DNA of 64,000 nt from Spirochaetia bacterium (GCA_965208575.1 CBDBOV010000006.1:1056001-1120000), one strand, 5' to 3'. Positions 1-64,000 are shown, counted from the first letter of the stretch. Notes: generated by a model from the letters alone, not told the origin. Program-made: numbers and translations.

Positions 1-159
1 CGATCCGGTCGGTCGTCGATGATGTCACGCCGCGGATGGTAGCGACCCTGGCCGCCGCACCGCAAGTGGACCCCGCGAACGCGCCGGCCCGGGCTGGCCC
101 GGAAACGGCACGTGGACGCCGGATCATGGCTCCGCTATACTCCTGGTCAGGTCAATCCC

Positions 160-360
160 ATGCCACCGGCAACACTGAAATCCAAGATGGAAAGCTTGAT
201 TCGCAGTCTACCGGAGAATGCAGGCATCGAGGATGCGATGGAAAGGCTATTCCTTCTCCACAAGATCGAAAAAGGCATCGAACAAGCAGATGCCGGCCTT
301 GCCGTTTCACACCATGAGGCGCGACGGCGATTGACGCACAAGCATTTGCGAGTCCGATAG
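160..360 (+). CDS. Small putative antitoxin (type usually upstream of RelE/ParE toxins)
   Basis: MPPATLKSKMESLIRSLPENAGIEDAMERLFLLHKIEKGIEQADAGLAVSHHEARRRL resembles the 'LP..ED.M..L....KIE.G....DAG..SH.E' ParE-associated antitoxins; ATG at 160, TATACT upstream. Confidence 0.65.
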   Translation: MPPATLKSKMESLIRSLPENAGIEDAMERLFLLHKIEKGIEQADAGLAVSHHEARRRLTHKHLRVR

Positions 361-377
361 TCAAAGGGCATCCGCAT

Positions 378-450
378 CAGGCCGTTACGATTCTTGACAA
401 TTCAGCACAGCGCTCGTCTGCTTGATCCGTCCGAATTGGGCGGCGACTGA
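378..450 (+). pseudogene. C-terminal remnant of a RelE/ParE-type toxin
   Basis: Reads QAVTIL / (+1 shift) TIQHSARLLDPSELGGD*, like the ParE C-terminal 'V.ILT.HH.ARLL' motif; directly after the antitoxin, rest of gene absent. Confidence 0.5.
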
Positions 451-461
451 CTGCGTCGGTC

Positions 462-2678
462 ATGGCAAGTGCTGAGGATCGCGATCTGTTTCAGGCCCGT
501 GGTGCGGCCGAGCAGGCGAGCAGTGCGCCGCTCGCGGCCCGCATGCGCCCGCGCACGCTGGACGAGTTCGTCGGCCAGGACCACATCGTCGGGCCGGGGC
601 GGCTGCTGCGGCGCGCGATCCAGGCCGACCAGCTCTCGTCGCTGATCTTCTACGGGCCGCCCGGTACCGGCAAGACCACGCTCGCGCAGGTGATCGCGGG
701 CACCACCCGCGCCCGCTTCACGGCGCTGAACGCGGTGCTGGCCGGGGTGAAGCAGCTCCGCGAGGCGATCGCCGCGGCGCGCGAGGCGCGCGACCTGCAC
801 GGCAAGCGCACCATCCTGTTCATCGACGAGGTGCACCGCTGGAACAAGGCGCAGCAGGACGCGCTGCTGCCGAGCGTCGAGAACGGCACCATCGTGCTGA
901 TCGGCGCCACCACCGAGAACCCCTACTTCGAGGTGATCAAGCCGCTGGTGAGCCGCAGCCGCATCTTTCAGCTCCAGGGCCTCGGGCGCGAGGAGCTGGC
1001 GCGGGTGGCGCGCATGGCGCTGGCCGACGGCGAGCGCGGGCTGGGCGCCTTCCGCACCGACGTAAGCGAGGAGGCGATGGAGCACCTGCTGAACGTGGCC
1101 AACGGCGACGCGCGCAGCCTGCTCAACGCGCTCGAGCTGGCGGTCACCACCACGCCGGCGGGCGAGGATGGCGTGGTGCGGGTGGACCGGCTGGTGGCGG
1201 AGGAGTCGATTCAGCGCCGCGCGGTGCTGTACGACAAGGAGGGCGACGCCCACTACGACACCATCAGCGCGTTCATCAAGAGCGTGCGCGGCTCCGACCC
1301 CGACGCGGCGCTGTACTGGATGGCGCGCATGGTGTACGCCGGTGAGGATCCGCGCTACCTGTTCCGGCGCATGCTGATCCTGGCGTCCGAGGACGTCGGC
1401 ATGGCGGACCCGGCGGCGGTCGGCGTGGTGACCGCCTGCGCCGCGGCGTTCGACTACGTCGGGCTGCCGGAGGGGCGCTTCCACCTGGCCGAGGCGGCGC
1501 TGTACCTGTCCACCGCACCGAAGAGCAACAGCACCCTGGGCTTCTTCGATGCGCTGCGCGCGGTGGAGGCGGAGCGCGAGGCGCAGGTGCCGTCGCCGTT
1601 GCGCGACGCCAGCCGCGACGCCGAGGGGTTCGGCCACGGCGCCGGCTACCAGTATCCGCACGCCTTCACCGACCACTGGGTGGCGCAGCAGTACTTGCCC
1701 GAAGAGCTGCAGGGGCGGGTGTTCTACCAGCCCGGCGACAGCGGCCACGAACGCGCCATTCGCGACCAGGTGGCGCGCCGCCGCGAAGCCAACCTGGCGG
1801 CCGCCTGGGAGGGCACCGAGGGCGGCGGCGAGATCCTGACCAACGCCGGCACGGATGTGCAGCGCGATCTGGACCGCTGGCTGGAGCAGGCCCTGTCCGA
1901 CGCCGCCGGCCGGCTGGCCGGCGAGCGCGACCGCATCGTGGCTGCGGCCGGCCTGCAGCGCCACGGCGTGGTGCTGGACCTTGGCCTGGGCAGCGGCCTG
2001 CTGACCTTCGAGCTGCTGCGCCGCTGCCCGGAGGGCGGCGTGTGGGCGCTGGCGCCGCCGGAAGCCAGGGGGGTGCGCGAACAGCTCGCCTCCCTGCCGG
2101 CCACCATGCAGCCCACCCTGGTGGCGGAGCCGGCGCAGATCGACCCGGCGGTGCGGTTCGACGCCGTGGTAGGCCGCGGCGTGTGGCGCACGGAAGGCGG
2201 GGAAGCGCTGGTCCACGCCACCTGCAGCGCGCTGGCCGAGGGCGGACGGCTGGTGCTGGCCGAGCCGCTGCCGGAGCGCGCGCCGCGGCTGCACGAGGTG
2301 CTGGATCTGGACGGGCTGGACGAAGCGGATCGGGCCGCCGTTGCCGCCGCCGAGGAAGCCCACTACGGCGCCCGCCCGGCACTTACCGGCGCCGAAGTCG
2401 AGGCCGCTCTGGCGCCGCACGTCACCGCCCTGACCACCGAAGTCGTGCAACAACCGGGCCGGCTGGCAGTGACGCGCACCCTTCTGGAGCGCTGGTTTCC
2501 GAACGGCGCGCAGGCGCCCGCCACCTCCTACGCCCACATGCTGCTGACCGCCGGCGTCTCCGCCGACGTTGTCGCGGCCCTGCGCCGCGGCCTCGAAAAC
2601 CGCCTCGGCAGCGCGCTCGACTGGCGCGTCGCCACCCTGTTTGTGACCGCAACCGGCTCGCCGGCCGGCAGCCGGTAG
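462..2678 (+). CDS. rarA: Replication-associated recombination protein RarA/MgsA (AAA+ ATPase) fused to a C-terminal class I SAM methyltransferase-like domain
   Basis: APLAARMRPRTLDEFVGQDH, Walker A GPPGTGKTT, Walker B FIDEVHR, GATTENPYF, HYDTISAFIKSVRGSDPDAALYW; C-terminal VLDLGLGSGLL motif I. Confidence 0.92.
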   Translation: MASAEDRDLFQARGAAEQASSAPLAARMRPRTLDEFVGQDHIVGPGRLLRRAIQADQLSSLIFYGPPGTGKTTLAQVIAGTTRARFTALNAVLAGVKQLREAIAAAREARDLHGKRTILFIDEVHRWNKAQQDALLPSVENGTIVLIGATTENPYFEVIKPLVSRSRIFQLQGLGREELARVARMALADGERGLGAFRTDVSEEAMEHLLNVANGDARSLLNALELAVTTTPAGEDGVVRVDRLVAEESIQRRAVLYDKEGDAHYDTISAFIKSVRGSDPDAALYWMARMVYAGEDPRYLFRRMLILASEDVGMADPAAVGVVTACAAAFDYVGLPEGRFHLAEAALYLSTAPKSNSTLGFFDALRAVEAEREAQVPSPLRDASRDAEGFGHGAGYQYPHAFTDHWVAQQYLPEELQGRVFYQPGDSGHERAIRDQVARRREANLAAAWEGTEGGGEILTNAGTDVQRDLDRWLEQALSDAAGRLAGERDRIVAAAGLQRHGVVLDLGLGSGLLTFELLRRCPEGGVWALAPPEARGVREQLASLPATMQPTLVAEPAQIDPAVRFDAVVGRGVWRTEGGEALVHATCSALAEGGRLVLAEPLPERAPRLHEVLDLDGLDEADRAAVAAAEEAHYGARPALTGAEVEAALAPHVTALTTEVVQQPGRLAVTRTLLERWFPNGAQAPATSYAHMLLTAGVSADVVAALRRGLENRLGSALDWRVATLFVTATGSPAGSR

Positions 2679-2754
2679 TACATCGTCGCGAATCGCCCGG
2701 CTCCGGCCGATGGCCGTGGCAAAGGCCAAGGCACGCAGATTCGATCGCGAGCTA

Positions 2755-3087
2755 CTACGAGATTGCCAAGTACGATGCGGCCTCGTCCGCGTCGAACTCA
2801 GCCAACCGAGTGGAGAACTCGCGCAGTATCGCCTCGATTTCATTGGTGGTGCAGTTACCCCTCCGGATCCAAACCACCTTCGGTGGGTGTCCGTACAGAA
2901 AGCTCAGCTGATGGAAGTCGGAGTCCTTCGAGACAATGGCGTAACCGTTCTCACCGGCGTGTTTCCATACCTGCCGGTCCACGGCTCGATGTAGACCAAG
3001 ATCCCGAACATGTGCGGATTCGGGATACATACTCGCAAGACGGTCGATCAATCGCGGCGACAGATTCTGGTCGAAGAGCAGCTTCAC
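2755..3087 (-). CDS. DUF5615 PIN-like toxin (VapC45-like)
   Basis: MKLLFDQNLSPRL...HVRDLGL...D..VW..A...GY.IVSKDSDF...GHPPKVVWIRRGN; overlaps the DUF433 gene by 4 nt. Confidence 0.88.
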   Translation of the reverse strand: MKLLFDQNLSPRLIDRLASMYPESAHVRDLGLHRAVDRQVWKHAGENGYAIVSKDSDFHQLSFLYGHPPKVVWIRRGNCTTNEIEAILREFSTRLAEFDADEAASYLAIS

Positions 3088-3311
3088 TCCGCCGGTACCG
3101 AGACGAATCGGCGCTCTCGGTCAGCCGCGAACGATAGACATGCCTTGATGTCATCCGATGTAAGATCTGGTAAATCGGCGAGTATCTCTTCCCGAGTCAT
3201 GTCTGACGCCAGGTATTCGAGAACATCGTAGACGGTGATGCGGAGCCCCCGAATACATGGCTTGCCCCCACGCTTCCCCGGCTCAATGGTGATGATCTCT
3301 CGATAGTCCAT
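3084..3311 (-). CDS. DUF433 antitoxin (VapB45-like)
   Basis: ITIEPGKRGGKPCIRGLRITVYDVLEYLAS.MT.EEILAD.PDLT..DIKACL.FAA. Confidence 0.92.
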   Translation of the reverse strand: MDYREIITIEPGKRGGKPCIRGLRITVYDVLEYLASDMTREEILADLPDLTSDDIKACLSFAADRERRFVSVPAE

Positions 3312-3385
3312 AGCACTCAGCGTAGCACCGTTGGGCCGAGCATCGGAAGGGCGTCGACCGGGCAGCGGGCAACTCGTGGCCTACG

Positions 3386-3586
3386 TTCGACGACCTGTAC
3401 TACTTCGAGCGCGCCTGCGAGACTTACATCACGGCGCTGCAAACCGGGCGCGAACTGAAGATCCCCGGCGAGCAGGTGGCCGCCACGACACGCCGGCAGT
3501 GGCTCGACTACCCGGACCTGAGCGACGACCACTTCCACGAATTGCAAGCGATCCTGGACCGCGAAGACCCGTCCTACCGCGACTGA
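3386..3586 (+). pseudogene. 3'-end remnant of a class II aldolase/adducin family gene
   Basis: Not in the ORF track; reads FDDLYYFERACETYITALQTGRELKIPGEQVAATTRRQWLDYPDLSDDHFHELQAILDREDPSYRD* with host-like codon usage but no 5' part. Confidence 0.7.
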
Positions 3587-3590
3587 ACGG

Positions 3591-4880
3591 TCAGCGCGCC
3601 CGCGACCATTCGTCGAACAGGTTGTCGTATTCCTCAGCGAGGCAGGCCCACGAGTAGCGCCGCATGGCCGCGGCCAGTCCCGGCGGCGGCTTCACCGGCG
3701 GGCTCGACAGCAGGGCGATCAACCGGTCGGCCAGCGTCTCTTCGTCGTCGTACAGGCATTCTTCGTGGAAGGCCGCCGGGATCACCTCCGGGTAGGCGAG
3801 CCGGTTGGGCAGCAGCGGATGGCAGCCCGACGCTACCGCCTCCACCACCGAGATGCCGAAGTTCTCCTGGATGGCGGTCGACACCACCACCGCGCCGCGG
3901 CCAAGCCACTCCAGGTACGCCTCCCGGCTCGGCAGATAGCCGTACTGCACCACCCGCTCGCCGAGCCACTTGCGCGCGGCGATGAACTCCTGCGGCACGT
4001 ACTGGGCGTTCTCGCCGAGCAGCGCCACCCGGAACGCCACGCCCGCCCGCTGCACCCTGCGCAACGCGGCAAAGAACGCCGCCGGCTGCTTGTCGAACTC
4101 CCAGCGGTGGTTCCAGATCACCAGCGGCGGTCCAGCCCTCGCTGCGCACCGTGCCGGCCCCGCAACCGTTGCCGCGATATCAGTAGCAGAGGGTTGCCGC
4201 CCGGCGGCTCCGGCGGCTCGCGCAACTCCGGCGGCGCGGGACTCGGCCGGCGGGGAGGGCGCCGCCGGCCCGACGCTCGCCGACGACGGCGCGGGCCAAG
4301 CCACCGCTGCATGGCGGCGGTCGGCAGTCGACAACGCCGTGGCGCCGCCCGGCGCCGGCTCTACGGACGGCGGCAACCGGCAGCCGGGATACAGCACGCG
4401 CGCCTTGGCCGCCAACGCCTCCGGGATCCACGCCGGCTCGTACTCCGGCATGCGGCGCAACACCTCCGGCAGCACCGCGAAGTAGGCGTCGCGATGGTAG
4501 CGGGAGTTGAACACCATCACGTCGGCGGCCAGCGCCGAGGCGATGTCGGTGAAGGCGAACTGATAGTCGCGCTGCTCGCCCTCCGGCTTCGGATAGCTGA
4601 GTTGATTCTCGTGCACGTACAGGAGGATCGGCGGGCAATCCGCTCCCCACAAAGCCTTCAGGTCGGCCACGTTCATCAGGTCGGTGACCAGCAGCAGGGC
4701 GTAGTCCGCCGGACGCGCCACCGCGCGGGCAAAGTGGAGCGCCGCGCCGCGCATCCGCCAGCGCCAGAAGCGCGCCGGCAGCGTGTGCAGCTCGATGCGG
4801 TGGCGGGAGTGCTGTACCAGGCCGTCGGCGAACTCGCGGTGCGAGCCGCCGTAGAACGGCTCCAGGAACAGGATGTTCAC
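3591..4880 (-). CDS. DUF3524-domain GT-B glycosyltransferase (GTDC1/QTMAN-like)
   Basis: GTG start; NILFLEPFYGGSH, LPARFWRWRMRGAA, YVHENQLSYP, WNHRWEFDKQP, STAIQENFGISVVEA; ~85-aa Ala/Pro-rich linker insertion. Confidence 0.85.
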   Translation of the reverse strand: MNILFLEPFYGGSHREFADGLVQHSRHRIELHTLPARFWRWRMRGAALHFARAVARPADYALLLVTDLMNVADLKALWGADCPPILLYVHENQLSYPKPEGEQRDYQFAFTDIASALAADVMVFNSRYHRDAYFAVLPEVLRRMPEYEPAWIPEALAAKARVLYPGCRLPPSVEPAPGGATALSTADRRHAAVAWPAPSSASVGPAAPSPPAESRAAGVARAAGAAGRQPSATDIAATVAGPARCAARAGPPLVIWNHRWEFDKQPAAFFAALRRVQRAGVAFRVALLGENAQYVPQEFIAARKWLGERVVQYGYLPSREAYLEWLGRGAVVVSTAIQENFGISVVEAVASGCHPLLPNRLAYPEVIPAAFHEECLYDDEETLADRLIALLSSPPVKPPPGLAAAMRRYSWACLAEEYDNLFDEWSRAR

Positions 4881-4885
4881 CGTAC

Positions 4886-5659
4886 TCAGTGCACGCTCCA
4901 GCCGCCGTCGACGGTCAGCGCCGCGCCGGTGACGTAGCTCGCCGCATCGCCGGCCAGGTAGAGGGCAAGCCCGGCGATCTCGCGCGGCTCGCCCCAGCGC
5001 CCCAGCGGCACCTTCGCGGCCACGCCGGCGACGATCTCGGGGTCGTCGAGCAGCGGCAGGTTCAGCTCGGTCGCGAACATGCCGGGGATGATGCAGTTGA
5101 CGGTGATGCCGGACTGCGCCCACTCCAGCGCCAGCACCCGGGTGAGCTGCAGCACGCCACCCTTGCTGACCGCGTACGGGGTGCGCTCGGCCATGCCCAG
5201 CACCGACAGCAGCGAGCCGATGTTGATCACCCGTCCGTAGCCCTGCGCCTTCAGGTGGGCGGCGGCGGCGCGGCACACCAGCCACATCGAAGTGAGGTTG
5301 GTGTCCTGCACCTGCCGGAACTGCTCCAGGCTCAGTTCCTCGATCGGCCCGCGGATGTTGATGCCGGCGTTGTTCACCACGATATGCAGCCCGCCGCACT
5401 CGGCGATTGCCGCCGCCACCGTCTCCTCCACCGCGGCGGGGTCGCTCACGTCGCACCGCCAGGCGCGGCACGCCACCCCATGCTCGGCGCTCAACTCGCG
5501 CGCCACCTCCTGCACGCGCTCGCCGCGCGCCAGCAGCGCCAACGACGCCCCCGCCTCCGCCAGCGCACTGGCGATCACCTCGCCGAAGCCGCGGCTGGCC
5601 CCGGTCACCAGCGCCACCCGCCCATCAAGCCGAAACGAGCCGAGAATGCCGAGCTTCAC
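4886..5659 (-). CDS. Short-chain dehydrogenase/reductase (gluconate 5-dehydrogenase-like)
   Basis: TGASRGFG, NNAG, YAVSKGG (YxxxK), TVDGG. Confidence 0.92.
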   Translation of the reverse strand: MKLGILGSFRLDGRVALVTGASRGFGEVIASALAEAGASLALLARGERVQEVARELSAEHGVACRAWRCDVSDPAAVEETVAAAIAECGGLHIVVNNAGINIRGPIEELSLEQFRQVQDTNLTSMWLVCRAAAAHLKAQGYGRVINIGSLLSVLGMAERTPYAVSKGGVLQLTRVLALEWAQSGITVNCIIPGMFATELNLPLLDDPEIVAGVAAKVPLGRWGEPREIAGLALYLAGDAASYVTGAALTVDGGWSVH

Positions 5660-5845
5660 AATCGTCCGCCAGGGAAGCCGGAAGCAACTCCATCACCTGC
5701 GCCGCGCCGCGATACCGCCGCCAACGTGATACGGAGCAGCCGCCACGACCAACCGAAACGCACGATCAGCTCTTCCTTGAGTCGAATAATACGTACACCG
5801 CGAAGGCGCGTAGCACGCCGGACGGAAGACCTGTGAAGCGGTGAA

Positions 5846-6202
5846 TTATTTCTTCAGCGGTATCGGCGATTCAACGTTGACTTCGGGATACGTGCTCAGC
5901 CATTTCTCCACACCACTGCCCCATTCTTCTCTAGACACGTAGGAAAGGTTGGGATAGTCTTCTATCCCCACATCCGAGAGCCTCGATAGCAGTCGCCTTG
6001 GCATGCCACCCAACCACGCGACATCGAGGTCATCCTTGGAGCCGTCGAAGACGATCACGATGCGGAGATACGGAGAGCCGTCGTCCACGTCATAGGTACG
6101 CCGTACCTCGATCGGGCCGAATGCTACTGCTCCGCGCGGATGGCCCTCAGCAAGGGCCTCCTGCACGATATCCCTGACTTTCGATAGCGTCGTCGCGTCC
6201 AT
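5846..6202 (-). CDS. Hypothetical protein (accessory, lower GC)
   Basis: Protein-like 118-aa ORF from MDATTLSKV, TATACT upstream; no recognised family. Confidence 0.6.
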   Translation of the reverse strand: MDATTLSKVRDIVQEALAEGHPRGAVAFGPIEVRRTYDVDDGSPYLRIVIVFDGSKDDLDVAWLGGMPRRLLSRLSDVGIEDYPNLSYVSREEWGSGVEKWLSTYPEVNVESPIPLKK

Positions 6203-6417
6203 GTGCCGCTTTAGTATACCGACCGATGATGGTCGTCGCCACGCGCCACCATCAGCCCTGTTAGACACGTTAGCCGTGTGCGGCCACGCGAACCGAGCCG
6301 GCCGTCCGCGACGCTCTTACTGGATAGCGCATGACGCTGTGCGCGCCGTACGGCAACGCCACAGCCGGCCGGCCACGTCCGGCCGGCCACGTCGATCGGA
6401 CTTCACCCGACCGGGCG

Positions 6418-7623
6418 CTACTCGAATTGGCGTTTGCTCTGGCTGCGCGCCTTGCCCTTGCCGCGGACGATGTCGGTCCGCTCCCAGGAATCGAGCGCGC
6501 AGCATATCGGGTGCGTGTCGCCCAAGTTGTGGCGCATCTCGCTGGGCGTGAACCAGTCGCAGGTGCCGTTCGCCAGTGCATCGACTTTCACCTTGTCGGC
6601 GGAGTAACCGTATACCCGGCACACGCCGTCCTCCTCGGCCCAGTCTTCGATGTAGGACATCCAGGGCACGTCCAACCCAAGCTGTGCGCGGACCAGTTCC
6701 TGCAGCGAGCCGATCCGCGACCCCACGTCCCAGCCGACCGCTTCCTCCTCCCAGCCTTCGCCGCCCGGCAGTTCCCACACCTCCGAATCTGCGTCGCGGC
6801 ACAGCAGGAATCTCGACTCGCCGCCGGAGGGGCACTCGATCAGCAGCCGGGTGGTGGTGAGCGGGCGGTCGAAGCAGACCGGCAGCAGGCGCTTGCCGGC
6901 ATCGCTCAGGGCGTCGCGCGCGGCCGGGTTGTAGGGGTAGTAGCCCGCCGCCGGCGGCGCGTCGGCGGCACAGTACTTGTTGAAGATGCCGCAGCGGTCT
7001 TCGCCGGTGGTGCCGGCGGGGGCCTGGTGCCAGACATGCTCGTTGACCACCAGCAGGTCGCCCGCCTTCAGCTCCGGGTCGATGAACGGCGGCAGTTGCT
7101 CCCGGTCGGGCGCCGTCAGGTCCAGCACGTGCGCCTTCGGGTCGATCACGCGCGGCAGCTTGTGCGAACCCGGCGACACCATGAACGGACCGAAGGAGGG
7201 ATCGAAGTCGTTCAGCGGAATGATGGCGAATACCCAGTTCATGGACGAGCCGACCGGGCGCCAGCGCTTGTAGTCGGAGTGGGCGCCACCGCCCTTGTCG
7301 CCGGGCGTGCGCAGGTAGGCGACCGACGCGGTCAGGTGCGCGGGACCGCCGAGCGCGGACTCCACCGCCCCGACCACCGCCGGATGCTCGGCGATCGCGG
7401 CCAGCCCCGGCTCCGCCATCCGGTTGCCGCTGACCGTGTACTTGGCCGGTTCCGGATAGGAAAGACGCCGCGGGAACGCCTGGCGTTGCGCCTGTTCCCG
7501 GACCACCCGGCGAAGCTCGGCGGCTTCCCCGGCCGACAGGGCGTTGCGCACGATCAGGTAGCCTTCCTCGTGAAAGTCGGCGAGCTGTTGCGGGCTCAAG
7601 GTTGGGGTGAACGTTGCACTCAT
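6418..7623 (-). CDS. Phytanoyl-CoA dioxygenase (PhyH) family Fe/2OG enzyme with a C-terminal NUDIX-like domain
   Basis: LSPQQLADFHEEGYLIVRNAL, HSD (HxD), VSPGSHK, LKAGDLLV..VWH; C-terminal RFLLCRD...WELPGG. Confidence 0.8.
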   Translation of the reverse strand: MSATFTPTLSPQQLADFHEEGYLIVRNALSAGEAAELRRVVREQAQRQAFPRRLSYPEPAKYTVSGNRMAEPGLAAIAEHPAVVGAVESALGGPAHLTASVAYLRTPGDKGGGAHSDYKRWRPVGSSMNWVFAIIPLNDFDPSFGPFMVSPGSHKLPRVIDPKAHVLDLTAPDREQLPPFIDPELKAGDLLVVNEHVWHQAPAGTTGEDRCGIFNKYCAADAPPAAGYYPYNPAARDALSDAGKRLLPVCFDRPLTTTRLLIECPSGGESRFLLCRDADSEVWELPGGEGWEEEAVGWDVGSRIGSLQELVRAQLGLDVPWMSYIEDWAEEDGVCRVYGYSADKVKVDALANGTCDWFTPSEMRHNLGDTHPICCALDSWERTDIVRGKGKARSQSKRQFE

Positions 7624-7729
7624 CTGGTTGACCTGCCCGGCAGCATAGGATGCAGGCCAACCCCGGTCAAACGCAGATGGGCGCGCGCCCCGTGGCCAGC
7701 ACCGCGCTCGCCGCGGTCGAGCTGTCGAT

Positions 7730-7850
7730 CCGGCTGCGGCGTTGCGGGGTTGCGCCGGCGGGCCGGCCGGGCCGGCTGCGGCGTTGCGGGGTTGCGCCGG
7801 CGGGCGGCGGGCCGGCTGCGTGGTTGTGCGGTTGCGCGCGGGCCGGCGGG
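7730..7850. repeat. About 3 imperfect tandem copies of a 40-42 bp GC-rich unit in a divergent promoter region
   Basis: ccggctgcggcgttgcggggttgcgccggcggg at 7730 and 7772, degenerate third copy at 7812. Confidence 0.8.
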
Positions 7851-7911
7851 TCCGGTGGCGTTTGCGCCGCGATGCGGTGTGCGATACGGTAGCGGTGGAG
7901 GTAGAGAAGCA

Positions 7912-9930
7912 ATGATCAGAACACTTATCGCGGTCGCCGCGTGCGCGACCCTGGCAGCCGGCGCCTTTGCTGCCGGACAGGAAGGCGGGAGCATGGGAGT
8001 AGCCGCCGGCAGCGCGGACGGCGGCGGCATGTCGCCGCTGTCGGAGGGAACCTTCTGGGCTACCCTGGCGGACTACGAGGCGGACACCGGCACCCCGATC
8101 GCGTCGTTCAACGAGGCACCGATGCTGGCGGCCATGGTGGCCGACGGATCGCTGCCCCCGGTGGAGGACCGGTTGCCGGCCGAGCCGTTCGTCATGGCGC
8201 CGTTCGAGAGCATCGGCAGGTACGGCGGCACCATGAATCTCATCAAGTTCTACGATTACTTCTGGGGCGCAGGGTCCTACATGCACCTGGAGACCATGCT
8301 CGGTCGCGGGCGCCCGGAAGTGGACAAGACCGTGATCCCGAACATCGCCAAGGGCTGGGAGTACAGTTCCGACGGCTCCACCCTGACCCTGTTCCTGCGC
8401 GAGGGGCACAAGTGGTCGGACGGCTCGCCGTTCACCTCGGCGGACTTCATGTTCTGGTATGAAGACCTCACCCTGAACGAGGAATACACCCCGCTCATCT
8501 CGCGGCGCTGGTACGTGAACGACGAGTTGATGAAGATGCGCGCGGTGGACGAGACCACGGTGCAATTCGAGTTCGCCGGCCCGTGGCGCGGCATGATCTA
8601 CAACCTCTCCGGCGGCGCCACCGGCATCACCATGCGCAGCCCCTACGCGCAGGGCGAGTACCTCAAGCAGTTCCACCCCAAGTACAACGACAACGCCGCG
8701 GATCTGGCCAAGGAGGCGGGCTTCGACACCTGGTTCCAGCACCTGCGTGCGAAGGCCCAGTACAACGACGACAGCGCCGCCGAGGGCGTGCCGCTGCTGT
8801 CAGCCTGGGTCCCGGAGACGGTGGAGATCGACTTCGTGGTGCAGAAGCGCAATCCCTACTATTACAAGATCGACACGGCGGGCAACCAGCTCCCCTACAT
8901 CGACGAGTTGCGCTCGGCGCTGGCCGGCAACCCGGAGCTGGTGGCGGCCAAGGTGATCAGCGGCCAGTCCGACTACGGCGCCGGCATCTGGGGCGGCGGC
9001 GTCAGCATCAACAAGCTGCCGCTGCTGCTGTCGCGCGCGGAGCAGAACAACCTGCGCGTGTCGGTGGCGCCTACGCCGACGAGCTGGGCCGCCCTCGACG
9101 TCGGCCTGTTCTTCAACAACACCTATCCCGACCCGGTGATCCGCGAGCTGTACGCCGACGTGCGCTTCAAGCAGGCGCTGTCGCTGGCCATCGACCGCGA
9201 CGAGATCAACGAACTGGTGTTCGGCGGCCTCGGCAAGCCGAGCCTGGCGACCGTGCAGTCCAGCTCGCCCTGGTACGATGAGCAGACCGCCACCGAGTTT
9301 GCCGTGTTCGACGCCGAGCGCGCCAACGCACTGCTGGACGAGATCGGCCTGGCCATGGGTGACGACGGCGTACGCATGCGCCCGGACGGCAAGCCGCTGG
9401 AGATCAACCTGCAGATCGCGCCGTGGGTGGCCACCCATGCGCCTTCCGCCGAGCTGATCGCCGAGTACTGGACCGCGGTCGGCGTCAAGACGACCGTGGA
9501 CGCCACCGGCAACCAGTGGGAGAAGTACAGCAACAACGAGACCATGGTAAACGTCTGGCAGCTCGACGAGAGCGACTACGGGCGCACGGTCGGCAGCATT
9601 CAGTGGTGGGCCGGCGGCCAGTTCTGGGGCCGCGAGTGGCAGAAGTGGCGCCAGACGGCGGGCGCGGAAGGCGAGGAACCGCCGCCCGCGGTGCGCGAGT
9701 ACTTCGATCTGTGGACCAGGATTCCGAATACCAACGACGCGGACGAGCAGGTGGCCCTCGGCAAGCGGGCGATCCAGTTGCTCGCCGACAACCTGTGGTA
9801 CATCGGCGTCATGGCGCCGCCGCCGGACGTGCGCTTCGCGCGCGCCACCCTGCGCAACATCGACCTGCAGCAGCTTCCTCACCTGCAGTTTGCGCCGGCG
9901 GCGTCGCCGCAGTGGTATCTCGACAACTGA
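7912..9930 (+). CDS. ABC transporter substrate-binding protein (family 5)
   Basis: Signal peptide MIRTLIAVAAC...AFA; FNEAPMLAAMV.DG.LPPVEDRLP, IGRYGG, LREGHKWSDGSPFTSAD, RNPYYYKIDTAGNQLPYID; SD GGAGG upstream. Confidence 0.93.
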   Translation: MIRTLIAVAACATLAAGAFAAGQEGGSMGVAAGSADGGGMSPLSEGTFWATLADYEADTGTPIASFNEAPMLAAMVADGSLPPVEDRLPAEPFVMAPFESIGRYGGTMNLIKFYDYFWGAGSYMHLETMLGRGRPEVDKTVIPNIAKGWEYSSDGSTLTLFLREGHKWSDGSPFTSADFMFWYEDLTLNEEYTPLISRRWYVNDELMKMRAVDETTVQFEFAGPWRGMIYNLSGGATGITMRSPYAQGEYLKQFHPKYNDNAADLAKEAGFDTWFQHLRAKAQYNDDSAAEGVPLLSAWVPETVEIDFVVQKRNPYYYKIDTAGNQLPYIDELRSALAGNPELVAAKVISGQSDYGAGIWGGGVSINKLPLLLSRAEQNNLRVSVAPTPTSWAALDVGLFFNNTYPDPVIRELYADVRFKQALSLAIDRDEINELVFGGLGKPSLATVQSSSPWYDEQTATEFAVFDAERANALLDEIGLAMGDDGVRMRPDGKPLEINLQIAPWVATHAPSAELIAEYWTAVGVKTTVDATGNQWEKYSNNETMVNVWQLDESDYGRTVGSIQWWAGGQFWGREWQKWRQTAGAEGEEPPPAVREYFDLWTRIPNTNDADEQVALGKRAIQLLADNLWYIGVMAPPPDVRFARATLRNIDLQQLPHLQFAPAASPQWYLDN

Positions 9931-9999
9931 CGAGCTTTTAGCTGACCCCCGCCATGCCGGTCACCCGCCGGGTGGCCGGTGCGGGGGCACTGCGACACC

Positions 10000-10995
10000 G
10001 TGGCGCAATACATTCTCCGCCGCGTGCTGTACATGCTGGTGGTGCTGGCGCTGATCTCGATCTGCGCCTTCGTCATCATCCAGCTTCCGCCGGGCGACTA
10101 CGTCACCGACTACGTCGCCCGGCTGCAATCGCGCAGCGGGGTCGTCGACGAGGCGCTCATCGAGGCGCTCAGGAAGCAATACGGGCTCGACCGGCCCATG
10201 TACGTTCAGTACCTGAAGTGGATAGGCAAGCTGGTGCGCGGCGACCTCGGCCAGTCGTTCTCGTTCGAACGCCCGGTGCGCGTCCTGCTGGCCGAGCGGC
10301 TGCCGATGACGGTGCTGATCTCGATGCTGTCGCTGATCTTCGTGTACGTGGTGTCGATCCCGATCGGGATCTACTCGGCCACCCACCAGTACTCGCTCAC
10401 CGACTACAGCTTCACCGTGCTCGGCTTCATCGGCCTGGCGACGCCCAACTTTCTGCTGGCGCTGGTGCTGATGCTGCTGTTCTACCAGTGGTTCGGCTGG
10501 AACGTCGGCGGGCTGTTCTCGATCCAGTACGTCGATCAGCCGTGGAGCTGGGCCAAGTTCGTGGACATGCTCGCCCACCTGCCGGTGCCGATCATCGTCA
10601 TCGGCACCGCCGGCACCGCGGGGCTGATCCGCGTGCTGCGCGGCTCCCTGCTGGACGAACTGGCCAAGCAGTACGTGATCACGGCGCGCGCCAAGGGGGT
10701 GGCCGAGCGGCAGCTCCTGTTCCGCTATCCGGTACGGGTGGCGGTAAACCCGATCATCAGCACGGTGGGCTGGGTGTTGCCGGCGATCGTGTCCGGCGAG
10801 ACCATCGTGGCGATCGTGCTCGGGCTGCCCACCATCGGCCCGCTGGTGTTCCGCTCCCTGACCCAGCAGGACATGTTCCTGGCGGGCAGCACGATCATGG
10901 CGCTGAGCTTCCTGACCGTGGTGGGCACGCTGGTCTCCGACATCCTGCTGGTGATGGTGGACCCGCGCATCCGCTTCGAGGCGGTGGAGCGGTGA
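10000..10995 (+). CDS. ABC transporter permease (DppB/OppB type)
   Basis: YILRR...IIQLPPGD, GDLGQSF, YVITARAKG EAA-like loop, DPRIR. Confidence 0.93.
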   Translation: MAQYILRRVLYMLVVLALISICAFVIIQLPPGDYVTDYVARLQSRSGVVDEALIEALRKQYGLDRPMYVQYLKWIGKLVRGDLGQSFSFERPVRVLLAERLPMTVLISMLSLIFVYVVSIPIGIYSATHQYSLTDYSFTVLGFIGLATPNFLLALVLMLLFYQWFGWNVGGLFSIQYVDQPWSWAKFVDMLAHLPVPIIVIGTAGTAGLIRVLRGSLLDELAKQYVITARAKGVAERQLLFRYPVRVAVNPIISTVGWVLPAIVSGETIVAIVLGLPTIGPLVFRSLTQQDMFLAGSTIMALSFLTVVGTLVSDILLVMVDPRIRFEAVER

Positions 10996-12200
10996 GCGGC
11001 AGGCCGGGGGCGGCGGGCGGGACCGGGCAGCCGCCGGCGGCGGTGCCGGCTCCGGGGGCGGCGCCGGCTCGGGGGACGGCGGAGGCGTTGCCTAGCCGGG
11101 AGCGGGAGACTGCCCTCGTCGAGCAGTACTACCTCGCCACCCAATGGCAGTTGATGTGGCGCAAGTTCCGCCGCCACCGGCTCGCCCTGCTGGGCGGGGG
11201 CGTGCTGGTGGTGTTCTACGTGACCGCGCTGCTGGCGGAGTTCGTGGCGCCCACGGTGCCGGCGGTACGCGACCGCGACCTGGTCTACGCGCCGCCCCAC
11301 CGGGTGCGGCTCATTCATGACGGCGCGCTGCGCAGCCCGTTCGTGTACGGCTTCGACCGCGAGATCGACATGCTCACGACGCAGCGCATCTACACCCCGA
11401 ACCGCGAGCTGATTCACCCGATCCGGCTGTTCGTGCGGGGAGAGCCGTACCGGTTCTGGGGCCTGTTCGAGACCGACCTGCACCTGTTCGGGGCGGAGGG
11501 GACCACGCTGCTGCTGATGGGCTCCGACTCCTTCGGGCGCGACATGTTCACCCGTAACCTGTACGCCGCCCGCATCTCGCTGTCGGTCGGCCTGGTGGGG
11601 GTGCTGCTGAGCTTCGTGCTCGGCGTGATCCTGGGCGGCATCTCCGGCTACTACGGCGGCACCGTCGACATGGCGATCCAACGCGTGATCGAGTTCCTGA
11701 TCGCGCTGCCGACCATCCCGGTGTGGATGGCGCTGGCAGCCGCCCTGCCGCCGGGGTGGGAGTCGGTGAAGATCTACTTCGGCATCACCATCATCCTGTC
11801 GATCGTCGGCTGGACCGGGCTGGCGCGGGTGGTGCGCGGCAAGCTGCTGGAGCTGCGCGAGGCGGACTTCGTCATGGCCGCGCGCGTGGCCGGCGCCCGC
11901 GAGGGACGCATCATCGCCCTGCACCTGCTGCCGTCGTTCCTGAGCTACCTGATCGTGCACCTGACGCTGGCCATCCCCGGCATGATCCTGGGCGAAACGG
12001 CGCTGAGCTTCCTGGGCCTCGGCATCCGGCCCCCCGCGGTGAGCTGGGGCACCCTGCTGCAGGATGCCCAGAACGTGCAGACCGTCATCCTCTACCCGTG
12101 GCTCATGCTGCCGGCGCTGTCCGTGGTGGCCGCCGTGCTGATGTTCAACTTCCTCGGCGACGGCCTGCGCGACGCCGCCGACCCCTACAAGGCGGGCTGA
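10992..12200 (+). CDS. ABC transporter permease (DppC/OppC type)
   Basis: QWQLMWRKFRRHRLA, GSDSFGRD, ETALSFLGLG, GDGLRDAADPY; GTGA overlap with the upstream gene. Confidence 0.92.
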   Translation: MSGRPGAAGGTGQPPAAVPAPGAAPARGTAEALPSRERETALVEQYYLATQWQLMWRKFRRHRLALLGGGVLVVFYVTALLAEFVAPTVPAVRDRDLVYAPPHRVRLIHDGALRSPFVYGFDREIDMLTTQRIYTPNRELIHPIRLFVRGEPYRFWGLFETDLHLFGAEGTTLLLMGSDSFGRDMFTRNLYAARISLSVGLVGVLLSFVLGVILGGISGYYGGTVDMAIQRVIEFLIALPTIPVWMALAAALPPGWESVKIYFGITIILSIVGWTGLARVVRGKLLELREADFVMAARVAGAREGRIIALHLLPSFLSYLIVHLTLAIPGMILGETALSFLGLGIRPPAVSWGTLLQDAQNVQTVILYPWLMLPALSVVAAVLMFNFLGDGLRDAADPYKAG

Positions 12201-12276
12201 CCGCGGCCGGCGCCCGTGCGTGCGCATGCCGATGCGTGTACACGAGCCGCGCCTACCGGCTACCCTTCGCCGCGAA

Positions 12277-13401
12277 ATGAGTGATGCAACGCTGCGCGCC
12301 GGGGTGATCGGCGCCACCGGCCGCGGCAACTACGGCCACGGCCTCGGAGACGCTTTCGCCGCCCTGGAACGTACCCCGGTGGTGGCGGTCGCGGACGCCG
12401 ACCAGGCGGGCGGCGCCGAGGCGGCAAGCCGGTTCGGCACCGACAACCACTACCTCGACTACCGCGACATGCTCGCCCGCGAGCGCCTCGACGTGGTGGC
12501 GGTGAGCCCGCGCTGGACCGACCAGCGCCGCGACATGGTGGTCGCGGCCGCGGAGGCGGGCGTCAAGGGCATCTTCTGCGAGAAGCCGTTCGCCGCCACC
12601 CTGGCCGACGCCGACGCCATGATGGCGGCCTGCGACCGCCACGGCGTGCGGGTGGTGGTGGCCCACCGGCGCGCCGCCGCCCACGAGCAGCGGCTGAAGC
12701 AGATCGTCGACTCCGGCGAGATCGGCGACATCCAGGTAATGCGCGGCCACGGCAAGGGCGACCACCGCGCCGGGTCGCTGGACCTGATGATCCTCGGCAC
12801 CCACATCCTGGACGGCATCCGCTACGTTGCCGGCAGCGACGTGGCCTGGGCGCACGGCCACGTCACGCAGGATGGCCGCCCGGTCACCACGGACGACGTC
12901 CGCGAAGGCGACGAGGGCGTCGGCCTGCTGGCCGGCAACCGGGTGGCCGCCTACTACGTGTTCGAGAACGGCCTCACCGCCCACTACGAGTCGTTCCAGG
13001 GCTTCCCGGACGATGCCCACGATCACAACCGCCACCTCGGCTTCGAGGTGTACGGCACCAGGGGCATCGTCTCGGTGCGCAACTCGCCGGGCGGCGAGCT
13101 GTACCTGCACCGCCACGACCTGTGGATACCCGACACCGACACCCGTCCATGGGAGCGCATCCGCATCCCGGAGTGGGAGCGTCAGAACAGCGGCCTGGAG
13201 AGCAACCTGATGATCGTGAACGAGCTCCTGGCTGCCATCGACGACGACCGCGACATCCGCGAGGTCTCCTCCGGAGCCGACTCGCGCGCCACGCTGGAGA
13301 TGATCATGGCCGTGCACGAGTCCAACCGCCTCGGCACCCGCGTCCCCTTCCCCCTCGCCAACCGCGCCAACCCCTACGCCACCTGGCTGGCGGAGGAGTA
13401 A
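12277..13401 (+). CDS. Gfo/Idh/MocA family oxidoreductase
   Basis: GVIGATGRGNYGH, CEKPFA, GTHILD, FEVYGTRG. Confidence 0.9.
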   Translation: MSDATLRAGVIGATGRGNYGHGLGDAFAALERTPVVAVADADQAGGAEAASRFGTDNHYLDYRDMLARERLDVVAVSPRWTDQRRDMVVAAAEAGVKGIFCEKPFAATLADADAMMAACDRHGVRVVVAHRRAAAHEQRLKQIVDSGEIGDIQVMRGHGKGDHRAGSLDLMILGTHILDGIRYVAGSDVAWAHGHVTQDGRPVTTDDVREGDEGVGLLAGNRVAAYYVFENGLTAHYESFQGFPDDAHDHNRHLGFEVYGTRGIVSVRNSPGGELYLHRHDLWIPDTDTRPWERIRIPEWERQNSGLESNLMIVNELLAAIDDDRDIREVSSGADSRATLEMIMAVHESNRLGTRVPFPLANRANPYATWLAEE

Positions 13402-13550
13402 CCATCGCGCCGCCGTAACCGAAGGATTCCGGCTCAACGGCTCGGAAGTGGCGGCGGCGGGCTTATCTTTGGAGGCGCCGGGCTACGGAGCGGCGAGGGC
13501 ACAGTATTGGGTGTTGCGTCTGATCGCGCCACAAGGGGAGGCGAATTGCC

Positions 13551-14177
13551 ATGAGCAGAGTGTTCATTTACTGGGACAATTCGAACATTTTTCACGAAGC
13601 GCAGCGTTTCGCGGTGGAACGGAACGAGGGCCCCGACGCGCGTTATCGCGTCCGTATCAACTTTGACAACATGTTCCGCTTGGCGCACGCCGACCGGACG
13701 CTGGGGCGCGCGGTCGCGGCGGGCTCGATACCGCCCGAAATGCGCCAGCTTTGGAATCGCATGGAAGCAGCCGGCGCGGAAGTCCAGCTTTTCGATCGTG
13801 AAAGGCCGGATCGTAGCGAACAGGACATCCCCGATCGAATACTCCAACTGCGCATGCTCGAAGATGCGCTCGACCACAACGGCAACCCCGGCGTGGTGGT
13901 GCTGTTGACGGGAGACGGCGCCGGCTACTACGAGGGCACCGGCTTTCACAGCACGTTGGAACGCATGCACAAGCGTGGCTGGCGGGTAGAGATCCTGTCG
14001 TGGCGGCACTCCTGCAACCAGCGAATGCGCCAGTGGGCGGAGCAGAATGGCCTGTTCATCGCCCTGGACGACTTCTACGACTCGATCACCTTCCTGACCC
14101 CATCCCGGGAAGGATTCGAACTCGCTCTCGGTCGCCAATCTGCCCCGCTGGACTTGTCGCAGCGCCAGACATCCTGA
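13551..14177 (+). CDS. NYN domain (LabA/DUF88 PIN-like) nuclease
   Basis: VFIYWDNSNI, EQDIPD, VLLTGDG, GWRVEILSW, FIALDDF. Confidence 0.85.
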   Translation: MSRVFIYWDNSNIFHEAQRFAVERNEGPDARYRVRINFDNMFRLAHADRTLGRAVAAGSIPPEMRQLWNRMEAAGAEVQLFDRERPDRSEQDIPDRILQLRMLEDALDHNGNPGVVVLLTGDGAGYYEGTGFHSTLERMHKRGWRVEILSWRHSCNQRMRQWAEQNGLFIALDDFYDSITFLTPSREGFELALGRQSAPLDLSQRQTS

Positions 14178-14192
14178 CGGCCAAGCACGCTT

Positions 14193-14216
14193 CTACTTGT
14201 AGGGGTCGGCGGCATC
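14193..14216 (-). repeat. 24-bp orphan copy of the permease 3' end (DAADPYK*)
   Basis: ctacttgtaggggtcggcggcatc matches 18234-18257 and 15559-15582 at 22/24. Confidence 0.8.
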
Positions 14217-14455
14217 AGATCCGCGGGCGAGAGGCACAACTACGGAACCGGCCACCCAAGCGGGTTCTGTCACCTCGTGGCCATAGTTCTAAGCCCCCAA
14301 ATCGTCACTTCGCCACGACGCGAATTCCGTCGTGGCCACCAACGGACCGACGGAGAGTTCGGCCAGCGAGATCGCGGTTGTGGCCGGCACCGGCGACAGT
14401 TGCTGCGGATCGCGCAGCCGCACCGTATTGGCGTCCAGCAGACCGAGAAGCACAG

Positions 14456-14603
14456 ATCCGGAGGTCTCGTCCGGCGGCGCCGACCCGCGCGCCGCGCTGG
14501 AAGATGATCAACGGCGGTACACGAGAGTCCAACCGTTCCGGCAGCCGAGTGCCTCGCCGCTCGCCAGCCGCGACAGCCCCTACGCCATCTGGCTCGCAGA
14601 GGA
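14456..14603 (+). pseudogene. Decayed copy of the 3' end of the Gfo/Idh/MocA gene
   Basis: Aligns by eye, with indels, to 13255-13398 (gaggtctcgtccgg..gccgac.cgcgcgcc.cgctgga.gatgatca...gagtccaaccg...ctcgcca.ccgcg.ca.cccctacgcca.ctggct.gc.gagga). Confidence 0.8.
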
Positions 14604-14658
14604 CGACCGCACGCCGGACATTGCCGAATGGGCGCGTCCTCCGAGGTCTTCCCGCAAC

Positions 14659-15402
14659 CTATCGCTGGTCCAACTCGATGACGAGGGGCGGAGCGTCCTT
14701 CCGGGGCCTTGAATCGACGTCCAATCCCGCACACAGGAGACGCTGCGCCAGACCCGTGCTCCCGAGAATCAGGTGCAGTCGAGAGCCGCTGTTGGGGCCT
14801 CTCTCGCCGGTGCCGGAGGTGTGACCCGGGTAGTTCCTGACGTCAGGATGTGCAGCGCGGTAGAAATCGCGGAAGCCCAAGTTCATCAGCGCCCGGAGTT
14901 CATCTTCGTGGGCTTGCCCATACCCACTTCCTCGTGGGCCGTCGTCTCTGAATTTGACGTTGAAGTCGCCGCATATCACGCTGTCCTTCCGGTTGTACCC
15001 CTCGTTGCGGACATGTGCCCGTAGCCGGCGTAACCATGCCAACCTTCGTTGCAAGGGATACGGAACATAAACCGAGGAGACCCAGAAACCGCCGAGGTCC
15101 ACGGTAAGGAAATCTGACACCTCTTCCTCGTCATCCGGGAATCCGCGGAAGAGCACATCCGGCCGGCCTAGGCTGCGGTGGCTGAGGATGGCTACCCCCG
15201 TGGGATACTGACCGGCTCTGCTGCCGACACACCGGGACTCGTACCCGACTTCGAGCAGTTCCTCCTTGGGGAATTCCTCGTTCAGACCAATCTTCTGGAG
15301 GGTTACGATGTCGGGACGCCTCAAACCGCGGTCCTGCAGCCAGTCACGGACTTTGGTCCCATACTTATTCATGCCTCGTATGGCCACGTTCGCGATTCTC
15401 AT
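14659..15402 (-). CDS. Divergent exonuclease III/EEP family protein
   Basis: PDIVTLQK, GVAILS, SVYVP, ICGDFNV, GFRDFYRAAHP; several catalytic positions altered. Confidence 0.78.
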   Translation of the reverse strand: MRIANVAIRGMNKYGTKVRDWLQDRGLRRPDIVTLQKIGLNEEFPKEELLEVGYESRCVGSRAGQYPTGVAILSHRSLGRPDVLFRGFPDDEEEVSDFLTVDLGGFWVSSVYVPYPLQRRLAWLRRLRAHVRNEGYNRKDSVICGDFNVKFRDDGPRGSGYGQAHEDELRALMNLGFRDFYRAAHPDVRNYPGHTSGTGERGPNSGSRLHLILGSTGLAQRLLCAGLDVDSRPRKDAPPLVIELDQR

Positions 15403-15472
15403 GAGTGAGTCTTGCCTCCCCGCGACAGTCGGATCCGTGAAAGTGAGTGTCACCTTCTCCTATGAGGATACC

Positions 15473-15536
15473 ATTTCGTGACTCGGGTGATTGTTTCGAT
15501 CACTTGGTGAAGGCGGCGTGGACGAAGGCCACGTAG
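15473..15536 (+). pseudogene. 3' remnant of a homologue of the 17440-18213 gene
   Basis: cacttggtgaaggcggcgtggacgaaggccacgtag vs 18178-18213 (34/36); weaker similarity continues upstream. Confidence 0.8.
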
Positions 15537-15558
15537 CCTATCAGATCGCCGAGGGAGG

Positions 15559-16600
15559 TTACTTGTAGGGGTCGGCGGCGTCGCGGAGGCCGTCGCCGAG
15601 GAACATGAAGGTCATTACGGTGACCACCACGAACAGCACCGGGATCATCAGCCAGGGGCTCAGGGCGACGGTGCGGAAGTTCTGGGCGGTGGTGAGCAGC
15701 ACGCCCCAGCTCACCACCGGCGGCTTGAGGCCCCGGCCGATGAAGCTGAGCGCGGTCTCGCCGAGGATCATGTTGGGCACCGCCAGGGTGAGGTGCACGA
15801 TCAGGTAACTGAGGAACGACGGCAGCAGGTGGCGGCGGATCACCGCGCCGCTGGAGGCACCGCTGACCCGTGCCGCCACCACGAAGTCGCCGCTGCGCAA
15901 CTCCAGCAGCTTGCCGCGCACCACGCGCGCCAGGCCGGTCCAGCCCAGGATCGAGAGGATGATGGTGATGCCGAAGTACACCCGCAGCGCCGGCCACTTG
16001 GGCGGCAGCGCCGCGGTCAGCCCCATCCACAGCGGCAGGGTGGGAATGCTGATCAGGAACTCGATGATGCGCTGGATCACGGTGTCCACCGCGCCGCCCA
16101 CGTAGCCGGAGACACCGCCGATTACCACGCCGAGCAGAAGGCTGATGGCGACCCCGAGCAGCCCGATCGACAGCGACACGCGCCCGGCGTACAGCGCCCG
16201 AGAGAACATGTCGCGGCCGGACTCGTCGGTGCCGAACAGGTGCAGGTCGGTGCGGATGAAGCCCAGGAACTTGTAACGGTCGGTGCGCACGAAGAAGCGG
16301 ATGGGATGGGGGTCGGACCTGTTCTCGGTGTAGATGCGCTGCAGGGTCTCCGGGTCGCGGGTGCGCTCGAGCGAGTACACGAACGGACCGAGCAGCCGGC
16401 CGTCATGGAACAGGCGCACCCGCTGCGGCGGCGCGAGCAGGTATTCGGCGGCGCGGGTGGCCTTCTCGTACGGGCTCAGGAAGCCGGCCGCAGCGGTGGT
16501 GAGGTACAGGAACAGCAGCACCCCGCCGCCCGCCAGGGCCATGCGGTGGCGGCGGAACTTGCGCCACATGAGCTGCCACTGCGAGGCGACGTAGTAGCGG
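15559..16600 (-). pseudogene. Second, damaged copy of the DppC-type permease at 18234-19355
   Basis: Near-identical protein but with a 33-nt deletion between LFG repeats, L>S and L>R substitutions and a different 5' end; detached from its operon. Confidence 0.75.
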
Positions 16601-16790
16601 TCGTCGGTGCTTCGACTCCGGGGCCGCGGTGGCGCCGGCACCCAAGGCCAACGGTTCCCGTCCGTGATCCACCTTGCGTCGACTGCGTCGACGAGGAGGG
16701 GGACGTGCCGGGCTTGGGATGATATACTGATGTAGTCGCCGGAGTGAGATCCCGGGCCATTGCTACGAAGCGCGCGAAGGAGAGAATGCC

Positions 16791-17015
16791 ATGGCGGGCA
16801 CCAGGAAGAGCACCGTACAACAAGTCACCGTCCATCTGACGTCGGAAGAAGTGGAGTTCCTCAGGACCCAGGCCGGCATTGATGGAGTCTCCTTCAATGA
16901 CGTGCTGCGGCGCTCGATCATCCTGGAGAAATTCATCGTGGATCAACAAAGGAAGAAGCGCAAGATTTTCTTTGGCGCACCGGGCCAGCCACTCAGAGAA
17001 ATGATCCGACAGTAG
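16791..17015 (+). CDS. CopG/ribbon-helix-helix-like small DNA-binding protein
   Basis: QVTVHLTSEEVEFLRTQA..DGVSFNDVLRRSI strand-helix-helix pattern; SD AAGGAG. Confidence 0.65.
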   Translation: MAGTRKSTVQQVTVHLTSEEVEFLRTQAGIDGVSFNDVLRRSIILEKFIVDQQRKKRKIFFGAPGQPLREMIRQ

Positions 17016-17024
17016 CCGGCCTCC

Positions 17025-17333
17025 ATGAGCGAACGAGCGCAAGGTCCCGAAGGGGCGGAAGCGGAACGGTCATCGGAGCAGGAGATCCATGATGTTCCGG
17101 TCCCTCGTGGTGGAGCGATCTATGATCCGAGGCCGCTGGAAGACAAGGCCCGTCGGAGAATCGCGTATCTGCTCATTGCATTGTTGGCGTTCGTCGTCAT
17201 AGCATTGCTGGCGATGGTGGTCTTCGATATCATAACGGTCGACGAAATGAAGGAGTTTGGCGTGATCCTTGGCCCACTCGTGGCGTTGGTGTCGGCGGCC
17301 ACGGGCTTCTACTACGGAACGAAGGGTAGCTGA
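17025..17333 (+). CDS. Small two-TM membrane protein
   Basis: Two hydrophobic segments (IAYLLIALLAFVVIALLAMVVF; FGVILGPLVALVSAATGFYYG); 9 nt after the RHH gene. Confidence 0.75.
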   Translation: MSERAQGPEGAEAERSSEQEIHDVPVPRGGAIYDPRPLEDKARRRIAYLLIALLAFVVIALLAMVVFDIITVDEMKEFGVILGPLVALVSAATGFYYGTKGS

Positions 17334-17439
17334 GCGGCAGACCACACGGACATTCGTGGACGTATCATGCTTCGTAGATCCGTCGCCACGTGAGTCTAGC
17401 GGCGCAGGGCCCAGCCCGGCTGTTTAAGTCAAACGCACG

Positions 17440-18213
17440 TTGAAGGTGCATATCGATATGAGCCAAAGATTGGAATATGGCGACGAGTGTGTCGACCCAA
17501 GGGAGATCTATGACTACGTCAAGAACTCTCGTGATCCGGTTAGCGATTCTGATCTATACACGAGGTTTCGAGCCAGTTTTCGCGAAATGCTGCGGGCGCT
17601 TGGAGAGCGGAGTCGCACGAATCCCGTTTTCTATCTCCGCGACGACAATGCGCAGGATTACCTGTTTTCATCCAATCAGTTAGACGATCGCTGGAAGCTG
17701 CTTCGTCCGATGGAATACGATTACCAGTATGATGATGGCGGACGAGAGGCATCTGGGATAGCGGACGTGAATGGCGATTGCGTAGTCCGTGCGCTGGCAA
17801 TTGCCGTCCGCTGTGGCGACACTGCGGCTCTTGCGGATGGCAGCAATGACGATCCATACCGGCAGGTGTATCAGCAACTTTCAGAGATTGTTGCTGCGGA
17901 TGCGGTGCAATTGTTTCAGTACGAACTGAAGTGCTCGGAGGGCGTATCGGAGTTCATTTATGGACGATGGTTGGATGCGCGGGGTTGGCGTCGGTTGGAT
18001 CGACAATCTGTGATCGGACTCGTCGAAGGAAACCGTCGTCCGACAGTGGGGGAATTCATCAACGAAGCGAGAATCAACTGGGACGAGCCGGTGATACTGT
18101 CTACTCAGAGTGGAGGCGAGGGGCACTTGGTAACCGTGGTGGACAAAGTTATTTATGACGAGGGTGACTGTTCCCGCCACTTGGTGGAGGCGGCGTGGAC
18201 GAAGGCCACGTAA
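17440..18213 (+). CDS. Hypothetical protein with a putative Cys-His-Asp (papain/C39-like) domain
   Basis: GDCVVRALAIA ... GHLVTVVDKVIYDEGDCS; lower GC; start may be ATG 17458. Confidence 0.6.
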   Translation: MKVHIDMSQRLEYGDECVDPREIYDYVKNSRDPVSDSDLYTRFRASFREMLRALGERSRTNPVFYLRDDNAQDYLFSSNQLDDRWKLLRPMEYDYQYDDGGREASGIADVNGDCVVRALAIAVRCGDTAALADGSNDDPYRQVYQQLSEIVAADAVQLFQYELKCSEGVSEFIYGRWLDARGWRRLDRQSVIGLVEGNRRPTVGEFINEARINWDEPVILSTQSGGEGHLVTVVDKVIYDEGDCSRHLVEAAWTKAT

Positions 18214-18233
18214 CCTGAGGTCGCTGCCGGAGG

Positions 18234-19355
18234 TTACTTGTAGGGGTCGGCGGCGTCGCGGAGGCCGTCGCCGAGGAACATGAAGGTCATTACGGTGACC
18301 ACCACGAACAGCACCGGGATCATCAGCCAGGGGCTCAGGGCGACGGTGCGGAAGTTCTGGGCGGTGGTGAGCAGCACGCCCCAGCTCACCACCGGCGGCT
18401 TGAGGCCCAGGCCGATGAAGCTGAGCGCGGTCTCGCCGAGGATCATGTTGGGTACCGCCAGCGTGAGGTGCACGATCAGGTAACTGAGGAACGACGGAAG
18501 CAGGTGGCGGCGGATCACCGCGCCGCTGGTGGCGCCGCTGACCCGTGCCGCCACCACGAAGTCGCCGCTGCGCAGCTCCAGCAGCTTGCCGCGCACCACG
18601 CGCGCCAGGCCGGTCCAGCCCAGGATCGACAGGATGATGGTGATGCCGAAGTACACCCGCAGCGCCGGCCACTTGGGCGGCAGCGCCGCGGTCAGCCCCA
18701 TCCACAGCGGCAGGGTGGGAATGCTGATCAGGAACTCGATGATGCGCTGGATCACGGTGTCCACCGCGCCGCCGACGTAGCCGGAGACACCGCCGATCAC
18801 CACGCCGAGCAGGAAGCTGATGGCGACGCCGAGCAGCCCGATCGACAGCGACACGCGGCCGGCGTACAGCACGCGCGAGAACATGTCGCGGCCGAGCTCG
18901 TCGGTGCCGAACAGGTACAGGGTGGCGGGCGGATGCACGCCGAACAGGTGCAGGTCGGTGCGGATGAAACCCAGCAACTTGTAGGGGTCGGTGCGCACGA
19001 AGAAGCGGACGCGGTGCGGGTCGCCGGTGTTCTCGGTGTAGATGCGCTGCAGCGTCTCCGGGTCGCGGGTGCGCTCAAGCGAGTACACGAACGGACCGAG
19101 CAGCCGGCCGTCGTGGAACAGGCGCACCCGCTGCGGCGGCGCAAGCAGGTAGTCGGCGTCGCGGGTGGCCTTCTCGTACGGGCTCAGGAAGCCGGCCACC
19201 GCGGTGGTGAGATACAGGAACAGCAGCACGCCGCCGCCCGCCAGGGCCATGCGGTGGCGGCGGAACTTGCGCCACATGAGCTGCCACTGCGAGGCGACGT
19301 AGTAGCGCTCCTCCGCCGCCGACTCGCGCGTTGGAGCGGCGCTGGCCTCGCTCAC
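18234..19355 (-). CDS. ABC transporter permease (DppC/OppC type)
   Basis: QWQLMWRKFRRHRMA, GTDELGRD, ETALSFIGLG, GDGLRDAADPYK. Confidence 0.93.
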   Translation of the reverse strand: MSEASAAPTRESAAEERYYVASQWQLMWRKFRRHRMALAGGGVLLFLYLTTAVAGFLSPYEKATRDADYLLAPPQRVRLFHDGRLLGPFVYSLERTRDPETLQRIYTENTGDPHRVRFFVRTDPYKLLGFIRTDLHLFGVHPPATLYLFGTDELGRDMFSRVLYAGRVSLSIGLLGVAISFLLGVVIGGVSGYVGGAVDTVIQRIIEFLISIPTLPLWMGLTAALPPKWPALRVYFGITIILSILGWTGLARVVRGKLLELRSGDFVVAARVSGATSGAVIRRHLLPSFLSYLIVHLTLAVPNMILGETALSFIGLGLKPPVVSWGVLLTTAQNFRTVALSPWLMIPVLFVVVTVMTFMFLGDGLRDAADPYK

Positions 19356-20353
19356 GCCGCGGCCCGCTCAAAGCGGATGCGCGGGTCGACCCACACCAGC
19401 GCCAAGTCGGACAGGAAGGTGCCGAACACGGTCAGGGCGCCCAGGAACAGCACCGTGCTGCCGGCCAGAAAGGTGTCCTGGAACAGCAGCGCCTGCAGCA
19501 GCATCGGCCCGGTGGTGGGCAGGTTGAGCACGATGGCGGTGATCGCCTCGCCCGACACGATCGCCGGCAGCAGCCAGCCCACCGTGCTGATCAGCGGGTT
19601 GATCGCGATGCGCACCGGGTAGCGGAACAGCAGCCGCCGCTCGTCCACCCCCTTGGCGCGCGCGGTTATCACGTACTGCTTGCTCAGTTCATCCAGCAGC
19701 GTGCCGCGCATCACCCGGATCAGCCCGGCGGTGCCGGCGGTCCCGATCACCAGCAGCGGCACCGGCAGGTGCTTGATGGCGTCCCACAGCTTGCCCCACG
19801 ACCACGGCGCCAGCCGGTACTCGGTCGAGAACAGGCCCCCAATGGAGATGTCGAAGTAGCGGAAGCCGAGCCACATCAGCACCAGCGCCAGCGCGAAGTT
19901 GGGGGTGGCCAGGCCCATGAAGCCGACCCCGCTGAACACGTGGTCGGCCCACGAGTACTGGTGGGTGGCGGAGTAGATGCCGATCGGCACCGCGATGACG
20001 TAGGTGATCAGCAGGGTCAGGATCGAGATCAGCATGGTCAGCGGAACGCGCTCGGCGAGCAGCTCCGCGGTCGGCTTGTTGAACGCGAACGAGCGCCCGA
20101 AGTCGCCGCGCAGCACGATCTTGCCGATCCAGCCGAAATAGCGCGGCACCATCGGCTTGTCCAGCCCGTACAGCCGCTTGAGGTTGGCGACCTCCTCCTC
20201 CTCCATCTCCTCGCCGGTTTCCTGCACGATCCTCAGGATCATGGTGTCGACAAAGTCGCCCGGCGGGAGCTGGATCACCACGAATGCCACGATCGAGATC
20301 GCCCACAGCGAGACGATCATGTACAGGGTGCGGCGCAGAATGAGCTGTCCCAT
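19352..20353 (-). CDS. ABC transporter permease (DppB/OppB type)
   Basis: VIQLPPGDF, GDFGRSF, YVITARAKG, DPRIR. Confidence 0.93.
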   Translation of the reverse strand: MGQLILRRTLYMIVSLWAISIVAFVVIQLPPGDFVDTMILRIVQETGEEMEEEEVANLKRLYGLDKPMVPRYFGWIGKIVLRGDFGRSFAFNKPTAELLAERVPLTMLISILTLLITYVIAVPIGIYSATHQYSWADHVFSGVGFMGLATPNFALALVLMWLGFRYFDISIGGLFSTEYRLAPWSWGKLWDAIKHLPVPLLVIGTAGTAGLIRVMRGTLLDELSKQYVITARAKGVDERRLLFRYPVRIAINPLISTVGWLLPAIVSGEAITAIVLNLPTTGPMLLQALLFQDTFLAGSTVLFLGALTVFGTFLSDLALVWVDPRIRFERAAA

Positions 20354-20375
20354 GCGAGGCTCCCTACGGTAACAG

Positions 20376-20432
20376 AAAAAACGGCCGCCGGGCCGGGCGA
20401 CTCGTGGTGAGTCGCCCGTTCCGGGCGGCCGT
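20376..20432 (-). terminator. Long GC hairpin plus U-tract between the binding-protein and permease genes
   Basis: acggccgcc..cgggcgactc/gagtcgcccg..ggcggccgt preceded by aaaaaa on + (TTTTTT after the stem on -). Confidence 0.7.
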
Positions 20433-20474
20433 CGATCATGCTCAGGGCGCGACAGCCTGCCGCGCCTGCCTTGG

Positions 20475-22523
20475 TTACTCCTGCACCAGGTAGAACTGGG
20501 AGGGGTGCTGGGGGCCGGTCCAGGAGCCGATCGACCAGTCGTGGCCGCCGCGCTCCGGGAAGTTGCGCAGCTTGTTGCTGCGCGGCATCGGCAAGGGCAC
20601 CTCGCCCACCGTCCCGATCACCCACAGGTTGTCTGCCTGCGAGGCGAGAATCTCCTTGCCCAGGCGTGTCTTTTCGTCCTGGTCGAGGGTCGCGGTCATC
20701 TGTTCCCAGCGCTCGATGTTGCGCTTGACCTCATCGGGCGGCTCGATGCCGCCCTCGCCGCCGGTCACGTACCACAGCGCCCACTGGTTGCCCCACGGGT
20801 TCTCCCATCCCTGGCGTTGCGGCAGGAAGAACAGCGGCGACGCCACGAACGCCTCCGAGCGGGCGTTGAACCCGGCCGAGCCGCCGTAGAGCTGCATCTG
20901 GTTGGTCTTGGAGCGCTCCTCGCTCTGCTGGTAGGAGAAGCTCTTCATGGTCACTTCCATGCCGATCTCCTTCCACTGCTCCACCGCCAACTCGTGAATC
21001 GGCAGCACCGCGGCGCCGGTGTCCATCACCACCGAGAAGCGGTTGCCGTCGGACAGCAGCCGCCACTCGCGGTTGCCATCCCAGGTCAGCCCCAGCTCGT
21101 CCAGGATCTGGTTGGCGCGCTCCACGTCGTGCTCGGCATACGCCTCGGCGAAACGCGGCTCGAAGTAGATCGACTCCTTGATCAGGGTGTGCTGCCGCGG
21201 CGTACCCAGCCCCTGGAACACCACCTCGTTGATCTCGTCGCGATCCAGCGCCAGTGACAGGGCGTGCGAGAAGCGGCTGTCGGCGAAGATCGGCGCCAGC
21301 ACCGGGTCGTCGACCGTGCGGTTGACCTGGAACAGGTTCGCCGAGCCCTCCAGGCTGGGCCACAGCTCGACCGTGTAGTCGCCGGACTCCTCGTTCTGCT
21401 TCATCAGCGGGTAGTCGCTCAGCGGGGCGTACCAGCCGATGGAGACGGTGAACTCGCCGGCGATGATCTTGCCGGCGAACACCTGCAGATCCTGGACCAA
21501 TTCCACGTTGATGCCGTCCATGTAGGGAAGCTGGTTGCCCTCGACGTCGATCTTCCAGTAGTAGGGGTTGCGCTCCCAGCGCGCCAGGTCGGTGCCGACC
21601 TCGGCCAGCCGGTGGTTGGTGAGCTGCGGACGGTCGGTGTTGAACTTGGGCAGCTCGCTCCAGGAGTTGTTCTTGTCGCCGAAGTGCTGCACCCAGTTCT
21701 CGAAACCCGCCTCCTTGGCCAGCGCCTCCGCCTTCTCGGCGCCCACGTAGTTGGGGTGGAACTGGCTGAAGTAGTGCTTGGCCTGCTTGATCGGCGTGAC
21801 CCCGCGGTTGGGATGGGGCAGCCATTCGACCGCCACCGGGTTGGCGATGGCGAACGAGAACTGGAAGGTGAGGTCGTCGAGGAAGTTCATCTTCATCAGC
21901 TCGCCGCCCGGCTGCAGGAACTTGGCCGGGTTCGGGGTGAGCTCCTCGTTGAGGATGATGTCCTCGTACCAGAACTTGACGTCCTCGGTGGAGAACGGTT
22001 CGCCGGTGGACCACTTGATGCCCTCGCGCAGGGTCACGGTGAGCACCTTGGCGTCGGCCGACAGCTCGTAGCTGGTGGCGACGTTGGGCGACTGCGTCGA
22101 CAGGTCTCCCGCGATGCGGTTGAGCTGCTCGATGCCGATCAGCAGGTGGGCTTCGCCCCAGTGGCCGGTGCCGTCGCGGCCCATGAAGGCGTAGCCGCCG
22201 TACTGGCCGATCTCCTGGTAGGGCACCACCACGTACGGGTCGGCCGGCAGCCGATCCTCGACCGGCGGCAACTCGCCGGCGGCCACCATCTCGGCCAGCA
22301 TCGGTGCCTCGCTGAACGAGGTAATGGTGTTGCCGGTGGCCGCGGTGTAGTCGGCGATGGTGTTGTAGAAGCGAATGTCGTCCCACTCATGGTCGAAGGT
22401 GGTGCGCTCCATGGCCATGGCCGCCTCGCCGCCGCTGTCCTCCGCCTCGCTGCCGCCAAACGCCAGCGCAGGCACCAGCAGCGCCGCAACCAGCGGCACC
22501 GCAAACAATCTGTGCAGTCTCAA
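20475..22523 (-). CDS. ABC transporter substrate-binding protein (family 5)
   Basis: Signal peptide; FSEAPMLAEMV.AGELPPVEDRLP, LREGIKWSTGEPF, RNPYYWKIDVEGNQLPYMD. Confidence 0.93.
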   Translation of the reverse strand: MRLHRLFAVPLVAALLVPALAFGGSEAEDSGGEAAMAMERTTFDHEWDDIRFYNTIADYTAATGNTITSFSEAPMLAEMVAAGELPPVEDRLPADPYVVVPYQEIGQYGGYAFMGRDGTGHWGEAHLLIGIEQLNRIAGDLSTQSPNVATSYELSADAKVLTVTLREGIKWSTGEPFSTEDVKFWYEDIILNEELTPNPAKFLQPGGELMKMNFLDDLTFQFSFAIANPVAVEWLPHPNRGVTPIKQAKHYFSQFHPNYVGAEKAEALAKEAGFENWVQHFGDKNNSWSELPKFNTDRPQLTNHRLAEVGTDLARWERNPYYWKIDVEGNQLPYMDGINVELVQDLQVFAGKIIAGEFTVSIGWYAPLSDYPLMKQNEESGDYTVELWPSLEGSANLFQVNRTVDDPVLAPIFADSRFSHALSLALDRDEINEVVFQGLGTPRQHTLIKESIYFEPRFAEAYAEHDVERANQILDELGLTWDGNREWRLLSDGNRFSVVMDTGAAVLPIHELAVEQWKEIGMEVTMKSFSYQQSEERSKTNQMQLYGGSAGFNARSEAFVASPLFFLPQRQGWENPWGNQWALWYVTGGEGGIEPPDEVKRNIERWEQMTATLDQDEKTRLGKEILASQADNLWVIGTVGEVPLPMPRSNKLRNFPERGGHDWSIGSWTGPQHPSQFYLVQE

Positions 22524-22809
22524 GTATCTGCTCCTTTGGATGTGAGGTATCGCCCGCCAATGTGTACCGCCACCGCCCCGCGGTCAAGGCACGCCGGGAC
22601 GGCTCCTTCACCGCCGGCGACGCCCTCTCCCATACGGTCCCGCATGCTTCCGGCCGCTCGAATCCTGGCGCTCGCGACTCGCGAACCCGCCGGGCAAGCG
22701 CCGCTGGCGCGGTCGCTGGGCACCTACGGCTGACAGTACCGTCGGGGTCGCCTGCCTTCCCCATCTGCATTTGGTACGCTGGCAGACCTGCTCAAAGAGT
22801 GGACCGACA

Positions 22810-22828
22810 GTACCAATTATGGTACCAT
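22810..22828 (+). promoter_or_regulatory. Putative TA operator/promoter
   Basis: Palindrome GTACCA-atta-TGGTAC overlapping an extended -10 TGG-TACCAT. Confidence 0.55.
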
Positions 22829-22829
22829 T

Positions 22830-22883
22830 CAGAAGTTGAAGCTCGCCGAGCGACGAGCGAAGGAGTACTACCGAAGTGTCTGA
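22830..22883 (+). pseudogene. C-terminal remnant of a HigB/Gp49-like toxin
   Basis: QKLKLAERRAKEYYRSV*, like the '..ELA..R.KE' ending of Gp49 toxins; stop overlaps the antitoxin start. Confidence 0.5.
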
Positions 22884-23163
22884 ACAGAACCCTCACCTGG
22901 GATCCACGCTCGAAAGTCTGCTGCGGAAAGACGGCACCTACGAAGATGCCAAGAACGACGCTGTCAAAGCGGTCCTCGCATACAAGCTTCAGCAAGCGAT
23001 GAAAGAACAGAACCTCTCCAAGGCGCGCATGGCCGAACGCATGGAAACCAGCCGCTCACAACTCGACCGCTTGCTGGATCCGGAGAACGAGGGGGTAACA
23101 CTGCATACTCTCAAGCGCGCCGCGGCCGCGGTGGGTATGCGCCTGGAGCTCGAACTCCGCTAG
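22876..23163 (+). CDS. XRE-family HTH antitoxin (HigA-like)
   Basis: NPHLGSTLESLL..DG; LSKARMAERMETSRSQLDRLLDPENEGVTLHTLKRAA.AVG. Confidence 0.88.
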   Translation: MSEQNPHLGSTLESLLRKDGTYEDAKNDAVKAVLAYKLQQAMKEQNLSKARMAERMETSRSQLDRLLDPENEGVTLHTLKRAAAAVGMRLELELR

Positions 23164-23184
23164 TCCGCATCCGTCGTCTTCCTG

Positions 23185-24153
23185 TCACCGGCTGGCTGGC
23201 AGACTCGCCCGGAGGTCGGTGGAGACGGCGCAGTGGTCCGGGTGGTCATCGTGCCGCGGCCACTCGCGCGTCGATTCCGGGACCAGCAGTGCTGCGGCAG
23301 TGGGGTCGAGCACGATGTGGTCGATGAATTCCTCGAAGTCCGGGTCGCACTGAAACTCGATGTCCGCAGTGAGGAGATCGAGCGGGGACGATTTCGGCGA
23401 CAGCTCTCTCCAGGCCCAGTCGTCGCGGACGGCCAGACGGCGGTTGAAGTCTCCCAGGATGGCGAAGGCGGTCCCCGCGTCCTGCCGGCGGTGGGCCCAG
23501 GATCTGAGTTCGAGAACCTGGTCTCGCAGCGTGGCGCAGGTCTGTGCGCGGGACTCGCTCGCGTCCTGCTCGGCCGACCAGCATCCCGAATTGAGGTGCA
23601 CGGACAGCAGGCGCAGTTGGCGGTCGCCGAGGGCCACCGTGATGTCCGTACCCCAGCGATTGTGCGGGGCCGGGTCGCCGAGGGATGTCAGGTCTTCGTT
23701 GCGCTGGTAGGCGATCTCCTTGCGGATGGCGAACCCGGTCGCCAGTTGGTGGACGTACTTGCCCGGCAGTCCCCAGCACTCGCGCGGCTCGGCTGCCGGT
23801 ACCGGACGCATGGACACTTCCACGCGCCAGTGAGTTGCGGGGAACACCCGCAGCGCCGCGTCCATGTTCTCCACTTCCTGGAACGCCACCACGTCCGGCG
23901 CGATCTCCCGGACACGGTCCGCGATGGCGTCGTAGTCCGCCTGCTCCCTGGGCACGCAGCCGGCGTCGTCGGTGTCGTTCAGATGCTCCAGGTTCCAGGT
24001 GGCGATGCGCAGTTGCACCGCGGCGGGCGGGCCGGGAACCACCCCCGACCCCCGGCAGCCGGCGAGCAGCAGCGGCACGCCGACCAGGACGACCAGCGCG
24101 GTAACAATCGGCCTCCGGTACGCGCTGCGGTCCGGATGCGGGGCATCACTCAT
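23185..24153 (-). CDS. Endonuclease/exonuclease/phosphatase family lipoprotein
   Basis: Lipobox LLAGC; ATWNLE, AFQEVE, SVHL, GDFNR, IDHI, PDHC all intact. Confidence 0.88.
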   Translation of the reverse strand: MSDAPHPDRSAYRRPIVTALVVLVGVPLLLAGCRGSGVVPGPPAAVQLRIATWNLEHLNDTDDAGCVPREQADYDAIADRVREIAPDVVAFQEVENMDAALRVFPATHWRVEVSMRPVPAAEPRECWGLPGKYVHQLATGFAIRKEIAYQRNEDLTSLGDPAPHNRWGTDITVALGDRQLRLLSVHLNSGCWSAEQDASESRAQTCATLRDQVLELRSWAHRRQDAGTAFAILGDFNRRLAVRDDWAWRELSPKSSPLDLLTADIEFQCDPDFEEFIDHIVLDPTAAALLVPESTREWPRHDDHPDHCAVSTDLRASLPASR

Positions 24154-24157
24154 GGGC

Positions 24158-24367
24158 TCACCACACCTCGCGCAGGTCGACGTCGACCGGTTCCCCGTCC
24201 GGCGTGCCGGTGCAGGCGACGGCGATGCGGTCGGCGTGTTCGCCGGCGAATGGTGCTGCGGTCACGTAGTGGTCTCCATCGATGATTTCGTGCCTGCGCC
24301 CATCCTCCGGGAACTGCAGGTAGGCTTCGTGGGTGAGCTTGGTCTTCCGGTCGACGACGACTGCCAT
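24158..24367 (-). pseudogene. Uma2 family endonuclease with an internal in-frame deletion
   Basis: N-terminus KLTHEAYLQFPEDGRRHEIIDGDHYVTAAP joined directly to C-terminus ...VDVDLREVW; PD-(D/E)xK core missing. Confidence 0.75.
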
Positions 24368-24422
24368 GGCCGCTTCCGAGCATACCACGAACGTCCGGTG
24401 GCATCCTGGTATAGTTGGCCCC

Positions 24423-25511
24423 ATGAAGATCAGCGACATCACCTGCACGCCGCTGGCCATCGGCAAGGGGCTGCTGCGGATTGCCACCGATGCCGGGGTG
24501 GAGGGCTGGGCGGAGGTCCCGGGCCGCAACAACGCGGTGTTCGCGGCGTACCTGGAGGGCGTCATCAAGCCGGCCCTGGTCGGCGAAGACCCGCGCCTGG
24601 TGGACCGCCACTGGGAGACGCTGGCGCTCGGGCGCGACGAGCAGTCGAACAAGCTGCCCGCGTCGGTGGTCGGGGTGATCGACGTGGCGCTGTGGGACCT
24701 GCTCGGCAAGGACACCGGCCTGCCGGTGCACATGCTGATGGGCGGGGCGCGCCGCACCACCATTCCGCTGTACTGGAGCACCGGCTCCGGCTGGCGCATG
24801 CAGCCGGAGGAGATGCTGGCGCTGGTGCGGGCCGGCCGCGAGCAGGGCTTCGGCGCGTTCAAGATCCGCATGGACTGGCGCGGTTGGCGCCAGGATATCG
24901 ACCCGGAAAAGGACTTCCGGATATTCAAGCTGGTGCGCGAGTTCCTGGACGGCGGCGAATACCTTGGCTTCGACGCCAACAACGGCTACTCGGTGTCGAC
25001 GGCGATCCGGCAGGGCCGCCGCTTCGAGGAGCTGGGCATCGACCACTTCGAGGAGCCGATCCCACACTACGACCTGCCGGGGCTGAAGCAGGTGGCCGAC
25101 GCCCTGGACGTGGCGGTGTCGGCGGGCGAGCAGGACGCGTTCCGCTGGTGGTTCGAGCACTTGGTGCTGCTCGGCAACCCGGACATCCTGCAGCCCGACA
25201 TCCTCAACGCCGGCGGCCCGAGCGAGGTGAAGCGCATCTACGAGATGGCCACGGTGCTGGACAAGCCGGTAATGCCGCACAGCCCGCAGGCGGGCATCAA
25301 CTCGATGGCTTCCCTGCACGTGTACGCCACCGTGCAGAACGCCACCCGCCCGCACGAGTTCTCCACCGAGTTCTCCGGCCCGCTCGACGACGTCGCCGAC
25401 CTGTACGGCACGTCCGTGCTGCCGGAGGACGGCGCCATCGAGCTCGGCAACCGGCCCGGCCTCGGCATCGAACTCAACGAGGCCGCCGTCGCCCGCCTGA
25501 CGGCGCGGTAA
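24423..25511 (+). CDS. Mandelate racemase/muconate lactonizing enzyme family protein
   Basis: IDVALWDLLGK..GLPVHMLMGG, FKIR, FDANNGY, FEEP, AGEQ, QPD, MPHS. Confidence 0.92.
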   Translation: MKISDITCTPLAIGKGLLRIATDAGVEGWAEVPGRNNAVFAAYLEGVIKPALVGEDPRLVDRHWETLALGRDEQSNKLPASVVGVIDVALWDLLGKDTGLPVHMLMGGARRTTIPLYWSTGSGWRMQPEEMLALVRAGREQGFGAFKIRMDWRGWRQDIDPEKDFRIFKLVREFLDGGEYLGFDANNGYSVSTAIRQGRRFEELGIDHFEEPIPHYDLPGLKQVADALDVAVSAGEQDAFRWWFEHLVLLGNPDILQPDILNAGGPSEVKRIYEMATVLDKPVMPHSPQAGINSMASLHVYATVQNATRPHEFSTEFSGPLDDVADLYGTSVLPEDGAIELGNRPGLGIELNEAAVARLTAR

Positions 25512-25796
25512 CAGTGGCGATGAACCGAAGCACTCGACTCTGCGCCGGCTCCTTCGCGGGTGGGCCGGTGACCTCCGACCTGGTGAACGGCGTTGATCGC
25601 CGACAGCGCGGGGCGGTGTGCGGGACTTGGCGGCACGAGCTGGCCGGTCACGCGGTCGGCGCTGTTGCACACCAACGGCGCCCTTGCACATTTGCGTTGA
25701 CAGTGTTGGCGGGCAGGTGAACGTGCACGCACCCGACGATGTGACATGGGGAGCGAGACCGGAGACGCCTGTACTTCTTCCATCTCCGGCGGGTCG

Positions 25797-26919
25797 GTGA
25801 CGAAGGGCCGGTACACGGCGCTGATTGCCGGCTACACCGGCGCGGTGGGCGGCGCCCTGGCGCGCGAGCTGGCCGGCCGCGCCGAGTGGCGGGTCTACGG
25901 CCTGGCCCGGCATCCGCCGGCGGCCGTCGAGCCCGCCGCCACCAGCGAGCCGTCCTGGGACGGGGAACCCGCCGTCACCGGGGTGGAGGGCGTGACCGGG
26001 GTGGCGGCGGACATGGCGGACCGCGACGGGCTGCGGCGGGCGCTGGAGCCACTGGGCGGCGTCACCCACCTGTTCTACTGCGGGCGCGTCACCCACGCCG
26101 AGCAGGTGATCGAGGATGCCGCCGCCAACCTCGCTCTGCTGGACAACGTGGTCACCGCCACCGAGGCGGCCGCCCCGGGGTTGCGCCATGTGCACCTGGT
26201 GCAGGGCGGCAAGTACTACGGCGTGCACGTCGGGCCGTTCCCGACTCCGGCCGAGGAAGCGCAACCGCGCGCGCCGATCGACAACTTCAACTACGACCAG
26301 CAGGACTACCTGAGCACCCGCGCCGCCGCGGCGCGGTGGACCTGGTCGGCGTCGCGGCCCAACACGCTGGTGCACTTCTCGCCGGCGATCGCGCGCAACC
26401 TGGTCAGCACGCTCGGCGCCTGGGCCGCGATCTGCCGCGAGCTGGGCGCCGCGCTGGACTTCCCGGGACCGCCGGCCGCCTATGGCAGCCTCACCCAGCT
26501 CACCACCATCGAGCTGCTGGCGCGCGCCATCGCCTGGATGGCCACCGAGCCGGCGTGCGCCAACGAGGCGTTCAACGTCACCAACACCGACCTGTTCCGC
26601 TGGCACGCGCTGTGGCCGCGGCTGGCGGACGCGTTCGCCATGCCGCTCGGCTGCGTGCGTCCCCTACGGCTGGCCGAGGTGATGGCCGGCCGCGGCGAAC
26701 TGTGGCGGCAGGTGTGCGCGCGCCACGGCCTGGTGCAGCCCGACCTGGACCGGGTCGCCAACTGGGGGCTACGCCGACGCCACCCTGGAGCGCACCTGGG
26801 ACGAGATCCTGAGCCACAACAAGGCACGCCGCCTCGGCTTCCACGACTGGGACGACAGCCCGGCACGCATCTTCACCATCCTCGACCAGTACCGCCAGGC
26901 CCGAATCCTGCCGCACTGA
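25797..26919 (+). pseudogene. PRISE (progesterone 5-beta-reductase-like) SDR with a +1 frameshift near the 3' end
   Basis: GYTGAVG, QGGKYYGVH, NFNYDQQDYL, WSASRP, NEAFNVTNTDLFRW; extra G in tgggggc at ~26764-26768, after which YADATLERTWDEILSHNKARRLGFHDWDDS...RILPH* is in another frame; could be a sequencing error. Confidence 0.8.
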
Positions 26920-26939
26920 GCCACCTGCTCTCGTCGCGG

Positions 26940-28037
26940 CTACTGGCGGTGAAACTCCATCCAATAGTGTCCGTATTGACGGTATTCATTGCCGGCTGTT
27001 TCGTGCCAATACCAGGACACGATCAGCAGGTCGGGGCTGTCGGTCGGGGCGAACGCGATGCGGTCCGCTTTGAATTCTTCGCCGGGTTCCTCCGCCGTTC
27101 CACCCAGCGGCGTCCAGGTCGAACTCGCACCCTGAAAGTCGAGGAAGTAGTTCCCGTCGTCGAGCGTCCACGTGGCCGTGAACCGCTCGGTTCCGTGCGC
27201 CTCTCGCACCTCCCCAATGAACGTCCCGTCCGCTCCGATTGTCATCTCGAAGAGGACCGGACCCTGATCCCACTCATCGGTGGCCTGCCACACGCCGGTC
27301 AACGTTGGTACCGGATTCGGGATCCAATCGTAGCGCTCAAGCCCGACGTCCGCCGGCGTCTCGTGGTCATCCTGCCACTCATGCATGAACAGTACGCTGT
27401 GGTCGTCGCTTCCCCACACGTAGTGCTTCCGGACGCTCATCGAAGAGCCGTCTTCCTCGTCTTCCCACTCTCTTATCACCGTACCCTCGGCCGCTGTCGA
27501 CCATCCGCCGCTTGGATTCCACACGTGGTCAAGGGTTCCGTCAAGAAAGTAGTAGGATCGGGCCAGAACATACCTGCCACTCGTGAATGTAAGGGTGTCG
27601 ACGAAGTGTCCCTGAACCTCGCCGTCATCGTCGTGCCACTCGCGGCCTGGTGTCCTCCAGGTGCTTTGGAGTCCCGGCCTCACGGTGATGGTGAAGACGA
27701 GGGAAGCCTTCTTCGAGCCGGTGGCGTTGGTTGCGGTGTAGGTCACGCTGTGATTGCCGGCCGCGGTCGGGGTGCCGCTCAGCACGCGGGTGGCGGCGTC
27801 GAACGCCAGGCCAGCAGGTATCGGCGCGAGGTTGTAGGTCAAGTCACCCTTGTCACCCGTTGCCTCCGGCAGCGTGACGGGCGACGACGCCACGTCCCTG
27901 GTCATGGGTGGTATGGACAGCGTCAGCTCTTCCGCCGGGAAGTCTACCGGTGTACTCACGGTCGCCTGCTCGCAACCTGGCAGGCACATCACCACCGCGG
28001 CGGCTGCTGCCGGCCACGCGGTGCGTATCGATCTCAT
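26940..28037 (-). CDS. Lipoprotein with a putative Ig (He_PIG-like) domain and two beta-rich C-terminal domains
   Basis: Lipobox CLPGC; PVTLPEATGDKGDLTYNLAPIPAGLAFDAATRVLSGTPT; LQSTW.. and LTGVW.. modules; start uncertain (in-frame SD+ATG also at 28169). Confidence 0.75.
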   Translation of the reverse strand: MRSIRTAWPAAAAAVVMCLPGCEQATVSTPVDFPAEELTLSIPPMTRDVASSPVTLPEATGDKGDLTYNLAPIPAGLAFDAATRVLSGTPTAAGNHSVTYTATNATGSKKASLVFTITVRPGLQSTWRTPGREWHDDDGEVQGHFVDTLTFTSGRYVLARSYYFLDGTLDHVWNPSGGWSTAAEGTVIREWEDEEDGSSMSVRKHYVWGSDDHSVLFMHEWQDDHETPADVGLERYDWIPNPVPTLTGVWQATDEWDQGPVLFEMTIGADGTFIGEVREAHGTERFTATWTLDDGNYFLDFQGASSTWTPLGGTAEEPGEEFKADRIAFAPTDSPDLLIVSWYWHETAGNEYRQYGHYWMEFHRQ

Positions 28038-28209
28038 GTATTTCACCTTCGGTGTTCTCCTTGTCGTTTGTCGCGTAGTGGTCAGGGCAGGGAGCCCTGC
28101 TTGTCCGAACTTGTCTCGCGCAACGCGCTCCTGGCACGGAGCGGCGCGCCTGCGTTCACGTAGCTGCATGACCTCCTTTACGTGGGACTTCGGTGCTGGT
28201 TCCGGGCGT

Positions 28210-28473
28210 TCATCGGTGTCTGTCGCTCGGGCGGCGCGGCGGGCGTGGGATTTCGGCGGGCCACTCCCCGTCGTCGGGCCAGTGATCGGAGAGATACTGG
28301 AGCGCACGAGCCGCGCGACGGATCGTGATGGTGCGTCCGCGCTCCAGACGGGCGATCGTTTCGCCGCTTCCGGTCGCCAGGCGGGAGACCGTCGACAGCC
28401 GTCGCCGGGTGTGAGTAGCGAAGATCGTACAGAGGCGCGGTAACCACTCCGTCGTCGTGGCCGTGTCGTTCAT
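28210..28473 (-). CDS. Phage Cro-like HTH protein
   Basis: LSTVSRLATGSGETIARLERGRTITIRRAARALQYLSDHWP.DGEWPAEIPRP; divergent from a CI-like gene. Confidence 0.72.
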   Translation of the reverse strand: MNDTATTTEWLPRLCTIFATHTRRRLSTVSRLATGSGETIARLERGRTITIRRAARALQYLSDHWPDDGEWPAEIPRPPRRPSDRHR

Positions 28474-28479
28474 AGCATG

Positions 28480-28508
28480 ATTGTGTCATACATCGCATAT
28501 CCGTGCAA
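28480..28508 (-). promoter_or_regulatory. Putative leaderless sigma70 promoter of the cro-like gene
   Basis: TTGCAC-17 nt-CACAAT, 6 nt before the ATG; contains operator half-site ATGACAC. Confidence 0.6.
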
Positions 28509-28593
28509 CCCGTCTGTATTCACCCGTTTTCTTGCCGGGGGGCGCGAGGCTCCGGGACTCCCACCGGTAGCGTTTGGGGCTCGGTGCGGTTTC

Positions 28594-28618
28594 TGTTATC
28601 GTGTCATTTATGACACGA
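28594..28618 (+). promoter_or_regulatory. Putative extended -10 promoter and palindromic operator at the repressor start
   Basis: TG-T-TATCGT 7 nt before ATG 28610; perfect inverted repeat TCGTGTCAT-tt-ATGACACGA at 28599-28618. Confidence 0.65.
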
Positions 28619-29482
28619 GGCGGCCTGGACCACCTGCGCGCGACCGTAAAGACTCACGTCCAGCGCGAGGGATTGCGTCCGCTCTCCACCCGCACGGGGA
28701 TACCGGTCGGGCAGCTTCGCAGCCTCCTCGACGGGCGAGCAGCGCTGAGCACTACCATTGAGTGCGCTTCGACGGCGTTCGGATTGGAGTTCTACGTCGG
28801 ACCTCCGCGCGAATCCGATTCAGCCGGGCCGGCGGGCAGGGCGGTCGGTACTTCGGACAGCTCTGGCGGCCGCGAGCATCCCCAGTCTGCCGAGGTACCT
28901 GCGGCGGCAACGCCTCCCGCATGGGTGATGAATCTGCGCCGCGACTTGCGCGAGGACGTGGCCACGCTGCTACGGGGGTTCACCAGCGCCGACGCCCGAG
29001 CGTTTCTCGCCACCGGCGCCGCGGCGCGACAACCAGCGCTCACCGGCGTGGCGCCAAGTGCCGACTACGCGAGAGTTCGCATGCTCGACGCAGCCGCCGG
29101 CGGTGAGAGTGGCGGGGAGCTCCTGCTTGAGCAGGCGCGGGTCACCGGCTACCAGGAATTCCCGCGCCGATGGCTGGAGCGCCACGAGATCGATGCCGGT
29201 CGGTGTGCGATTGTCGGCATACGGGGAGACGCCATGGAACCGACGCTGCCGGACGGGTGTTCGATCCTGGTCGACTACACCCGTCGACGCCTGCGTGTCG
29301 GACGCATCTTCGTGGTGCGCTCCGGCGCCGAACTGATGGTGCGGCGGGCGCTCAAGGACCGCGCCGGCCGGTGGCTGTTGGCCGGCGATCATCATCCGCG
29401 CACGCCGCCGGCACCATGGGACCGGCGCGGTTCCGAGGTAGTCGGGGAGGTTCGCTGGATGGCCAACACGTTCGCGGGGTAG
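28610..29482 (+). CDS. CI/LexA-like repressor (HTH plus peptidase S24 domain), catalytic dyad substituted
   Basis: GLRPLSTRTGIPVGQLRSLLDG HTH; AAAGG cleavage-site-like; GDAMEPTLPDGCSILVD; GRIFVV...LMVRRA; VVGEVRW. Confidence 0.85.
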   Translation: MTRGGLDHLRATVKTHVQREGLRPLSTRTGIPVGQLRSLLDGRAALSTTIECASTAFGLEFYVGPPRESDSAGPAGRAVGTSDSSGGREHPQSAEVPAAATPPAWVMNLRRDLREDVATLLRGFTSADARAFLATGAAARQPALTGVAPSADYARVRMLDAAAGGESGGELLLEQARVTGYQEFPRRWLERHEIDAGRCAIVGIRGDAMEPTLPDGCSILVDYTRRRLRVGRIFVVRSGAELMVRRALKDRAGRWLLAGDHHPRTPPAPWDRRGSEVVGEVRWMANTFAG

Positions 29483-29620
29483 GACAATCGGAACGCGCGG
29501 CGCCGGGTGCAGCGCAACTGACGCCGACAGACTTGCTGGACGGTGCCGCCGGACAAGGTCGATGATCCTCCGATTCGAGCCTACCGGTAGACGCGGAACG
29601 TGCGCCGGCGCCCGCCAAGT

Positions 29621-29665
29621 GGGCAGGGCTGGGCAAGGCAGGGCAGGGCTGGGCTGGGCAGGGCA
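29621..29665 (+). repeat. Pentamer tandem repeat (GGGCW)x9
   Basis: gggca gggct gggca aggca gggca gggct gggct gggca gggca. Confidence 0.9.
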
Positions 29666-29720
29666 GGTCATGGCCGATGACGAAATACCGCTCCGGTGAT
29701 ACGATAGGGCACGGTGGAGG

Positions 29721-30455
29721 ATGCCCATGAAGAACTCCGCGCTCGCTGCTGCTCAGGTCGGGATTGACTACCCCACTACCGACGGTGAGCCCATGGCGGA
29801 AACCGATGCCCAGGGAATCCCCCTCATGTACGCGGTCACCGGTCTGCGCGACTACTTCCGCCACCGCCCCGACGTGTACGTGTCCGGCAACCTGTTGGTC
29901 TACTACGAAGCGGGCAACCTGGACGCCTCGGTGGCGCCGGACGTGTTCGTGGTGCTTGGAGTCCCGAACCACATGCGGCCGACCTACCGGATCTGGGAGG
30001 AAGGCAAGGGGCCCGACTTCGTGCTGGAGATCACCTCGCGCCACACGCGCGCCAACGACGAGGGTCCGAAGCGGGAACTGTACCAGCGGCTGGGGGTGCA
30101 GGAGTACTGGCGGTACGACCCGACGGGAGACTACCTGGAGCCGCCGTTGCACGGCCTGGAGCTGAGCGATGGAGCGTACCGGCGATTGCGGCCGAACTGG
30201 CTGGCGGACGGCACGCAGGTGATGTACAGCGCGGTGCTGGAGCTGGAGTTGAGGATTGAACGAGATGAACTGCGCTTCCGCGATCCGGTGAGCGGCGAGC
30301 GGGTGCGGACGCTGAGCGAAAGCAACGAAGAGCGGCGACAGGAGGCGGAAGCGCGCCGGCACGCCGAACAGAAGCGGCGACAGGAGGCGGCGGCACGCCG
30401 CGCCGCGGAAGCGCGGGTGGCGGAGCTGGAGGCGTTGCTGAACCGGCGTCGGTAA
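29721..30455 (+). CDS. Uma2 family (PD-(D/E)xK) endonuclease
   Basis: YPTTDGEPMAETD, VAPDVFVV, PDFVLEITS, LGVQEYWRYDP; C-terminal coiled-coil repeats. Confidence 0.92.
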   Translation: MPMKNSALAAAQVGIDYPTTDGEPMAETDAQGIPLMYAVTGLRDYFRHRPDVYVSGNLLVYYEAGNLDASVAPDVFVVLGVPNHMRPTYRIWEEGKGPDFVLEITSRHTRANDEGPKRELYQRLGVQEYWRYDPTGDYLEPPLHGLELSDGAYRRLRPNWLADGTQVMYSAVLELELRIERDELRFRDPVSGERVRTLSESNEERRQEAEARRHAEQKRRQEAAARRAAEARVAELEALLNRRR

Positions 30456-30577
30456 CGCCGGCCTGATGATCGGCTTTACGCCGAACTCCGGCCCCGTGAG
30501 CGATTTCAGCCGTCCCGGAAGTTTGGCTCTTGACGCGGCAAGTCCGGGTCCCGTGCCCGCGGCCCGGGTGACGCTCC

Positions 30578-31774
30578 TCAGGCGTCCCTGTAGTTCAGCT
30601 CTCGCTGCGCGGTTACCTTCGACTCGTCGATGGCGAAGCCGAGGCCGGGGGCGTCGGGGACGGTGATGGTGCCGGCGACCGGGTGCAGCGGATCGGCCAG
30701 GAAGAACTGGTGGACGATGTTCCACTTGACCAGGTATTCCTGGATCGGGCAGGTGGGGGGCGGCTGGGCGGCGATCAGGTGGGCGGTGGCGTGCGTGCTG
30801 TGGTTGTGCGGGATCACCGGCAGGTCGAAGGTGGAAGCGAGCGCGCAGATCTTGACGGTCTCGCTGATGCCGCCGCACCAGCAGATATCGGGTTGCAGCA
30901 CGTCCATGGCGCGGTTCTCGACAATCGCCCGGAACCCCCAGCGGGTGTACTCGTGCTCCCCGCCGGCGATGGCAATCGGGGAGCTGGCGCGAATCTCCAG
31001 GTAGCTGTCCAGCTTGTCGGCCAGAACCGGCTCCTCCAGCCAGCGGATGCCGTACTCGGCCAGCTCGCCCGCCAGGCGGATCGCGTAGGGCACGTCCCAG
31101 GAACTCCACGCATCCAGCATGAGGTCGACGTCCTCGCCCACCGCCTGCCTGAGCGCGGCGGCCAGCGCCAGGTTGCGGCGCACGCCGTCTGGGCCGTCGG
31201 CGGGGCCGTCGCGGAAGAACCACTTGGTGGCGGTGTAGCCCTCCGCCGCGAACCCGGCGGCGCGCCGGGCGGCTGCTTCCGGCTCGATCGAAAATCCCAG
31301 CGCGCTGGCGTAGGCCGGGAAGCTGGTACGGGTCGGCCCGCCGAGCAGCCGGTACACCGGCTGCCCGAGCGCCTTGCCCTTCAGGTCCCACAGGCCGCAG
31401 TCCACGACGCTGATCGCCATCATCGGCTCACCCTTGCGGCCGTGGATCGTCGACCGGTACATCAGGTCCCACAGCAGCTCGATGGCGAGCGGGTCGCGCC
31501 CGATCAGGAGCGGGCGCAGCGCGGTGTCGATGATGAACGCCTCGATCCGGCTGCATGGCCCGGACAGGCCCACGATGCCGTCGTCGGTGTGGATCTCCAG
31601 GAACACGGCCCGCAGATCGTAGCGTCCGTCGCCGACACCGGGCATGAGGTTGGCGCCGCGGCGGCGAAACTCGGGGTACACGTCCAACGGCATGATCAGC
31701 CGCTCCTCCCAGAACGGCTCCGGATGCTCCAGCACGCCGCACAACTCGCGCAGCTTCAGGTCGACGATCTTCAC
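30578..31774 (-). CDS. Mandelate racemase/muconate lactonizing enzyme family (sugar-acid dehydratase-like)
   Basis: HGRKG..MAISVVDCGLWDLKGK, TKWFF, MLDAW, WLEEP, GGEHEYT, QPD; GTG start with SD AGGAGG. Confidence 0.9.
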   Translation of the reverse strand: MKIVDLKLRELCGVLEHPEPFWEERLIMPLDVYPEFRRRGANLMPGVGDGRYDLRAVFLEIHTDDGIVGLSGPCSRIEAFIIDTALRPLLIGRDPLAIELLWDLMYRSTIHGRKGEPMMAISVVDCGLWDLKGKALGQPVYRLLGGPTRTSFPAYASALGFSIEPEAAARRAAGFAAEGYTATKWFFRDGPADGPDGVRRNLALAAALRQAVGEDVDLMLDAWSSWDVPYAIRLAGELAEYGIRWLEEPVLADKLDSYLEIRASSPIAIAGGEHEYTRWGFRAIVENRAMDVLQPDICWCGGISETVKICALASTFDLPVIPHNHSTHATAHLIAAQPPPTCPIQEYLVKWNIVHQFFLADPLHPVAGTITVPDAPGLGFAIDESKVTAQRELNYRDA

Positions 31775-31906
31775 TTCACCCTCCTGTTTACCGCCCGCCG
31801 TCACGGAGGCGGACGCCACCGCATGCTACCACTTCACGCCACCCGGCGGCGCGTTCACCAAAGGCGGGTTGTTGGTGTAAGCTGATGAGCGCCAGGAGGA
31901 ACTGCT

Positions 31907-32566
31907 ATGGCACTTCGCATAAACGACACGGCGCCCGATTTCCACGCCGACACGACACAGGGGCCGATCAACTTCCACGAGTGGGTCGGCGACGGCTGGG
32001 CGATCCTGTTCTCGCACCCCAAGGACTTCACGCCCGTGTGCACCACCGAGCTGGGCGCGGTGGCCGGCCTTACGGCCGAGTTCGCCAAGCGCAACTGCAA
32101 GGTGCTGGGCATCAGCGTGGACGGCGTGAGCGACCACGAGGCGTGGTCGAAGGACATCGAGGCGTCGCAGGGGCACGCGGTCACCTACCCGCTCATCGGC
32201 GACCCCGATCTGGCGATCGTCAAGGCGTACGACATGCTGCCCGCCGACGCCGGCGATACGTCCGAGGGCCGCACGCCGATGGACAACGCCACCGCGCGTA
32301 GCGTGTTCGTGATCGGCCCCGACAAGAAGATCAAGGCCACCCTCACCTACCCGATGAGCACCGGGCGCAACTTCGCCGAGATCCTGCGGCTGGTCGACTC
32401 CTGCCAGCTCACCGCGGGCAAGCAGGTGGCGACGCCGGCCAACTGGGCGCAGGGCGAGGACGTGATCATCCTGCCGTCGGTGTCGGACGAGGCGGCCAAG
32501 GAGACCTATCCCGACGGCTGGGAGCAGCCGCTGCCCTACATCCGCATCGTCCCGCAGCCGAAATAG
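31907..32566 (+). CDS. Peroxiredoxin (1-Cys, Prx6 type)
   Basis: FSHPKDFTPVCTTE, YPMSTGRNF, VATPANW. Confidence 0.95.
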   Translation: MALRINDTAPDFHADTTQGPINFHEWVGDGWAILFSHPKDFTPVCTTELGAVAGLTAEFAKRNCKVLGISVDGVSDHEAWSKDIEASQGHAVTYPLIGDPDLAIVKAYDMLPADAGDTSEGRTPMDNATARSVFVIGPDKKIKATLTYPMSTGRNFAEILRLVDSCQLTAGKQVATPANWAQGEDVIILPSVSDEAAKETYPDGWEQPLPYIRIVPQPK

Positions 32567-32570
32567 CGCA

Positions 32571-34610
32571 CTACTCGGCGTCGAATACCACCATGCCGTG
32601 GCCGTCGAGCATGGTTACGGCGACGTGCGCGTAGCCGTTGCGGTAGTCGACCGGCAGGTCGACGCCGTGCGGCTCCAGGTGCGCGCGGCGCGGCGCCGCC
32701 GGCAGCTTTACGGCCAGCGGCTGGTCGACCAGCGGGATGGCGTCTTCGACGATGTCCAGGCCGCTCGACTGCCCGGTGCGGTGGTCGAACGCGTCGGTGC
32801 GCCGCTCGCGCGCGAAGCACAGCAGGTGCACGACCGTGCGCGGCCCCGAGCGCACCACCGTGGTCTCCAGCAGCGACGGGGCATCGGCGGCGCGTACCAG
32901 CGGCTCCGGCAGCAGCAGGTCGATGCAGTTGCCGAGCAGGCGGCGGTGCGCCGGCACCGCGTGGCGCCCGTACAGGCCGAGGATCGGCAGCGCGAAGGTG
33001 ATCACGTTGCCGCTCTGCACCACCGCCGACCAGCGCGACAGCTCTGCCGGCGGCGTGTAGGAGTGGCCGGAGAAGCGCGCGAAGTGGCGCTCGAAGTAGG
33101 GCTCCACCACTCCGACCAGCGACTCGGCGCCGGCCGCCGGCTCGATCCGCACGCCCGGCTCGTAGGCGACGTGGTCGTACTCCGGGATGCCGGCGCTCAC
33201 CGCCGCACCCATGCGCAGGAAGGTGTGCGAGAATGGACTCGGCCCGGCGGCGGACACGCCCTGCTCGGCCAGCACCGGCTCGCCCTGCGCGGTGAATCCG
33301 GCCTGCCCTGACAGGATCAGGCCGCCCCCCGCGGCCACGAACGCGCGCAGCCTGGCCAGCAGCGCCTCGTCCACCGGGGTGGTCTCCGCCACCAGCACCA
33401 CCTCGTAACCGTCCAGGCCGGCATCGGGGCCGACCACGTCGAACTGCTGCTGCAACTGCTGCAGCGCGCGGGTGGCGCCGAGACCGGCGGCGCCCGGGGT
33501 GTCGCCCAGTTCCGGGTCCACCAGCAGCGCGATCTGGCTCTGCAGCACGCCGCCGGCCACGAACGGCTCGCACGCCTCGACGTGCGCGTACACGCCGCCG
33601 ATCAACTCGTACACCGCCGGCTGCGGGACGCCGCGCGGATGCAGCAGGTCGCCGATGCCGCCGGTCATGCCCTGGCTGAGCGCCTGGCAGCACTCGTACT
33701 TGAGCGCCGCCGCCGGCTTCAGGCCGGCGTTGTCCCCCCAGCTCTTGAAGAAGCGTCCGGTGTGGGTCAGGGTCGGCAGGCCGAACGGGCGCACGTAGCG
33801 CGCCACGTAGGGGAAGTAGGCGTACCCCCAGCCGCCGGTGGGCAGCGCCTCGATCTCCACCCGCCTGAGGTATTTCTTCTCCACGTGCAGGTTGGTCTTG
33901 GGGCGCGAGTTGTACCAGATGCCGAAGTGGTCGGCGCCCTTGCCGGCCTGCTCCACCAGGCCCGAGAACCGCTCCATGTAGGCCAGCGCCACCTCGCGCG
34001 CGTAGCGGTCGCGGTGCTCGGCGATGCGCGGGTCCAGGTTGCGCTTCGTCATCCCGGCCACCGCCCAGCGCGACACGCTCGGCTGGTCCCAGCACATGTC
34101 CAGGAAGATGCCGTCCACCGGCGCGTACAGCGCCAGCACCTCCTCGATCTGCTCGGCGAGGTACTCCTGGTAGGGACTGGACATGTCCAGCACCTGCCAG
34201 CCGGCGTGCAGCGCCTGCTCCTGGTCGGGTGAGAAATCGCGCGGCATCAGCTTGGCGTGGCGGCCGTCCGGCTGCACGGCCAGCCACTCGGGGTGGGTGT
34301 TGGCGGCGTACTCGTTGATCTGGCCGGTGATGTAGATCGGCGCGCGAATCCCGGCGCGGTGCAGGGCTTCGATCTGCGACCCGGTCAGGTCGAGGCCGGG
34401 CGCCAGGTTGGGGTGCCGGCAGGGGTGCTCGGTGCGGTAGTAGGCGTGGCCGTGATGGCAGGTGCCGAACACGGTGACGCTGTCGACGTGCGCCTCCTTG
34501 AATGTGCGCGCGAACTGCCCGGCGTCGAAGTCGGCGCCCACGCCGGGCACCTCCGGGCCGGTGTGGAAGTCGAGGTGGATGGTGCGCAGCGGAAAGGAGA
34601 ACTCAGGCAT
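32571..34610 (-). CDS. Glycoside hydrolase-like protein (GHL6/alpha-fucosidase-like with beta-galactosidase trimerisation domain)
   Basis: IHLDFHT, VDSVTVFGTCHHG, HPEW, DGIFLD, EALPTGGWGY, GRFFKSWGD, IGDLLHPRG. Confidence 0.8.
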   Translation of the reverse strand: MPEFSFPLRTIHLDFHTGPEVPGVGADFDAGQFARTFKEAHVDSVTVFGTCHHGHAYYRTEHPCRHPNLAPGLDLTGSQIEALHRAGIRAPIYITGQINEYAANTHPEWLAVQPDGRHAKLMPRDFSPDQEQALHAGWQVLDMSSPYQEYLAEQIEEVLALYAPVDGIFLDMCWDQPSVSRWAVAGMTKRNLDPRIAEHRDRYAREVALAYMERFSGLVEQAGKGADHFGIWYNSRPKTNLHVEKKYLRRVEIEALPTGGWGYAYFPYVARYVRPFGLPTLTHTGRFFKSWGDNAGLKPAAALKYECCQALSQGMTGGIGDLLHPRGVPQPAVYELIGGVYAHVEACEPFVAGGVLQSQIALLVDPELGDTPGAAGLGATRALQQLQQQFDVVGPDAGLDGYEVVLVAETTPVDEALLARLRAFVAAGGGLILSGQAGFTAQGEPVLAEQGVSAAGPSPFSHTFLRMGAAVSAGIPEYDHVAYEPGVRIEPAAGAESLVGVVEPYFERHFARFSGHSYTPPAELSRWSAVVQSGNVITFALPILGLYGRHAVPAHRRLLGNCIDLLLPEPLVRAADAPSLLETTVVRSGPRTVVHLLCFARERRTDAFDHRTGQSSGLDIVEDAIPLVDQPLAVKLPAAPRRAHLEPHGVDLPVDYRNGYAHVAVTMLDGHGMVVFDAE

Positions 34611-34879
34611 GGCGGGAGACTACCGGAGCCGGTCACTCAACGGCAACACGCACCGCCGCTCGACATTCTTCCCTGTTGACGCTTTCTCCGTCCCATCCCC
34701 CGCCCCACGTTGACTCAGCGTGTCTCATAGCTCGAAATATGGTTATACTTCTAAATCACATGCTTCACCAATGCGCTCGTTTGCGCGGACAACTCGCACA
34801 GCCTGATGACCGCTACAGTGTATAGCCTATTCTGGCTGCCATCCTCGCACCGACGGTGTGTATAGAAAGGAAGGGACTT

Positions 34880-35995
34880 ATGCCGACACCAGAGTCCAAA
34901 TCCACTCCGGACAACGATGTTGAAGAGCTGGAGGGCTTGGACAAGAGCGAGCCCTCCTGGGGTGACTATCCCTTGGAAGAGGTTCTTATCCGCAACGACA
35001 ATCGCACGATATATGACATAGTTCGCCGCATACGAGACGGCCGCTATGTCATGGATCCAGACTTCCAACGGGATTTCATATGGCGCGAGGACAAGCAGAG
35101 CAAGCTCATTGAATCCGTTGTAATGAGAATACCGCTGCCAGTGGTCTATCTCGCCGAGGACGATGAAGGCAGGATGGTAGTTGTCGACGGTCTACAGCGT
35201 CTCTCTACGTTCGACCGCTTCGTGAACGGCAGATTGAAACTTCAACTTTCCGATCGCCCCGAACTGCATGGCAAGACATTCATGGAGTTGTCTCCGAAGC
35301 TTCAGAACCGCATCGAAGACTGCAATCTGATCTGTTACATCATTGACTCGAAGGTCCCGGAGCGTGCTCGGCTCGACATTTTCGAACGCGTCAACGGTGG
35401 AGTCCCTCTGAGCCGCCAGCAAATGAGAAACAGCCTCTTCATGGGTCCGGCGACAAGGTTTCTCAAGGAAGCGGCGAGAACTGATCTGTTTCTGCAGGCA
35501 ACAGGTAGCAGCCTCAATACGAAAACCATGCGCGATCGCGAATTCGTCAATCGGTTCTGTGCGTTCCGAATTCTCGGCATCGACTCCTACCGCGGGAACG
35601 AAATGGATGAATTTCTAGCACAGTCCCTGCAGATCATGAATCGGATGAGTCAGAATGTGCTACAACAGTTGTCCGATGACCTACAGACGACACTGAACAA
35701 TAACTTCGTTTTGTTCAAACGCCACGCGTTCAGGAAGTATACGCCGGGTCAGACACGACGGAGCGTGCTGAACGCATCCCTGTGGGACGTGATGTCGACC
35801 GGCTTATCGTACTACACGAAGACGCAGGTAGAAGCGGCTGCCGACACTCTTCGAACAGCTTACTATCAGTTGCTCTCGGAAGAGGACTTCAATACAGCGA
35901 TTACCTACGGGACGAATGATAGGAAGAGGGTCTTACTTCGATTCGAGAGGGTAACGCACATGCTGGAGGAAACACTCGGTGCTCACCAGGATTGA
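34880..35995 (+). CDS. DUF262 (ParB-like/GmrS) protein, Menshen NsnA-like
   Basis: PDFQRDFIW, SKLIESVVMRIPLP, VVDGLQRLST, IFERVNGG. Confidence 0.88.
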   Translation: MPTPESKSTPDNDVEELEGLDKSEPSWGDYPLEEVLIRNDNRTIYDIVRRIRDGRYVMDPDFQRDFIWREDKQSKLIESVVMRIPLPVVYLAEDDEGRMVVVDGLQRLSTFDRFVNGRLKLQLSDRPELHGKTFMELSPKLQNRIEDCNLICYIIDSKVPERARLDIFERVNGGVPLSRQQMRNSLFMGPATRFLKEAARTDLFLQATGSSLNTKTMRDREFVNRFCAFRILGIDSYRGNEMDEFLAQSLQIMNRMSQNVLQQLSDDLQTTLNNNFVLFKRHAFRKYTPGQTRRSVLNASLWDVMSTGLSYYTKTQVEAAADTLRTAYYQLLSEEDFNTAITYGTNDRKRVLLRFERVTHMLEETLGAHQD

Positions 35996-37187
35996 ACTCG
36001 ACCACTTCAAGTGCTTTGAACTCCTAAAGCTGCCGCTCCGACCGTTGACTCTTCTTTCCGGTACCAACGCGTCCGGGAAGTCCTCGCTACTGCAAGCCCT
36101 GGTATTGCTGCACCAGACCATGCGCGATCATGAGTGGTCACAGCGGCTGATGCTCAACGGACAATCGATCAAGCTGGGAACTGTGGCCGATGTGGTAGAT
36201 CAGCACGCCCGGCGTTCCTGCGAAATCGCATTGGAAACCGATGAGTACACTTGTCGGTGGGGGTTCTTCGGTGAACCAGGAGAGATGTCGATGGCGGTGG
36301 CCCGTGTATCCGCCGAAGGACGGGACTTGGAGCGTGGGCGAAGTGGATGGTACCGGCCCAGTTCGTCTGATTCAGACAGCGAGAGACACTCACTGTATCA
36401 GCTCTACCCTTGGGGCGAATACAAATTGAACGACGCGATCAGTCTCGCACCGACCGGAGGCATGCTGCACGGACTTGCATATCTCTCGGCCGAGCGGGAA
36501 GGACCGCGCGAGACCTACCCGTTGGAGGCTGTGCATGCTCCCGGTGACGTGGGTGGGCGTGGCGAACATGCGGTGAGTATGCTTCACTTCGGCGGTGACA
36601 CACGAGTACTCGACAAGTTGGCCGTTGTCGGCATTCCACCTACCCTGCTACGTCAGGTCGAAGCAAGGATGAAGGAGTTCTTTGCCGGCTGCGAGTTGGA
36701 CCTCCAGAAGATTCCACAGGCAAACGCCGTGACGTTGGGGTTACGCACCTCACGAGATATGGATTTCCATCGCCCGCTTCACACCGGTTTCGGACTGACG
36801 CAAGTGTTGCCCATCGTAGTTGCGGCACTGTCGGCGCAATCGGATGGCGTTCTGCTCATCGAGAATCCGGAAGTACACCTGCATCCTGCCGGCCAGGCGG
36901 CGATGGGTCGGTTTCTGGCGGAAGTTGCGTCGGCCGGAATCCAGGTGATTCTGGAGACTCATAGCGATCACGTGCTGAACGGAGTGCGACGTGCCGTAAA
37001 GCAGCACACCCTGAACGCCGAGGATACCGCCGTGCACTTTTTCGCACCACGATCCCTTGCCGAAGGTGAGGGAATCGCCCAAGTTCAGAGTCCGCTGCTG
37101 GACAAAGACGGTAACGTCGACACTTGGCCGGATGGGTTCTTTGATCAGTTCGACAAGGACACCAACTACTTCGCTGGGTGGAGTTGA
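35979..37187 (+). CDS. ABC-type ATPase with DUF3696, Menshen NsnB-like
   Basis: HFKCF, GTNASGKSS, GFGLTQVLP, IENPEVHLHP, ETHSDHVLNG, WPDGFFDQ. Confidence 0.9.
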   Translation: MLTRIELDHFKCFELLKLPLRPLTLLSGTNASGKSSLLQALVLLHQTMRDHEWSQRLMLNGQSIKLGTVADVVDQHARRSCEIALETDEYTCRWGFFGEPGEMSMAVARVSAEGRDLERGRSGWYRPSSSDSDSERHSLYQLYPWGEYKLNDAISLAPTGGMLHGLAYLSAEREGPRETYPLEAVHAPGDVGGRGEHAVSMLHFGGDTRVLDKLAVVGIPPTLLRQVEARMKEFFAGCELDLQKIPQANAVTLGLRTSRDMDFHRPLHTGFGLTQVLPIVVAALSAQSDGVLLIENPEVHLHPAGQAAMGRFLAEVASAGIQVILETHSDHVLNGVRRAVKQHTLNAEDTAVHFFAPRSLAEGEGIAQVQSPLLDKDGNVDTWPDGFFDQFDKDTNYFAGWS

Positions 37188-38147
37188 GTGGAACTCCTAG
37201 CGAACGATCTATCCTTTCACGGTCAGTTCGAGAACATACCGTCGTTTCGTACCGCGTTGGGAACACTCATGACGTTGCGTCGCACGGCGCAACGGTTTGG
37301 GCGCGAAGTCCATTGCAATCGTGACCTGCTGCAAGTTTCTCCGTTGCCCAACATGAGCATGCAACAAGCGCTCTCCCGTCTGAATCGAGACGAACAACGT
37401 GCGGTGCTACTCTGGTTTCTCAAAGCCGGCCCGTTCTGGGACGACCTACGTAGGCACGATGCGGCCGACTGGTTCGAGTGTCGGGGCTCTATCGTCACCG
37501 ACTGTGCGCTCGGCGAGGCCGCTTTCCGGTCACTTCACGGCATCGATTCAGCCCTGATTGGGGCTTCACCATCCGATTGGGACGCAACACCCTTGGAAGT
37601 AGAGTGGCGCCGTGAGGCTGAGAGCCTCAACGATCTAACTGTCTCTATCGCGAACTGGTGGGAAGTGGACTCGTTGACGAGACACCTCCAGCATGCTGCG
37701 GTTCCCGTGCGTACGTGGGGCGAACTTGCGATGCTGGCAGCGCAACGATTCGAGGCTCTGCAGATTGCGCGAGATGGTTTCGTACCGCTGTCGGGTGTCC
37801 CTTTCAACCGCAGTTCCTCCGATCGCATCCTCCACCTGCTCCATGTGCTGGATAGACTGGTTCAGGAAGTTGCTCCAGGAGACAACTTTACTCCAGAAGG
37901 TCAACGCATCTATCAACAATACTTCGTGGGGAGGAACGCGTTATTCTCTAATTCGTCGAATCAGGAGATACACGACTTTCGGCGCAGGCTCACGTTCCGC
38001 GATCCAGACGTTCCGGCCATTACTCGCTTCTGTCCTTGGCACGGGAAGGAGCGCCACATGACTCTCCGGCTGCACTTCTCTTGGCCGCCCCGGCACGGCG
38101 AGAGGGTTCATGTCGTGTATGTGGGCCCGAAGCTTACCAAGCGATGA
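37188..38147 (+). CDS. Hypothetical effector, Menshen NsnC-like, possible C-terminal RelE-like RNase
   Basis: Abuts the ATPase stop; ends WHGK...LRLHFSWP...VHVVYVGPKLTKR. Confidence 0.65.
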   Translation: MELLANDLSFHGQFENIPSFRTALGTLMTLRRTAQRFGREVHCNRDLLQVSPLPNMSMQQALSRLNRDEQRAVLLWFLKAGPFWDDLRRHDAADWFECRGSIVTDCALGEAAFRSLHGIDSALIGASPSDWDATPLEVEWRREAESLNDLTVSIANWWEVDSLTRHLQHAAVPVRTWGELAMLAAQRFEALQIARDGFVPLSGVPFNRSSSDRILHLLHVLDRLVQEVAPGDNFTPEGQRIYQQYFVGRNALFSNSSNQEIHDFRRRLTFRDPDVPAITRFCPWHGKERHMTLRLHFSWPPRHGERVHVVYVGPKLTKR

Positions 38148-38236
38148 GTATCAACCCCTGCACCCCCCGAATTCGTTTCCATCGATAGACGTTCAGACCA
38201 GCGGCTCCGCAGGTCGATCATCTGAAGTAGGCACTC

Positions 38237-39235
38237 ATGACAGCCCGCGTCCGCATTATCCTGGCGTGCTTGCTGCTCACCGGCGTGGCCCTCGCGGGCG
38301 CGGTGGGCTTCATGCTCGTCGAAGGCTGGTCCTTCGGGGAGAGCCTGTACATGGCGGTGATCACGGTGTCCACCGTCGGTTACGGCGAGGTGCAGCCGCT
38401 CAGCCGCGCCGGCCGCCTGCTCGCGGTCGCGGTGATCCTGGTGGCGGTGGGAGCGCTCGGCTTTTCCGCCACCAGCATCGGCGTCTACCTGGCGGATGGG
38501 CACCTGCTGCACGACCTGAGGAGGAAGCGTATGGAACGCGCGCTGCGCAGGCTGCACGGCCACTTCATCATCTGCGGCGGCGGCCGCTTCGGCCGCGAGG
38601 TGGCCGGCGAGTTCGCGCGCTCGCGGGCCAGCTACGCGGTGGTCGACCTGGATCCCGACCGGTGCGACCTGGCCGGCACGCCGGGGCTGCCGTTCGTCAC
38701 CGGCGACGCCGGCGACGACCAGGCGCTGCGGGAGGCGGGCGTGGAGCGCGCCAAGGGCCTGGTGGCGGCGCTGCCGGAGGACGACGCCAACCTGTACGTG
38801 GTGCTCACCGCCCGCCAGCTCAACCCCGGCCTGGTCATCATCACGCAGGCGGTGGAGCAGCGCTCGATCGACAAGCTGCGGCTGGCGGGCGCCGACCGGG
38901 TGGTGTCGCCCTACCTGATCGCCGGGCGGGCGATGGCATCGGCGCTGCTGCGCCCCTCGGTGGTGAACTTCCTCGACGAGGCGCTGTACCGCGAAACCAC
39001 GCCGCTGCAGATCGAACAGCTCCAGGTCCCGGAGCGCTCGCCGCTGGCCGGCCAATCGGTGCGCACCGCGGACGTCGGCCCCGCCACCGGCGCCACCGTG
39101 GTGGCGATCCACCGCGCCGACGGTGCCCTGGTGACCGCCGCCGAGGCCCTCACCGCCACCGTTCACGGCGGCGACATCCTGGTCGCGGTCGGCACCACCG
39201 AACAGCTTCAGGCACTGACCGACCTGGCCGGATAG
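38237..39235 (+). CDS. Potassium channel protein with RCK (TrkA-N/TrkA-C) domains
   Basis: Selectivity filter TVSTVGYG; ICGGGRFG; GDA.DD..L..AGVERA; AGADRVVSP. Confidence 0.93.
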   Translation: MTARVRIILACLLLTGVALAGAVGFMLVEGWSFGESLYMAVITVSTVGYGEVQPLSRAGRLLAVAVILVAVGALGFSATSIGVYLADGHLLHDLRRKRMERALRRLHGHFIICGGGRFGREVAGEFARSRASYAVVDLDPDRCDLAGTPGLPFVTGDAGDDQALREAGVERAKGLVAALPEDDANLYVVLTARQLNPGLVIITQAVEQRSIDKLRLAGADRVVSPYLIAGRAMASALLRPSVVNFLDEALYRETTPLQIEQLQVPERSPLAGQSVRTADVGPATGATVVAIHRADGALVTAAEALTATVHGGDILVAVGTTEQLQALTDLAG

Positions 39236-39501
39236 CAGGTTCGAGACCAACGCCGTCCGCGACCGGCCGAGCCGCACCGATGCGGCCACCGCCCCGGCGG
39301 AAGAAAGCACCTGCCACCCGAACCGCCCGCCGGCGGCGCCGCTCGCGGCCCAAACGGGCCTGCTTTGGGAGCGTGCCGGAAGACGGGCACCCGCGCGCGG
39401 CGGCGGCGCGCGCGCGCGCGAAACGCGCGGGTAATCGCCAGCGCCCCGCCTAGCGCCCCGAAATCCCCGCCTGCGGCGGCGCTTCCGGCCCAACCGGCCT
39501 A

Positions 39502-39536
39502 CCTAGGAGCCTGCCGGAATCCGACAGGCTCCTAGG
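39502..39536. terminator. Hairpin at the fdhA 3' end
   Basis: cctaggagcctg-ccgg aat ccga-caggctcctagg; no U-tract. Confidence 0.55.
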
Positions 39537-40722
39537 CGGCGATCATTCCGTGCGGGTCGATGATGAACTTCTTGGCCGCGCCGCGGTCGAAGTCCTGGTA
39601 GCCCTGCGGGCCGTCGTCGAGCGAGATCACCGTCGCGCCGACGTTCTTGGCCACCGACACCTTGTCGTACAGGATCGCCTGCATGAGCTGGCGGTTGTAG
39701 GTCATCACCGGGCACTGGCCGGTGGTGAAGTGGTGCGACTTGGCCCAGCCGAGGCCGATGCGGATGCCGAGGTTGCCGATCTTGGCGTTGTCGTCGACAC
39801 CGCCGGGATCGCCGGTCACGTACAGTCCCGGAATGCCGATGCCGCCGCCGGCGCGGGTCACTTCCATCACCGAGTTGAGCACCGTGGCGGGCTGCTCCAC
39901 GGCGGCTTCCTTGCCGTGGCCGCGCGCCTCGAAACCGACGCAGTCCACCGCCTGGTCCACCTCCGGCTCGCCCATGATCTGCTCAATCTGCTCGGCCAGG
40001 GTGGCCTCCTGGCGCAGGTCCACCGTTTCGCAGCCGAAGCTGCGCGCCTGCTCCAGGCGTTCGGGAATCATGTCGCCGACAATCACCACGGCGGCGCCGA
40101 GCAGTTGGCAGCCGGTGGCGCACGCCAGGCCGACCGGCCCGGCGCCGGCCACGTAGACGATCGAGCCGGGGCCGACGCCGGCGCTGTAGGCGCCGTGGAA
40201 GCCGGTGGGGAAGATGTCGGACAGCAGCGTCAGGTCCTGGATCTTGGCTAGGGTCACGTCGCGCTCCGGCAGCTTGAGCACGTTGAAGTCGGCATACGGC
40301 ACCATCACGTACTCGGCCTGGCCGCCGACCCAGCCGCCCATGTCGACGTAGCCGTAGGCGGCGCCGGGGCGGGCGGGATTGACGGTCAGGCAGATCCCGG
40401 TCTTGCGCTCCTTGCAGTTGCGGCAGCGCCCGCAGGCGATGTTGAACGGCACCGACACGATGTCGCCGACGTCGATGAACTCCACGTCGTGGCCCCTCTC
40501 AATCACCTCGCCGGTAATCTCGTGGCCCAGGATCAGCCCGGCCGGCGCGGTGGTGCGGCCGCGCACCATGTGCTGGTCGCTGCCGCAGATATTGGTCGAC
40601 ACGATCTTGAGAATGACCCCGTGGTCACACTTGCGGTCGCCGAGCGCGAGCGTGGGAAAGTCGATGTCCTGAATCTCCACGACACCGGGCTTGACGTAAG
40701 CGAGTCCTCTGTTTTCAGCCAT
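39532..40722 (-). CDS. fdhA: Glutathione-independent formaldehyde dehydrogenase
   Basis: STNICGSDQHMVRGRT, GHEITGEV, PFNIACGRCRNC, GAAYGYVDMGGWVGGQAEY, LSDIFPTG, GLGWAKSH. Confidence 0.95.
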   Translation of the reverse strand: MAENRGLAYVKPGVVEIQDIDFPTLALGDRKCDHGVILKIVSTNICGSDQHMVRGRTTAPAGLILGHEITGEVIERGHDVEFIDVGDIVSVPFNIACGRCRNCKERKTGICLTVNPARPGAAYGYVDMGGWVGGQAEYVMVPYADFNVLKLPERDVTLAKIQDLTLLSDIFPTGFHGAYSAGVGPGSIVYVAGAGPVGLACATGCQLLGAAVVIVGDMIPERLEQARSFGCETVDLRQEATLAEQIEQIMGEPEVDQAVDCVGFEARGHGKEAAVEQPATVLNSVMEVTRAGGGIGIPGLYVTGDPGGVDDNAKIGNLGIRIGLGWAKSHHFTTGQCPVMTYNRQLMQAILYDKVSVAKNVGATVISLDDGPQGYQDFDRGAAKKFIIDPHGMIAA

Positions 40723-40802
40723 CCTTGAATCCTCCTGAACAGTTCAATTGCCCGAATCCTACACGGGAAAGCGGCAACGCAGCCAGACGGGCAGTGTCCG
40801 GA

Positions 40803-41021
40803 TCAGCGGGCCGCGCCGGCTTCCGCCTCCTCCTCTTCGCCCTCTTCGGTCGCCTCATCCTCCACGTCGCCGGGGAGGTTGAGGCCGCGGTATTCTGCGA
40901 TCAGCGTCTCCGCGTCGTGTTCGACCGGATTGGCGCGCCGCTCTCGCTTGCGCTGTTGCTTTTCTGCTCGCGCCAGTTCCCGGCGCCTCTTCTGTGCACT
41001 ATGTTTGGAGCGTCTTGCCAC
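40803..41021 (-). CDS. Small protein with a basic N-terminus and acidic C-terminus
   Basis: GTG with SD GGAGGA; ARRSKHSAQKRRRELARAEKQQRKRERR...EDEATEEGEEEEAE. Confidence 0.65.
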   Translation of the reverse strand: MARRSKHSAQKRRRELARAEKQQRKRERRANPVEHDAETLIAEYRGLNLPGDVEDEATEEGEEEEAEAGAAR

Positions 41022-41186
41022 GGGTCCTCCAACGGATCTATTCGGGCCGCCCGGTACGTATCCGGCGCCCCGGACATCCATTACGGAGCCGGCGGGCGGC
41101 CGGCGGCGCCTTGCTCTAAAATAACCTACGTCACGCTCGGCCTCAAGCCCATCGGGCGAACCACGAGCTCGGGAGAGGAGATTCAC

Positions 41187-41717
41187 ATGACCGACCTTCT
41201 GGCTACACGGGTGCGCGAAACGCTGCGGGCGGTACCCGACTTTCCCAAGCCCGGCATCCTGTTCCGCGACATCACCCCGCTGCTTACCTCCAGCGGCCTG
41301 CTGCCGCGCGTGGTGTCCTGGCTGGCCGAGCAGTGCACCGAGCGGCGCGCCGACCGGATCGCCTGCATCGAGAGCCGCGGCTTCCTGTTCGGCGCGCCGC
41401 TCGCCGAGCGGCTCGACCTGCCGCTGGCCCTGATCCGCAAGCCGGGCAAGCTGCCGTACCGGACCATCCGCCAGGACTATGCGCTGGAGTACGGCTCCGA
41501 CGCGCTGGAGATGCACGCCGACGCATGCCGGGCGGGCGACCGGGTGGTGCTGATCGACGACGTGCTGGCCACCGGCGGCACTGCCAACGCGGCCTGCGAA
41601 CTGATCGAGAAGCTGGGCGCCGAGGTCGCCGCCGTCCTGTTCGTGCTCGAACTCAGCGAACTGGACGGCCGCGCGCTCCTGCACGACCGCCCCTGCCTCA
41701 GCCTGACCGAGGTGTAG
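41187..41717 (+). CDS. apt: Adenine phosphoribosyltransferase
   Basis: VPDFPKPGILFRDITPLL, IESRGFLFG, IRKPGKLP, YALEYG, VLIDDVLATGGT. Confidence 0.96.
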   Translation: MTDLLATRVRETLRAVPDFPKPGILFRDITPLLTSSGLLPRVVSWLAEQCTERRADRIACIESRGFLFGAPLAERLDLPLALIRKPGKLPYRTIRQDYALEYGSDALEMHADACRAGDRVVLIDDVLATGGTANAACELIEKLGAEVAAVLFVLELSELDGRALLHDRPCLSLTEV

Positions 41718-41816
41718 GACGCGCGCGGTCCCTTACCCGACACCGTCGGGGCGCCGCCGCCGGTGGTCGCCGAGACCGTGCAAGGCGTGTCCATGTCCCT
41801 GTATTGCGCCTGCCCA

Positions 41817-44426
41817 CTAAGGGTTGCCTGCCGCGGCGCGCAGGGCTTCGAGGCCGGCGCGCGCGGTTTCCAGGTCGGGGTCGATCGCCACCGCGCGCTC
41901 GAAGTGGCGGAGTGCGTCATCGGCACGGCCGAGGTAGTACAGCGTAGCGCCGAGGTTGGAGTAGGTCTGCGCGCTGTCCGGGGTGAGCTCGAGCAGGTTG
42001 CGGTACAGGACGAGCGCCTCCTGGTACTGCTCCTGGCCGAACCGGACCATTGCGAGGCGGTCGAGCGATGAGCTGTCGCGCGGGTCGATCCGAACCGCTT
42101 CGGCGTAATGGCGCGCCGCTTCGTCGACGCGGCCCAGGTGCTGAGCGGCCTGCCCCGCGAGGCCGTGCAGCACGCCCGCCACCTTCTGGTCCGGTTGTGC
42201 GGCCAGGGCCCGTTGCATGGCGTCGAGCGCCTCTTCGAACCGCTCCAGGCGGAACAGCGTATCGCCCATGCCGGCATGCGCGAACGCGTAGTCGGGCGCG
42301 ACCGCCAGCACGTCCCGATAGGCGGCCAGCGCCTCTTCGTAGCGTTGCTCCTTGCGCAGCGCTTCGGCGATGTTCTGCAGGTGGGCCGGATCGTTCGGGC
42401 GCAGCTCGCGGGCGCGGCTCATCAACGCTTCGGCCTCGTCGCGGCGTCCCTGCGCGCGCAGCACGCCGGCCAGTTCCAGCAGCCCCGCGGCCTCGTTCGG
42501 TTCGGCCGCCAGTGCGTCGCGGAAAAACCCCTCGGCGCGGTCGAGCTGTCCCAGGGAGCGGGTCGCGCGGCCCATCAGAAGGGAGAGCTTGCCCGCGAAC
42601 GGCAACCCCGGATCGATCCGGAGGGCCGTGGCGAGAGCATCGACCGCCGCCTCGTAGCGTTGCAGTTGATACAGCGCATCCCCCAGGCCGGCGTACGCCA
42701 GCGCGTACCCGTCGTCGCGCCGCAACACCGCGCGGTAGGCATCGACCGCCGCCTCGTAGCGGCCCTGTTTCCTGAGCAGCTCGGCGCTGTTCTGCAGCGC
42801 ACTCTGGTGCGTCGGATCGAGCGCGCGCGCCCGGCTCAGCGCTTCGCCCGCCTCGTCGAACCGCCCCAGGTTCATCAGGGCGAGACCGAGGTTGGAGTAG
42901 GCGTCGGCGGAGTCGGGGCGCTGCTCGACGGCGATGCGGCTCGCGGCGACGCCGTCCTCGTTGCGTCCGGCTTCGATCAGCGCGTTGCCCAGGTTGAGGT
43001 GGGCATCGCGCGCCTGCGGGTTGAGCGCCACGACGTGGCTGAACAGGGTGACCTCGTCGCGGTAGACCCCGGCCTGCCGCCAGGTGAGCGCCGCGAGGCC
43101 CAGCACCAGCGCCACCGCCAGTCCCGCCGCCGCCATCCGTGCCGCCTCCGGCAGCCTGCGCATGCCGGACGGCAGCCTGCGCATGCCGTGCGCGGCGGCG
43201 CCGATCAGCACCGTCAGCACGCCGATGCAGGCCAGGTACTGGAAGCGGTCGGCGACGAACGAGAACTGCATGTACCCGTAGTCGATGAAGCCCAGCACCG
43301 GCGCCAGCGTCACCGCGAACAACAGCGCCCCCGCCAGCGGGCCGCGTCCGATCCGGCGCCGCGCCAGCCAGAGCGCCGCCGCCAGCGCCGCCGCACCCGC
43401 AAGGTAGGCCCAGGCCGGCAGGGCGCGGGCATCGATCTCCCACAGCGGGTAGATCACCGCCAGGTCGACCGGCCACACCAGCTTGCCGGCGTAGAACCAC
43501 AGCGCGCGCGCCGCGATCAGCGCCCGTTCGACCAGCGAGTAGCCCAGCTCCAGCGGTTCGCGCGAGGCGTAGAACGCCAGGTCGGCCAGCGTGATCCCCA
43601 CCCCCACCGCAACGAACGGCGCCAGGCGCAGCAGGTCGACCGGGGCGATCTTCTCGCGCCGCCACCAGTGCAGGATCAGCAGCGCGACCGGCAGCGTCAC
43701 CACCACCGACTTGCACAGCAGGCCGGCCGCGAACAGCACCAGGGCAAGCGCGTAGCGTCCCGGCCCCGGCGATTCGTCGAAGCGGACCCAGGTGTGCACC
43801 GCGGTCAGGTAGCACAAGGCGGACAGCAGGTCCTTGCGCTCGATGATCCAGGCCACCGACTCGACGTGCAGCGGGTGAACCGCGAACACCGCGGCGATCA
43901 GCACGGCTCCGGGAATGGCGAGGCGGGCGAGCAGGCGCCACAGCAGCAGGCAGTTGCCCAGGTGCAGGAGGATGTTGACGGCATGGTAGCCGACCGGGTT
44001 CAGGCCCCAGACCTTGTGCTCCAGCCAGAACGAGGTGTACACCAGCGGCCAGTAGTGGCCTTCGTTCCTGATGTCGGCCGGCGAGAACCAGATGCTGCGC
44101 AGGCCGGCCGGCGAGTGGATTACCGGCTCCTCGGAGAAGATCACGTCGTCCCACACGAAGCCGCCCTGCAGCGCCGGAAAGTAGCTCACCGCCACCAGCA
44201 GCGCGATCGCCAGCACGACCGGCGTTTCCTGAGCGGACCGGTCCGCGCTCCCCGGCGCCGGATCGTCCAACGCGGCGGCGGGCGCCGCGGCGGGGCCGTG
44301 GTCCGGTCGGATGACGGACGCCGCCGCCCGCCGGGACCGGCTGCCGGGCGTGGCCGGTGGTGAGTCGCCGCGGGCGGTTGTGCGAGCCGCCGGTCTGCGC
44401 CGGTCCTTGTTCTTGCGGCCTGCCAT
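41817..44426 (-). CDS. TMTC-like GT-C glycosyltransferase with C-terminal TPR repeats
   Basis: GFVWDD, HYWPL, YHAVNILLH, FAVHPLHVESVAWIIERKDLL, ADRFQYLA, then multiple TPRs (AHLNLG, AYSNLG, TYSNLG). Confidence 0.88.
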   Translation of the reverse strand: MAGRKNKDRRRPAARTTARGDSPPATPGSRSRRAAASVIRPDHGPAAAPAAALDDPAPGSADRSAQETPVVLAIALLVAVSYFPALQGGFVWDDVIFSEEPVIHSPAGLRSIWFSPADIRNEGHYWPLVYTSFWLEHKVWGLNPVGYHAVNILLHLGNCLLLWRLLARLAIPGAVLIAAVFAVHPLHVESVAWIIERKDLLSALCYLTAVHTWVRFDESPGPGRYALALVLFAAGLLCKSVVVTLPVALLILHWWRREKIAPVDLLRLAPFVAVGVGITLADLAFYASREPLELGYSLVERALIAARALWFYAGKLVWPVDLAVIYPLWEIDARALPAWAYLAGAAALAAALWLARRRIGRGPLAGALLFAVTLAPVLGFIDYGYMQFSFVADRFQYLACIGVLTVLIGAAAHGMRRLPSGMRRLPEAARMAAAGLAVALVLGLAALTWRQAGVYRDEVTLFSHVVALNPQARDAHLNLGNALIEAGRNEDGVAASRIAVEQRPDSADAYSNLGLALMNLGRFDEAGEALSRARALDPTHQSALQNSAELLRKQGRYEAAVDAYRAVLRRDDGYALAYAGLGDALYQLQRYEAAVDALATALRIDPGLPFAGKLSLLMGRATRSLGQLDRAEGFFRDALAAEPNEAAGLLELAGVLRAQGRRDEAEALMSRARELRPNDPAHLQNIAEALRKEQRYEEALAAYRDVLAVAPDYAFAHAGMGDTLFRLERFEEALDAMQRALAAQPDQKVAGVLHGLAGQAAQHLGRVDEAARHYAEAVRIDPRDSSSLDRLAMVRFGQEQYQEALVLYRNLLELTPDSAQTYSNLGATLYYLGRADDALRHFERAVAIDPDLETARAGLEALRAAAGNP

Positions 44427-44521
44427 GTCCTGTTCAATGTCTCCCTGATCGTTGCATGTCGCCGGATCGAGTTTCCGTGGCCGGCGGCCGCCTGCTCATC
44501 GTCGGTCGCCCGCGTGCGCGG

Positions 44522-46285
44522 TCACGGCCATGGCCGGGCGGCGAAGCGGATGCCGGCGTCCGGCGGCGGCTCGGGAGCGTCGGCGTCGATCTGCCGCATC
44601 GCGCGCCGCACGACGTGGAAGACGATCACCGGTGAGTACTCCCGCCACTCGCGCACCGGCGGTTCGGTGGCGTCGCGCCGCAGGATGCGCACGATGCGCG
44701 TGGTGCCGAACTCGCGCTCGGGCGAGTATCCCGGCACGGTCAGGCCCGGATCCGTGGACACGAGGTGGCTCACCGCCGCGGGAATCTTCGCCAGGTCCTG
44801 CCCGAGGATGTCGCGCCCGACGTAGGCATCGTACAGGGGTACCGCGCGGTGCAGGTAGTAGTAGCCGGGCGTGGAGGAGTATCCCCGGTCGACCTGCCAC
44901 ACCGCTCCGACGTCCTGTGCGCGGGCCAGGTAGCGGTAGGCGGCGAACAGCGGGTCGTGGTCGCGCACGAAGCCGAACAACGCGGCCTCGTCGGACCACT
45001 GCCGGTATGCCTGCGCCTGCGCGGGCAGCGACTTCAGGACCCCGGAAAAGGACACGCACGCGAACAACGCGCCCGCCGCCGCCAGCGCCCAGCGTTCCGC
45101 GGCCGCGCGCGACGCCCGCCGCGCTGCCCACGCCGCCGCCCGCGCGCCAAGGTCCGCTCCGATCAGCAGCCACACCGGGATGGCGGCGAATACGAACCGG
45201 TACTCCTTGTGCGCCGGCAACGAATGCGTCAACAGCACCAGGCCCGTCAGTCCGAGGAGCAGGCCGTAGCGTCGCGGCCACCGCAGCGCTGCCACGAGGC
45301 ACAGAGCGCCGAGCCCGCCGCCCGCGATCACGAACCACCAGAGCAGGTGATGCGCCGCATCGGCGCCGACGAATTCCTCGCCGGCCAACAGGTTGAAGCG
45401 CAGGTTCGTGACGTAGGAGTGAAACAGGTCGCCGCCCCACGTCAGACCATCGAAGATGCCCACCGCAAACAGCAGCGCCGTGCAGGCCGATGCCAGCAAC
45501 AGCTTCTGGCGCGTACGCACGAACACGATGGCCGCCAGCACCAGGGCAACCGGGGCGTAGTGCATGCGGAGCGCCGCGACCAGAACGGCGAGGCCGGCCG
45601 CGTGCCAGATTACCCGCGGCCGGTCGACTGCCGGTCGTACGCACAGCGCCAGCAACCCGATCAGCGGCGCCGTCGCGACCAGTTCCGTGAGCGGTTTGTG
45701 CGCGAACGCGGCCAGCTCGTACCAGAACGCGCCCGCGAGCAGCGCCAGCCGTGCCGAGGACTCGCCGAAGTGGCGGCGCGCGAAGCAGTACATTCCGGCC
45801 GGAACTGCCAGCGAGAGCGCGCACCACAGCAGCTTGACGCCGCCGACGTACCAGCCCGGCTCGCCGAGGCCAACCAGGTCGAACAGCTTGAGCACCGCCG
45901 CCACCGCACCCGGGACCAGCCAGGAGCGGGCGCCGTAGAAGTACTCCCAGTAGATCACCCCGTTGCCGAACACCAACCGGTGGGCCGGCTCCAGGTACTG
46001 CATGATCTCATCGGGATGCAGCACGAAGTCGCCGCTCAGGGCGACCGCGGCACGCGCCGCGAACGCCAGCGCCAGCACCACGGGAACGAGCCTCCAGCGC
46101 GGCTCATCCGGCGTGTGCGGGTGGATCAGTCCGTCGAACAGGGCGCGTGGAGTCGCCGCCGGCGGGCGGGCGCCGCTTGCCGCGGCCGCGGACCCGACAG
46201 GGAGATGCGGCTCCTGCGAAGCCCTCGCCCGGTGCGCGCGCCGGGCGCGCCGGCGCGGCGCAGGCCCGGTCGCGCGATGCCGCAC
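44522..46285 (-). CDS. GT-C glycosyltransferase, PIG-B/ALG9 (GT22)-like
   Basis: HPDEIMQYLEPAHRL, WEYFYGARSW, HKEYRF; multi-TM; start uncertain (46285 or 46330). Confidence 0.8.
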   Translation of the reverse strand: MRHRATGPAPRRRARRAHRARASQEPHLPVGSAAAASGARPPAATPRALFDGLIHPHTPDEPRWRLVPVVLALAFAARAAVALSGDFVLHPDEIMQYLEPAHRLVFGNGVIYWEYFYGARSWLVPGAVAAVLKLFDLVGLGEPGWYVGGVKLLWCALSLAVPAGMYCFARRHFGESSARLALLAGAFWYELAAFAHKPLTELVATAPLIGLLALCVRPAVDRPRVIWHAAGLAVLVAALRMHYAPVALVLAAIVFVRTRQKLLLASACTALLFAVGIFDGLTWGGDLFHSYVTNLRFNLLAGEEFVGADAAHHLLWWFVIAGGGLGALCLVAALRWPRRYGLLLGLTGLVLLTHSLPAHKEYRFVFAAIPVWLLIGADLGARAAAWAARRASRAAAERWALAAAGALFACVSFSGVLKSLPAQAQAYRQWSDEAALFGFVRDHDPLFAAYRYLARAQDVGAVWQVDRGYSSTPGYYYLHRAVPLYDAYVGRDILGQDLAKIPAAVSHLVSTDPGLTVPGYSPEREFGTTRIVRILRRDATEPPVREWREYSPVIVFHVVRRAMRQIDADAPEPPPDAGIRFAARPWP

Positions 46286-46295
46286 CCCGGCGATG

Positions 46296-48221
46296 CTAGT
46301 CGGCGGTATGTCTTTGCAGAATGTGGACACCGAACCCTCTCGCCGGCAACGGGGTGAAGGCGTGCAGGTTGATCTCCGGGCGCTGCGTCGGATAGTGGAA
46401 CACGTCCAGTTGGGCGACCACCCCGAACCGGTCGGAGATCTTGTCCAGGTACTCGGGATCCGGCTCGCCGAACAGCACGATCCAGTCGGGTACGGTGCCC
46501 CGGACGGCAAGGTGCGAGCCCAGTCGCGCGATCGCCGCCGGCGGCAGGGGCGAGTCGTCGTGCAGGACGCAGCAATACAGCACGCGGTGGCCGGTGGTGA
46601 AGGTCAGCGCCTCGCGGTTGGAGAACCTCGGGACATAGACCAGGTCGTCCTGCTCTGCATGCTCGAGCAGATACTCGGAGACTACCTGAATGGAGTCGCG
46701 GTAGCGGCGGTGTATCTCCTGAACGAACAGTGGCAGGTGCAGCCCGAGCGTGCGCTCGCCGGTGTGAACCAGGGGCACGTTGAACGGCCACGCCCCGGCG
46801 CTGGACAGCAGCAGCACGGCCAGCGCCGCACCGCCGGCGATCCGCCATCGCCGCCACAGCCACTCGACGAACAGCCCCTTCATCGGCAGCAGCAGCGGCA
46901 GCGCGCCCATGTAGTAACGCAGGTCGGCTGCCCACACCGGTTGCGGGGAAAGTGCGGCGGAGAACAGCGCGAACAGCGCACCCGCGAGCACGATCCGCCC
47001 GACGGCCGCGGCCGGCACGTCGTCACGCCGCGCCGCGGGCGCCGCGCGGTCGCCGTGCTTCGCCGCCACGCGCGGCCGGGGGCCTCGCGCGCCTTTCGGC
47101 CGCCCGCCGCCGCGGGGGCGGGCCGCACGCGGGCGGCGCAGGTTGCCGATGAAGGGCCACGACAGCGTACCTGCGAACCATAGAAGCAGCGGCCACGAGA
47201 CCCAGTCCGCGGCAAACAGTGCGCGCGTGCCGTTGGCCAGGCGCAGGACAGGGGGCGGCACGGTTCCGCGGTACTCTTCCAGCCCGACCACCCCGGTATA
47301 GGCGGCAAAACCGCTGCGCTCGCCGCCCAGCAGCCCCACCCACCCGAGGTACGCGGCGCCGAGAACAACCACGATGCCTCCGCCCGCCGCCAGCGCCAGC
47401 CACTGCCGGGGCGTCGTCTCGCGCCCGCGGAACAGCAGGTGCCAGGCGGCGAGCGCCAGCATGGTGGCGGCGCCGCCGACGTAGTGGTTGAAGAACGCCA
47501 GCGCCGCCACCAGCGTCAGCCCGCCGAGCGCCCACGCGCGACCGCTTCGCCACCACGCTTCGTAGAGGCAGAACGCGGCGATCAGGGCAAGCGCCATGAA
47601 TGCGTAGTAGCGCGACTGCCGGAAGTACAGGAGCAGTTGCGGCGACCAGGCGGCGAACAGCACGCACAGGAGGATCAGCCTTGGATGGTGTCGCAGGTGC
47701 TGGCGGAGCAGCAGGTACAGCAGGACCAGCGACAGGACTCCGAACAGGGCGGGCGCGATGCGCGCGGAGGTCTCGTTGACGCCGAACAGGGCGAAGGACG
47801 CCGCGTTGACGGCGTACATCAGCGGCGGCAGCACGTCGCGCAGATCGTCGTTCAGGGTGCGCCCGTTGGTTCCGCCCACCAGGTTGCGGCCGTCCCAGCC
47901 GATGATGTCGCCCTGTTGCAGAAGGTTGCGCCCGATCAGCGCGGTCGGCGCCTCGTCATGCCACAGGGCGGCGTAGTCCAGGTTCGCGAGACAGAGGTAG
48001 GCGGCGACGGCCAGCACGGCCGCCGCCAGCACGGTGTGCGGCGCGTTGCGTGCGCGCGCAAGCAGGCCGGCCATCACCGGCGGTCGTTCGCCGCCTCCCT
48101 GAACGTCTCCCTGAACGTTGGCACCACCGCCGACACCCCACGGTGCGCAGCGCCGGGCGGTTTCCTGTTCCCATTGCCTCGGTTCCGCCGGTTCCGCCCT
48201 GCCGCACGCGCCCGCATGCAT
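46296..48221 (-). CDS. GT-C glycosyltransferase, PMT_2/ArnT-like
   Basis: LWHDEAPTA, PPLMY, FGVNETSAR, QSRYY; multi-TM; start 48221 or 48074. Confidence 0.8.
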   Translation of the reverse strand: MHAGACGRAEPAEPRQWEQETARRCAPWGVGGGANVQGDVQGGGERPPVMAGLLARARNAPHTVLAAAVLAVAAYLCLANLDYAALWHDEAPTALIGRNLLQQGDIIGWDGRNLVGGTNGRTLNDDLRDVLPPLMYAVNAASFALFGVNETSARIAPALFGVLSLVLLYLLLRQHLRHHPRLILLCVLFAAWSPQLLLYFRQSRYYAFMALALIAAFCLYEAWWRSGRAWALGGLTLVAALAFFNHYVGGAATMLALAAWHLLFRGRETTPRQWLALAAGGGIVVVLGAAYLGWVGLLGGERSGFAAYTGVVGLEEYRGTVPPPVLRLANGTRALFAADWVSWPLLLWFAGTLSWPFIGNLRRPRAARPRGGGRPKGARGPRPRVAAKHGDRAAPAARRDDVPAAAVGRIVLAGALFALFSAALSPQPVWAADLRYYMGALPLLLPMKGLFVEWLWRRWRIAGGAALAVLLLSSAGAWPFNVPLVHTGERTLGLHLPLFVQEIHRRYRDSIQVVSEYLLEHAEQDDLVYVPRFSNREALTFTTGHRVLYCCVLHDDSPLPPAAIARLGSHLAVRGTVPDWIVLFGEPDPEYLDKISDRFGVVAQLDVFHYPTQRPEINLHAFTPLPARGFGVHILQRHTAD

Positions 48222-48227
48222 GGAGGC

Positions 48228-48320
48228 ACTATAGCCGATCTTGCGTGGATCGTGCTCGTATGCCGTTTGTGGATACTTATAAATTATGTAAAATCACTAT
48301 ATTTTTATGAAAAGTGAACG
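48228..48320. promoter_or_regulatory. AT-rich divergent promoter region
   Basis: atacttataaattatgtaaaatcactatatttttatgaaaa in a very GC-rich context; TATAGT 6 nt before the minus-strand ATG at 48221. Confidence 0.6.
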
Positions 48321-51300
48321 CTCGTTAGTGTACCGTTCGATTTCGTGCGTGCGGAGGTGGCAAGACACGCCGCGACCCGATGTGCGCCTTGGTGGCCGCC
48401 CCGTCGTGCGGACGGGCGGCCTCGTGCGCACGGGCGCCCTTGCGCGCACCCTGTTCGTGGTCCTCATCAGTCTCGCGGCCGCACCGAGCGCTGTGGCGCA
48501 GCAGGCCGGGATCACGGTGGGCTGGGGGGCGGCCCACTACATAGCGGAGGAGGGCGGCCAACGGGCGGCGCTGGAGCTGCGCATGAGTGCGGCCCCCGGC
48601 CGCCAGGTCACAGTACACTTCGTGGTGGATCGCCGCGGGGGCGCGACCGCCGCCGACCACGACTACATCCCGTCCAGCGTCGTGTTCGAGCCCACCGATA
48701 CCGTCCGATGGATCGTGGTGCGAGCGGTCGACGACGACGAGGACGACGACGGCACGGACCACCTGCGCGAGCGCCTGCAGGTACACTTCGTCATTCTACC
48801 CCCGGACAGTGCAAGCTTTGTTTACGGCCACAGAACCGCGACGGTGGAGTTGCGCGACAACGACGGCGTGCGGCCGCCGACCGTCCCGCGCTTGCGCGCC
48901 GCCACACCCCTCGACGGCGCGGTGGAACTGCAGTGGGACGAAGGGCTGCACGGCGGCGTCCCCGCGTCGTTCCAACTCTTCATACAGGATGAGGGCACTG
49001 GCGGACAACAATGGTTCGTCACCGGCATCGCGGGTACGGCGCGCAGCATCACGGTGGGCACGGACCTCGCGGACATCGGCCGGGCGCTGGTCAACGGCAA
49101 CCGCCACCGGTTCGAGCTGCGCGCGAGGAACGCGGCGGGAGCGAGCGGCTGGGTTCGGGCCTTTGCCACGCCGAGCGCCATGCCGCCGGCCGCCGTGGGC
49201 GTGCGCTGGACGGAAGAAGACTACACAGCGTTCGAAGGGGGGCGCCCAGCCGTGGCGAGAGTGCGCTTGGACACCGCGCTCGACGACGACGTGACCATAC
49301 CGCTGTGGCACGCCTTCGAGGACCTCACGTCGCCCGCCGACGTCGTGCTCCCGGATCCGCTCAACATCACCATCGCGGCCGGTCAGAGGGACGCGACCCT
49401 GACCATAGCCGCGGTCGACGACGGCTTCCGCGAGCCCGAGGAAGCGGTCCAACTCTGGTTCTCCCAATTGCCGGAAGGCATCGCTTTCGAAGCCTCGACG
49501 GCGCGTCCCAATACCCGCATCCTGCTGAGGGACAACGACATCCGCCTGCGGGCCCGCTTCAAGGAACGTACCTACGAAGTGCGCGAAGGCGGCAGCGTGG
49601 ACGTGACCCTGCTCCTGGACCGGACCAATCCCGGCGTCCTGGGCACGTTGCACCTGAGTCGCGAGGACCGCCGTGGCGCGTCGGGTGCGGACCTGGTCGG
49701 CGTCCCGCCGTCCGTGACCTTCCTGCCACACGCCTCCACGCTGACCTTTACCCTGGAGGCGACCGACGATGACGTCGATGACGAACACGAATCGGTCAAC
49801 CTCCACCTGGTCGGTCCGTTTTCGCCCGCGGTGGGCGCCGGCACCCCAAGCACCGCCACGATCCGGATCATCGACAACGACGGTCCCGCCAAGGCGTCGT
49901 TCGACAAGCCTGTCTACACGGTGGCGGAGGGCGGCAGCGCGACCGTGCGGGTGCGGCTGACCCGGGCGCCCGGCGTTGCCGCGGAGGTGCGCCTGTGGAG
50001 CGGGCCGGCGGGCGGCGCGAGCGCGGCGGACTACGGCGGGATCCCGAGGAGCTTGACCTTCGGGCCGCGGCAGACGGAGGCGGCGTTCGTGGTGACGGCG
50101 GCGGTGGACGAGGTCGACGAGACCGGCGAGCAGGTCCACATGCACCTCGTGCGGCTGCAGGTCAATCCGGTCATCCTCGCGGGGACGCCGCGGTCGGCCG
50201 TGGTGCACTTGACCGACGTGCCGGTGACCGGGGTGAAGGTGGCGTACGAACGGGACAGCTACAGCGCGACGGAGGGCGGCGCCTCGGTGACCGTGGCGGT
50301 CGTGCTCGACCGGGCGCCGGGACGCCGGGTGACGGTGCCGCTGACACACACGGCGCAGGGGGGCGCCACCGCCGCCGACTACAACAGCAGCGCCATCCCC
50401 GCCACGGTCACGTTCGCGGCCACCGAGGTGCGCAAGACCTTCACCGTCAGCGCGACCGCCGACAATGTGTCGGAAACCGGCGAGCGGGTGCGGTTCACCT
50501 TCGCGGAACCGCATCGGCTTCCGCCGGGGGTGCTGGTGGGCACGCCGCCGGCGGCCACCGTGCACCTGACCGAGACGCCCCCGGCGGCGGTGTCGTACGA
50601 GCAGGACAGCTACACGGTGCAGGAGGGCGGCCCCGCGGTGGCGGTGGCGGTCGTGCTCGACCGCACGCCGGGGCGGACGGTCACCGTGAACCTGACCCGC
50701 GCCAACCAGGGCGCCACGTCCGACGCCGACTACCGCGGCGTGCCCGCCGGCGTCACGTTCGCGGCCACCGAGACGCGCAGGACGTTTTCGGTGACCGCGA
50801 CCGAAGACCGCGTCTACGAGACCGGCGAGTCGGTGCTGCTCGGGTTCGCGACGCTGCCGGCAGGGCTCAACGCCGGCGCCAGGCCGGAGACGACGCTGCA
50901 CCTGAGCGAGAATCGGGCGCCGGCGGTGCAGGTGGGGTTCGAGTACAACAGCTATACCGCGCAGGAGCCGCCGCAGGAGGTGGCCGCGGAGGTGGCCGTG
51001 GTCCTCGACCGTGCGCCGGGGCGCCCGGTCACCGTCAGCCTGACCCGGACCAACCAGGGCGGCGCCTCGGACGCCGACTATGGCGGCGTGCCTGCGAGCG
51101 TCGCCTTCGGGCCGGCGGACACCCGCAGCACCTTCCGGGTGACCGCAACACGCGATCAGCCCGATCCGGGCGAGTCGGTGCTGCTCGGGTTCGCCGCCAA
51201 CCTGCCGGCGGGCGTATCGGTGGACACGTGGCCGACGGCGCGGGTGCACCTGCGCGATTTCGACAGACGCAGCGACCCGACGACGACGGTGCGCTTCGAA

Positions 51301-54300
51301 CGCAACCGCTACGCGGCGGCCGAGGGCGGGGCCAAGGCGGTCGTGAGCGTGCTGCTCTCCCCACGGGTCCAGAGTCGAGTCACGGTTCCGTTGGCGGCCA
51401 GAAACCAGGGCGACACGGCGAACGCCGACTACGCCGGCGTACCGGCGAGCGTCACGTTCGCGGCAGGCGCGACGCGCCGCAGCTTCACGGTGACCGCGAG
51501 CGTGGACACCGACAGCCCGGAACCCGGCGAGGCGGTGCGGCTGGTGTTCGACAACCTGCCGTCGGGGGTGAACGCGACCACGCCGGGGGCAGCCACCGTG
51601 CACCTGATCGACGCCGCAACCACCTTGGCCGCGGTGCGCTTCGAGCGCGACAGCTACACGGCGCAGGAGGGCGGCCCGCCGGCCGTGGTGGCGGTGCTGC
51701 TCGACCAGGCGCCGGGACGCACGGTGACCGTGCCGCTGACCGCCAGCCACCACGGCGCCTCCACCGCGGACTACGGCGGCGTGCCGGCGAGCGTCACGTT
51801 TGGGGCGGCCGAGACCCGCAAGACGTTCACGGTCAACGCGACCCGCGACCTGACGGCCGAAAGCGGGGAACGGGTGACCCTCGCCTTCGGCGAGCTGCCG
51901 GTCGGCGTGGTCAGCGAGCGCCCTCGCCAAACCGTGGTGCACCTGATCGACGCCGCGACGACCGCCGTACGGGCGCGCTTCGAGCGCGACAGCTATACGG
52001 CGCAGGAGGGCGAGCCCGCCACACCGGTGGCGGTCGTGCTCGACCGGGCGCCGGGCCGCGCGGTCCAGGTGCGGGTGACCGCCACGCCGGAGGGCGGCGC
52101 GGCCGGCGCGGACTACCATGTAACACCCTCGGGCGGAAGACTGAACTTCGGCGCGAACGACACGCGCGCTACCATCAGCGTGCGCGCCGCCACCGACGCC
52201 GAGATGGAGACCGGCGAGCGGGTGCGGCTGGGCTTCGTCAACCTGCCCGCCGGCGTGAGCCCGGGCACCCCGGAGCAGGCGACGGTGCACCTGACCGACG
52301 CCGGCCTGACGCCGGTGAAGGTGTCATTCGAGCACAACCGTTACAGCGCGCGCGAGGGGGAAACGGGGACGGTAGTCACGGCGCGGCTCGACCGGGCGGC
52401 GGGGCGCTCGGTCACGGTGAACCTGAGCCGCCAAAACCTGGGCACCACCTCCGACGCCGACTACCGCGGCGTACCGGCAAGCCTCACCTTCGCGGCGACC
52501 GGCACCCATGCCCGGCTCACCTTTCAGGCGGTTCGCGACACGATCCACGACCCGAACGAGTCGGTGCGGCTCGACTTGACGATGCTGCCGGCCGGGGTGT
52601 CGCCGGGCAGGTGGCCGGCTACCCTCCTGCAGCTCGTCGACGTGAATACCAGGCAGGTGTGGGTGTCGTTCGCGAGAGACCGGTACACCGCCACCGAGGG
52701 CGAACCGGGAGCGCAGGTCCAGGTGATGCTCAACGAGCCCGCCGCGCGCGAGGTAGTGGTGCCATTGCTGAGCACCAACCTCGGGGGCGCGACCGACGCC
52801 GACTACACCAAGACGCCGGTCACCGTACCCGACCGGGTGACGTTCGCGGCGACCGAGTCTCGGCAAACCTTCACGGTGAGTGCGCGCGACGACGCCGTCC
52901 TGGAGAGCGGCGAGGAGGTGCGCTACGACTTCGGCGCCCTGCCGGGCGGCGTCGGCTTCGGCTCCCGGACCCGGACCACGGTGCAGTTGGCCGAGCAGTC
53001 GACGGTGACGGTACGGTTTGCTCGCGACAGCGCCACCGCGCATGAGGGCGGCGCGGGGGCGGTGGTTACGGTGCAGCTCGACCGGCCGCCGGGACGCACG
53101 GTCAGCGTAGCCTTGACCAGAACCAACCAGGGCGGCGCGACCGACGCCGACTACAACCACGCGGCCCTGCCGAGTTCCGTGACCTTCGCGGCCGCGGACA
53201 CGGCCCGGAGCTTCACGGTCACCGCGACCGCCGACGACACCTCCGCCGAGAGCGGCGAGTCGGTGCGCTTTCGGATCGGCGCGGGCCTGCCGGAGGGCGT
53301 CGTCCTCGGCAGTCCGGCGGAGACCACCGTGCACCTGACCGACGCCGGCACGCAGTCGCTGAAGGTGTCGTTCGAGCGCGACCGCTACGCGGCCGCGGAA
53401 GGTGGCACGGCGGTGGTGGTGGCGCACCTCGACCAGACGCCGGACCGCACCGTGCAGGTGGCGTTGACGGTGACGCGGGGGGAAGGCGTGACCAGCGGCG
53501 ACTACTCGGGCATACCGGCGACCATCAGCTTCGCGGCGGCGGGCGCCACGCGGCGGAGCTTCACGGTGCGCGCGGTCGCCGACGAGCTGGACGAGGGCAT
53601 CGAGTCGTTGCGGCTCGGCCTCTCGATGCTGCCGGCGGGAGTGTCGCCGGGGTCCCATCCGGCGGCGACGGTGTACCTGACGGACACGGACACGCCCCCG
53701 GTGCGCGTGTCGTTCGAGCAGGACAGCTACACCGCGCGCTTCGGCGGGCCGAACGCCGTGGTGGCTGTCGTGCTCGATCGGGCGCCCGGCCGTACGGTAT
53801 CGGTGCCGCTGACCGAGACGGCGCAGGGCCCGACGAAGTGGGCCACCCCCAGGTACCGCGGCGTGCCGGACAGCGTGACGTTCGGACCGAGCGAGCGGCG
53901 CAAGACGTTCACGGTCGCGGCCACCGGCAGCCGGTTCGACCGCGGCGACGGCGTGCTGGTGGGGTTCGGGACCCTGCCGCCGGCGGTGGAATCGCAACGG
54001 CACGAACAGACCGTCGTGCACCTGGTTGGTCGCACCGCCCAGTTGAGGTCCGTGCGCTTCGAACGCGACAGCTATACGGCGCGTGAGGGCGGGCCGAACG
54101 CCGTGGTGGCGGTGCTGCTGAATCCGGCGTCGTCGCTGCCCGTGGACGTAAGGTTGACCCGGACCGAGCAGGGTGCGGCTCCGGCCGACTACAGCGGCAT
54201 TCCGGACACGGTCCGGTTCACCGGCGGCGCCGGCCGGGTGCAGTTCACGGTAACCGCAACACCGGACACCGTCGCCGAGGGCGACGAGGCGGTGCACCTG

Positions 54301-57300
54301 GAGTTCGTGTCGCCGCCGGCAGGGGTATCGCGCGGCTCCCCGCCGGACACCATCGTCCACTTCACCGACGCGGACACGACATTGGTCCAGGTGCGCTTCG
54401 CGCGCTACAGCTACACGGCGGTCGAGGGCGGCGACGGGGTCGAGGTGGCGGCATTGCTCGACCAGGCGCCGGGGCGGACGGTGACGGTGCCGCTGACCAC
54501 CGACCATCACGAACGCACCGGCGCCGACGACTACCGGGGGGTGCCGGACTCCGTTACCTTCGGCACCGGCGATACCCGTGCGACGTTCACGGTGACTGCC
54601 ATCGCGGACAGCAGTCACGAGACCGGCGAGTGGGTGCGCATCGGGTTCGGGAGAATGCCCGGCGGCGTGACCCGCGGAACCCCGCCGCGCACCCTCGTCC
54701 ACCTGACCGACACCACGCCGCCGGCCGTGCAGGTGTCGGTGGCGGACACCACCGTCGAGGAGGGCGACGCGGCGCCGTTCACGGTGAGCCTGTCGCAGGC
54801 GGTGCCGGCCGCCGGCGTTACCGTACGGCTGCGCACGGCGCCGGCGGCGGCAGACTCGGCCACCGCGGGGACCGACTACGAGGAGGCGACCACGGCGGCG
54901 ACCATCGCCCCCGGGGCGACTGCGTTGACGATTTCGGTCATGACGACCGAGGATTCGCTGCTGGAGCCGAGCGAGACCTTCTCCGTCGCCCTGCAGGACG
55001 GCGTCCTGCCGCCCGGCGTATCCCTGAGCACGACCGACGCCGAGGCCACCGCCACGATTACCGACGACGACGTGGCGGCGGCGACCGTCACCGGCCCCGA
55101 TCCGCCCACCGTGGCGGAGGGGGGCGCGGCCGTGTTCACGGTGACGCTGAGCGGAGGCACGGCCGCGGCCGACGTGGAGGTGACCTACGAGACCGGGGGC
55201 ACGGCCACCCGCGGCGATGACTACACCTCCCCGTACACCGGCGCGAACGGGACGCTGACGATCGCGATCGGAGCGACAACCGCGGCGCTGACCGTGACGA
55301 CGCAAACCGACACGATCCTCGATCCGGGCGAGACGCTGGCGGTGGCGCTCACCGGCGCGGAGACAGCGGTAGGCGCGGCGAGCGTGGGCGACCCCGGCCG
55401 GGCGGAGGTAAGGATCACCGATCCGAACGAGGTGACGGTGGGTGTGAGCGCGGCGGACGATGCGGCCACCGAGGGCGAGCCGGTGAAATTCGAGGTGAGC
55501 CTGTCGCACCAGGTGGCGGCCGAGGTGAGCCTGGTGTGGAAAACGGAAACGCGCGAGGGCGATACGGCGACGGTCGGGACCGACTACGCGGCGGTGAGCG
55601 AGACGGCGCTGACGTTCGCGGCGGGGACGACGGAATTGACGCAAACGGTGTCGGTGGCGACCACGGACGATGCGCTGCTGGAAGCGGACGAGACGTTCAC
55701 GGTGGTGCTCGGCGAGATGGCGAGCGGATTGCCGTCCGGGGTGGTGCTGGACACGGACGCTAGCGAGGCGCAGGGGACGGTCGCGGACAACGACACCGTC
55801 GCGGCGGCGATCGCCGCCGTTGCGACCGAGGTGGCGGAGGGCGCCGACGCCGCGTTCACGGTGAGCCTGACCGGCGCCACCACCACGGGCGCGGTGGCGG
55901 TGACCTACCAGACCGGCGGCACCGCGACTTCGGGGGACGACTACACGGCGCCCGGCGGGACGCTGACAGTCGCCGCGGCGGCGGCCTCCGCCTCGCTGAC
56001 CGTCACGACTCTTGCGGACACGATTTTCGATCCCGGCGAGACCCTGAAGGTCACGCTCACCGGGGCGGCGACGACCGGAACGGCGAACGTCGCCGATCCG
56101 CCCGGCGACAGCGCGCAGGTCACGATCACCGACGACGACGAGGTGACCGTGAGCGTCAGCGCTCCGGACGACGCGGTCACCGAGGGCACCGCGGCGGAGT
56201 TCGACGTGAGCCTGTCGCAGCAGGTGGCGGCCGCGGTGACCGTGAACTGGGCCACCACCACGGCGACCGGCGACACCGCCACCGCCGCCACCGACTACGC
56301 CACCCAGGCCGCCACCACGCTGACCTTTGCCGCGGGCACCGACGACCTGACGCAGGCCGTGTCCGTGGCGACCACCGACGACACGGCGCGCGAGGATGGC
56401 GAGACGTTCACCGTAGTGCTGACCGAGACCGCGGGCGGTCTGCCGGACGGCGTGGACTTGCACGAAGACGACTACCAGGCGCAGGCCACCATCGCGGACA
56501 ATGACCCGGTGACCGCGAGCATCGCCGCCGACGCGAAGACCGTCGCGGAGGGGAGCGCGGCCGCGTTCACGGTCACGCTGAGCGGCGACATGGCGCCGGC
56601 GGCGGTGACGGTGACCTACCAGACCGGCGGCACCGCGACCTCGGGCGCCGACTACACCGCGCCGTACGGCGGCGACAGCGGCACGCTGACCATCGCCGCC
56701 GGGGACACGACCGGCGCACTGACCGTGACGACGCTGACCGACACCATTCTCGATCGGAACGAGACGCTGACGCTGACGCTGACCGGGGCGAGCACCACGG
56801 TGGGCGCGGCGAACGTCGCCGCTGCGCCCGGCAACAGCGCGCAGGTCACGATCACCGACGACGACACGGCGACCGTGAGCGTCAGCGCGCCGGACGACGA
56901 AGTGGACGAGGGCGACGCGGCGGAGTTCGAGGTGAGCCTGTCGCAGCAGGTGGCGGCCGCGGTGACCGTGAACTGGGCCACCACCACCGCGACCGGCGAC
57001 ACCGCCACCGCCGGCACCGACTACGCCACCGCGGCGGCCACCACGCTGACCTTCGCCGCGGGCACCGACGACCTGACGCAGACCGTGTCCGTGGCAACCA
57101 CCGAGGACACCCTGCTCGAGGCCGCCGAGACCTTCACCGTGGTGCTCACCGCGACCGCCGGCGGCCTGCCGGACGGCGTGCAACTGCACGCCGTCAACGA
57201 CGAAGCGAAGGCCACCATCGCCGACGACGACACCGCGACCGCGAGCATCGCCGCCGCCGCGAAGACCGTCGCGGAGGGAGGCGCCGCCGCGTTCACGATC

Positions 57301-60300
57301 ACGCTGAGCGATGCGACGACCTCGGCCGCGGCGGTGATCACCTACGGCACCGGCGGCACCGCGACCGCCGGGACCGATTACACGGCGCCGAGCGGGTCGC
57401 TGACGCTTACCGCCGGGGCGAGCACCGCCCCGCTGAGCATCGCCACCGCCGACGACGCGATTCTCGATCCCGGCGAGACCCTGCAGGTCACGCTCACCGG
57501 GGCAAGCACCACGGTGGGCGCGGCGCGCGTGGCCGCTTCGCCCGGCGACCGCGCGCAGGTGACGATCACCGACGGCGACAAGGTGACCGTGAGGGTCAGC
57601 GCGCCCGACGACGAAGTGGACGAGGGCGACGCGGCGGAGTTCGAGGTGAGCCTGTCGCAGCAGGTGGCGGCCGCGGTGACCGTGAACTGGGCCACCACCA
57701 CGGCGACCGGCGACACCGCCACCGCCGGCACCGACTACGCCACCGCGGCGGCCACCACGCTGACCTTTGCCGCGGGCACCGACGACCTGACGCAGACCGT
57801 GTCCGTGGCGACCACCGAGGACACCCTGCTCGAGGCCGACGAGACCTTCACCGTGGTGCTCACCGCAACCGCCGGCGGCCTGCCGGACGGCGTGCAACTG
57901 CACGCCGACAACGACGAAGCGCAGGCCACCATCGCCGACGACGACACCGCGACCGCGAGCATCGCCGCCGTCGCGAAGACCGTCGCGGAGGGAGGCGCCG
58001 CCGCGTTCACGGTCACGCTGAGCGGCGCCACCACCACGGCCGCGGCGGTGATCACCTACGGCACCGGCGGCACCGCGACCTCGGGGGACGACTATACGGC
58101 GCCGAGCGGGTCGCTGACGCTCACCGCCGGGGCGAGCACCGCCACGCTGAGCATCGCCACCGCCGACGACGCGATTCTCGATCCCGGCGAGACCCTGAAG
58201 GTCACGCTCACCGGGGCGGCGACGACCGGAACGGCGAACGTCGCCGATCCGCCCGGCGACAGCGCGCAGGTCACGATCACCGACGACGACGAGGTGACCG
58301 TGAGCGTCAGCGCTCCGGACGACGCGGTCACCGAGGGCACGGCGGCGGAGTTCGAGGTGAGCCTGTCGCAGCAGGTGGCGGCCGCGGTGACCGTGAACTG
58401 GGCCACCACCACGGCGACCGGCGACACCGCCACCGCCGCCACCGACTACACCCCCCAGGCGGCCACCACGCTGACCTTTGCCGCGGGCACCGACGACCTG
58501 ACGCAGACCGTGTCCGTGGCGACCACCGACGACACGGCGCGCGAGGATGGCGAGACGTTCACGGTGGTGCTGACCGCGACCGCGGGCGGCCTGCCGGACG
58601 GCGTGCAACTGCACGCCGACAACGACGAAGCGCAGGCCACCATCGCGGACAATGACCCGGTGACCGCGAGCATCGCCGCCGACGCGAAGACCGTCGCGGA
58701 GGGGAGCGCGGCCGCGTTCACGGTCACGCTGAGCGGCGACATGGCGCCGGCGGCGGTGACGGTGACCTACCAGACCGGCGGCACCGCGACCTCGGGCGCC
58801 GACTACACCGCGCCGTACGGCGGCGACAGCGGCACGCTGACCATTGCCGCCGGGGACACGACCGGCGCACTGACCGTGACGACGCTGACCGACACCATTC
58901 TCGATCGGAACGAGACGCTGTCGCTGACGCTGACCGGGGCGAGCACCACGGTGGGCGCGGCGAACGTCGCCGCTGCGCCCGGCAACAGCGCGCAGGTCAC
59001 GATCACCGACGGCGCCGACGTGACCGTGAGCGTCAGCGCGCCGGACGACGAAGTGGACGAGGGCGACGCGGCGGAGTTCGAGGTGAGCCTGTCGCAGCAG
59101 GTGGCGGCCGCGGTGACCGTGAACTGGGCCACCACCACCGCGACCGGCGACACCGCCACCGCCGCCACCGACTACGCCACCCAGGCCGCCACCACGCTGA
59201 CCTTCGCCGCGGGCACCGACGACCTGACGCAGACCGTGTCCGTGGCGACCACCGAGGACACCCTGCTCGAGGCCGACGAGACCTTCACCGTGGTGCTCAC
59301 CGCGACCGCCGGCGGCCTGCCGGACGGCGTGCAACTGCACGCCGTCAACGACGAAGCGCAGGCCACCATCGCCGACGACGACACCGCGACCGCGAGCATC
59401 GCCGCCGCCGCGAAGACCGTCGCGGAGGGAGGCGCCGCCGCGTTCACGATCACGCTGAACGATGCGACGACCTCGGCCGCGGCGGTGATCACCTACGGCA
59501 CCGGCGGCACCGCGACCTCGGGGGACGACTACACCGCGCCGAGCGGGTCGCTGACGCTCACCGCCGGGGCGAGCACCGCCACGCTGAGCATCGCCACCGC
59601 CGACGACGCGATTCTCGATCCCGACGAGACCCTGCAGGTCACGCTCACCGGGGCGAGCACCACGGCGGGCGCGGCGCGCGTGGCCGCTGCGCCCGGCAAC
59701 CGCGCGCAGGTGACGATCACCGACGACGACACGGTGACCGTGAGGGTCAGCGCGCCCGACGACGAAGTGGACGAGGGCGACGCGGCGGAGTTCGAGGTGA
59801 GCCTGTCGCAGCAGGTGGCGGCCGCGGTGACCGTGAACTGGGCCACCACCACCGCGACCGGCGACACCGCCACCGCCGCCACCGACTACGCCACCCAGGC
59901 GGCCACCACGCTGACCTTCGCCGCGGGCACCGACGACCTGACGCAGACCGTGTCCGTGGCAACCACCGAGGACACCCTGCTCGAGGCCGCCGAGACCTTC
60001 ACCGTGGTGCTCACCGCGACCGCCGGCGGCCTGCCGGACGGCGTGCAACTGCACGCCGTCAACGACGAAGCGAAGGCCACCATCGCCGACGACGACACCG
60101 CGACCGCGAGCATCGCCGCCGCCGCGAAGACCGTCGCGGAGGGAGGCGCCGCCGCGTTCACGATCACGCTGAACGATGCGACGACCTCGGCCGCGGCGGT
60201 GATCACCTACGGCACCGGCGGCACCGCGACCTCGGGGACCGACTACACGGCGCCGAGCGGGTCGCTGACGCTCACCGCCGGGGCGAGCACCGCCCCGCTG

Positions 60301-63300
60301 AGCATCGCCACCGCCGACGACGCGATTCTCGATCCCGGCGAGACCCTGCAGGTCACGCTCACCGGGGCGAGCACCACGGTGGGCGCGGCGCGCGTGGCCG
60401 CTTCGCCCGGCGACCGCGCGCAGGTGACGATCACCGACGGCGACACGGTGACCGTGAGGGTCAGCGCGCCCGACGACGAAGTGGACGAGGGCGACGCGGC
60501 GGAGTTCGAGGTGAGCCTGTCGCAGCAGGTGGCGGCCGCGGTGACCGTGAACTGGGCCACCACCACGGCGACCGGCGACACCGCCACCGCCGGCACCGAC
60601 TACGCCACCGCGGCGGCCACCACGCTGACCTTTGCCGCGGGCACCGACGACCTGACGCAGACCGTGTCCGTGGCGACCACCGAGGACACCCTGCTCGAGG
60701 CCGACGAGACCTTCACCGTGGTGCTCACCGAGCCGGCGGGCGGGTTCCCCGACGGGGTGGAGCTGCACGCCGTCAACGACGAAGCGCAGGCCACCATCGC
60801 CGACGACGACACCGCGACCGCGAGCATCGCCGCCGACGACGCGAAGGTGGACGAGGGCGACGATGCGGTGTTCACGATTACCCTGAGCGGCGCTACCACC
60901 ACCGCGGCGGCGGCGGTGACCTACCAGACCGGCGGCACCGCGACCTCGGGGGACGACTATACGGCGCCGAGCGGGTCGCTGACGCTCACCGCCGGGGCGA
61001 GCACCGGTGCGCTGAGCATCGCCATCGCCGACGACGCGATTCTCGATCCCGGCGAGACCCTGCAGGTAACGCTCACCGGGGCGAGCACCACGGCGGGCGC
61101 GGCGAACGTCGCCGCTGCGCCCGGCGACAGCGCGCAGGTCACGATCACCGACGACGACACGGTGACCGTGAGCGTCAGCGCGCCCGACGACGAAGTGGAC
61201 GAGGGCGACGCGGCGGAGTTCGAGGTGAGCCTGTCGCAGCAGGTGGCGGCCGCGGTGACCGTGAACTGGGCCACCACCACCGCGACCGGCGACACCGCCA
61301 CCGCCGCCACCGACTACGCCACCGCGGCGGCCACCACGCTGACCTTTGCCGCGGGCACCGACGACCTGACGCAGACCGTGTCCGTGGCAACCACCGAGGA
61401 CACCCTGCTCGAGGCCGACGAGACCTTCACCGTGGTGCTCACCGCAACCGCCGGCGGCCTGCCGGACGGCGTGCAACTGCACGCCGTCAACGACGAAGCG
61501 AAGGCCACCATCGCCGACGACGACACCGCGACCGCGAGCATCGCCGCCGCCGCGAAGACCGTCGCGGAGGGAGGCGCCGCCGCGTTCACGGTCACGCTGA
61601 GCGGCGCCACCACCACGGCCGCGGCGGTGATCACCTACGGCACCGGCGGCACCGCGACCTCCGGGACCGACTACACGGCGCCGAGCGGGTCGCTGACGCT
61701 CACCGCCGGGGCGAGCACCGCCACGCTGAGCATCGCCACCGTGGACGATACGGTCGCCGACCCGGGCGAGACGCTTTCGGTGACCCTTGCCGCCGCGAAT
61801 ACGACGGCGGGCCGGGCCGCCGTGGCCGACCCGCCCGACAACCGCGCGCAGGTCACGATCACCGACGACGACACGGTGACGGTGAGCGTGAGCGCGCCGG
61901 ACGACGCGGTGAACGAGGGCGACGACGCGACGTTCAAGGTGAGCCTGGCGCAGACGTTCGCGGCGGCGGTGACCGTGAATTGGGCGACCACCACCGCGAC
62001 CGGCGACACCGCCACCGCCGGCACCGACTACACCGCCCACGCCGCGACCGCGCTGACCTTCGCGGCCGGCACCACCGACCTGACGCGGACGGTGACCGTG
62101 GCGACCACCGAGGACACGCTGCTGGAGGCCGACGAGACCTTCACCGTGGTGCTCACCGAGCCGGCGGGCGGGTTCCCCGACGGGGTGGAGCTGCACGCCG
62201 CCGCCGACGAAGCGCAGGCCACCATCGCCGACGACGACACCGCGACCGCGAGCATCGGCGCCGCCGCGGAGACGGTGGCCGAGGGGGACGACGCGGCGTT
62301 CACGATAACCCTGAGCGGCGCTACCACCACCGCGCCGGCGGTGGTGACCTACCAGACCGGCGGCACCGCGACCTCCGGGACCGACTACACCGCACCCTAC
62401 TCCGGGTCGAACGGCATGCTGACGATCGCCACCGGGGCGGCCACCGGCGCGCTCACCATCGCGACGCTGACCGACTCGATTCTCGATCCCGGCGAGACCC
62501 TGCAGGTAACGCTCACCGGGGCGAGCACCACGGCGGGCGCGGCAAGCGTCGCCAACCCGCCCGGCGACAGCGCGCAGGTCACGCTCGCCGACGACGACGC
62601 GGTGACGGTAAGCGTGACCGCGCCCGACGCGGCGGTGGACGAGGGCGACCCGGCGCAGTTCGCGGTACGTCTGTCGCAGCAGGTGGCGGCAGCCGTGGCG
62701 GTGAACTGGGCGACGAAGACGGCGGCCGGCGACACCGCCACCGCGAACACCGACTACACCGCGCAGGCGGCGACCGCGCTGACGTTCGCGGCCGGCACCA
62801 CCGACCTGACGCGGAACGTGACCGTGGCGACTACCGAGGACACGCTGCTGGAGGCCGCCGAGACCTTCACCGTGGTGCTCACCGCAACCGCAAGCGGCCT
62901 GCCGGACAGCGTGCAACTGCACGCCGACAACGACCAAGCGCAGGCCACCATCGCCGACGACGACACCGCGACCGCGAGCATCGCCGCCGCCGCGGCGACG
63001 GTGGCCGAGGGCGACGACGCGGTGTTCACGATAACCCTGAGCGGCGCTACCACCACCGCGGCGGCGGCGGTGACCTACCAGACCGGCGGCACCGCGACCG
63101 CCGGGACCGACTACACGGTGCCGACCGGGTCGCTGACGCTCACCGCCGGGGCGGCCACCGCTACCCTGAGCATCGCGACGCTGACCGATCCGATTCTCGA
63201 TCCCGGCGAGATGCTGTCGGTGACGCTCACCGGGGCGGCGACCGCGGGCACGGCCACCGTGGCCGATCCGCCCGGCAACAGCGCAGCAGTGACCATCACC

Positions 63301-64000
63301 GACAACGACCGCGTGATGGTGAGCGTGAGCGCGCCGGACGACGCGGTGACCGAGGGCGACCCGGCGGCGTTCGCGGTGCGCCTGTCGCGACCGGTGGCAG
63401 CGCCTGTGACCGTGAACTGGGCGACGGGAGCGGACCCGAGCGATTCGGCGACGCCCGGCGAAGACTACACGCAGCACGCGGCAACGGCGCTGACGTTCGC
63501 GGCCGGCACGGCCACGCTGACGCAGACGGTGACGGTGGCGACCGACGACGACGATCTGCTGGAGCCGGACGAGACGTTTTCCGTGTTGTTGACCGATCCG
63601 GCCGACGCCGGCGTGCAACCCGCGGCGGAGAGCGGCCTGCCGCCCGGAGTGGAACTGCACCCGGACCACAGCAAGGCGGTGGCGACCATCGCGGACAACG
63701 ACGCGGTAACCGCGACCGTGGCCGCCGCGGCGCCGACCGTGATGGAGGGCGGCGACGCCACGTTCACGGTCAGCCTCGGCGGCGCCGCGCCGCGGGCGCC
63801 GGTGACCGTCGAGTACCAGGCCGGCGGCACGGCCACGCCGGGGGAGGACTTCACCCCCCCGTACGCAGATACCGGCGGCACGCTGACCATCGCGCAGCCG
63901 GCCACCAGCGTCGACGTCGTCGTCACCACGCTCGCCGACGACGTGTTCGACGGTGGCGAGACGCTGGCGCTGACCCTGACCGGCGCGGCCACCGGCGTCG
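48307..64000 (+). CDS. Giant secreted Calx-beta repeat protein with one FN3 domain (putative adhesin), 3' end outside the window
   Basis: Frame 1 appears open from ATG 48307 to the window end (~5230 codons; no frame-1 stop-terminated ORF in the track); signal-like TLFVVLISLAAAPSAVA-QQ; repeated 'Y.A.EGG...V.V.LD..P...VTV...GGA..ADY..VP.SVTF', 'TAT.G.DY', 'DD...E..ETF.V.L'; FN3 at ~48880-49175; start uncertain. Confidence 0.9.
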   Translation, partial: MKSERSLVYRSISCVRRWQDTPRPDVRLGGRPVVRTGGLVRTGALARTLFVVLISLAAAPSAVAQQAGITVGWGAAHYIAEEGGQRAALELRMSAAPGRQVTVHFVVDRRGGATAADHDYIPSSVVFEPTDTVRWIVVRAVDDDEDDDGTDHLRERLQVHFVILPPDSASFVYGHRTATVELRDNDGVRPPTVPRLRAATPLDGAVELQWDEGLHGGVPASFQLFIQDEGTGGQQWFVTGIAGTARSITVGTDLADIGRALVNGNRHRFELRARNAAGASGWVRAFATPSAMPPAAVGVRWTEEDYTAFEGGRPAVARVRLDTALDDDVTIPLWHAFEDLTSPADVVLPDPLNITIAAGQRDATLTIAAVDDGFREPEEAVQLWFSQLPEGIAFEASTARPNTRILLRDNDIRLRARFKERTYEVREGGSVDVTLLLDRTNPGVLGTLHLSREDRRGASGADLVGVPPSVTFLPHASTLTFTLEATDDDVDDEHESVNLHLVGPFSPAVGAGTPSTATIRIIDNDGPAKASFDKPVYTVAEGGSATVRVRLTRAPGVAAEVRLWSGPAGGASAADYGGIPRSLTFGPRQTEAAFVVTAAVDEVDETGEQVHMHLVRLQVNPVILAGTPRSAVVHLTDVPVTGVKVAYERDSYSATEGGASVTVAVVLDRAPGRRVTVPLTHTAQGGATAADYNSSAIPATVTFAATEVRKTFTVSATADNVSETGERVRFTFAEPHRLPPGVLVGTPPAATVHLTETPPAAVSYEQDSYTVQEGGPAVAVAVVLDRTPGRTVTVNLTRANQGATSDADYRGVPAGVTFAATETRRTFSVTATEDRVYETGESVLLGFATLPAGLNAGARPETTLHLSENRAPAVQVGFEYNSYTAQEPPQEVAAEVAVVLDRAPGRPVTVSLTRTNQGGASDADYGGVPASVAFGPADTRSTFRVTATRDQPDPGESVLLGFAANLPAGVSVDTWPTARVHLRDFDRRSDPTTTVRFERNRYAAAEGGAKAVVSVLLSPRVQSRVTVPLAARNQGDTANADYAGVPASVTFAAGATRRSFTVTASVDTDSPEPGEAVRLVFDNLPSGVNATTPGAATVHLIDAATTLAAVRFERDSYTAQEGGPPAVVAVLLDQAPGRTVTVPLTASHHGASTADYGGVPASVTFGAAETRKTFTVNATRDLTAESGERVTLAFGELPVGVVSERPRQTVVHLIDAATTAVRARFERDSYTAQEGEPATPVAVVLDRAPGRAVQVRVTATPEGGAAGADYHVTPSGGRLNFGANDTRATISVRAATDAEMETGERVRLGFVNLPAGVSPGTPEQATVHLTDAGLTPVKVSFEHNRYSAREGETGTVVTARLDRAAGRSVTVNLSRQNLGTTSDADYRGVPASLTFAATGTHARLTFQAVRDTIHDPNESVRLDLTMLPAGVSPGRWPATLLQLVDVNTRQVWVSFARDRYTATEGEPGAQVQVMLNEPAAREVVVPLLSTNLGGATDADYTKTPVTVPDRVTFAATESRQTFTVSARDDAVLESGEEVRYDFGALPGGVGFGSRTRTTVQLAEQSTVTVRFARDSATAHEGGAGAVVTVQLDRPPGRTVSVALTRTNQGGATDADYNHAALPSSVTFAAADTARSFTVTATADDTSAESGESVRFRIGAGLPEGVVLGSPAETTVHLTDAGTQSLKVSFERDRYAAAEGGTAVVVAHLDQTPDRTVQVALTVTRGEGVTSGDYSGIPATISFAAAGATRRSFTVRAVADELDEGIESLRLGLSMLPAGVSPGSHPAATVYLTDTDTPPVRVSFEQDSYTARFGGPNAVVAVVLDRAPGRTVSVPLTETAQGPTKWATPRYRGVPDSVTFGPSERRKTFTVAATGSRFDRGDGVLVGFGTLPPAVESQRHEQTVVHLVGRTAQLRSVRFERDSYTAREGGPNAVVAVLLNPASSLPVDVRLTRTEQGAAPADYSGIPDTVRFTGGAGRVQFTVTATPDTVAEGDEAVHLEFVSPPAGVSRGSPPDTIVHFTDADTTLVQVRFARYSYTAVEGGDGVEVAALLDQAPGRTVTVPLTTDHHERTGADDYRGVPDSVTFGTGDTRATFTVTAIADSSHETGEWVRIGFGRMPGGVTRGTPPRTLVHLTDTTPPAVQVSVADTTVEEGDAAPFTVSLSQAVPAAGVTVRLRTAPAAADSATAGTDYEEATTAATIAPGATALTISVMTTEDSLLEPSETFSVALQDGVLPPGVSLSTTDAEATATITDDDVAAATVTGPDPPTVAEGGAAVFTVTLSGGTAAADVEVTYETGGTATRGDDYTSPYTGANGTLTIAIGATTAALTVTTQTDTILDPGETLAVALTGAETAVGAASVGDPGRAEVRITDPNEVTVGVSAADDAATEGEPVKFEVSLSHQVAAEVSLVWKTETREGDTATVGTDYAAVSETALTFAAGTTELTQTVSVATTDDALLEADETFTVVLGEMASGLPSGVVLDTDASEAQGTVADNDTVAAAIAAVATEVAEGADAAFTVSLTGATTTGAVAVTYQTGGTATSGDDYTAPGGTLTVAAAAASASLTVTTLADTIFDPGETLKVTLTGAATTGTANVADPPGDSAQVTITDDDEVTVSVSAPDDAVTEGTAAEFDVSLSQQVAAAVTVNWATTTATGDTATAATDYATQAATTLTFAAGTDDLTQAVSVATTDDTAREDGETFTVVLTETAGGLPDGVDLHEDDYQAQATIADNDPVTASIAADAKTVAEGSAAAFTVTLSGDMAPAAVTVTYQTGGTATSGADYTAPYGGDSGTLTIAAGDTTGALTVTTLTDTILDRNETLTLTLTGASTTVGAANVAAAPGNSAQVTITDDDTATVSVSAPDDEVDEGDAAEFEVSLSQQVAAAVTVNWATTTATGDTATAGTDYATAAATTLTFAAGTDDLTQTVSVATTEDTLLEAAETFTVVLTATAGGLPDGVQLHAVNDEAKATIADDDTATASIAAAAKTVAEGGAAAFTITLSDATTSAAAVITYGTGGTATAGTDYTAPSGSLTLTAGASTAPLSIATADDAILDPGETLQVTLTGASTTVGAARVAASPGDRAQVTITDGDKVTVRVSAPDDEVDEGDAAEFEVSLSQQVAAAVTVNWATTTATGDTATAGTDYATAAATTLTFAAGTDDLTQTVSVATTEDTLLEADETFTVVLTATAGGLPDGVQLHADNDEAQATIADDDTATASIAAVAKTVAEGGAAAFTVTLSGATTTAAAVITYGTGGTATSGDDYTAPSGSLTLTAGASTATLSIATADDAILDPGETLKVTLTGAATTGTANVADPPGDSAQVTITDDDEVTVSVSAPDDAVTEGTAAEFEVSLSQQVAAAVTVNWATTTATGDTATAATDYTPQAATTLTFAAGTDDLTQTVSVATTDDTAREDGETFTVVLTATAGGLPDGVQLHADNDEAQATIADNDPVTASIAADAKTVAEGSAAAFTVTLSGDMAPAAVTVTYQTGGTATSGADYTAPYGGDSGTLTIAAGDTTGALTVTTLTDTILDRNETLSLTLTGASTTVGAANVAAAPGNSAQVTITDGADVTVSVSAPDDEVDEGDAAEFEVSLSQQVAAAVTVNWATTTATGDTATAATDYATQAATTLTFAAGTDDLTQTVSVATTEDTLLEADETFTVVLTATAGGLPDGVQLHAVNDEAQATIADDDTATASIAAAAKTVAEGGAAAFTITLNDATTSAAAVITYGTGGTATSGDDYTAPSGSLTLTAGASTATLSIATADDAILDPDETLQVTLTGASTTAGAARVAAAPGNRAQVTITDDDTVTVRVSAPDDEVDEGDAAEFEVSLSQQVAAAVTVNWATTTATGDTATAATDYATQAATTLTFAAGTDDLTQTVSVATTEDTLLEAAETFTVVLTATAGGLPDGVQLHAVNDEAKATIADDDTATASIAAAAKTVAEGGAAAFTITLNDATTSAAAVITYGTGGTATSGTDYTAPSGSLTLTAGASTAPLSIATADDAILDPGETLQVTLTGASTTVGAARVAASPGDRAQVTITDGDTVTVRVSAPDDEVDEGDAAEFEVSLSQQVAAAVTVNWATTTATGDTATAGTDYATAAATTLTFAAGTDDLTQTVSVATTEDTLLEADETFTVVLTEPAGGFPDGVELHAVNDEAQATIADDDTATASIAADDAKVDEGDDAVFTITLSGATTTAAAAVTYQTGGTATSGDDYTAPSGSLTLTAGASTGALSIAIADDAILDPGETLQVTLTGASTTAGAANVAAAPGDSAQVTITDDDTVTVSVSAPDDEVDEGDAAEFEVSLSQQVAAAVTVNWATTTATGDTATAATDYATAAATTLTFAAGTDDLTQTVSVATTEDTLLEADETFTVVLTATAGGLPDGVQLHAVNDEAKATIADDDTATASIAAAAKTVAEGGAAAFTVTLSGATTTAAAVITYGTGGTATSGTDYTAPSGSLTLTAGASTATLSIATVDDTVADPGETLSVTLAAANTTAGRAAVADPPDNRAQVTITDDDTVTVSVSAPDDAVNEGDDATFKVSLAQTFAAAVTVNWATTTATGDTATAGTDYTAHAATALTFAAGTTDLTRTVTVATTEDTLLEADETFTVVLTEPAGGFPDGVELHAAADEAQATIADDDTATASIGAAAETVAEGDDAAFTITLSGATTTAPAVVTYQTGGTATSGTDYTAPYSGSNGMLTIATGAATGALTIATLTDSILDPGETLQVTLTGASTTAGAASVANPPGDSAQVTLADDDAVTVSVTAPDAAVDEGDPAQFAVRLSQQVAAAVAVNWATKTAAGDTATANTDYTAQAATALTFAAGTTDLTRNVTVATTEDTLLEAAETFTVVLTATASGLPDSVQLHADNDQAQATIADDDTATASIAAAAATVAEGDDAVFTITLSGATTTAAAAVTYQTGGTATAGTDYTVPTGSLTLTAGAATATLSIATLTDPILDPGEMLSVTLTGAATAGTATVADPPGNSAAVTITDNDRVMVSVSAPDDAVTEGDPAAFAVRLSRPVAAPVTVNWATGADPSDSATPGEDYTQHAATALTFAAGTATLTQTVTVATDDDDLLEPDETFSVLLTDPADAGVQPAAESGLPPGVELHPDHSKAVATIADNDAVTATVAAAAPTVMEGGDATFTVSLGGAAPRAPVTVEYQAGGTATPGEDFTPPYADTGGTLTIAQPATSVDVVVTTLADDVFDGGETLALTLTGAATGV
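54720..64000 (+). repeat. About 13 tandem intragenic units of 711-726 bp (two Calx-beta domains each)
   Basis: Anchor gtgagcctgtcgca or variants at 54784, 55495, 56206, 56932, 57646, 58357, 59083, 59797, 60511, 61225, 61939, 62665, 63376. Confidence 0.92.

Follow-up and report, generated by a model that had tools for sequence, protein, structure and literature searches.

Closest described systems

In animals, TMTC1-4 (CAZy family GT105) act in the endoplasmic reticulum as O-mannosyltransferases for the β-strands of cadherins, and they combine a GT-C domain with a C-terminal TPR array, are characterised by 11 transmembrane helices with the TPRs on the outer side, and carry a DUF1736 loop with a DW motif. 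The available text of PMC7801869 lists as their motifs a DD pair in the first external loop, an acidic residue in EL2, a lysine in EL3 and the arginine of an AERV motif. According to the portion of PMC11292533 at hand, the products of animal TMTC and TMEM260 remain single mannoses, which are not elongated. Bacterial homologs of both are mentioned without a function in the accessible parts of PMC7801869 and PMC10214176, and the main texts of the open-access literature yielded neither a substrate for bacterial TMTC-like proteins nor a report of such enzymes acting on adhesins.

In Streptococcus mutans, the Pgf genes (encoding the GT-A protein PgfS, PgfE and the GT-C enzymes PgfM1/M2) cluster a lipid-P-sugar synthase and several GT-Cs with Ser/Thr-rich adhesins (Cnm/CnaB/CbpA), as is likewise seen, with a donor gene included, beside giants in relatives of the present genome. 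Pgf performs O-glycosylation outside the cytoplasm and its clients extend beyond the cluster, as described in the accessible text of PMC12041528 (see also PMC5856776). It is a monoderm system whose GT-Cs are of the YfhO type and which places GalNAc on disordered regions, whereas the present locus combines TMTC-, GT22- and PMT_2-type enzymes, probably mannose, folded repeats and a probably barrel-anchored protein. In mycobacteria, where polyprenol-P-Man is the donor, one GT-C (MtPMT) initiates on Ser/Thr of Sec-exported proteins and another (PimE) elongates (PMC12331936, as far as its text was available), which provides a precedent for three GT-Cs that would initiate and then extend. The mycobacterial enzymes differ in that they belong to GT39 and GT87, have no TPR arm, are not clustered with adhesins and are not mobile. 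A further parallel is offered by the heptosyltransferases Aah and TibC and by HMW1C, whose genes adjoin those of outer-membrane-exported autotransporter or TPS adhesins, as the three genes here adjoin a giant; those enzymes are soluble, cytoplasmic and use nucleotide sugars, whereas the trio encodes membrane GT-Cs with a predicted lipid donor outside the cytoplasm.

Composition of the locus

The window, i.e. the whole stretch of 64,000 nt analysed, derives from a Spirochaetia bacterium and contains three consecutive GT-C open reading frames (ORFs) on the minus strand and, divergent from them, a giant ORF on the plus strand. All four ORFs are intact and lie where a sequence-only reading had placed a GT-C trio and a secreted repeat protein. 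The features are as follows.

41718..41816, immediately behind the apt stop, left boundary of the insertion
41817..44426, minus strand, GT1: TMTC-like GT-C with C-terminal TPR array, 869 aa (Pfam, AlphaFold, motifs)
44522..~46285, minus strand, GT2: GT22 (ALG9/PIG-B-like) GT-C with HPDE motif (Pfam PF03901)
46296..48221, minus strand, GT3: PMT_2/ArnT-type GT-C with WHDE motif (Pfam PF13231, blastn)
48222..48306, divergent spacer between GT3 and the giant, with an 18%-GC patch from 48266
48307..64000 in the window (stop at window coordinate 66540), plus strand, giant surface protein gene with Calx-beta repeats
~66660 (window coordinate), right edge of the insertion, just before coxII

The acidic first-loop motif that had been noticed for each enzyme is indeed found just past the first hydrophobic helix, namely WDD in GT1 (44153-44145), HPDE in GT2 (aa 165; PDE at 46015-46007) and HDE in GT3 (47960-47952). 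Family homologs keep these motifs in 25/26 (WDD), 17/19 (HPDE) and 8/10 (WHDE) cases, the exceptions being ORFs that are cut at the end of a locus or called from a later start. The likely start of GT2 is a GTG at 46285, right after the GT3 stop, while its longest ORF begins at 46510. The blastn homology of GT3 to relatives (G006/G001) starts near 48090, so that its true start may be 48074-48077; the spacer measures 85 bp between the longest ORFs, or about 230 bp with a GT3 start at 48074. An Rfam search of the window gave no match.

We consider it very improbable that the adjacency is an artefact of assembly or binning, or that the genes are cargo in decay. The sequence comes from a metagenome bin whose contamination is estimated at 5.75%, broken copies occur in many relatives and no single read-derived contig among those listed spans the whole stretch, but the four ORFs are intact, one read-derived contig (47956-53631; run X1, possibly the source sample) joins GT3, spacer and giant, and, in a sponge metagenome sampled by a different study, a strain of about 5% divergence connects apt with GT1. 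In that strain, pieces of the spacer and the giant are present at similar depth and the joint between these two is not bridged; a second sponge-metagenome study contains pieces of both.

The three GT-C enzymes

GT1 matches PMT_2 (E 5e-6) and TPRs (TPR_2, eight stretches) in Pfam, with a membrane domain at about aa 66-460 and a helical repeat, the TPR array, at aa 458-866. Strict hydropathy gives seven hydrophobic segments, and the AlphaFold model has more long helices. The TMTC motifs correspond to D93 D94, E189 in FAVHPLHVE, K239 and R394/Y397 in ADRFQY, as matched by eye to the motif text of PMC7801869 without alignment to any TMTC sequence. Each of these residues is retained by at least 90% of 78 homologs. 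In an Atlas search, a eukaryotic TMTC_DUF1736 cluster was retrieved with a score of 0.92 at rank 23/30, the other clusters shown being bacterial. Motif conservation and this cluster match together support the earlier proposal that one of the enzymes is TMTC-like. GT1 shares with TMTC1-4 the domain architecture, the DD, EL2, EL3 and AERV-type Arg/Tyr motifs, a predicted lipid-P-Man donor and the neighbourhood of a Ca-binding β-sandwich repeat protein as candidate client. Unlike TMTC1-4, it lacks a DUF1736 match and the DW motif, SHKSYRP reads EGHYWP, and its gene is a mobile bacterial one that forms operons with those for GT22, PMT_2 and the donor synthase. None of 17 GT1 family members matched DUF1736 (PF08409) at E ≤ 5, and PF08409 was absent among the matches listed for 20 more distant relatives. 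Judged by these motifs and profiles, GT1 is TMTC-like and not a proven member of TMTC/GT105.

The membrane domain of GT1 was modelled by AlphaFold with a pLDDT of 95.8, and the top 20 VIA matches of the model all have a GT-C fold, the best being AglB (Z 19.6, rmsd 4.4 over 315), with STT3B (19.0), ArnT (18.8) and Pmt2 (18.5) within an overall range of 17-20; Foldseek ranked ArnT first. As these scores are tied or nearly so, the modelled fold does not distinguish a protein from a lipid acceptor. Profile and full-length fold lists were swamped by TPRs. A TMTC entry appeared in none of the structure lists, an absence that excludes nothing. When GT1, GT2 and GT3 were compared by sequence with solved structures, none retrieved a GT-C relative, and none of the three matched the YfhO family.

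GT2 matches Glyco_transf_22 (PF03901; E 7e-26, 91.9 bits vs a cut-off of 23.8), has two paralogs elsewhere in the genome and is, from its sequence, a candidate mannose-on-glycan transferase; GT22 enzymes work on lipid-linked glycans. GT3 matches PMT_2 (PF13231; E 1.5e-8), and a metagenome scan with GT3 returned a single short locus, in which GT3 follows GT22 and no flanking sequence is present.

These assignments bear on the possibility, which we regard as rather unlikely, that the enzymes decorate a lipid-linked or envelope glycan (a glycolipid, a lipoglycan or a lipid A-like molecule) and that the nearby giants merely occupy the same variable islands. It would accord with GT2 being a GT22 and GT3 a PMT_2/ArnT-like enzyme, and with the lipid A-directed ArnT being the top Foldseek match of the GT1 domain and tying for the top Z score, whereas the long TPR arm of GT1 would imply a protein partner and TMTC-like and TMEM260-like genes, both of types that in animals O-mannosylate Ig domains, co-cluster.

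The giant Calx-beta protein and the spacer

The repeat protein, previously estimated at more than 5200 aa, is 6077 aa long, with its stop 2.5 kb beyond the window. Pfam places Calx-beta matches in 18+23 stretches inside the window, and a profile built from the protein's own repeats finds about 46 Calx-beta repeats of two types; an FN3-like segment (aa 188-293) has no Pfam match. Type V autotransporters are defined by a signal peptide, a passenger and a C-terminal β-barrel; in the giant, the N-terminus resembles a signal peptide, being hydrophobic and ending in AxA. The C-terminal domain is conserved, ends in an aromatic residue and is common to 21 full-length genes of the genome (profile built from 15 of the 21; barrel family alignment A1). 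Its sequence suggests that it is a probable outer-membrane barrel, while Pfam and NCBIfam gave neither a name nor a barrel match.

Threonine makes up 20.6% of aa 2400-5050 compared to 11.2% of aa 60-2030. The Thr-rich block spans roughly 55500-63450, and in 15 of its alignment columns 80% or more of the repeats have Thr/Ser. The Thr-richness of these repeats, which had been described as distal, is thus borne out, but the block is located toward the C-terminal anchor and is therefore probably cell-proximal. As evidence of glycosylation, Thr-richness was rejected, since 9/9 sampled giants from genomes without the module (G009-G014) are equally rich (14-20%). One of them, with 54 Calx repeats and 20% Thr, is encoded in G014, which has no TMTC-like, GT22 or donor match and one weak PMT_2 match. 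In four of the five module-free genomes (G009-G012), arrays of 13-22 other PMT_2 matches lie far from the giants, as could be expected if such enzymes served a lipid or envelope glycan.

The spacer is AT-rich, as had been noted, and includes a 50-nt patch of 18% GC that is one of only two such patches in the 6.5-Mb genome. It is not specific to this gene pairing, because AT-rich starts (≤30% GC) are common to giant genes here (6/18 listed giant ORFs, one of them a shadow ORF, vs 3.1% of 1731 genes), and its value as a sign of co-regulation is weakened accordingly. A promoter scan detected one sigma70-like site (minus strand, 48311-48283), which is not above chance (0.3 ± 0.5).

A predicted donor synthase and the history of the locus

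The lipid-P-sugar synthase that the earlier proposal called for was found on contig C5 of the same genome, away from the trio. This GT2-GtrA protein (PF00535 and PF04138 in two orthologs) aligns over its full length with the Pyrococcus DPM synthase (5mlz; E 2.8e-57), compared to 6e-14 for ArnC and 2e-5 for GtrB, and reached 42 bits against the PgfS model, which has a cut-off of 500. By these alignments it is Dol-P-Man-synthase-like and closest to DPMS. A ManC-like gene is also present in the genome.

In the closest relative (G006), donor, GT22, GT3, GT22 and TMTC-like genes form one run within a region of PhyH, sulfatase and ABC-transporter genes, and variants of this operon occupy the same place in G001 and G007. 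The equivalent place in the present genome retains only the donor and the first GT22, joined to what in G006 lies behind the TMTC stop, and the trio corresponds to the three genes missing there. From this comparison we conclude that the window trio is the 3' half of an ancestral five-gene operon, which was excised and relocated. Having left its operon promoter, the trio presumably uses the spacer for expression. At the destination, four of the five relatives checked (G001, G003, G005, G007) have only about 10-120 bp between apt and coxII, and trio and giant thus share one lineage-specific insertion. Inspection of its edges by eye revealed neither a direct repeat nor a mobile-element gene.

Two aspects of this history fit a lipid or envelope glycan combined with shared islands: the apt-coxII site accepts other inserts, as it holds an unrelated 4-kb insert in G006, and the operon is kept without a giant in G001, G006 and G007 (within the 10-20 kb read). 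The ancestral surroundings of ABC-transporter, PhyH and sulfatase genes would equally suit a general periplasmic O-mannosylation of lipoproteins, solute-binding proteins and disordered linkers, as proved for Pgf and GtrB/PgtC2, in which the giant would play a minor part as a client, if any, and the trio would only have borrowed a promoter. Solo TMTC-like loci and donor+TMTC loci indeed lie among housekeeping genes, and the targets of Pgf, in the accessible text of PMC12041528, include many Ser/Thr-rich regions outside the adhesins encoded in its cluster; such a general role nevertheless leaves the repeated re-association with different giants, which is described below, unexplained, and we judge it to have a low probability.

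Linkage to giants within the family

Among 23 family genomes, fragments counted, the TMTC-like gene was found in 12, GT3 in 9 and GT22 in 10. Linkage was counted in 11 genomes with long contigs, a giant being defined as a barrel gene that encodes 800 aa or more and lies within 10 kb; the fragmented G004 and G006, as well as G020 and G023, were left out. Six of the seven loci with all three GT types lie near a giant, compared to 0.31 expected (5/7 at a cut-off of 1000 aa), two of the seven having a split or partial GT3 and one an adjacent giant that is broken. Adding G006, where no giant was present within the 20 kb read, results in 6/8. This linkage to repeat surface proteins had been named as a test of the original proposal, and the counts bear it out. 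For all module loci, 14/41 were near a giant (1.25 expected), whereas none of seven solo TMTC-like loci and neither of two donor+TMTC-only loci was; P-values for linkage are overstated, because the genomes are kin. A multicopy accessory family used as control, not an envelope gene, was not enriched near giants (2/82 vs 2.84 expected; five genomes), which argues against mere co-location in islands. The linkage of the module to giants is real but partial.

The adjacent giants are non-orthologous, with barrels 25-39% identical, similar to unrelated giants, and they are arranged with the trio in divergent, convergent and tandem geometries. The DNA common to the linked loci comprises the transferase genes, repeat similarity and one flank shared by G019 and G022. 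In G018, G019, G021, G022 and G003, the donor gene lies within the cluster beside the giant. The results lend no support to a dedicated system: in this genome a single TMTC-like gene stands against 21 full-length barrel genes, which makes dedication unlikely, the ancestral locus has no giant, and 0/7 solo loci are near one.

Distribution beyond the family and proposed function

The best 80 of 345 confirmed matches represent 69 loci, of which 8 are labelled Spirochaetia and 61 (55-81% identity) belong to other lineages, including Entotheonella, Chloroflexota, Alpha- and Gammaproteobacteria, Binatia, Acidobacteriota, Nitrospirales, Latescibacterota and Gemmatimonadetes, which we take to be sponge-type symbiont lineages. 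The phylum list in the available text of PMC8163846 is consistent with this assignment. Within these 61 loci, again from the best 80 of 345, the donor synthase is present in 33, in 26 of which it immediately precedes the TMTC-like gene; of the same 61, 14 contain GT22, 1 GT3, 10 a TMEM260-like gene, 8 ManC and 14 a giant-type gene (7 strong). The core of the cassette is the donor gene plus the TMTC-like gene, and the neighbouring GDP-mannose (ManC) and TMEM260-like genes, as identified by sequence, are pointing to mannose. In the background-tested non-spirochaete loci, a giant-type gene lies within 10 kb in 10/47 (loose) or 5/47 (strict), with 1.95-5.25 expected; 1.95 is a lower bound, and a doubled background of 3.7 gives P 0.0015 (loose) and 0.30 (strict). 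The spread of one cassette over phyla with very different envelope lipids favours a protein acceptor and speaks against a lipid or envelope glycan.

We consider it probable, though only slightly so, that the trio is the transferase half of a mobile periplasmic O-mannosylation cassette, found in sponge-type symbionts, for exported β-sandwich repeat proteins, the giant included. The Dol-P-Man-synthase-like enzyme on C5 would convert GDP-mannose to polyprenyl-P-mannose. The TPR arm of GT1 may grip the exported β-sandwich repeats during their passage across the periplasm, and GT1 would, by homology to TMTC, place mannose on their Thr/Ser residues. The GT22 and PMT_2 enzymes might lengthen these sugars or serve other sites or acceptors, which is the weakest step; as the animal products are single mannoses, this role has only the mycobacterial PMT/PimE precedent. 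The giant would be a likely, but not the sole, client, and both the acceptor and the order of elongation are inferred. What this analysis adds is a linkage count with a control, the relocation of the trio, and the finding that ManC and TMEM260-like genes co-cluster with the module. The question of the substrate is directly testable, since the locus offers a donor enzyme and three transferases together with a candidate acceptor, the 120-residue repeat, and a laboratory host could express them all.

A more far-reaching and tentative idea, which we hold to be possible but doubtful, is that a mannosylation cassette, with counterparts of TMTC and TMEM260 and a GT22, is exchanged among sponge symbionts from many phyla and has repeatedly been coupled to giant Calx-beta or cadherin-like proteins. 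Bacteria would then carry cadherin-style β-strand O-mannose, elongated unlike in animals, and a glycosylated Calx-beta coat. This notion of host mimicry is based on the glycan-decorated Calx-beta proteins that form the arms of the sponge aggregation factor (PMC11670116) and on symbionts being enriched in Calx-beta and cadherin domains (PMC11706023, PMC8163846), each as given in the parts of these papers that were accessible. If true, the coat would echo the aggregation-factor arms, symbionts may apply O-mannosylation to their largest host-facing proteins, the O-mannosylation of folded domains would not be an animal invention, and the cassette would be a living model for the origin of the animal pathway.

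On a Chloroflexota-labelled contig of 6.7 kb, a GT22-TMTC pair is convergent on a barrel that is 85% identical to that of G019, which reflects either the transfer of a whole unit or mis-binning. Bacterial TMTC-like proteins form a very large family: a profile of the GT1 membrane domain retrieved 91,359 clusters at 50% identity (E ≤ 0.001), more distant GT-Cs included.

Related clusters in other lineages

In Alpha- and Gammaproteobacterial clusters (loci L174, L182, L185, L190 and L196), the genes are arranged in the order TMTC-TMTC-TMEM260like-GT22-ManC, with a donor synthase present in four of the five and a He_PIG/Calx-type gene coming after the clusters of L182 and L185. A GT22-TMTC pair convergent on a Calx-beta barrel gene is common to a Chloroflexota-labelled contig and one Spirochaetia genome, and the barrels of the two genes are 85% identical, a likeness which could represent either cross-phylum transfer or mis-binning.

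L174:9553-19550, proteobacterial cluster
L182:7918-20740, proteobacterial cluster
L144:1134-6680, Chloroflexota-labelled stretch
L040:9192-19998, Spirochaetia stretch compared with L144

Genomes without the cassette (G009, G010, G011 and G012) contain 13-22 PMT_2 matches, most of which are grouped as one or two tandem arrays of GT-C genes of 700-1000 aa, interspersed with GT2s and AAA-family genes and located close to flagellar genes.

G011, C1:4005001-4105000, example array region (loci L208-L212)
G012, parts of C1:2870001-2970000, example array region (loci L213-L215)

Further giant genes and membrane proteins

Downstream of the window, the genome under study encodes a second, barrel-ended giant of 8316 aa, at a distance of another 14 kb, which adjoins a membrane LytTR-like gene; giants in the closest relative, G006, and in G021 are flanked by similar genes. 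Barrel-ended open frames were also observed in a Nitrospirales-labelled genome (G057, source of L168; 32,138 and 25,306 codons) and in G018, where a frame of 14,674 codons adjoins the GT cluster.

C6:1136539-1161489, second giant
C6:1134165-1135349, LytTR-like gene
G057, C1:1153845 and C1:108643, barrel-ended open frames

Two more unnamed membrane proteins are encoded in the same genome as the window (C1:119369-121219 and C6:1240867-1244484). One, next after the C1 GT22 paralog, had no Pfam match, and the other is kin to a fourth GT-C type, which occurs within the clusters of relatives.

Other features within the window

The low-GC block is probably a horizontally acquired island, and many copies of the intergenic element are found in G001, G006 and G007.

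34856-38147, low-GC block (52-58%), three co-oriented ORFs
about 39437-39540, intergenic element of ~90 bp
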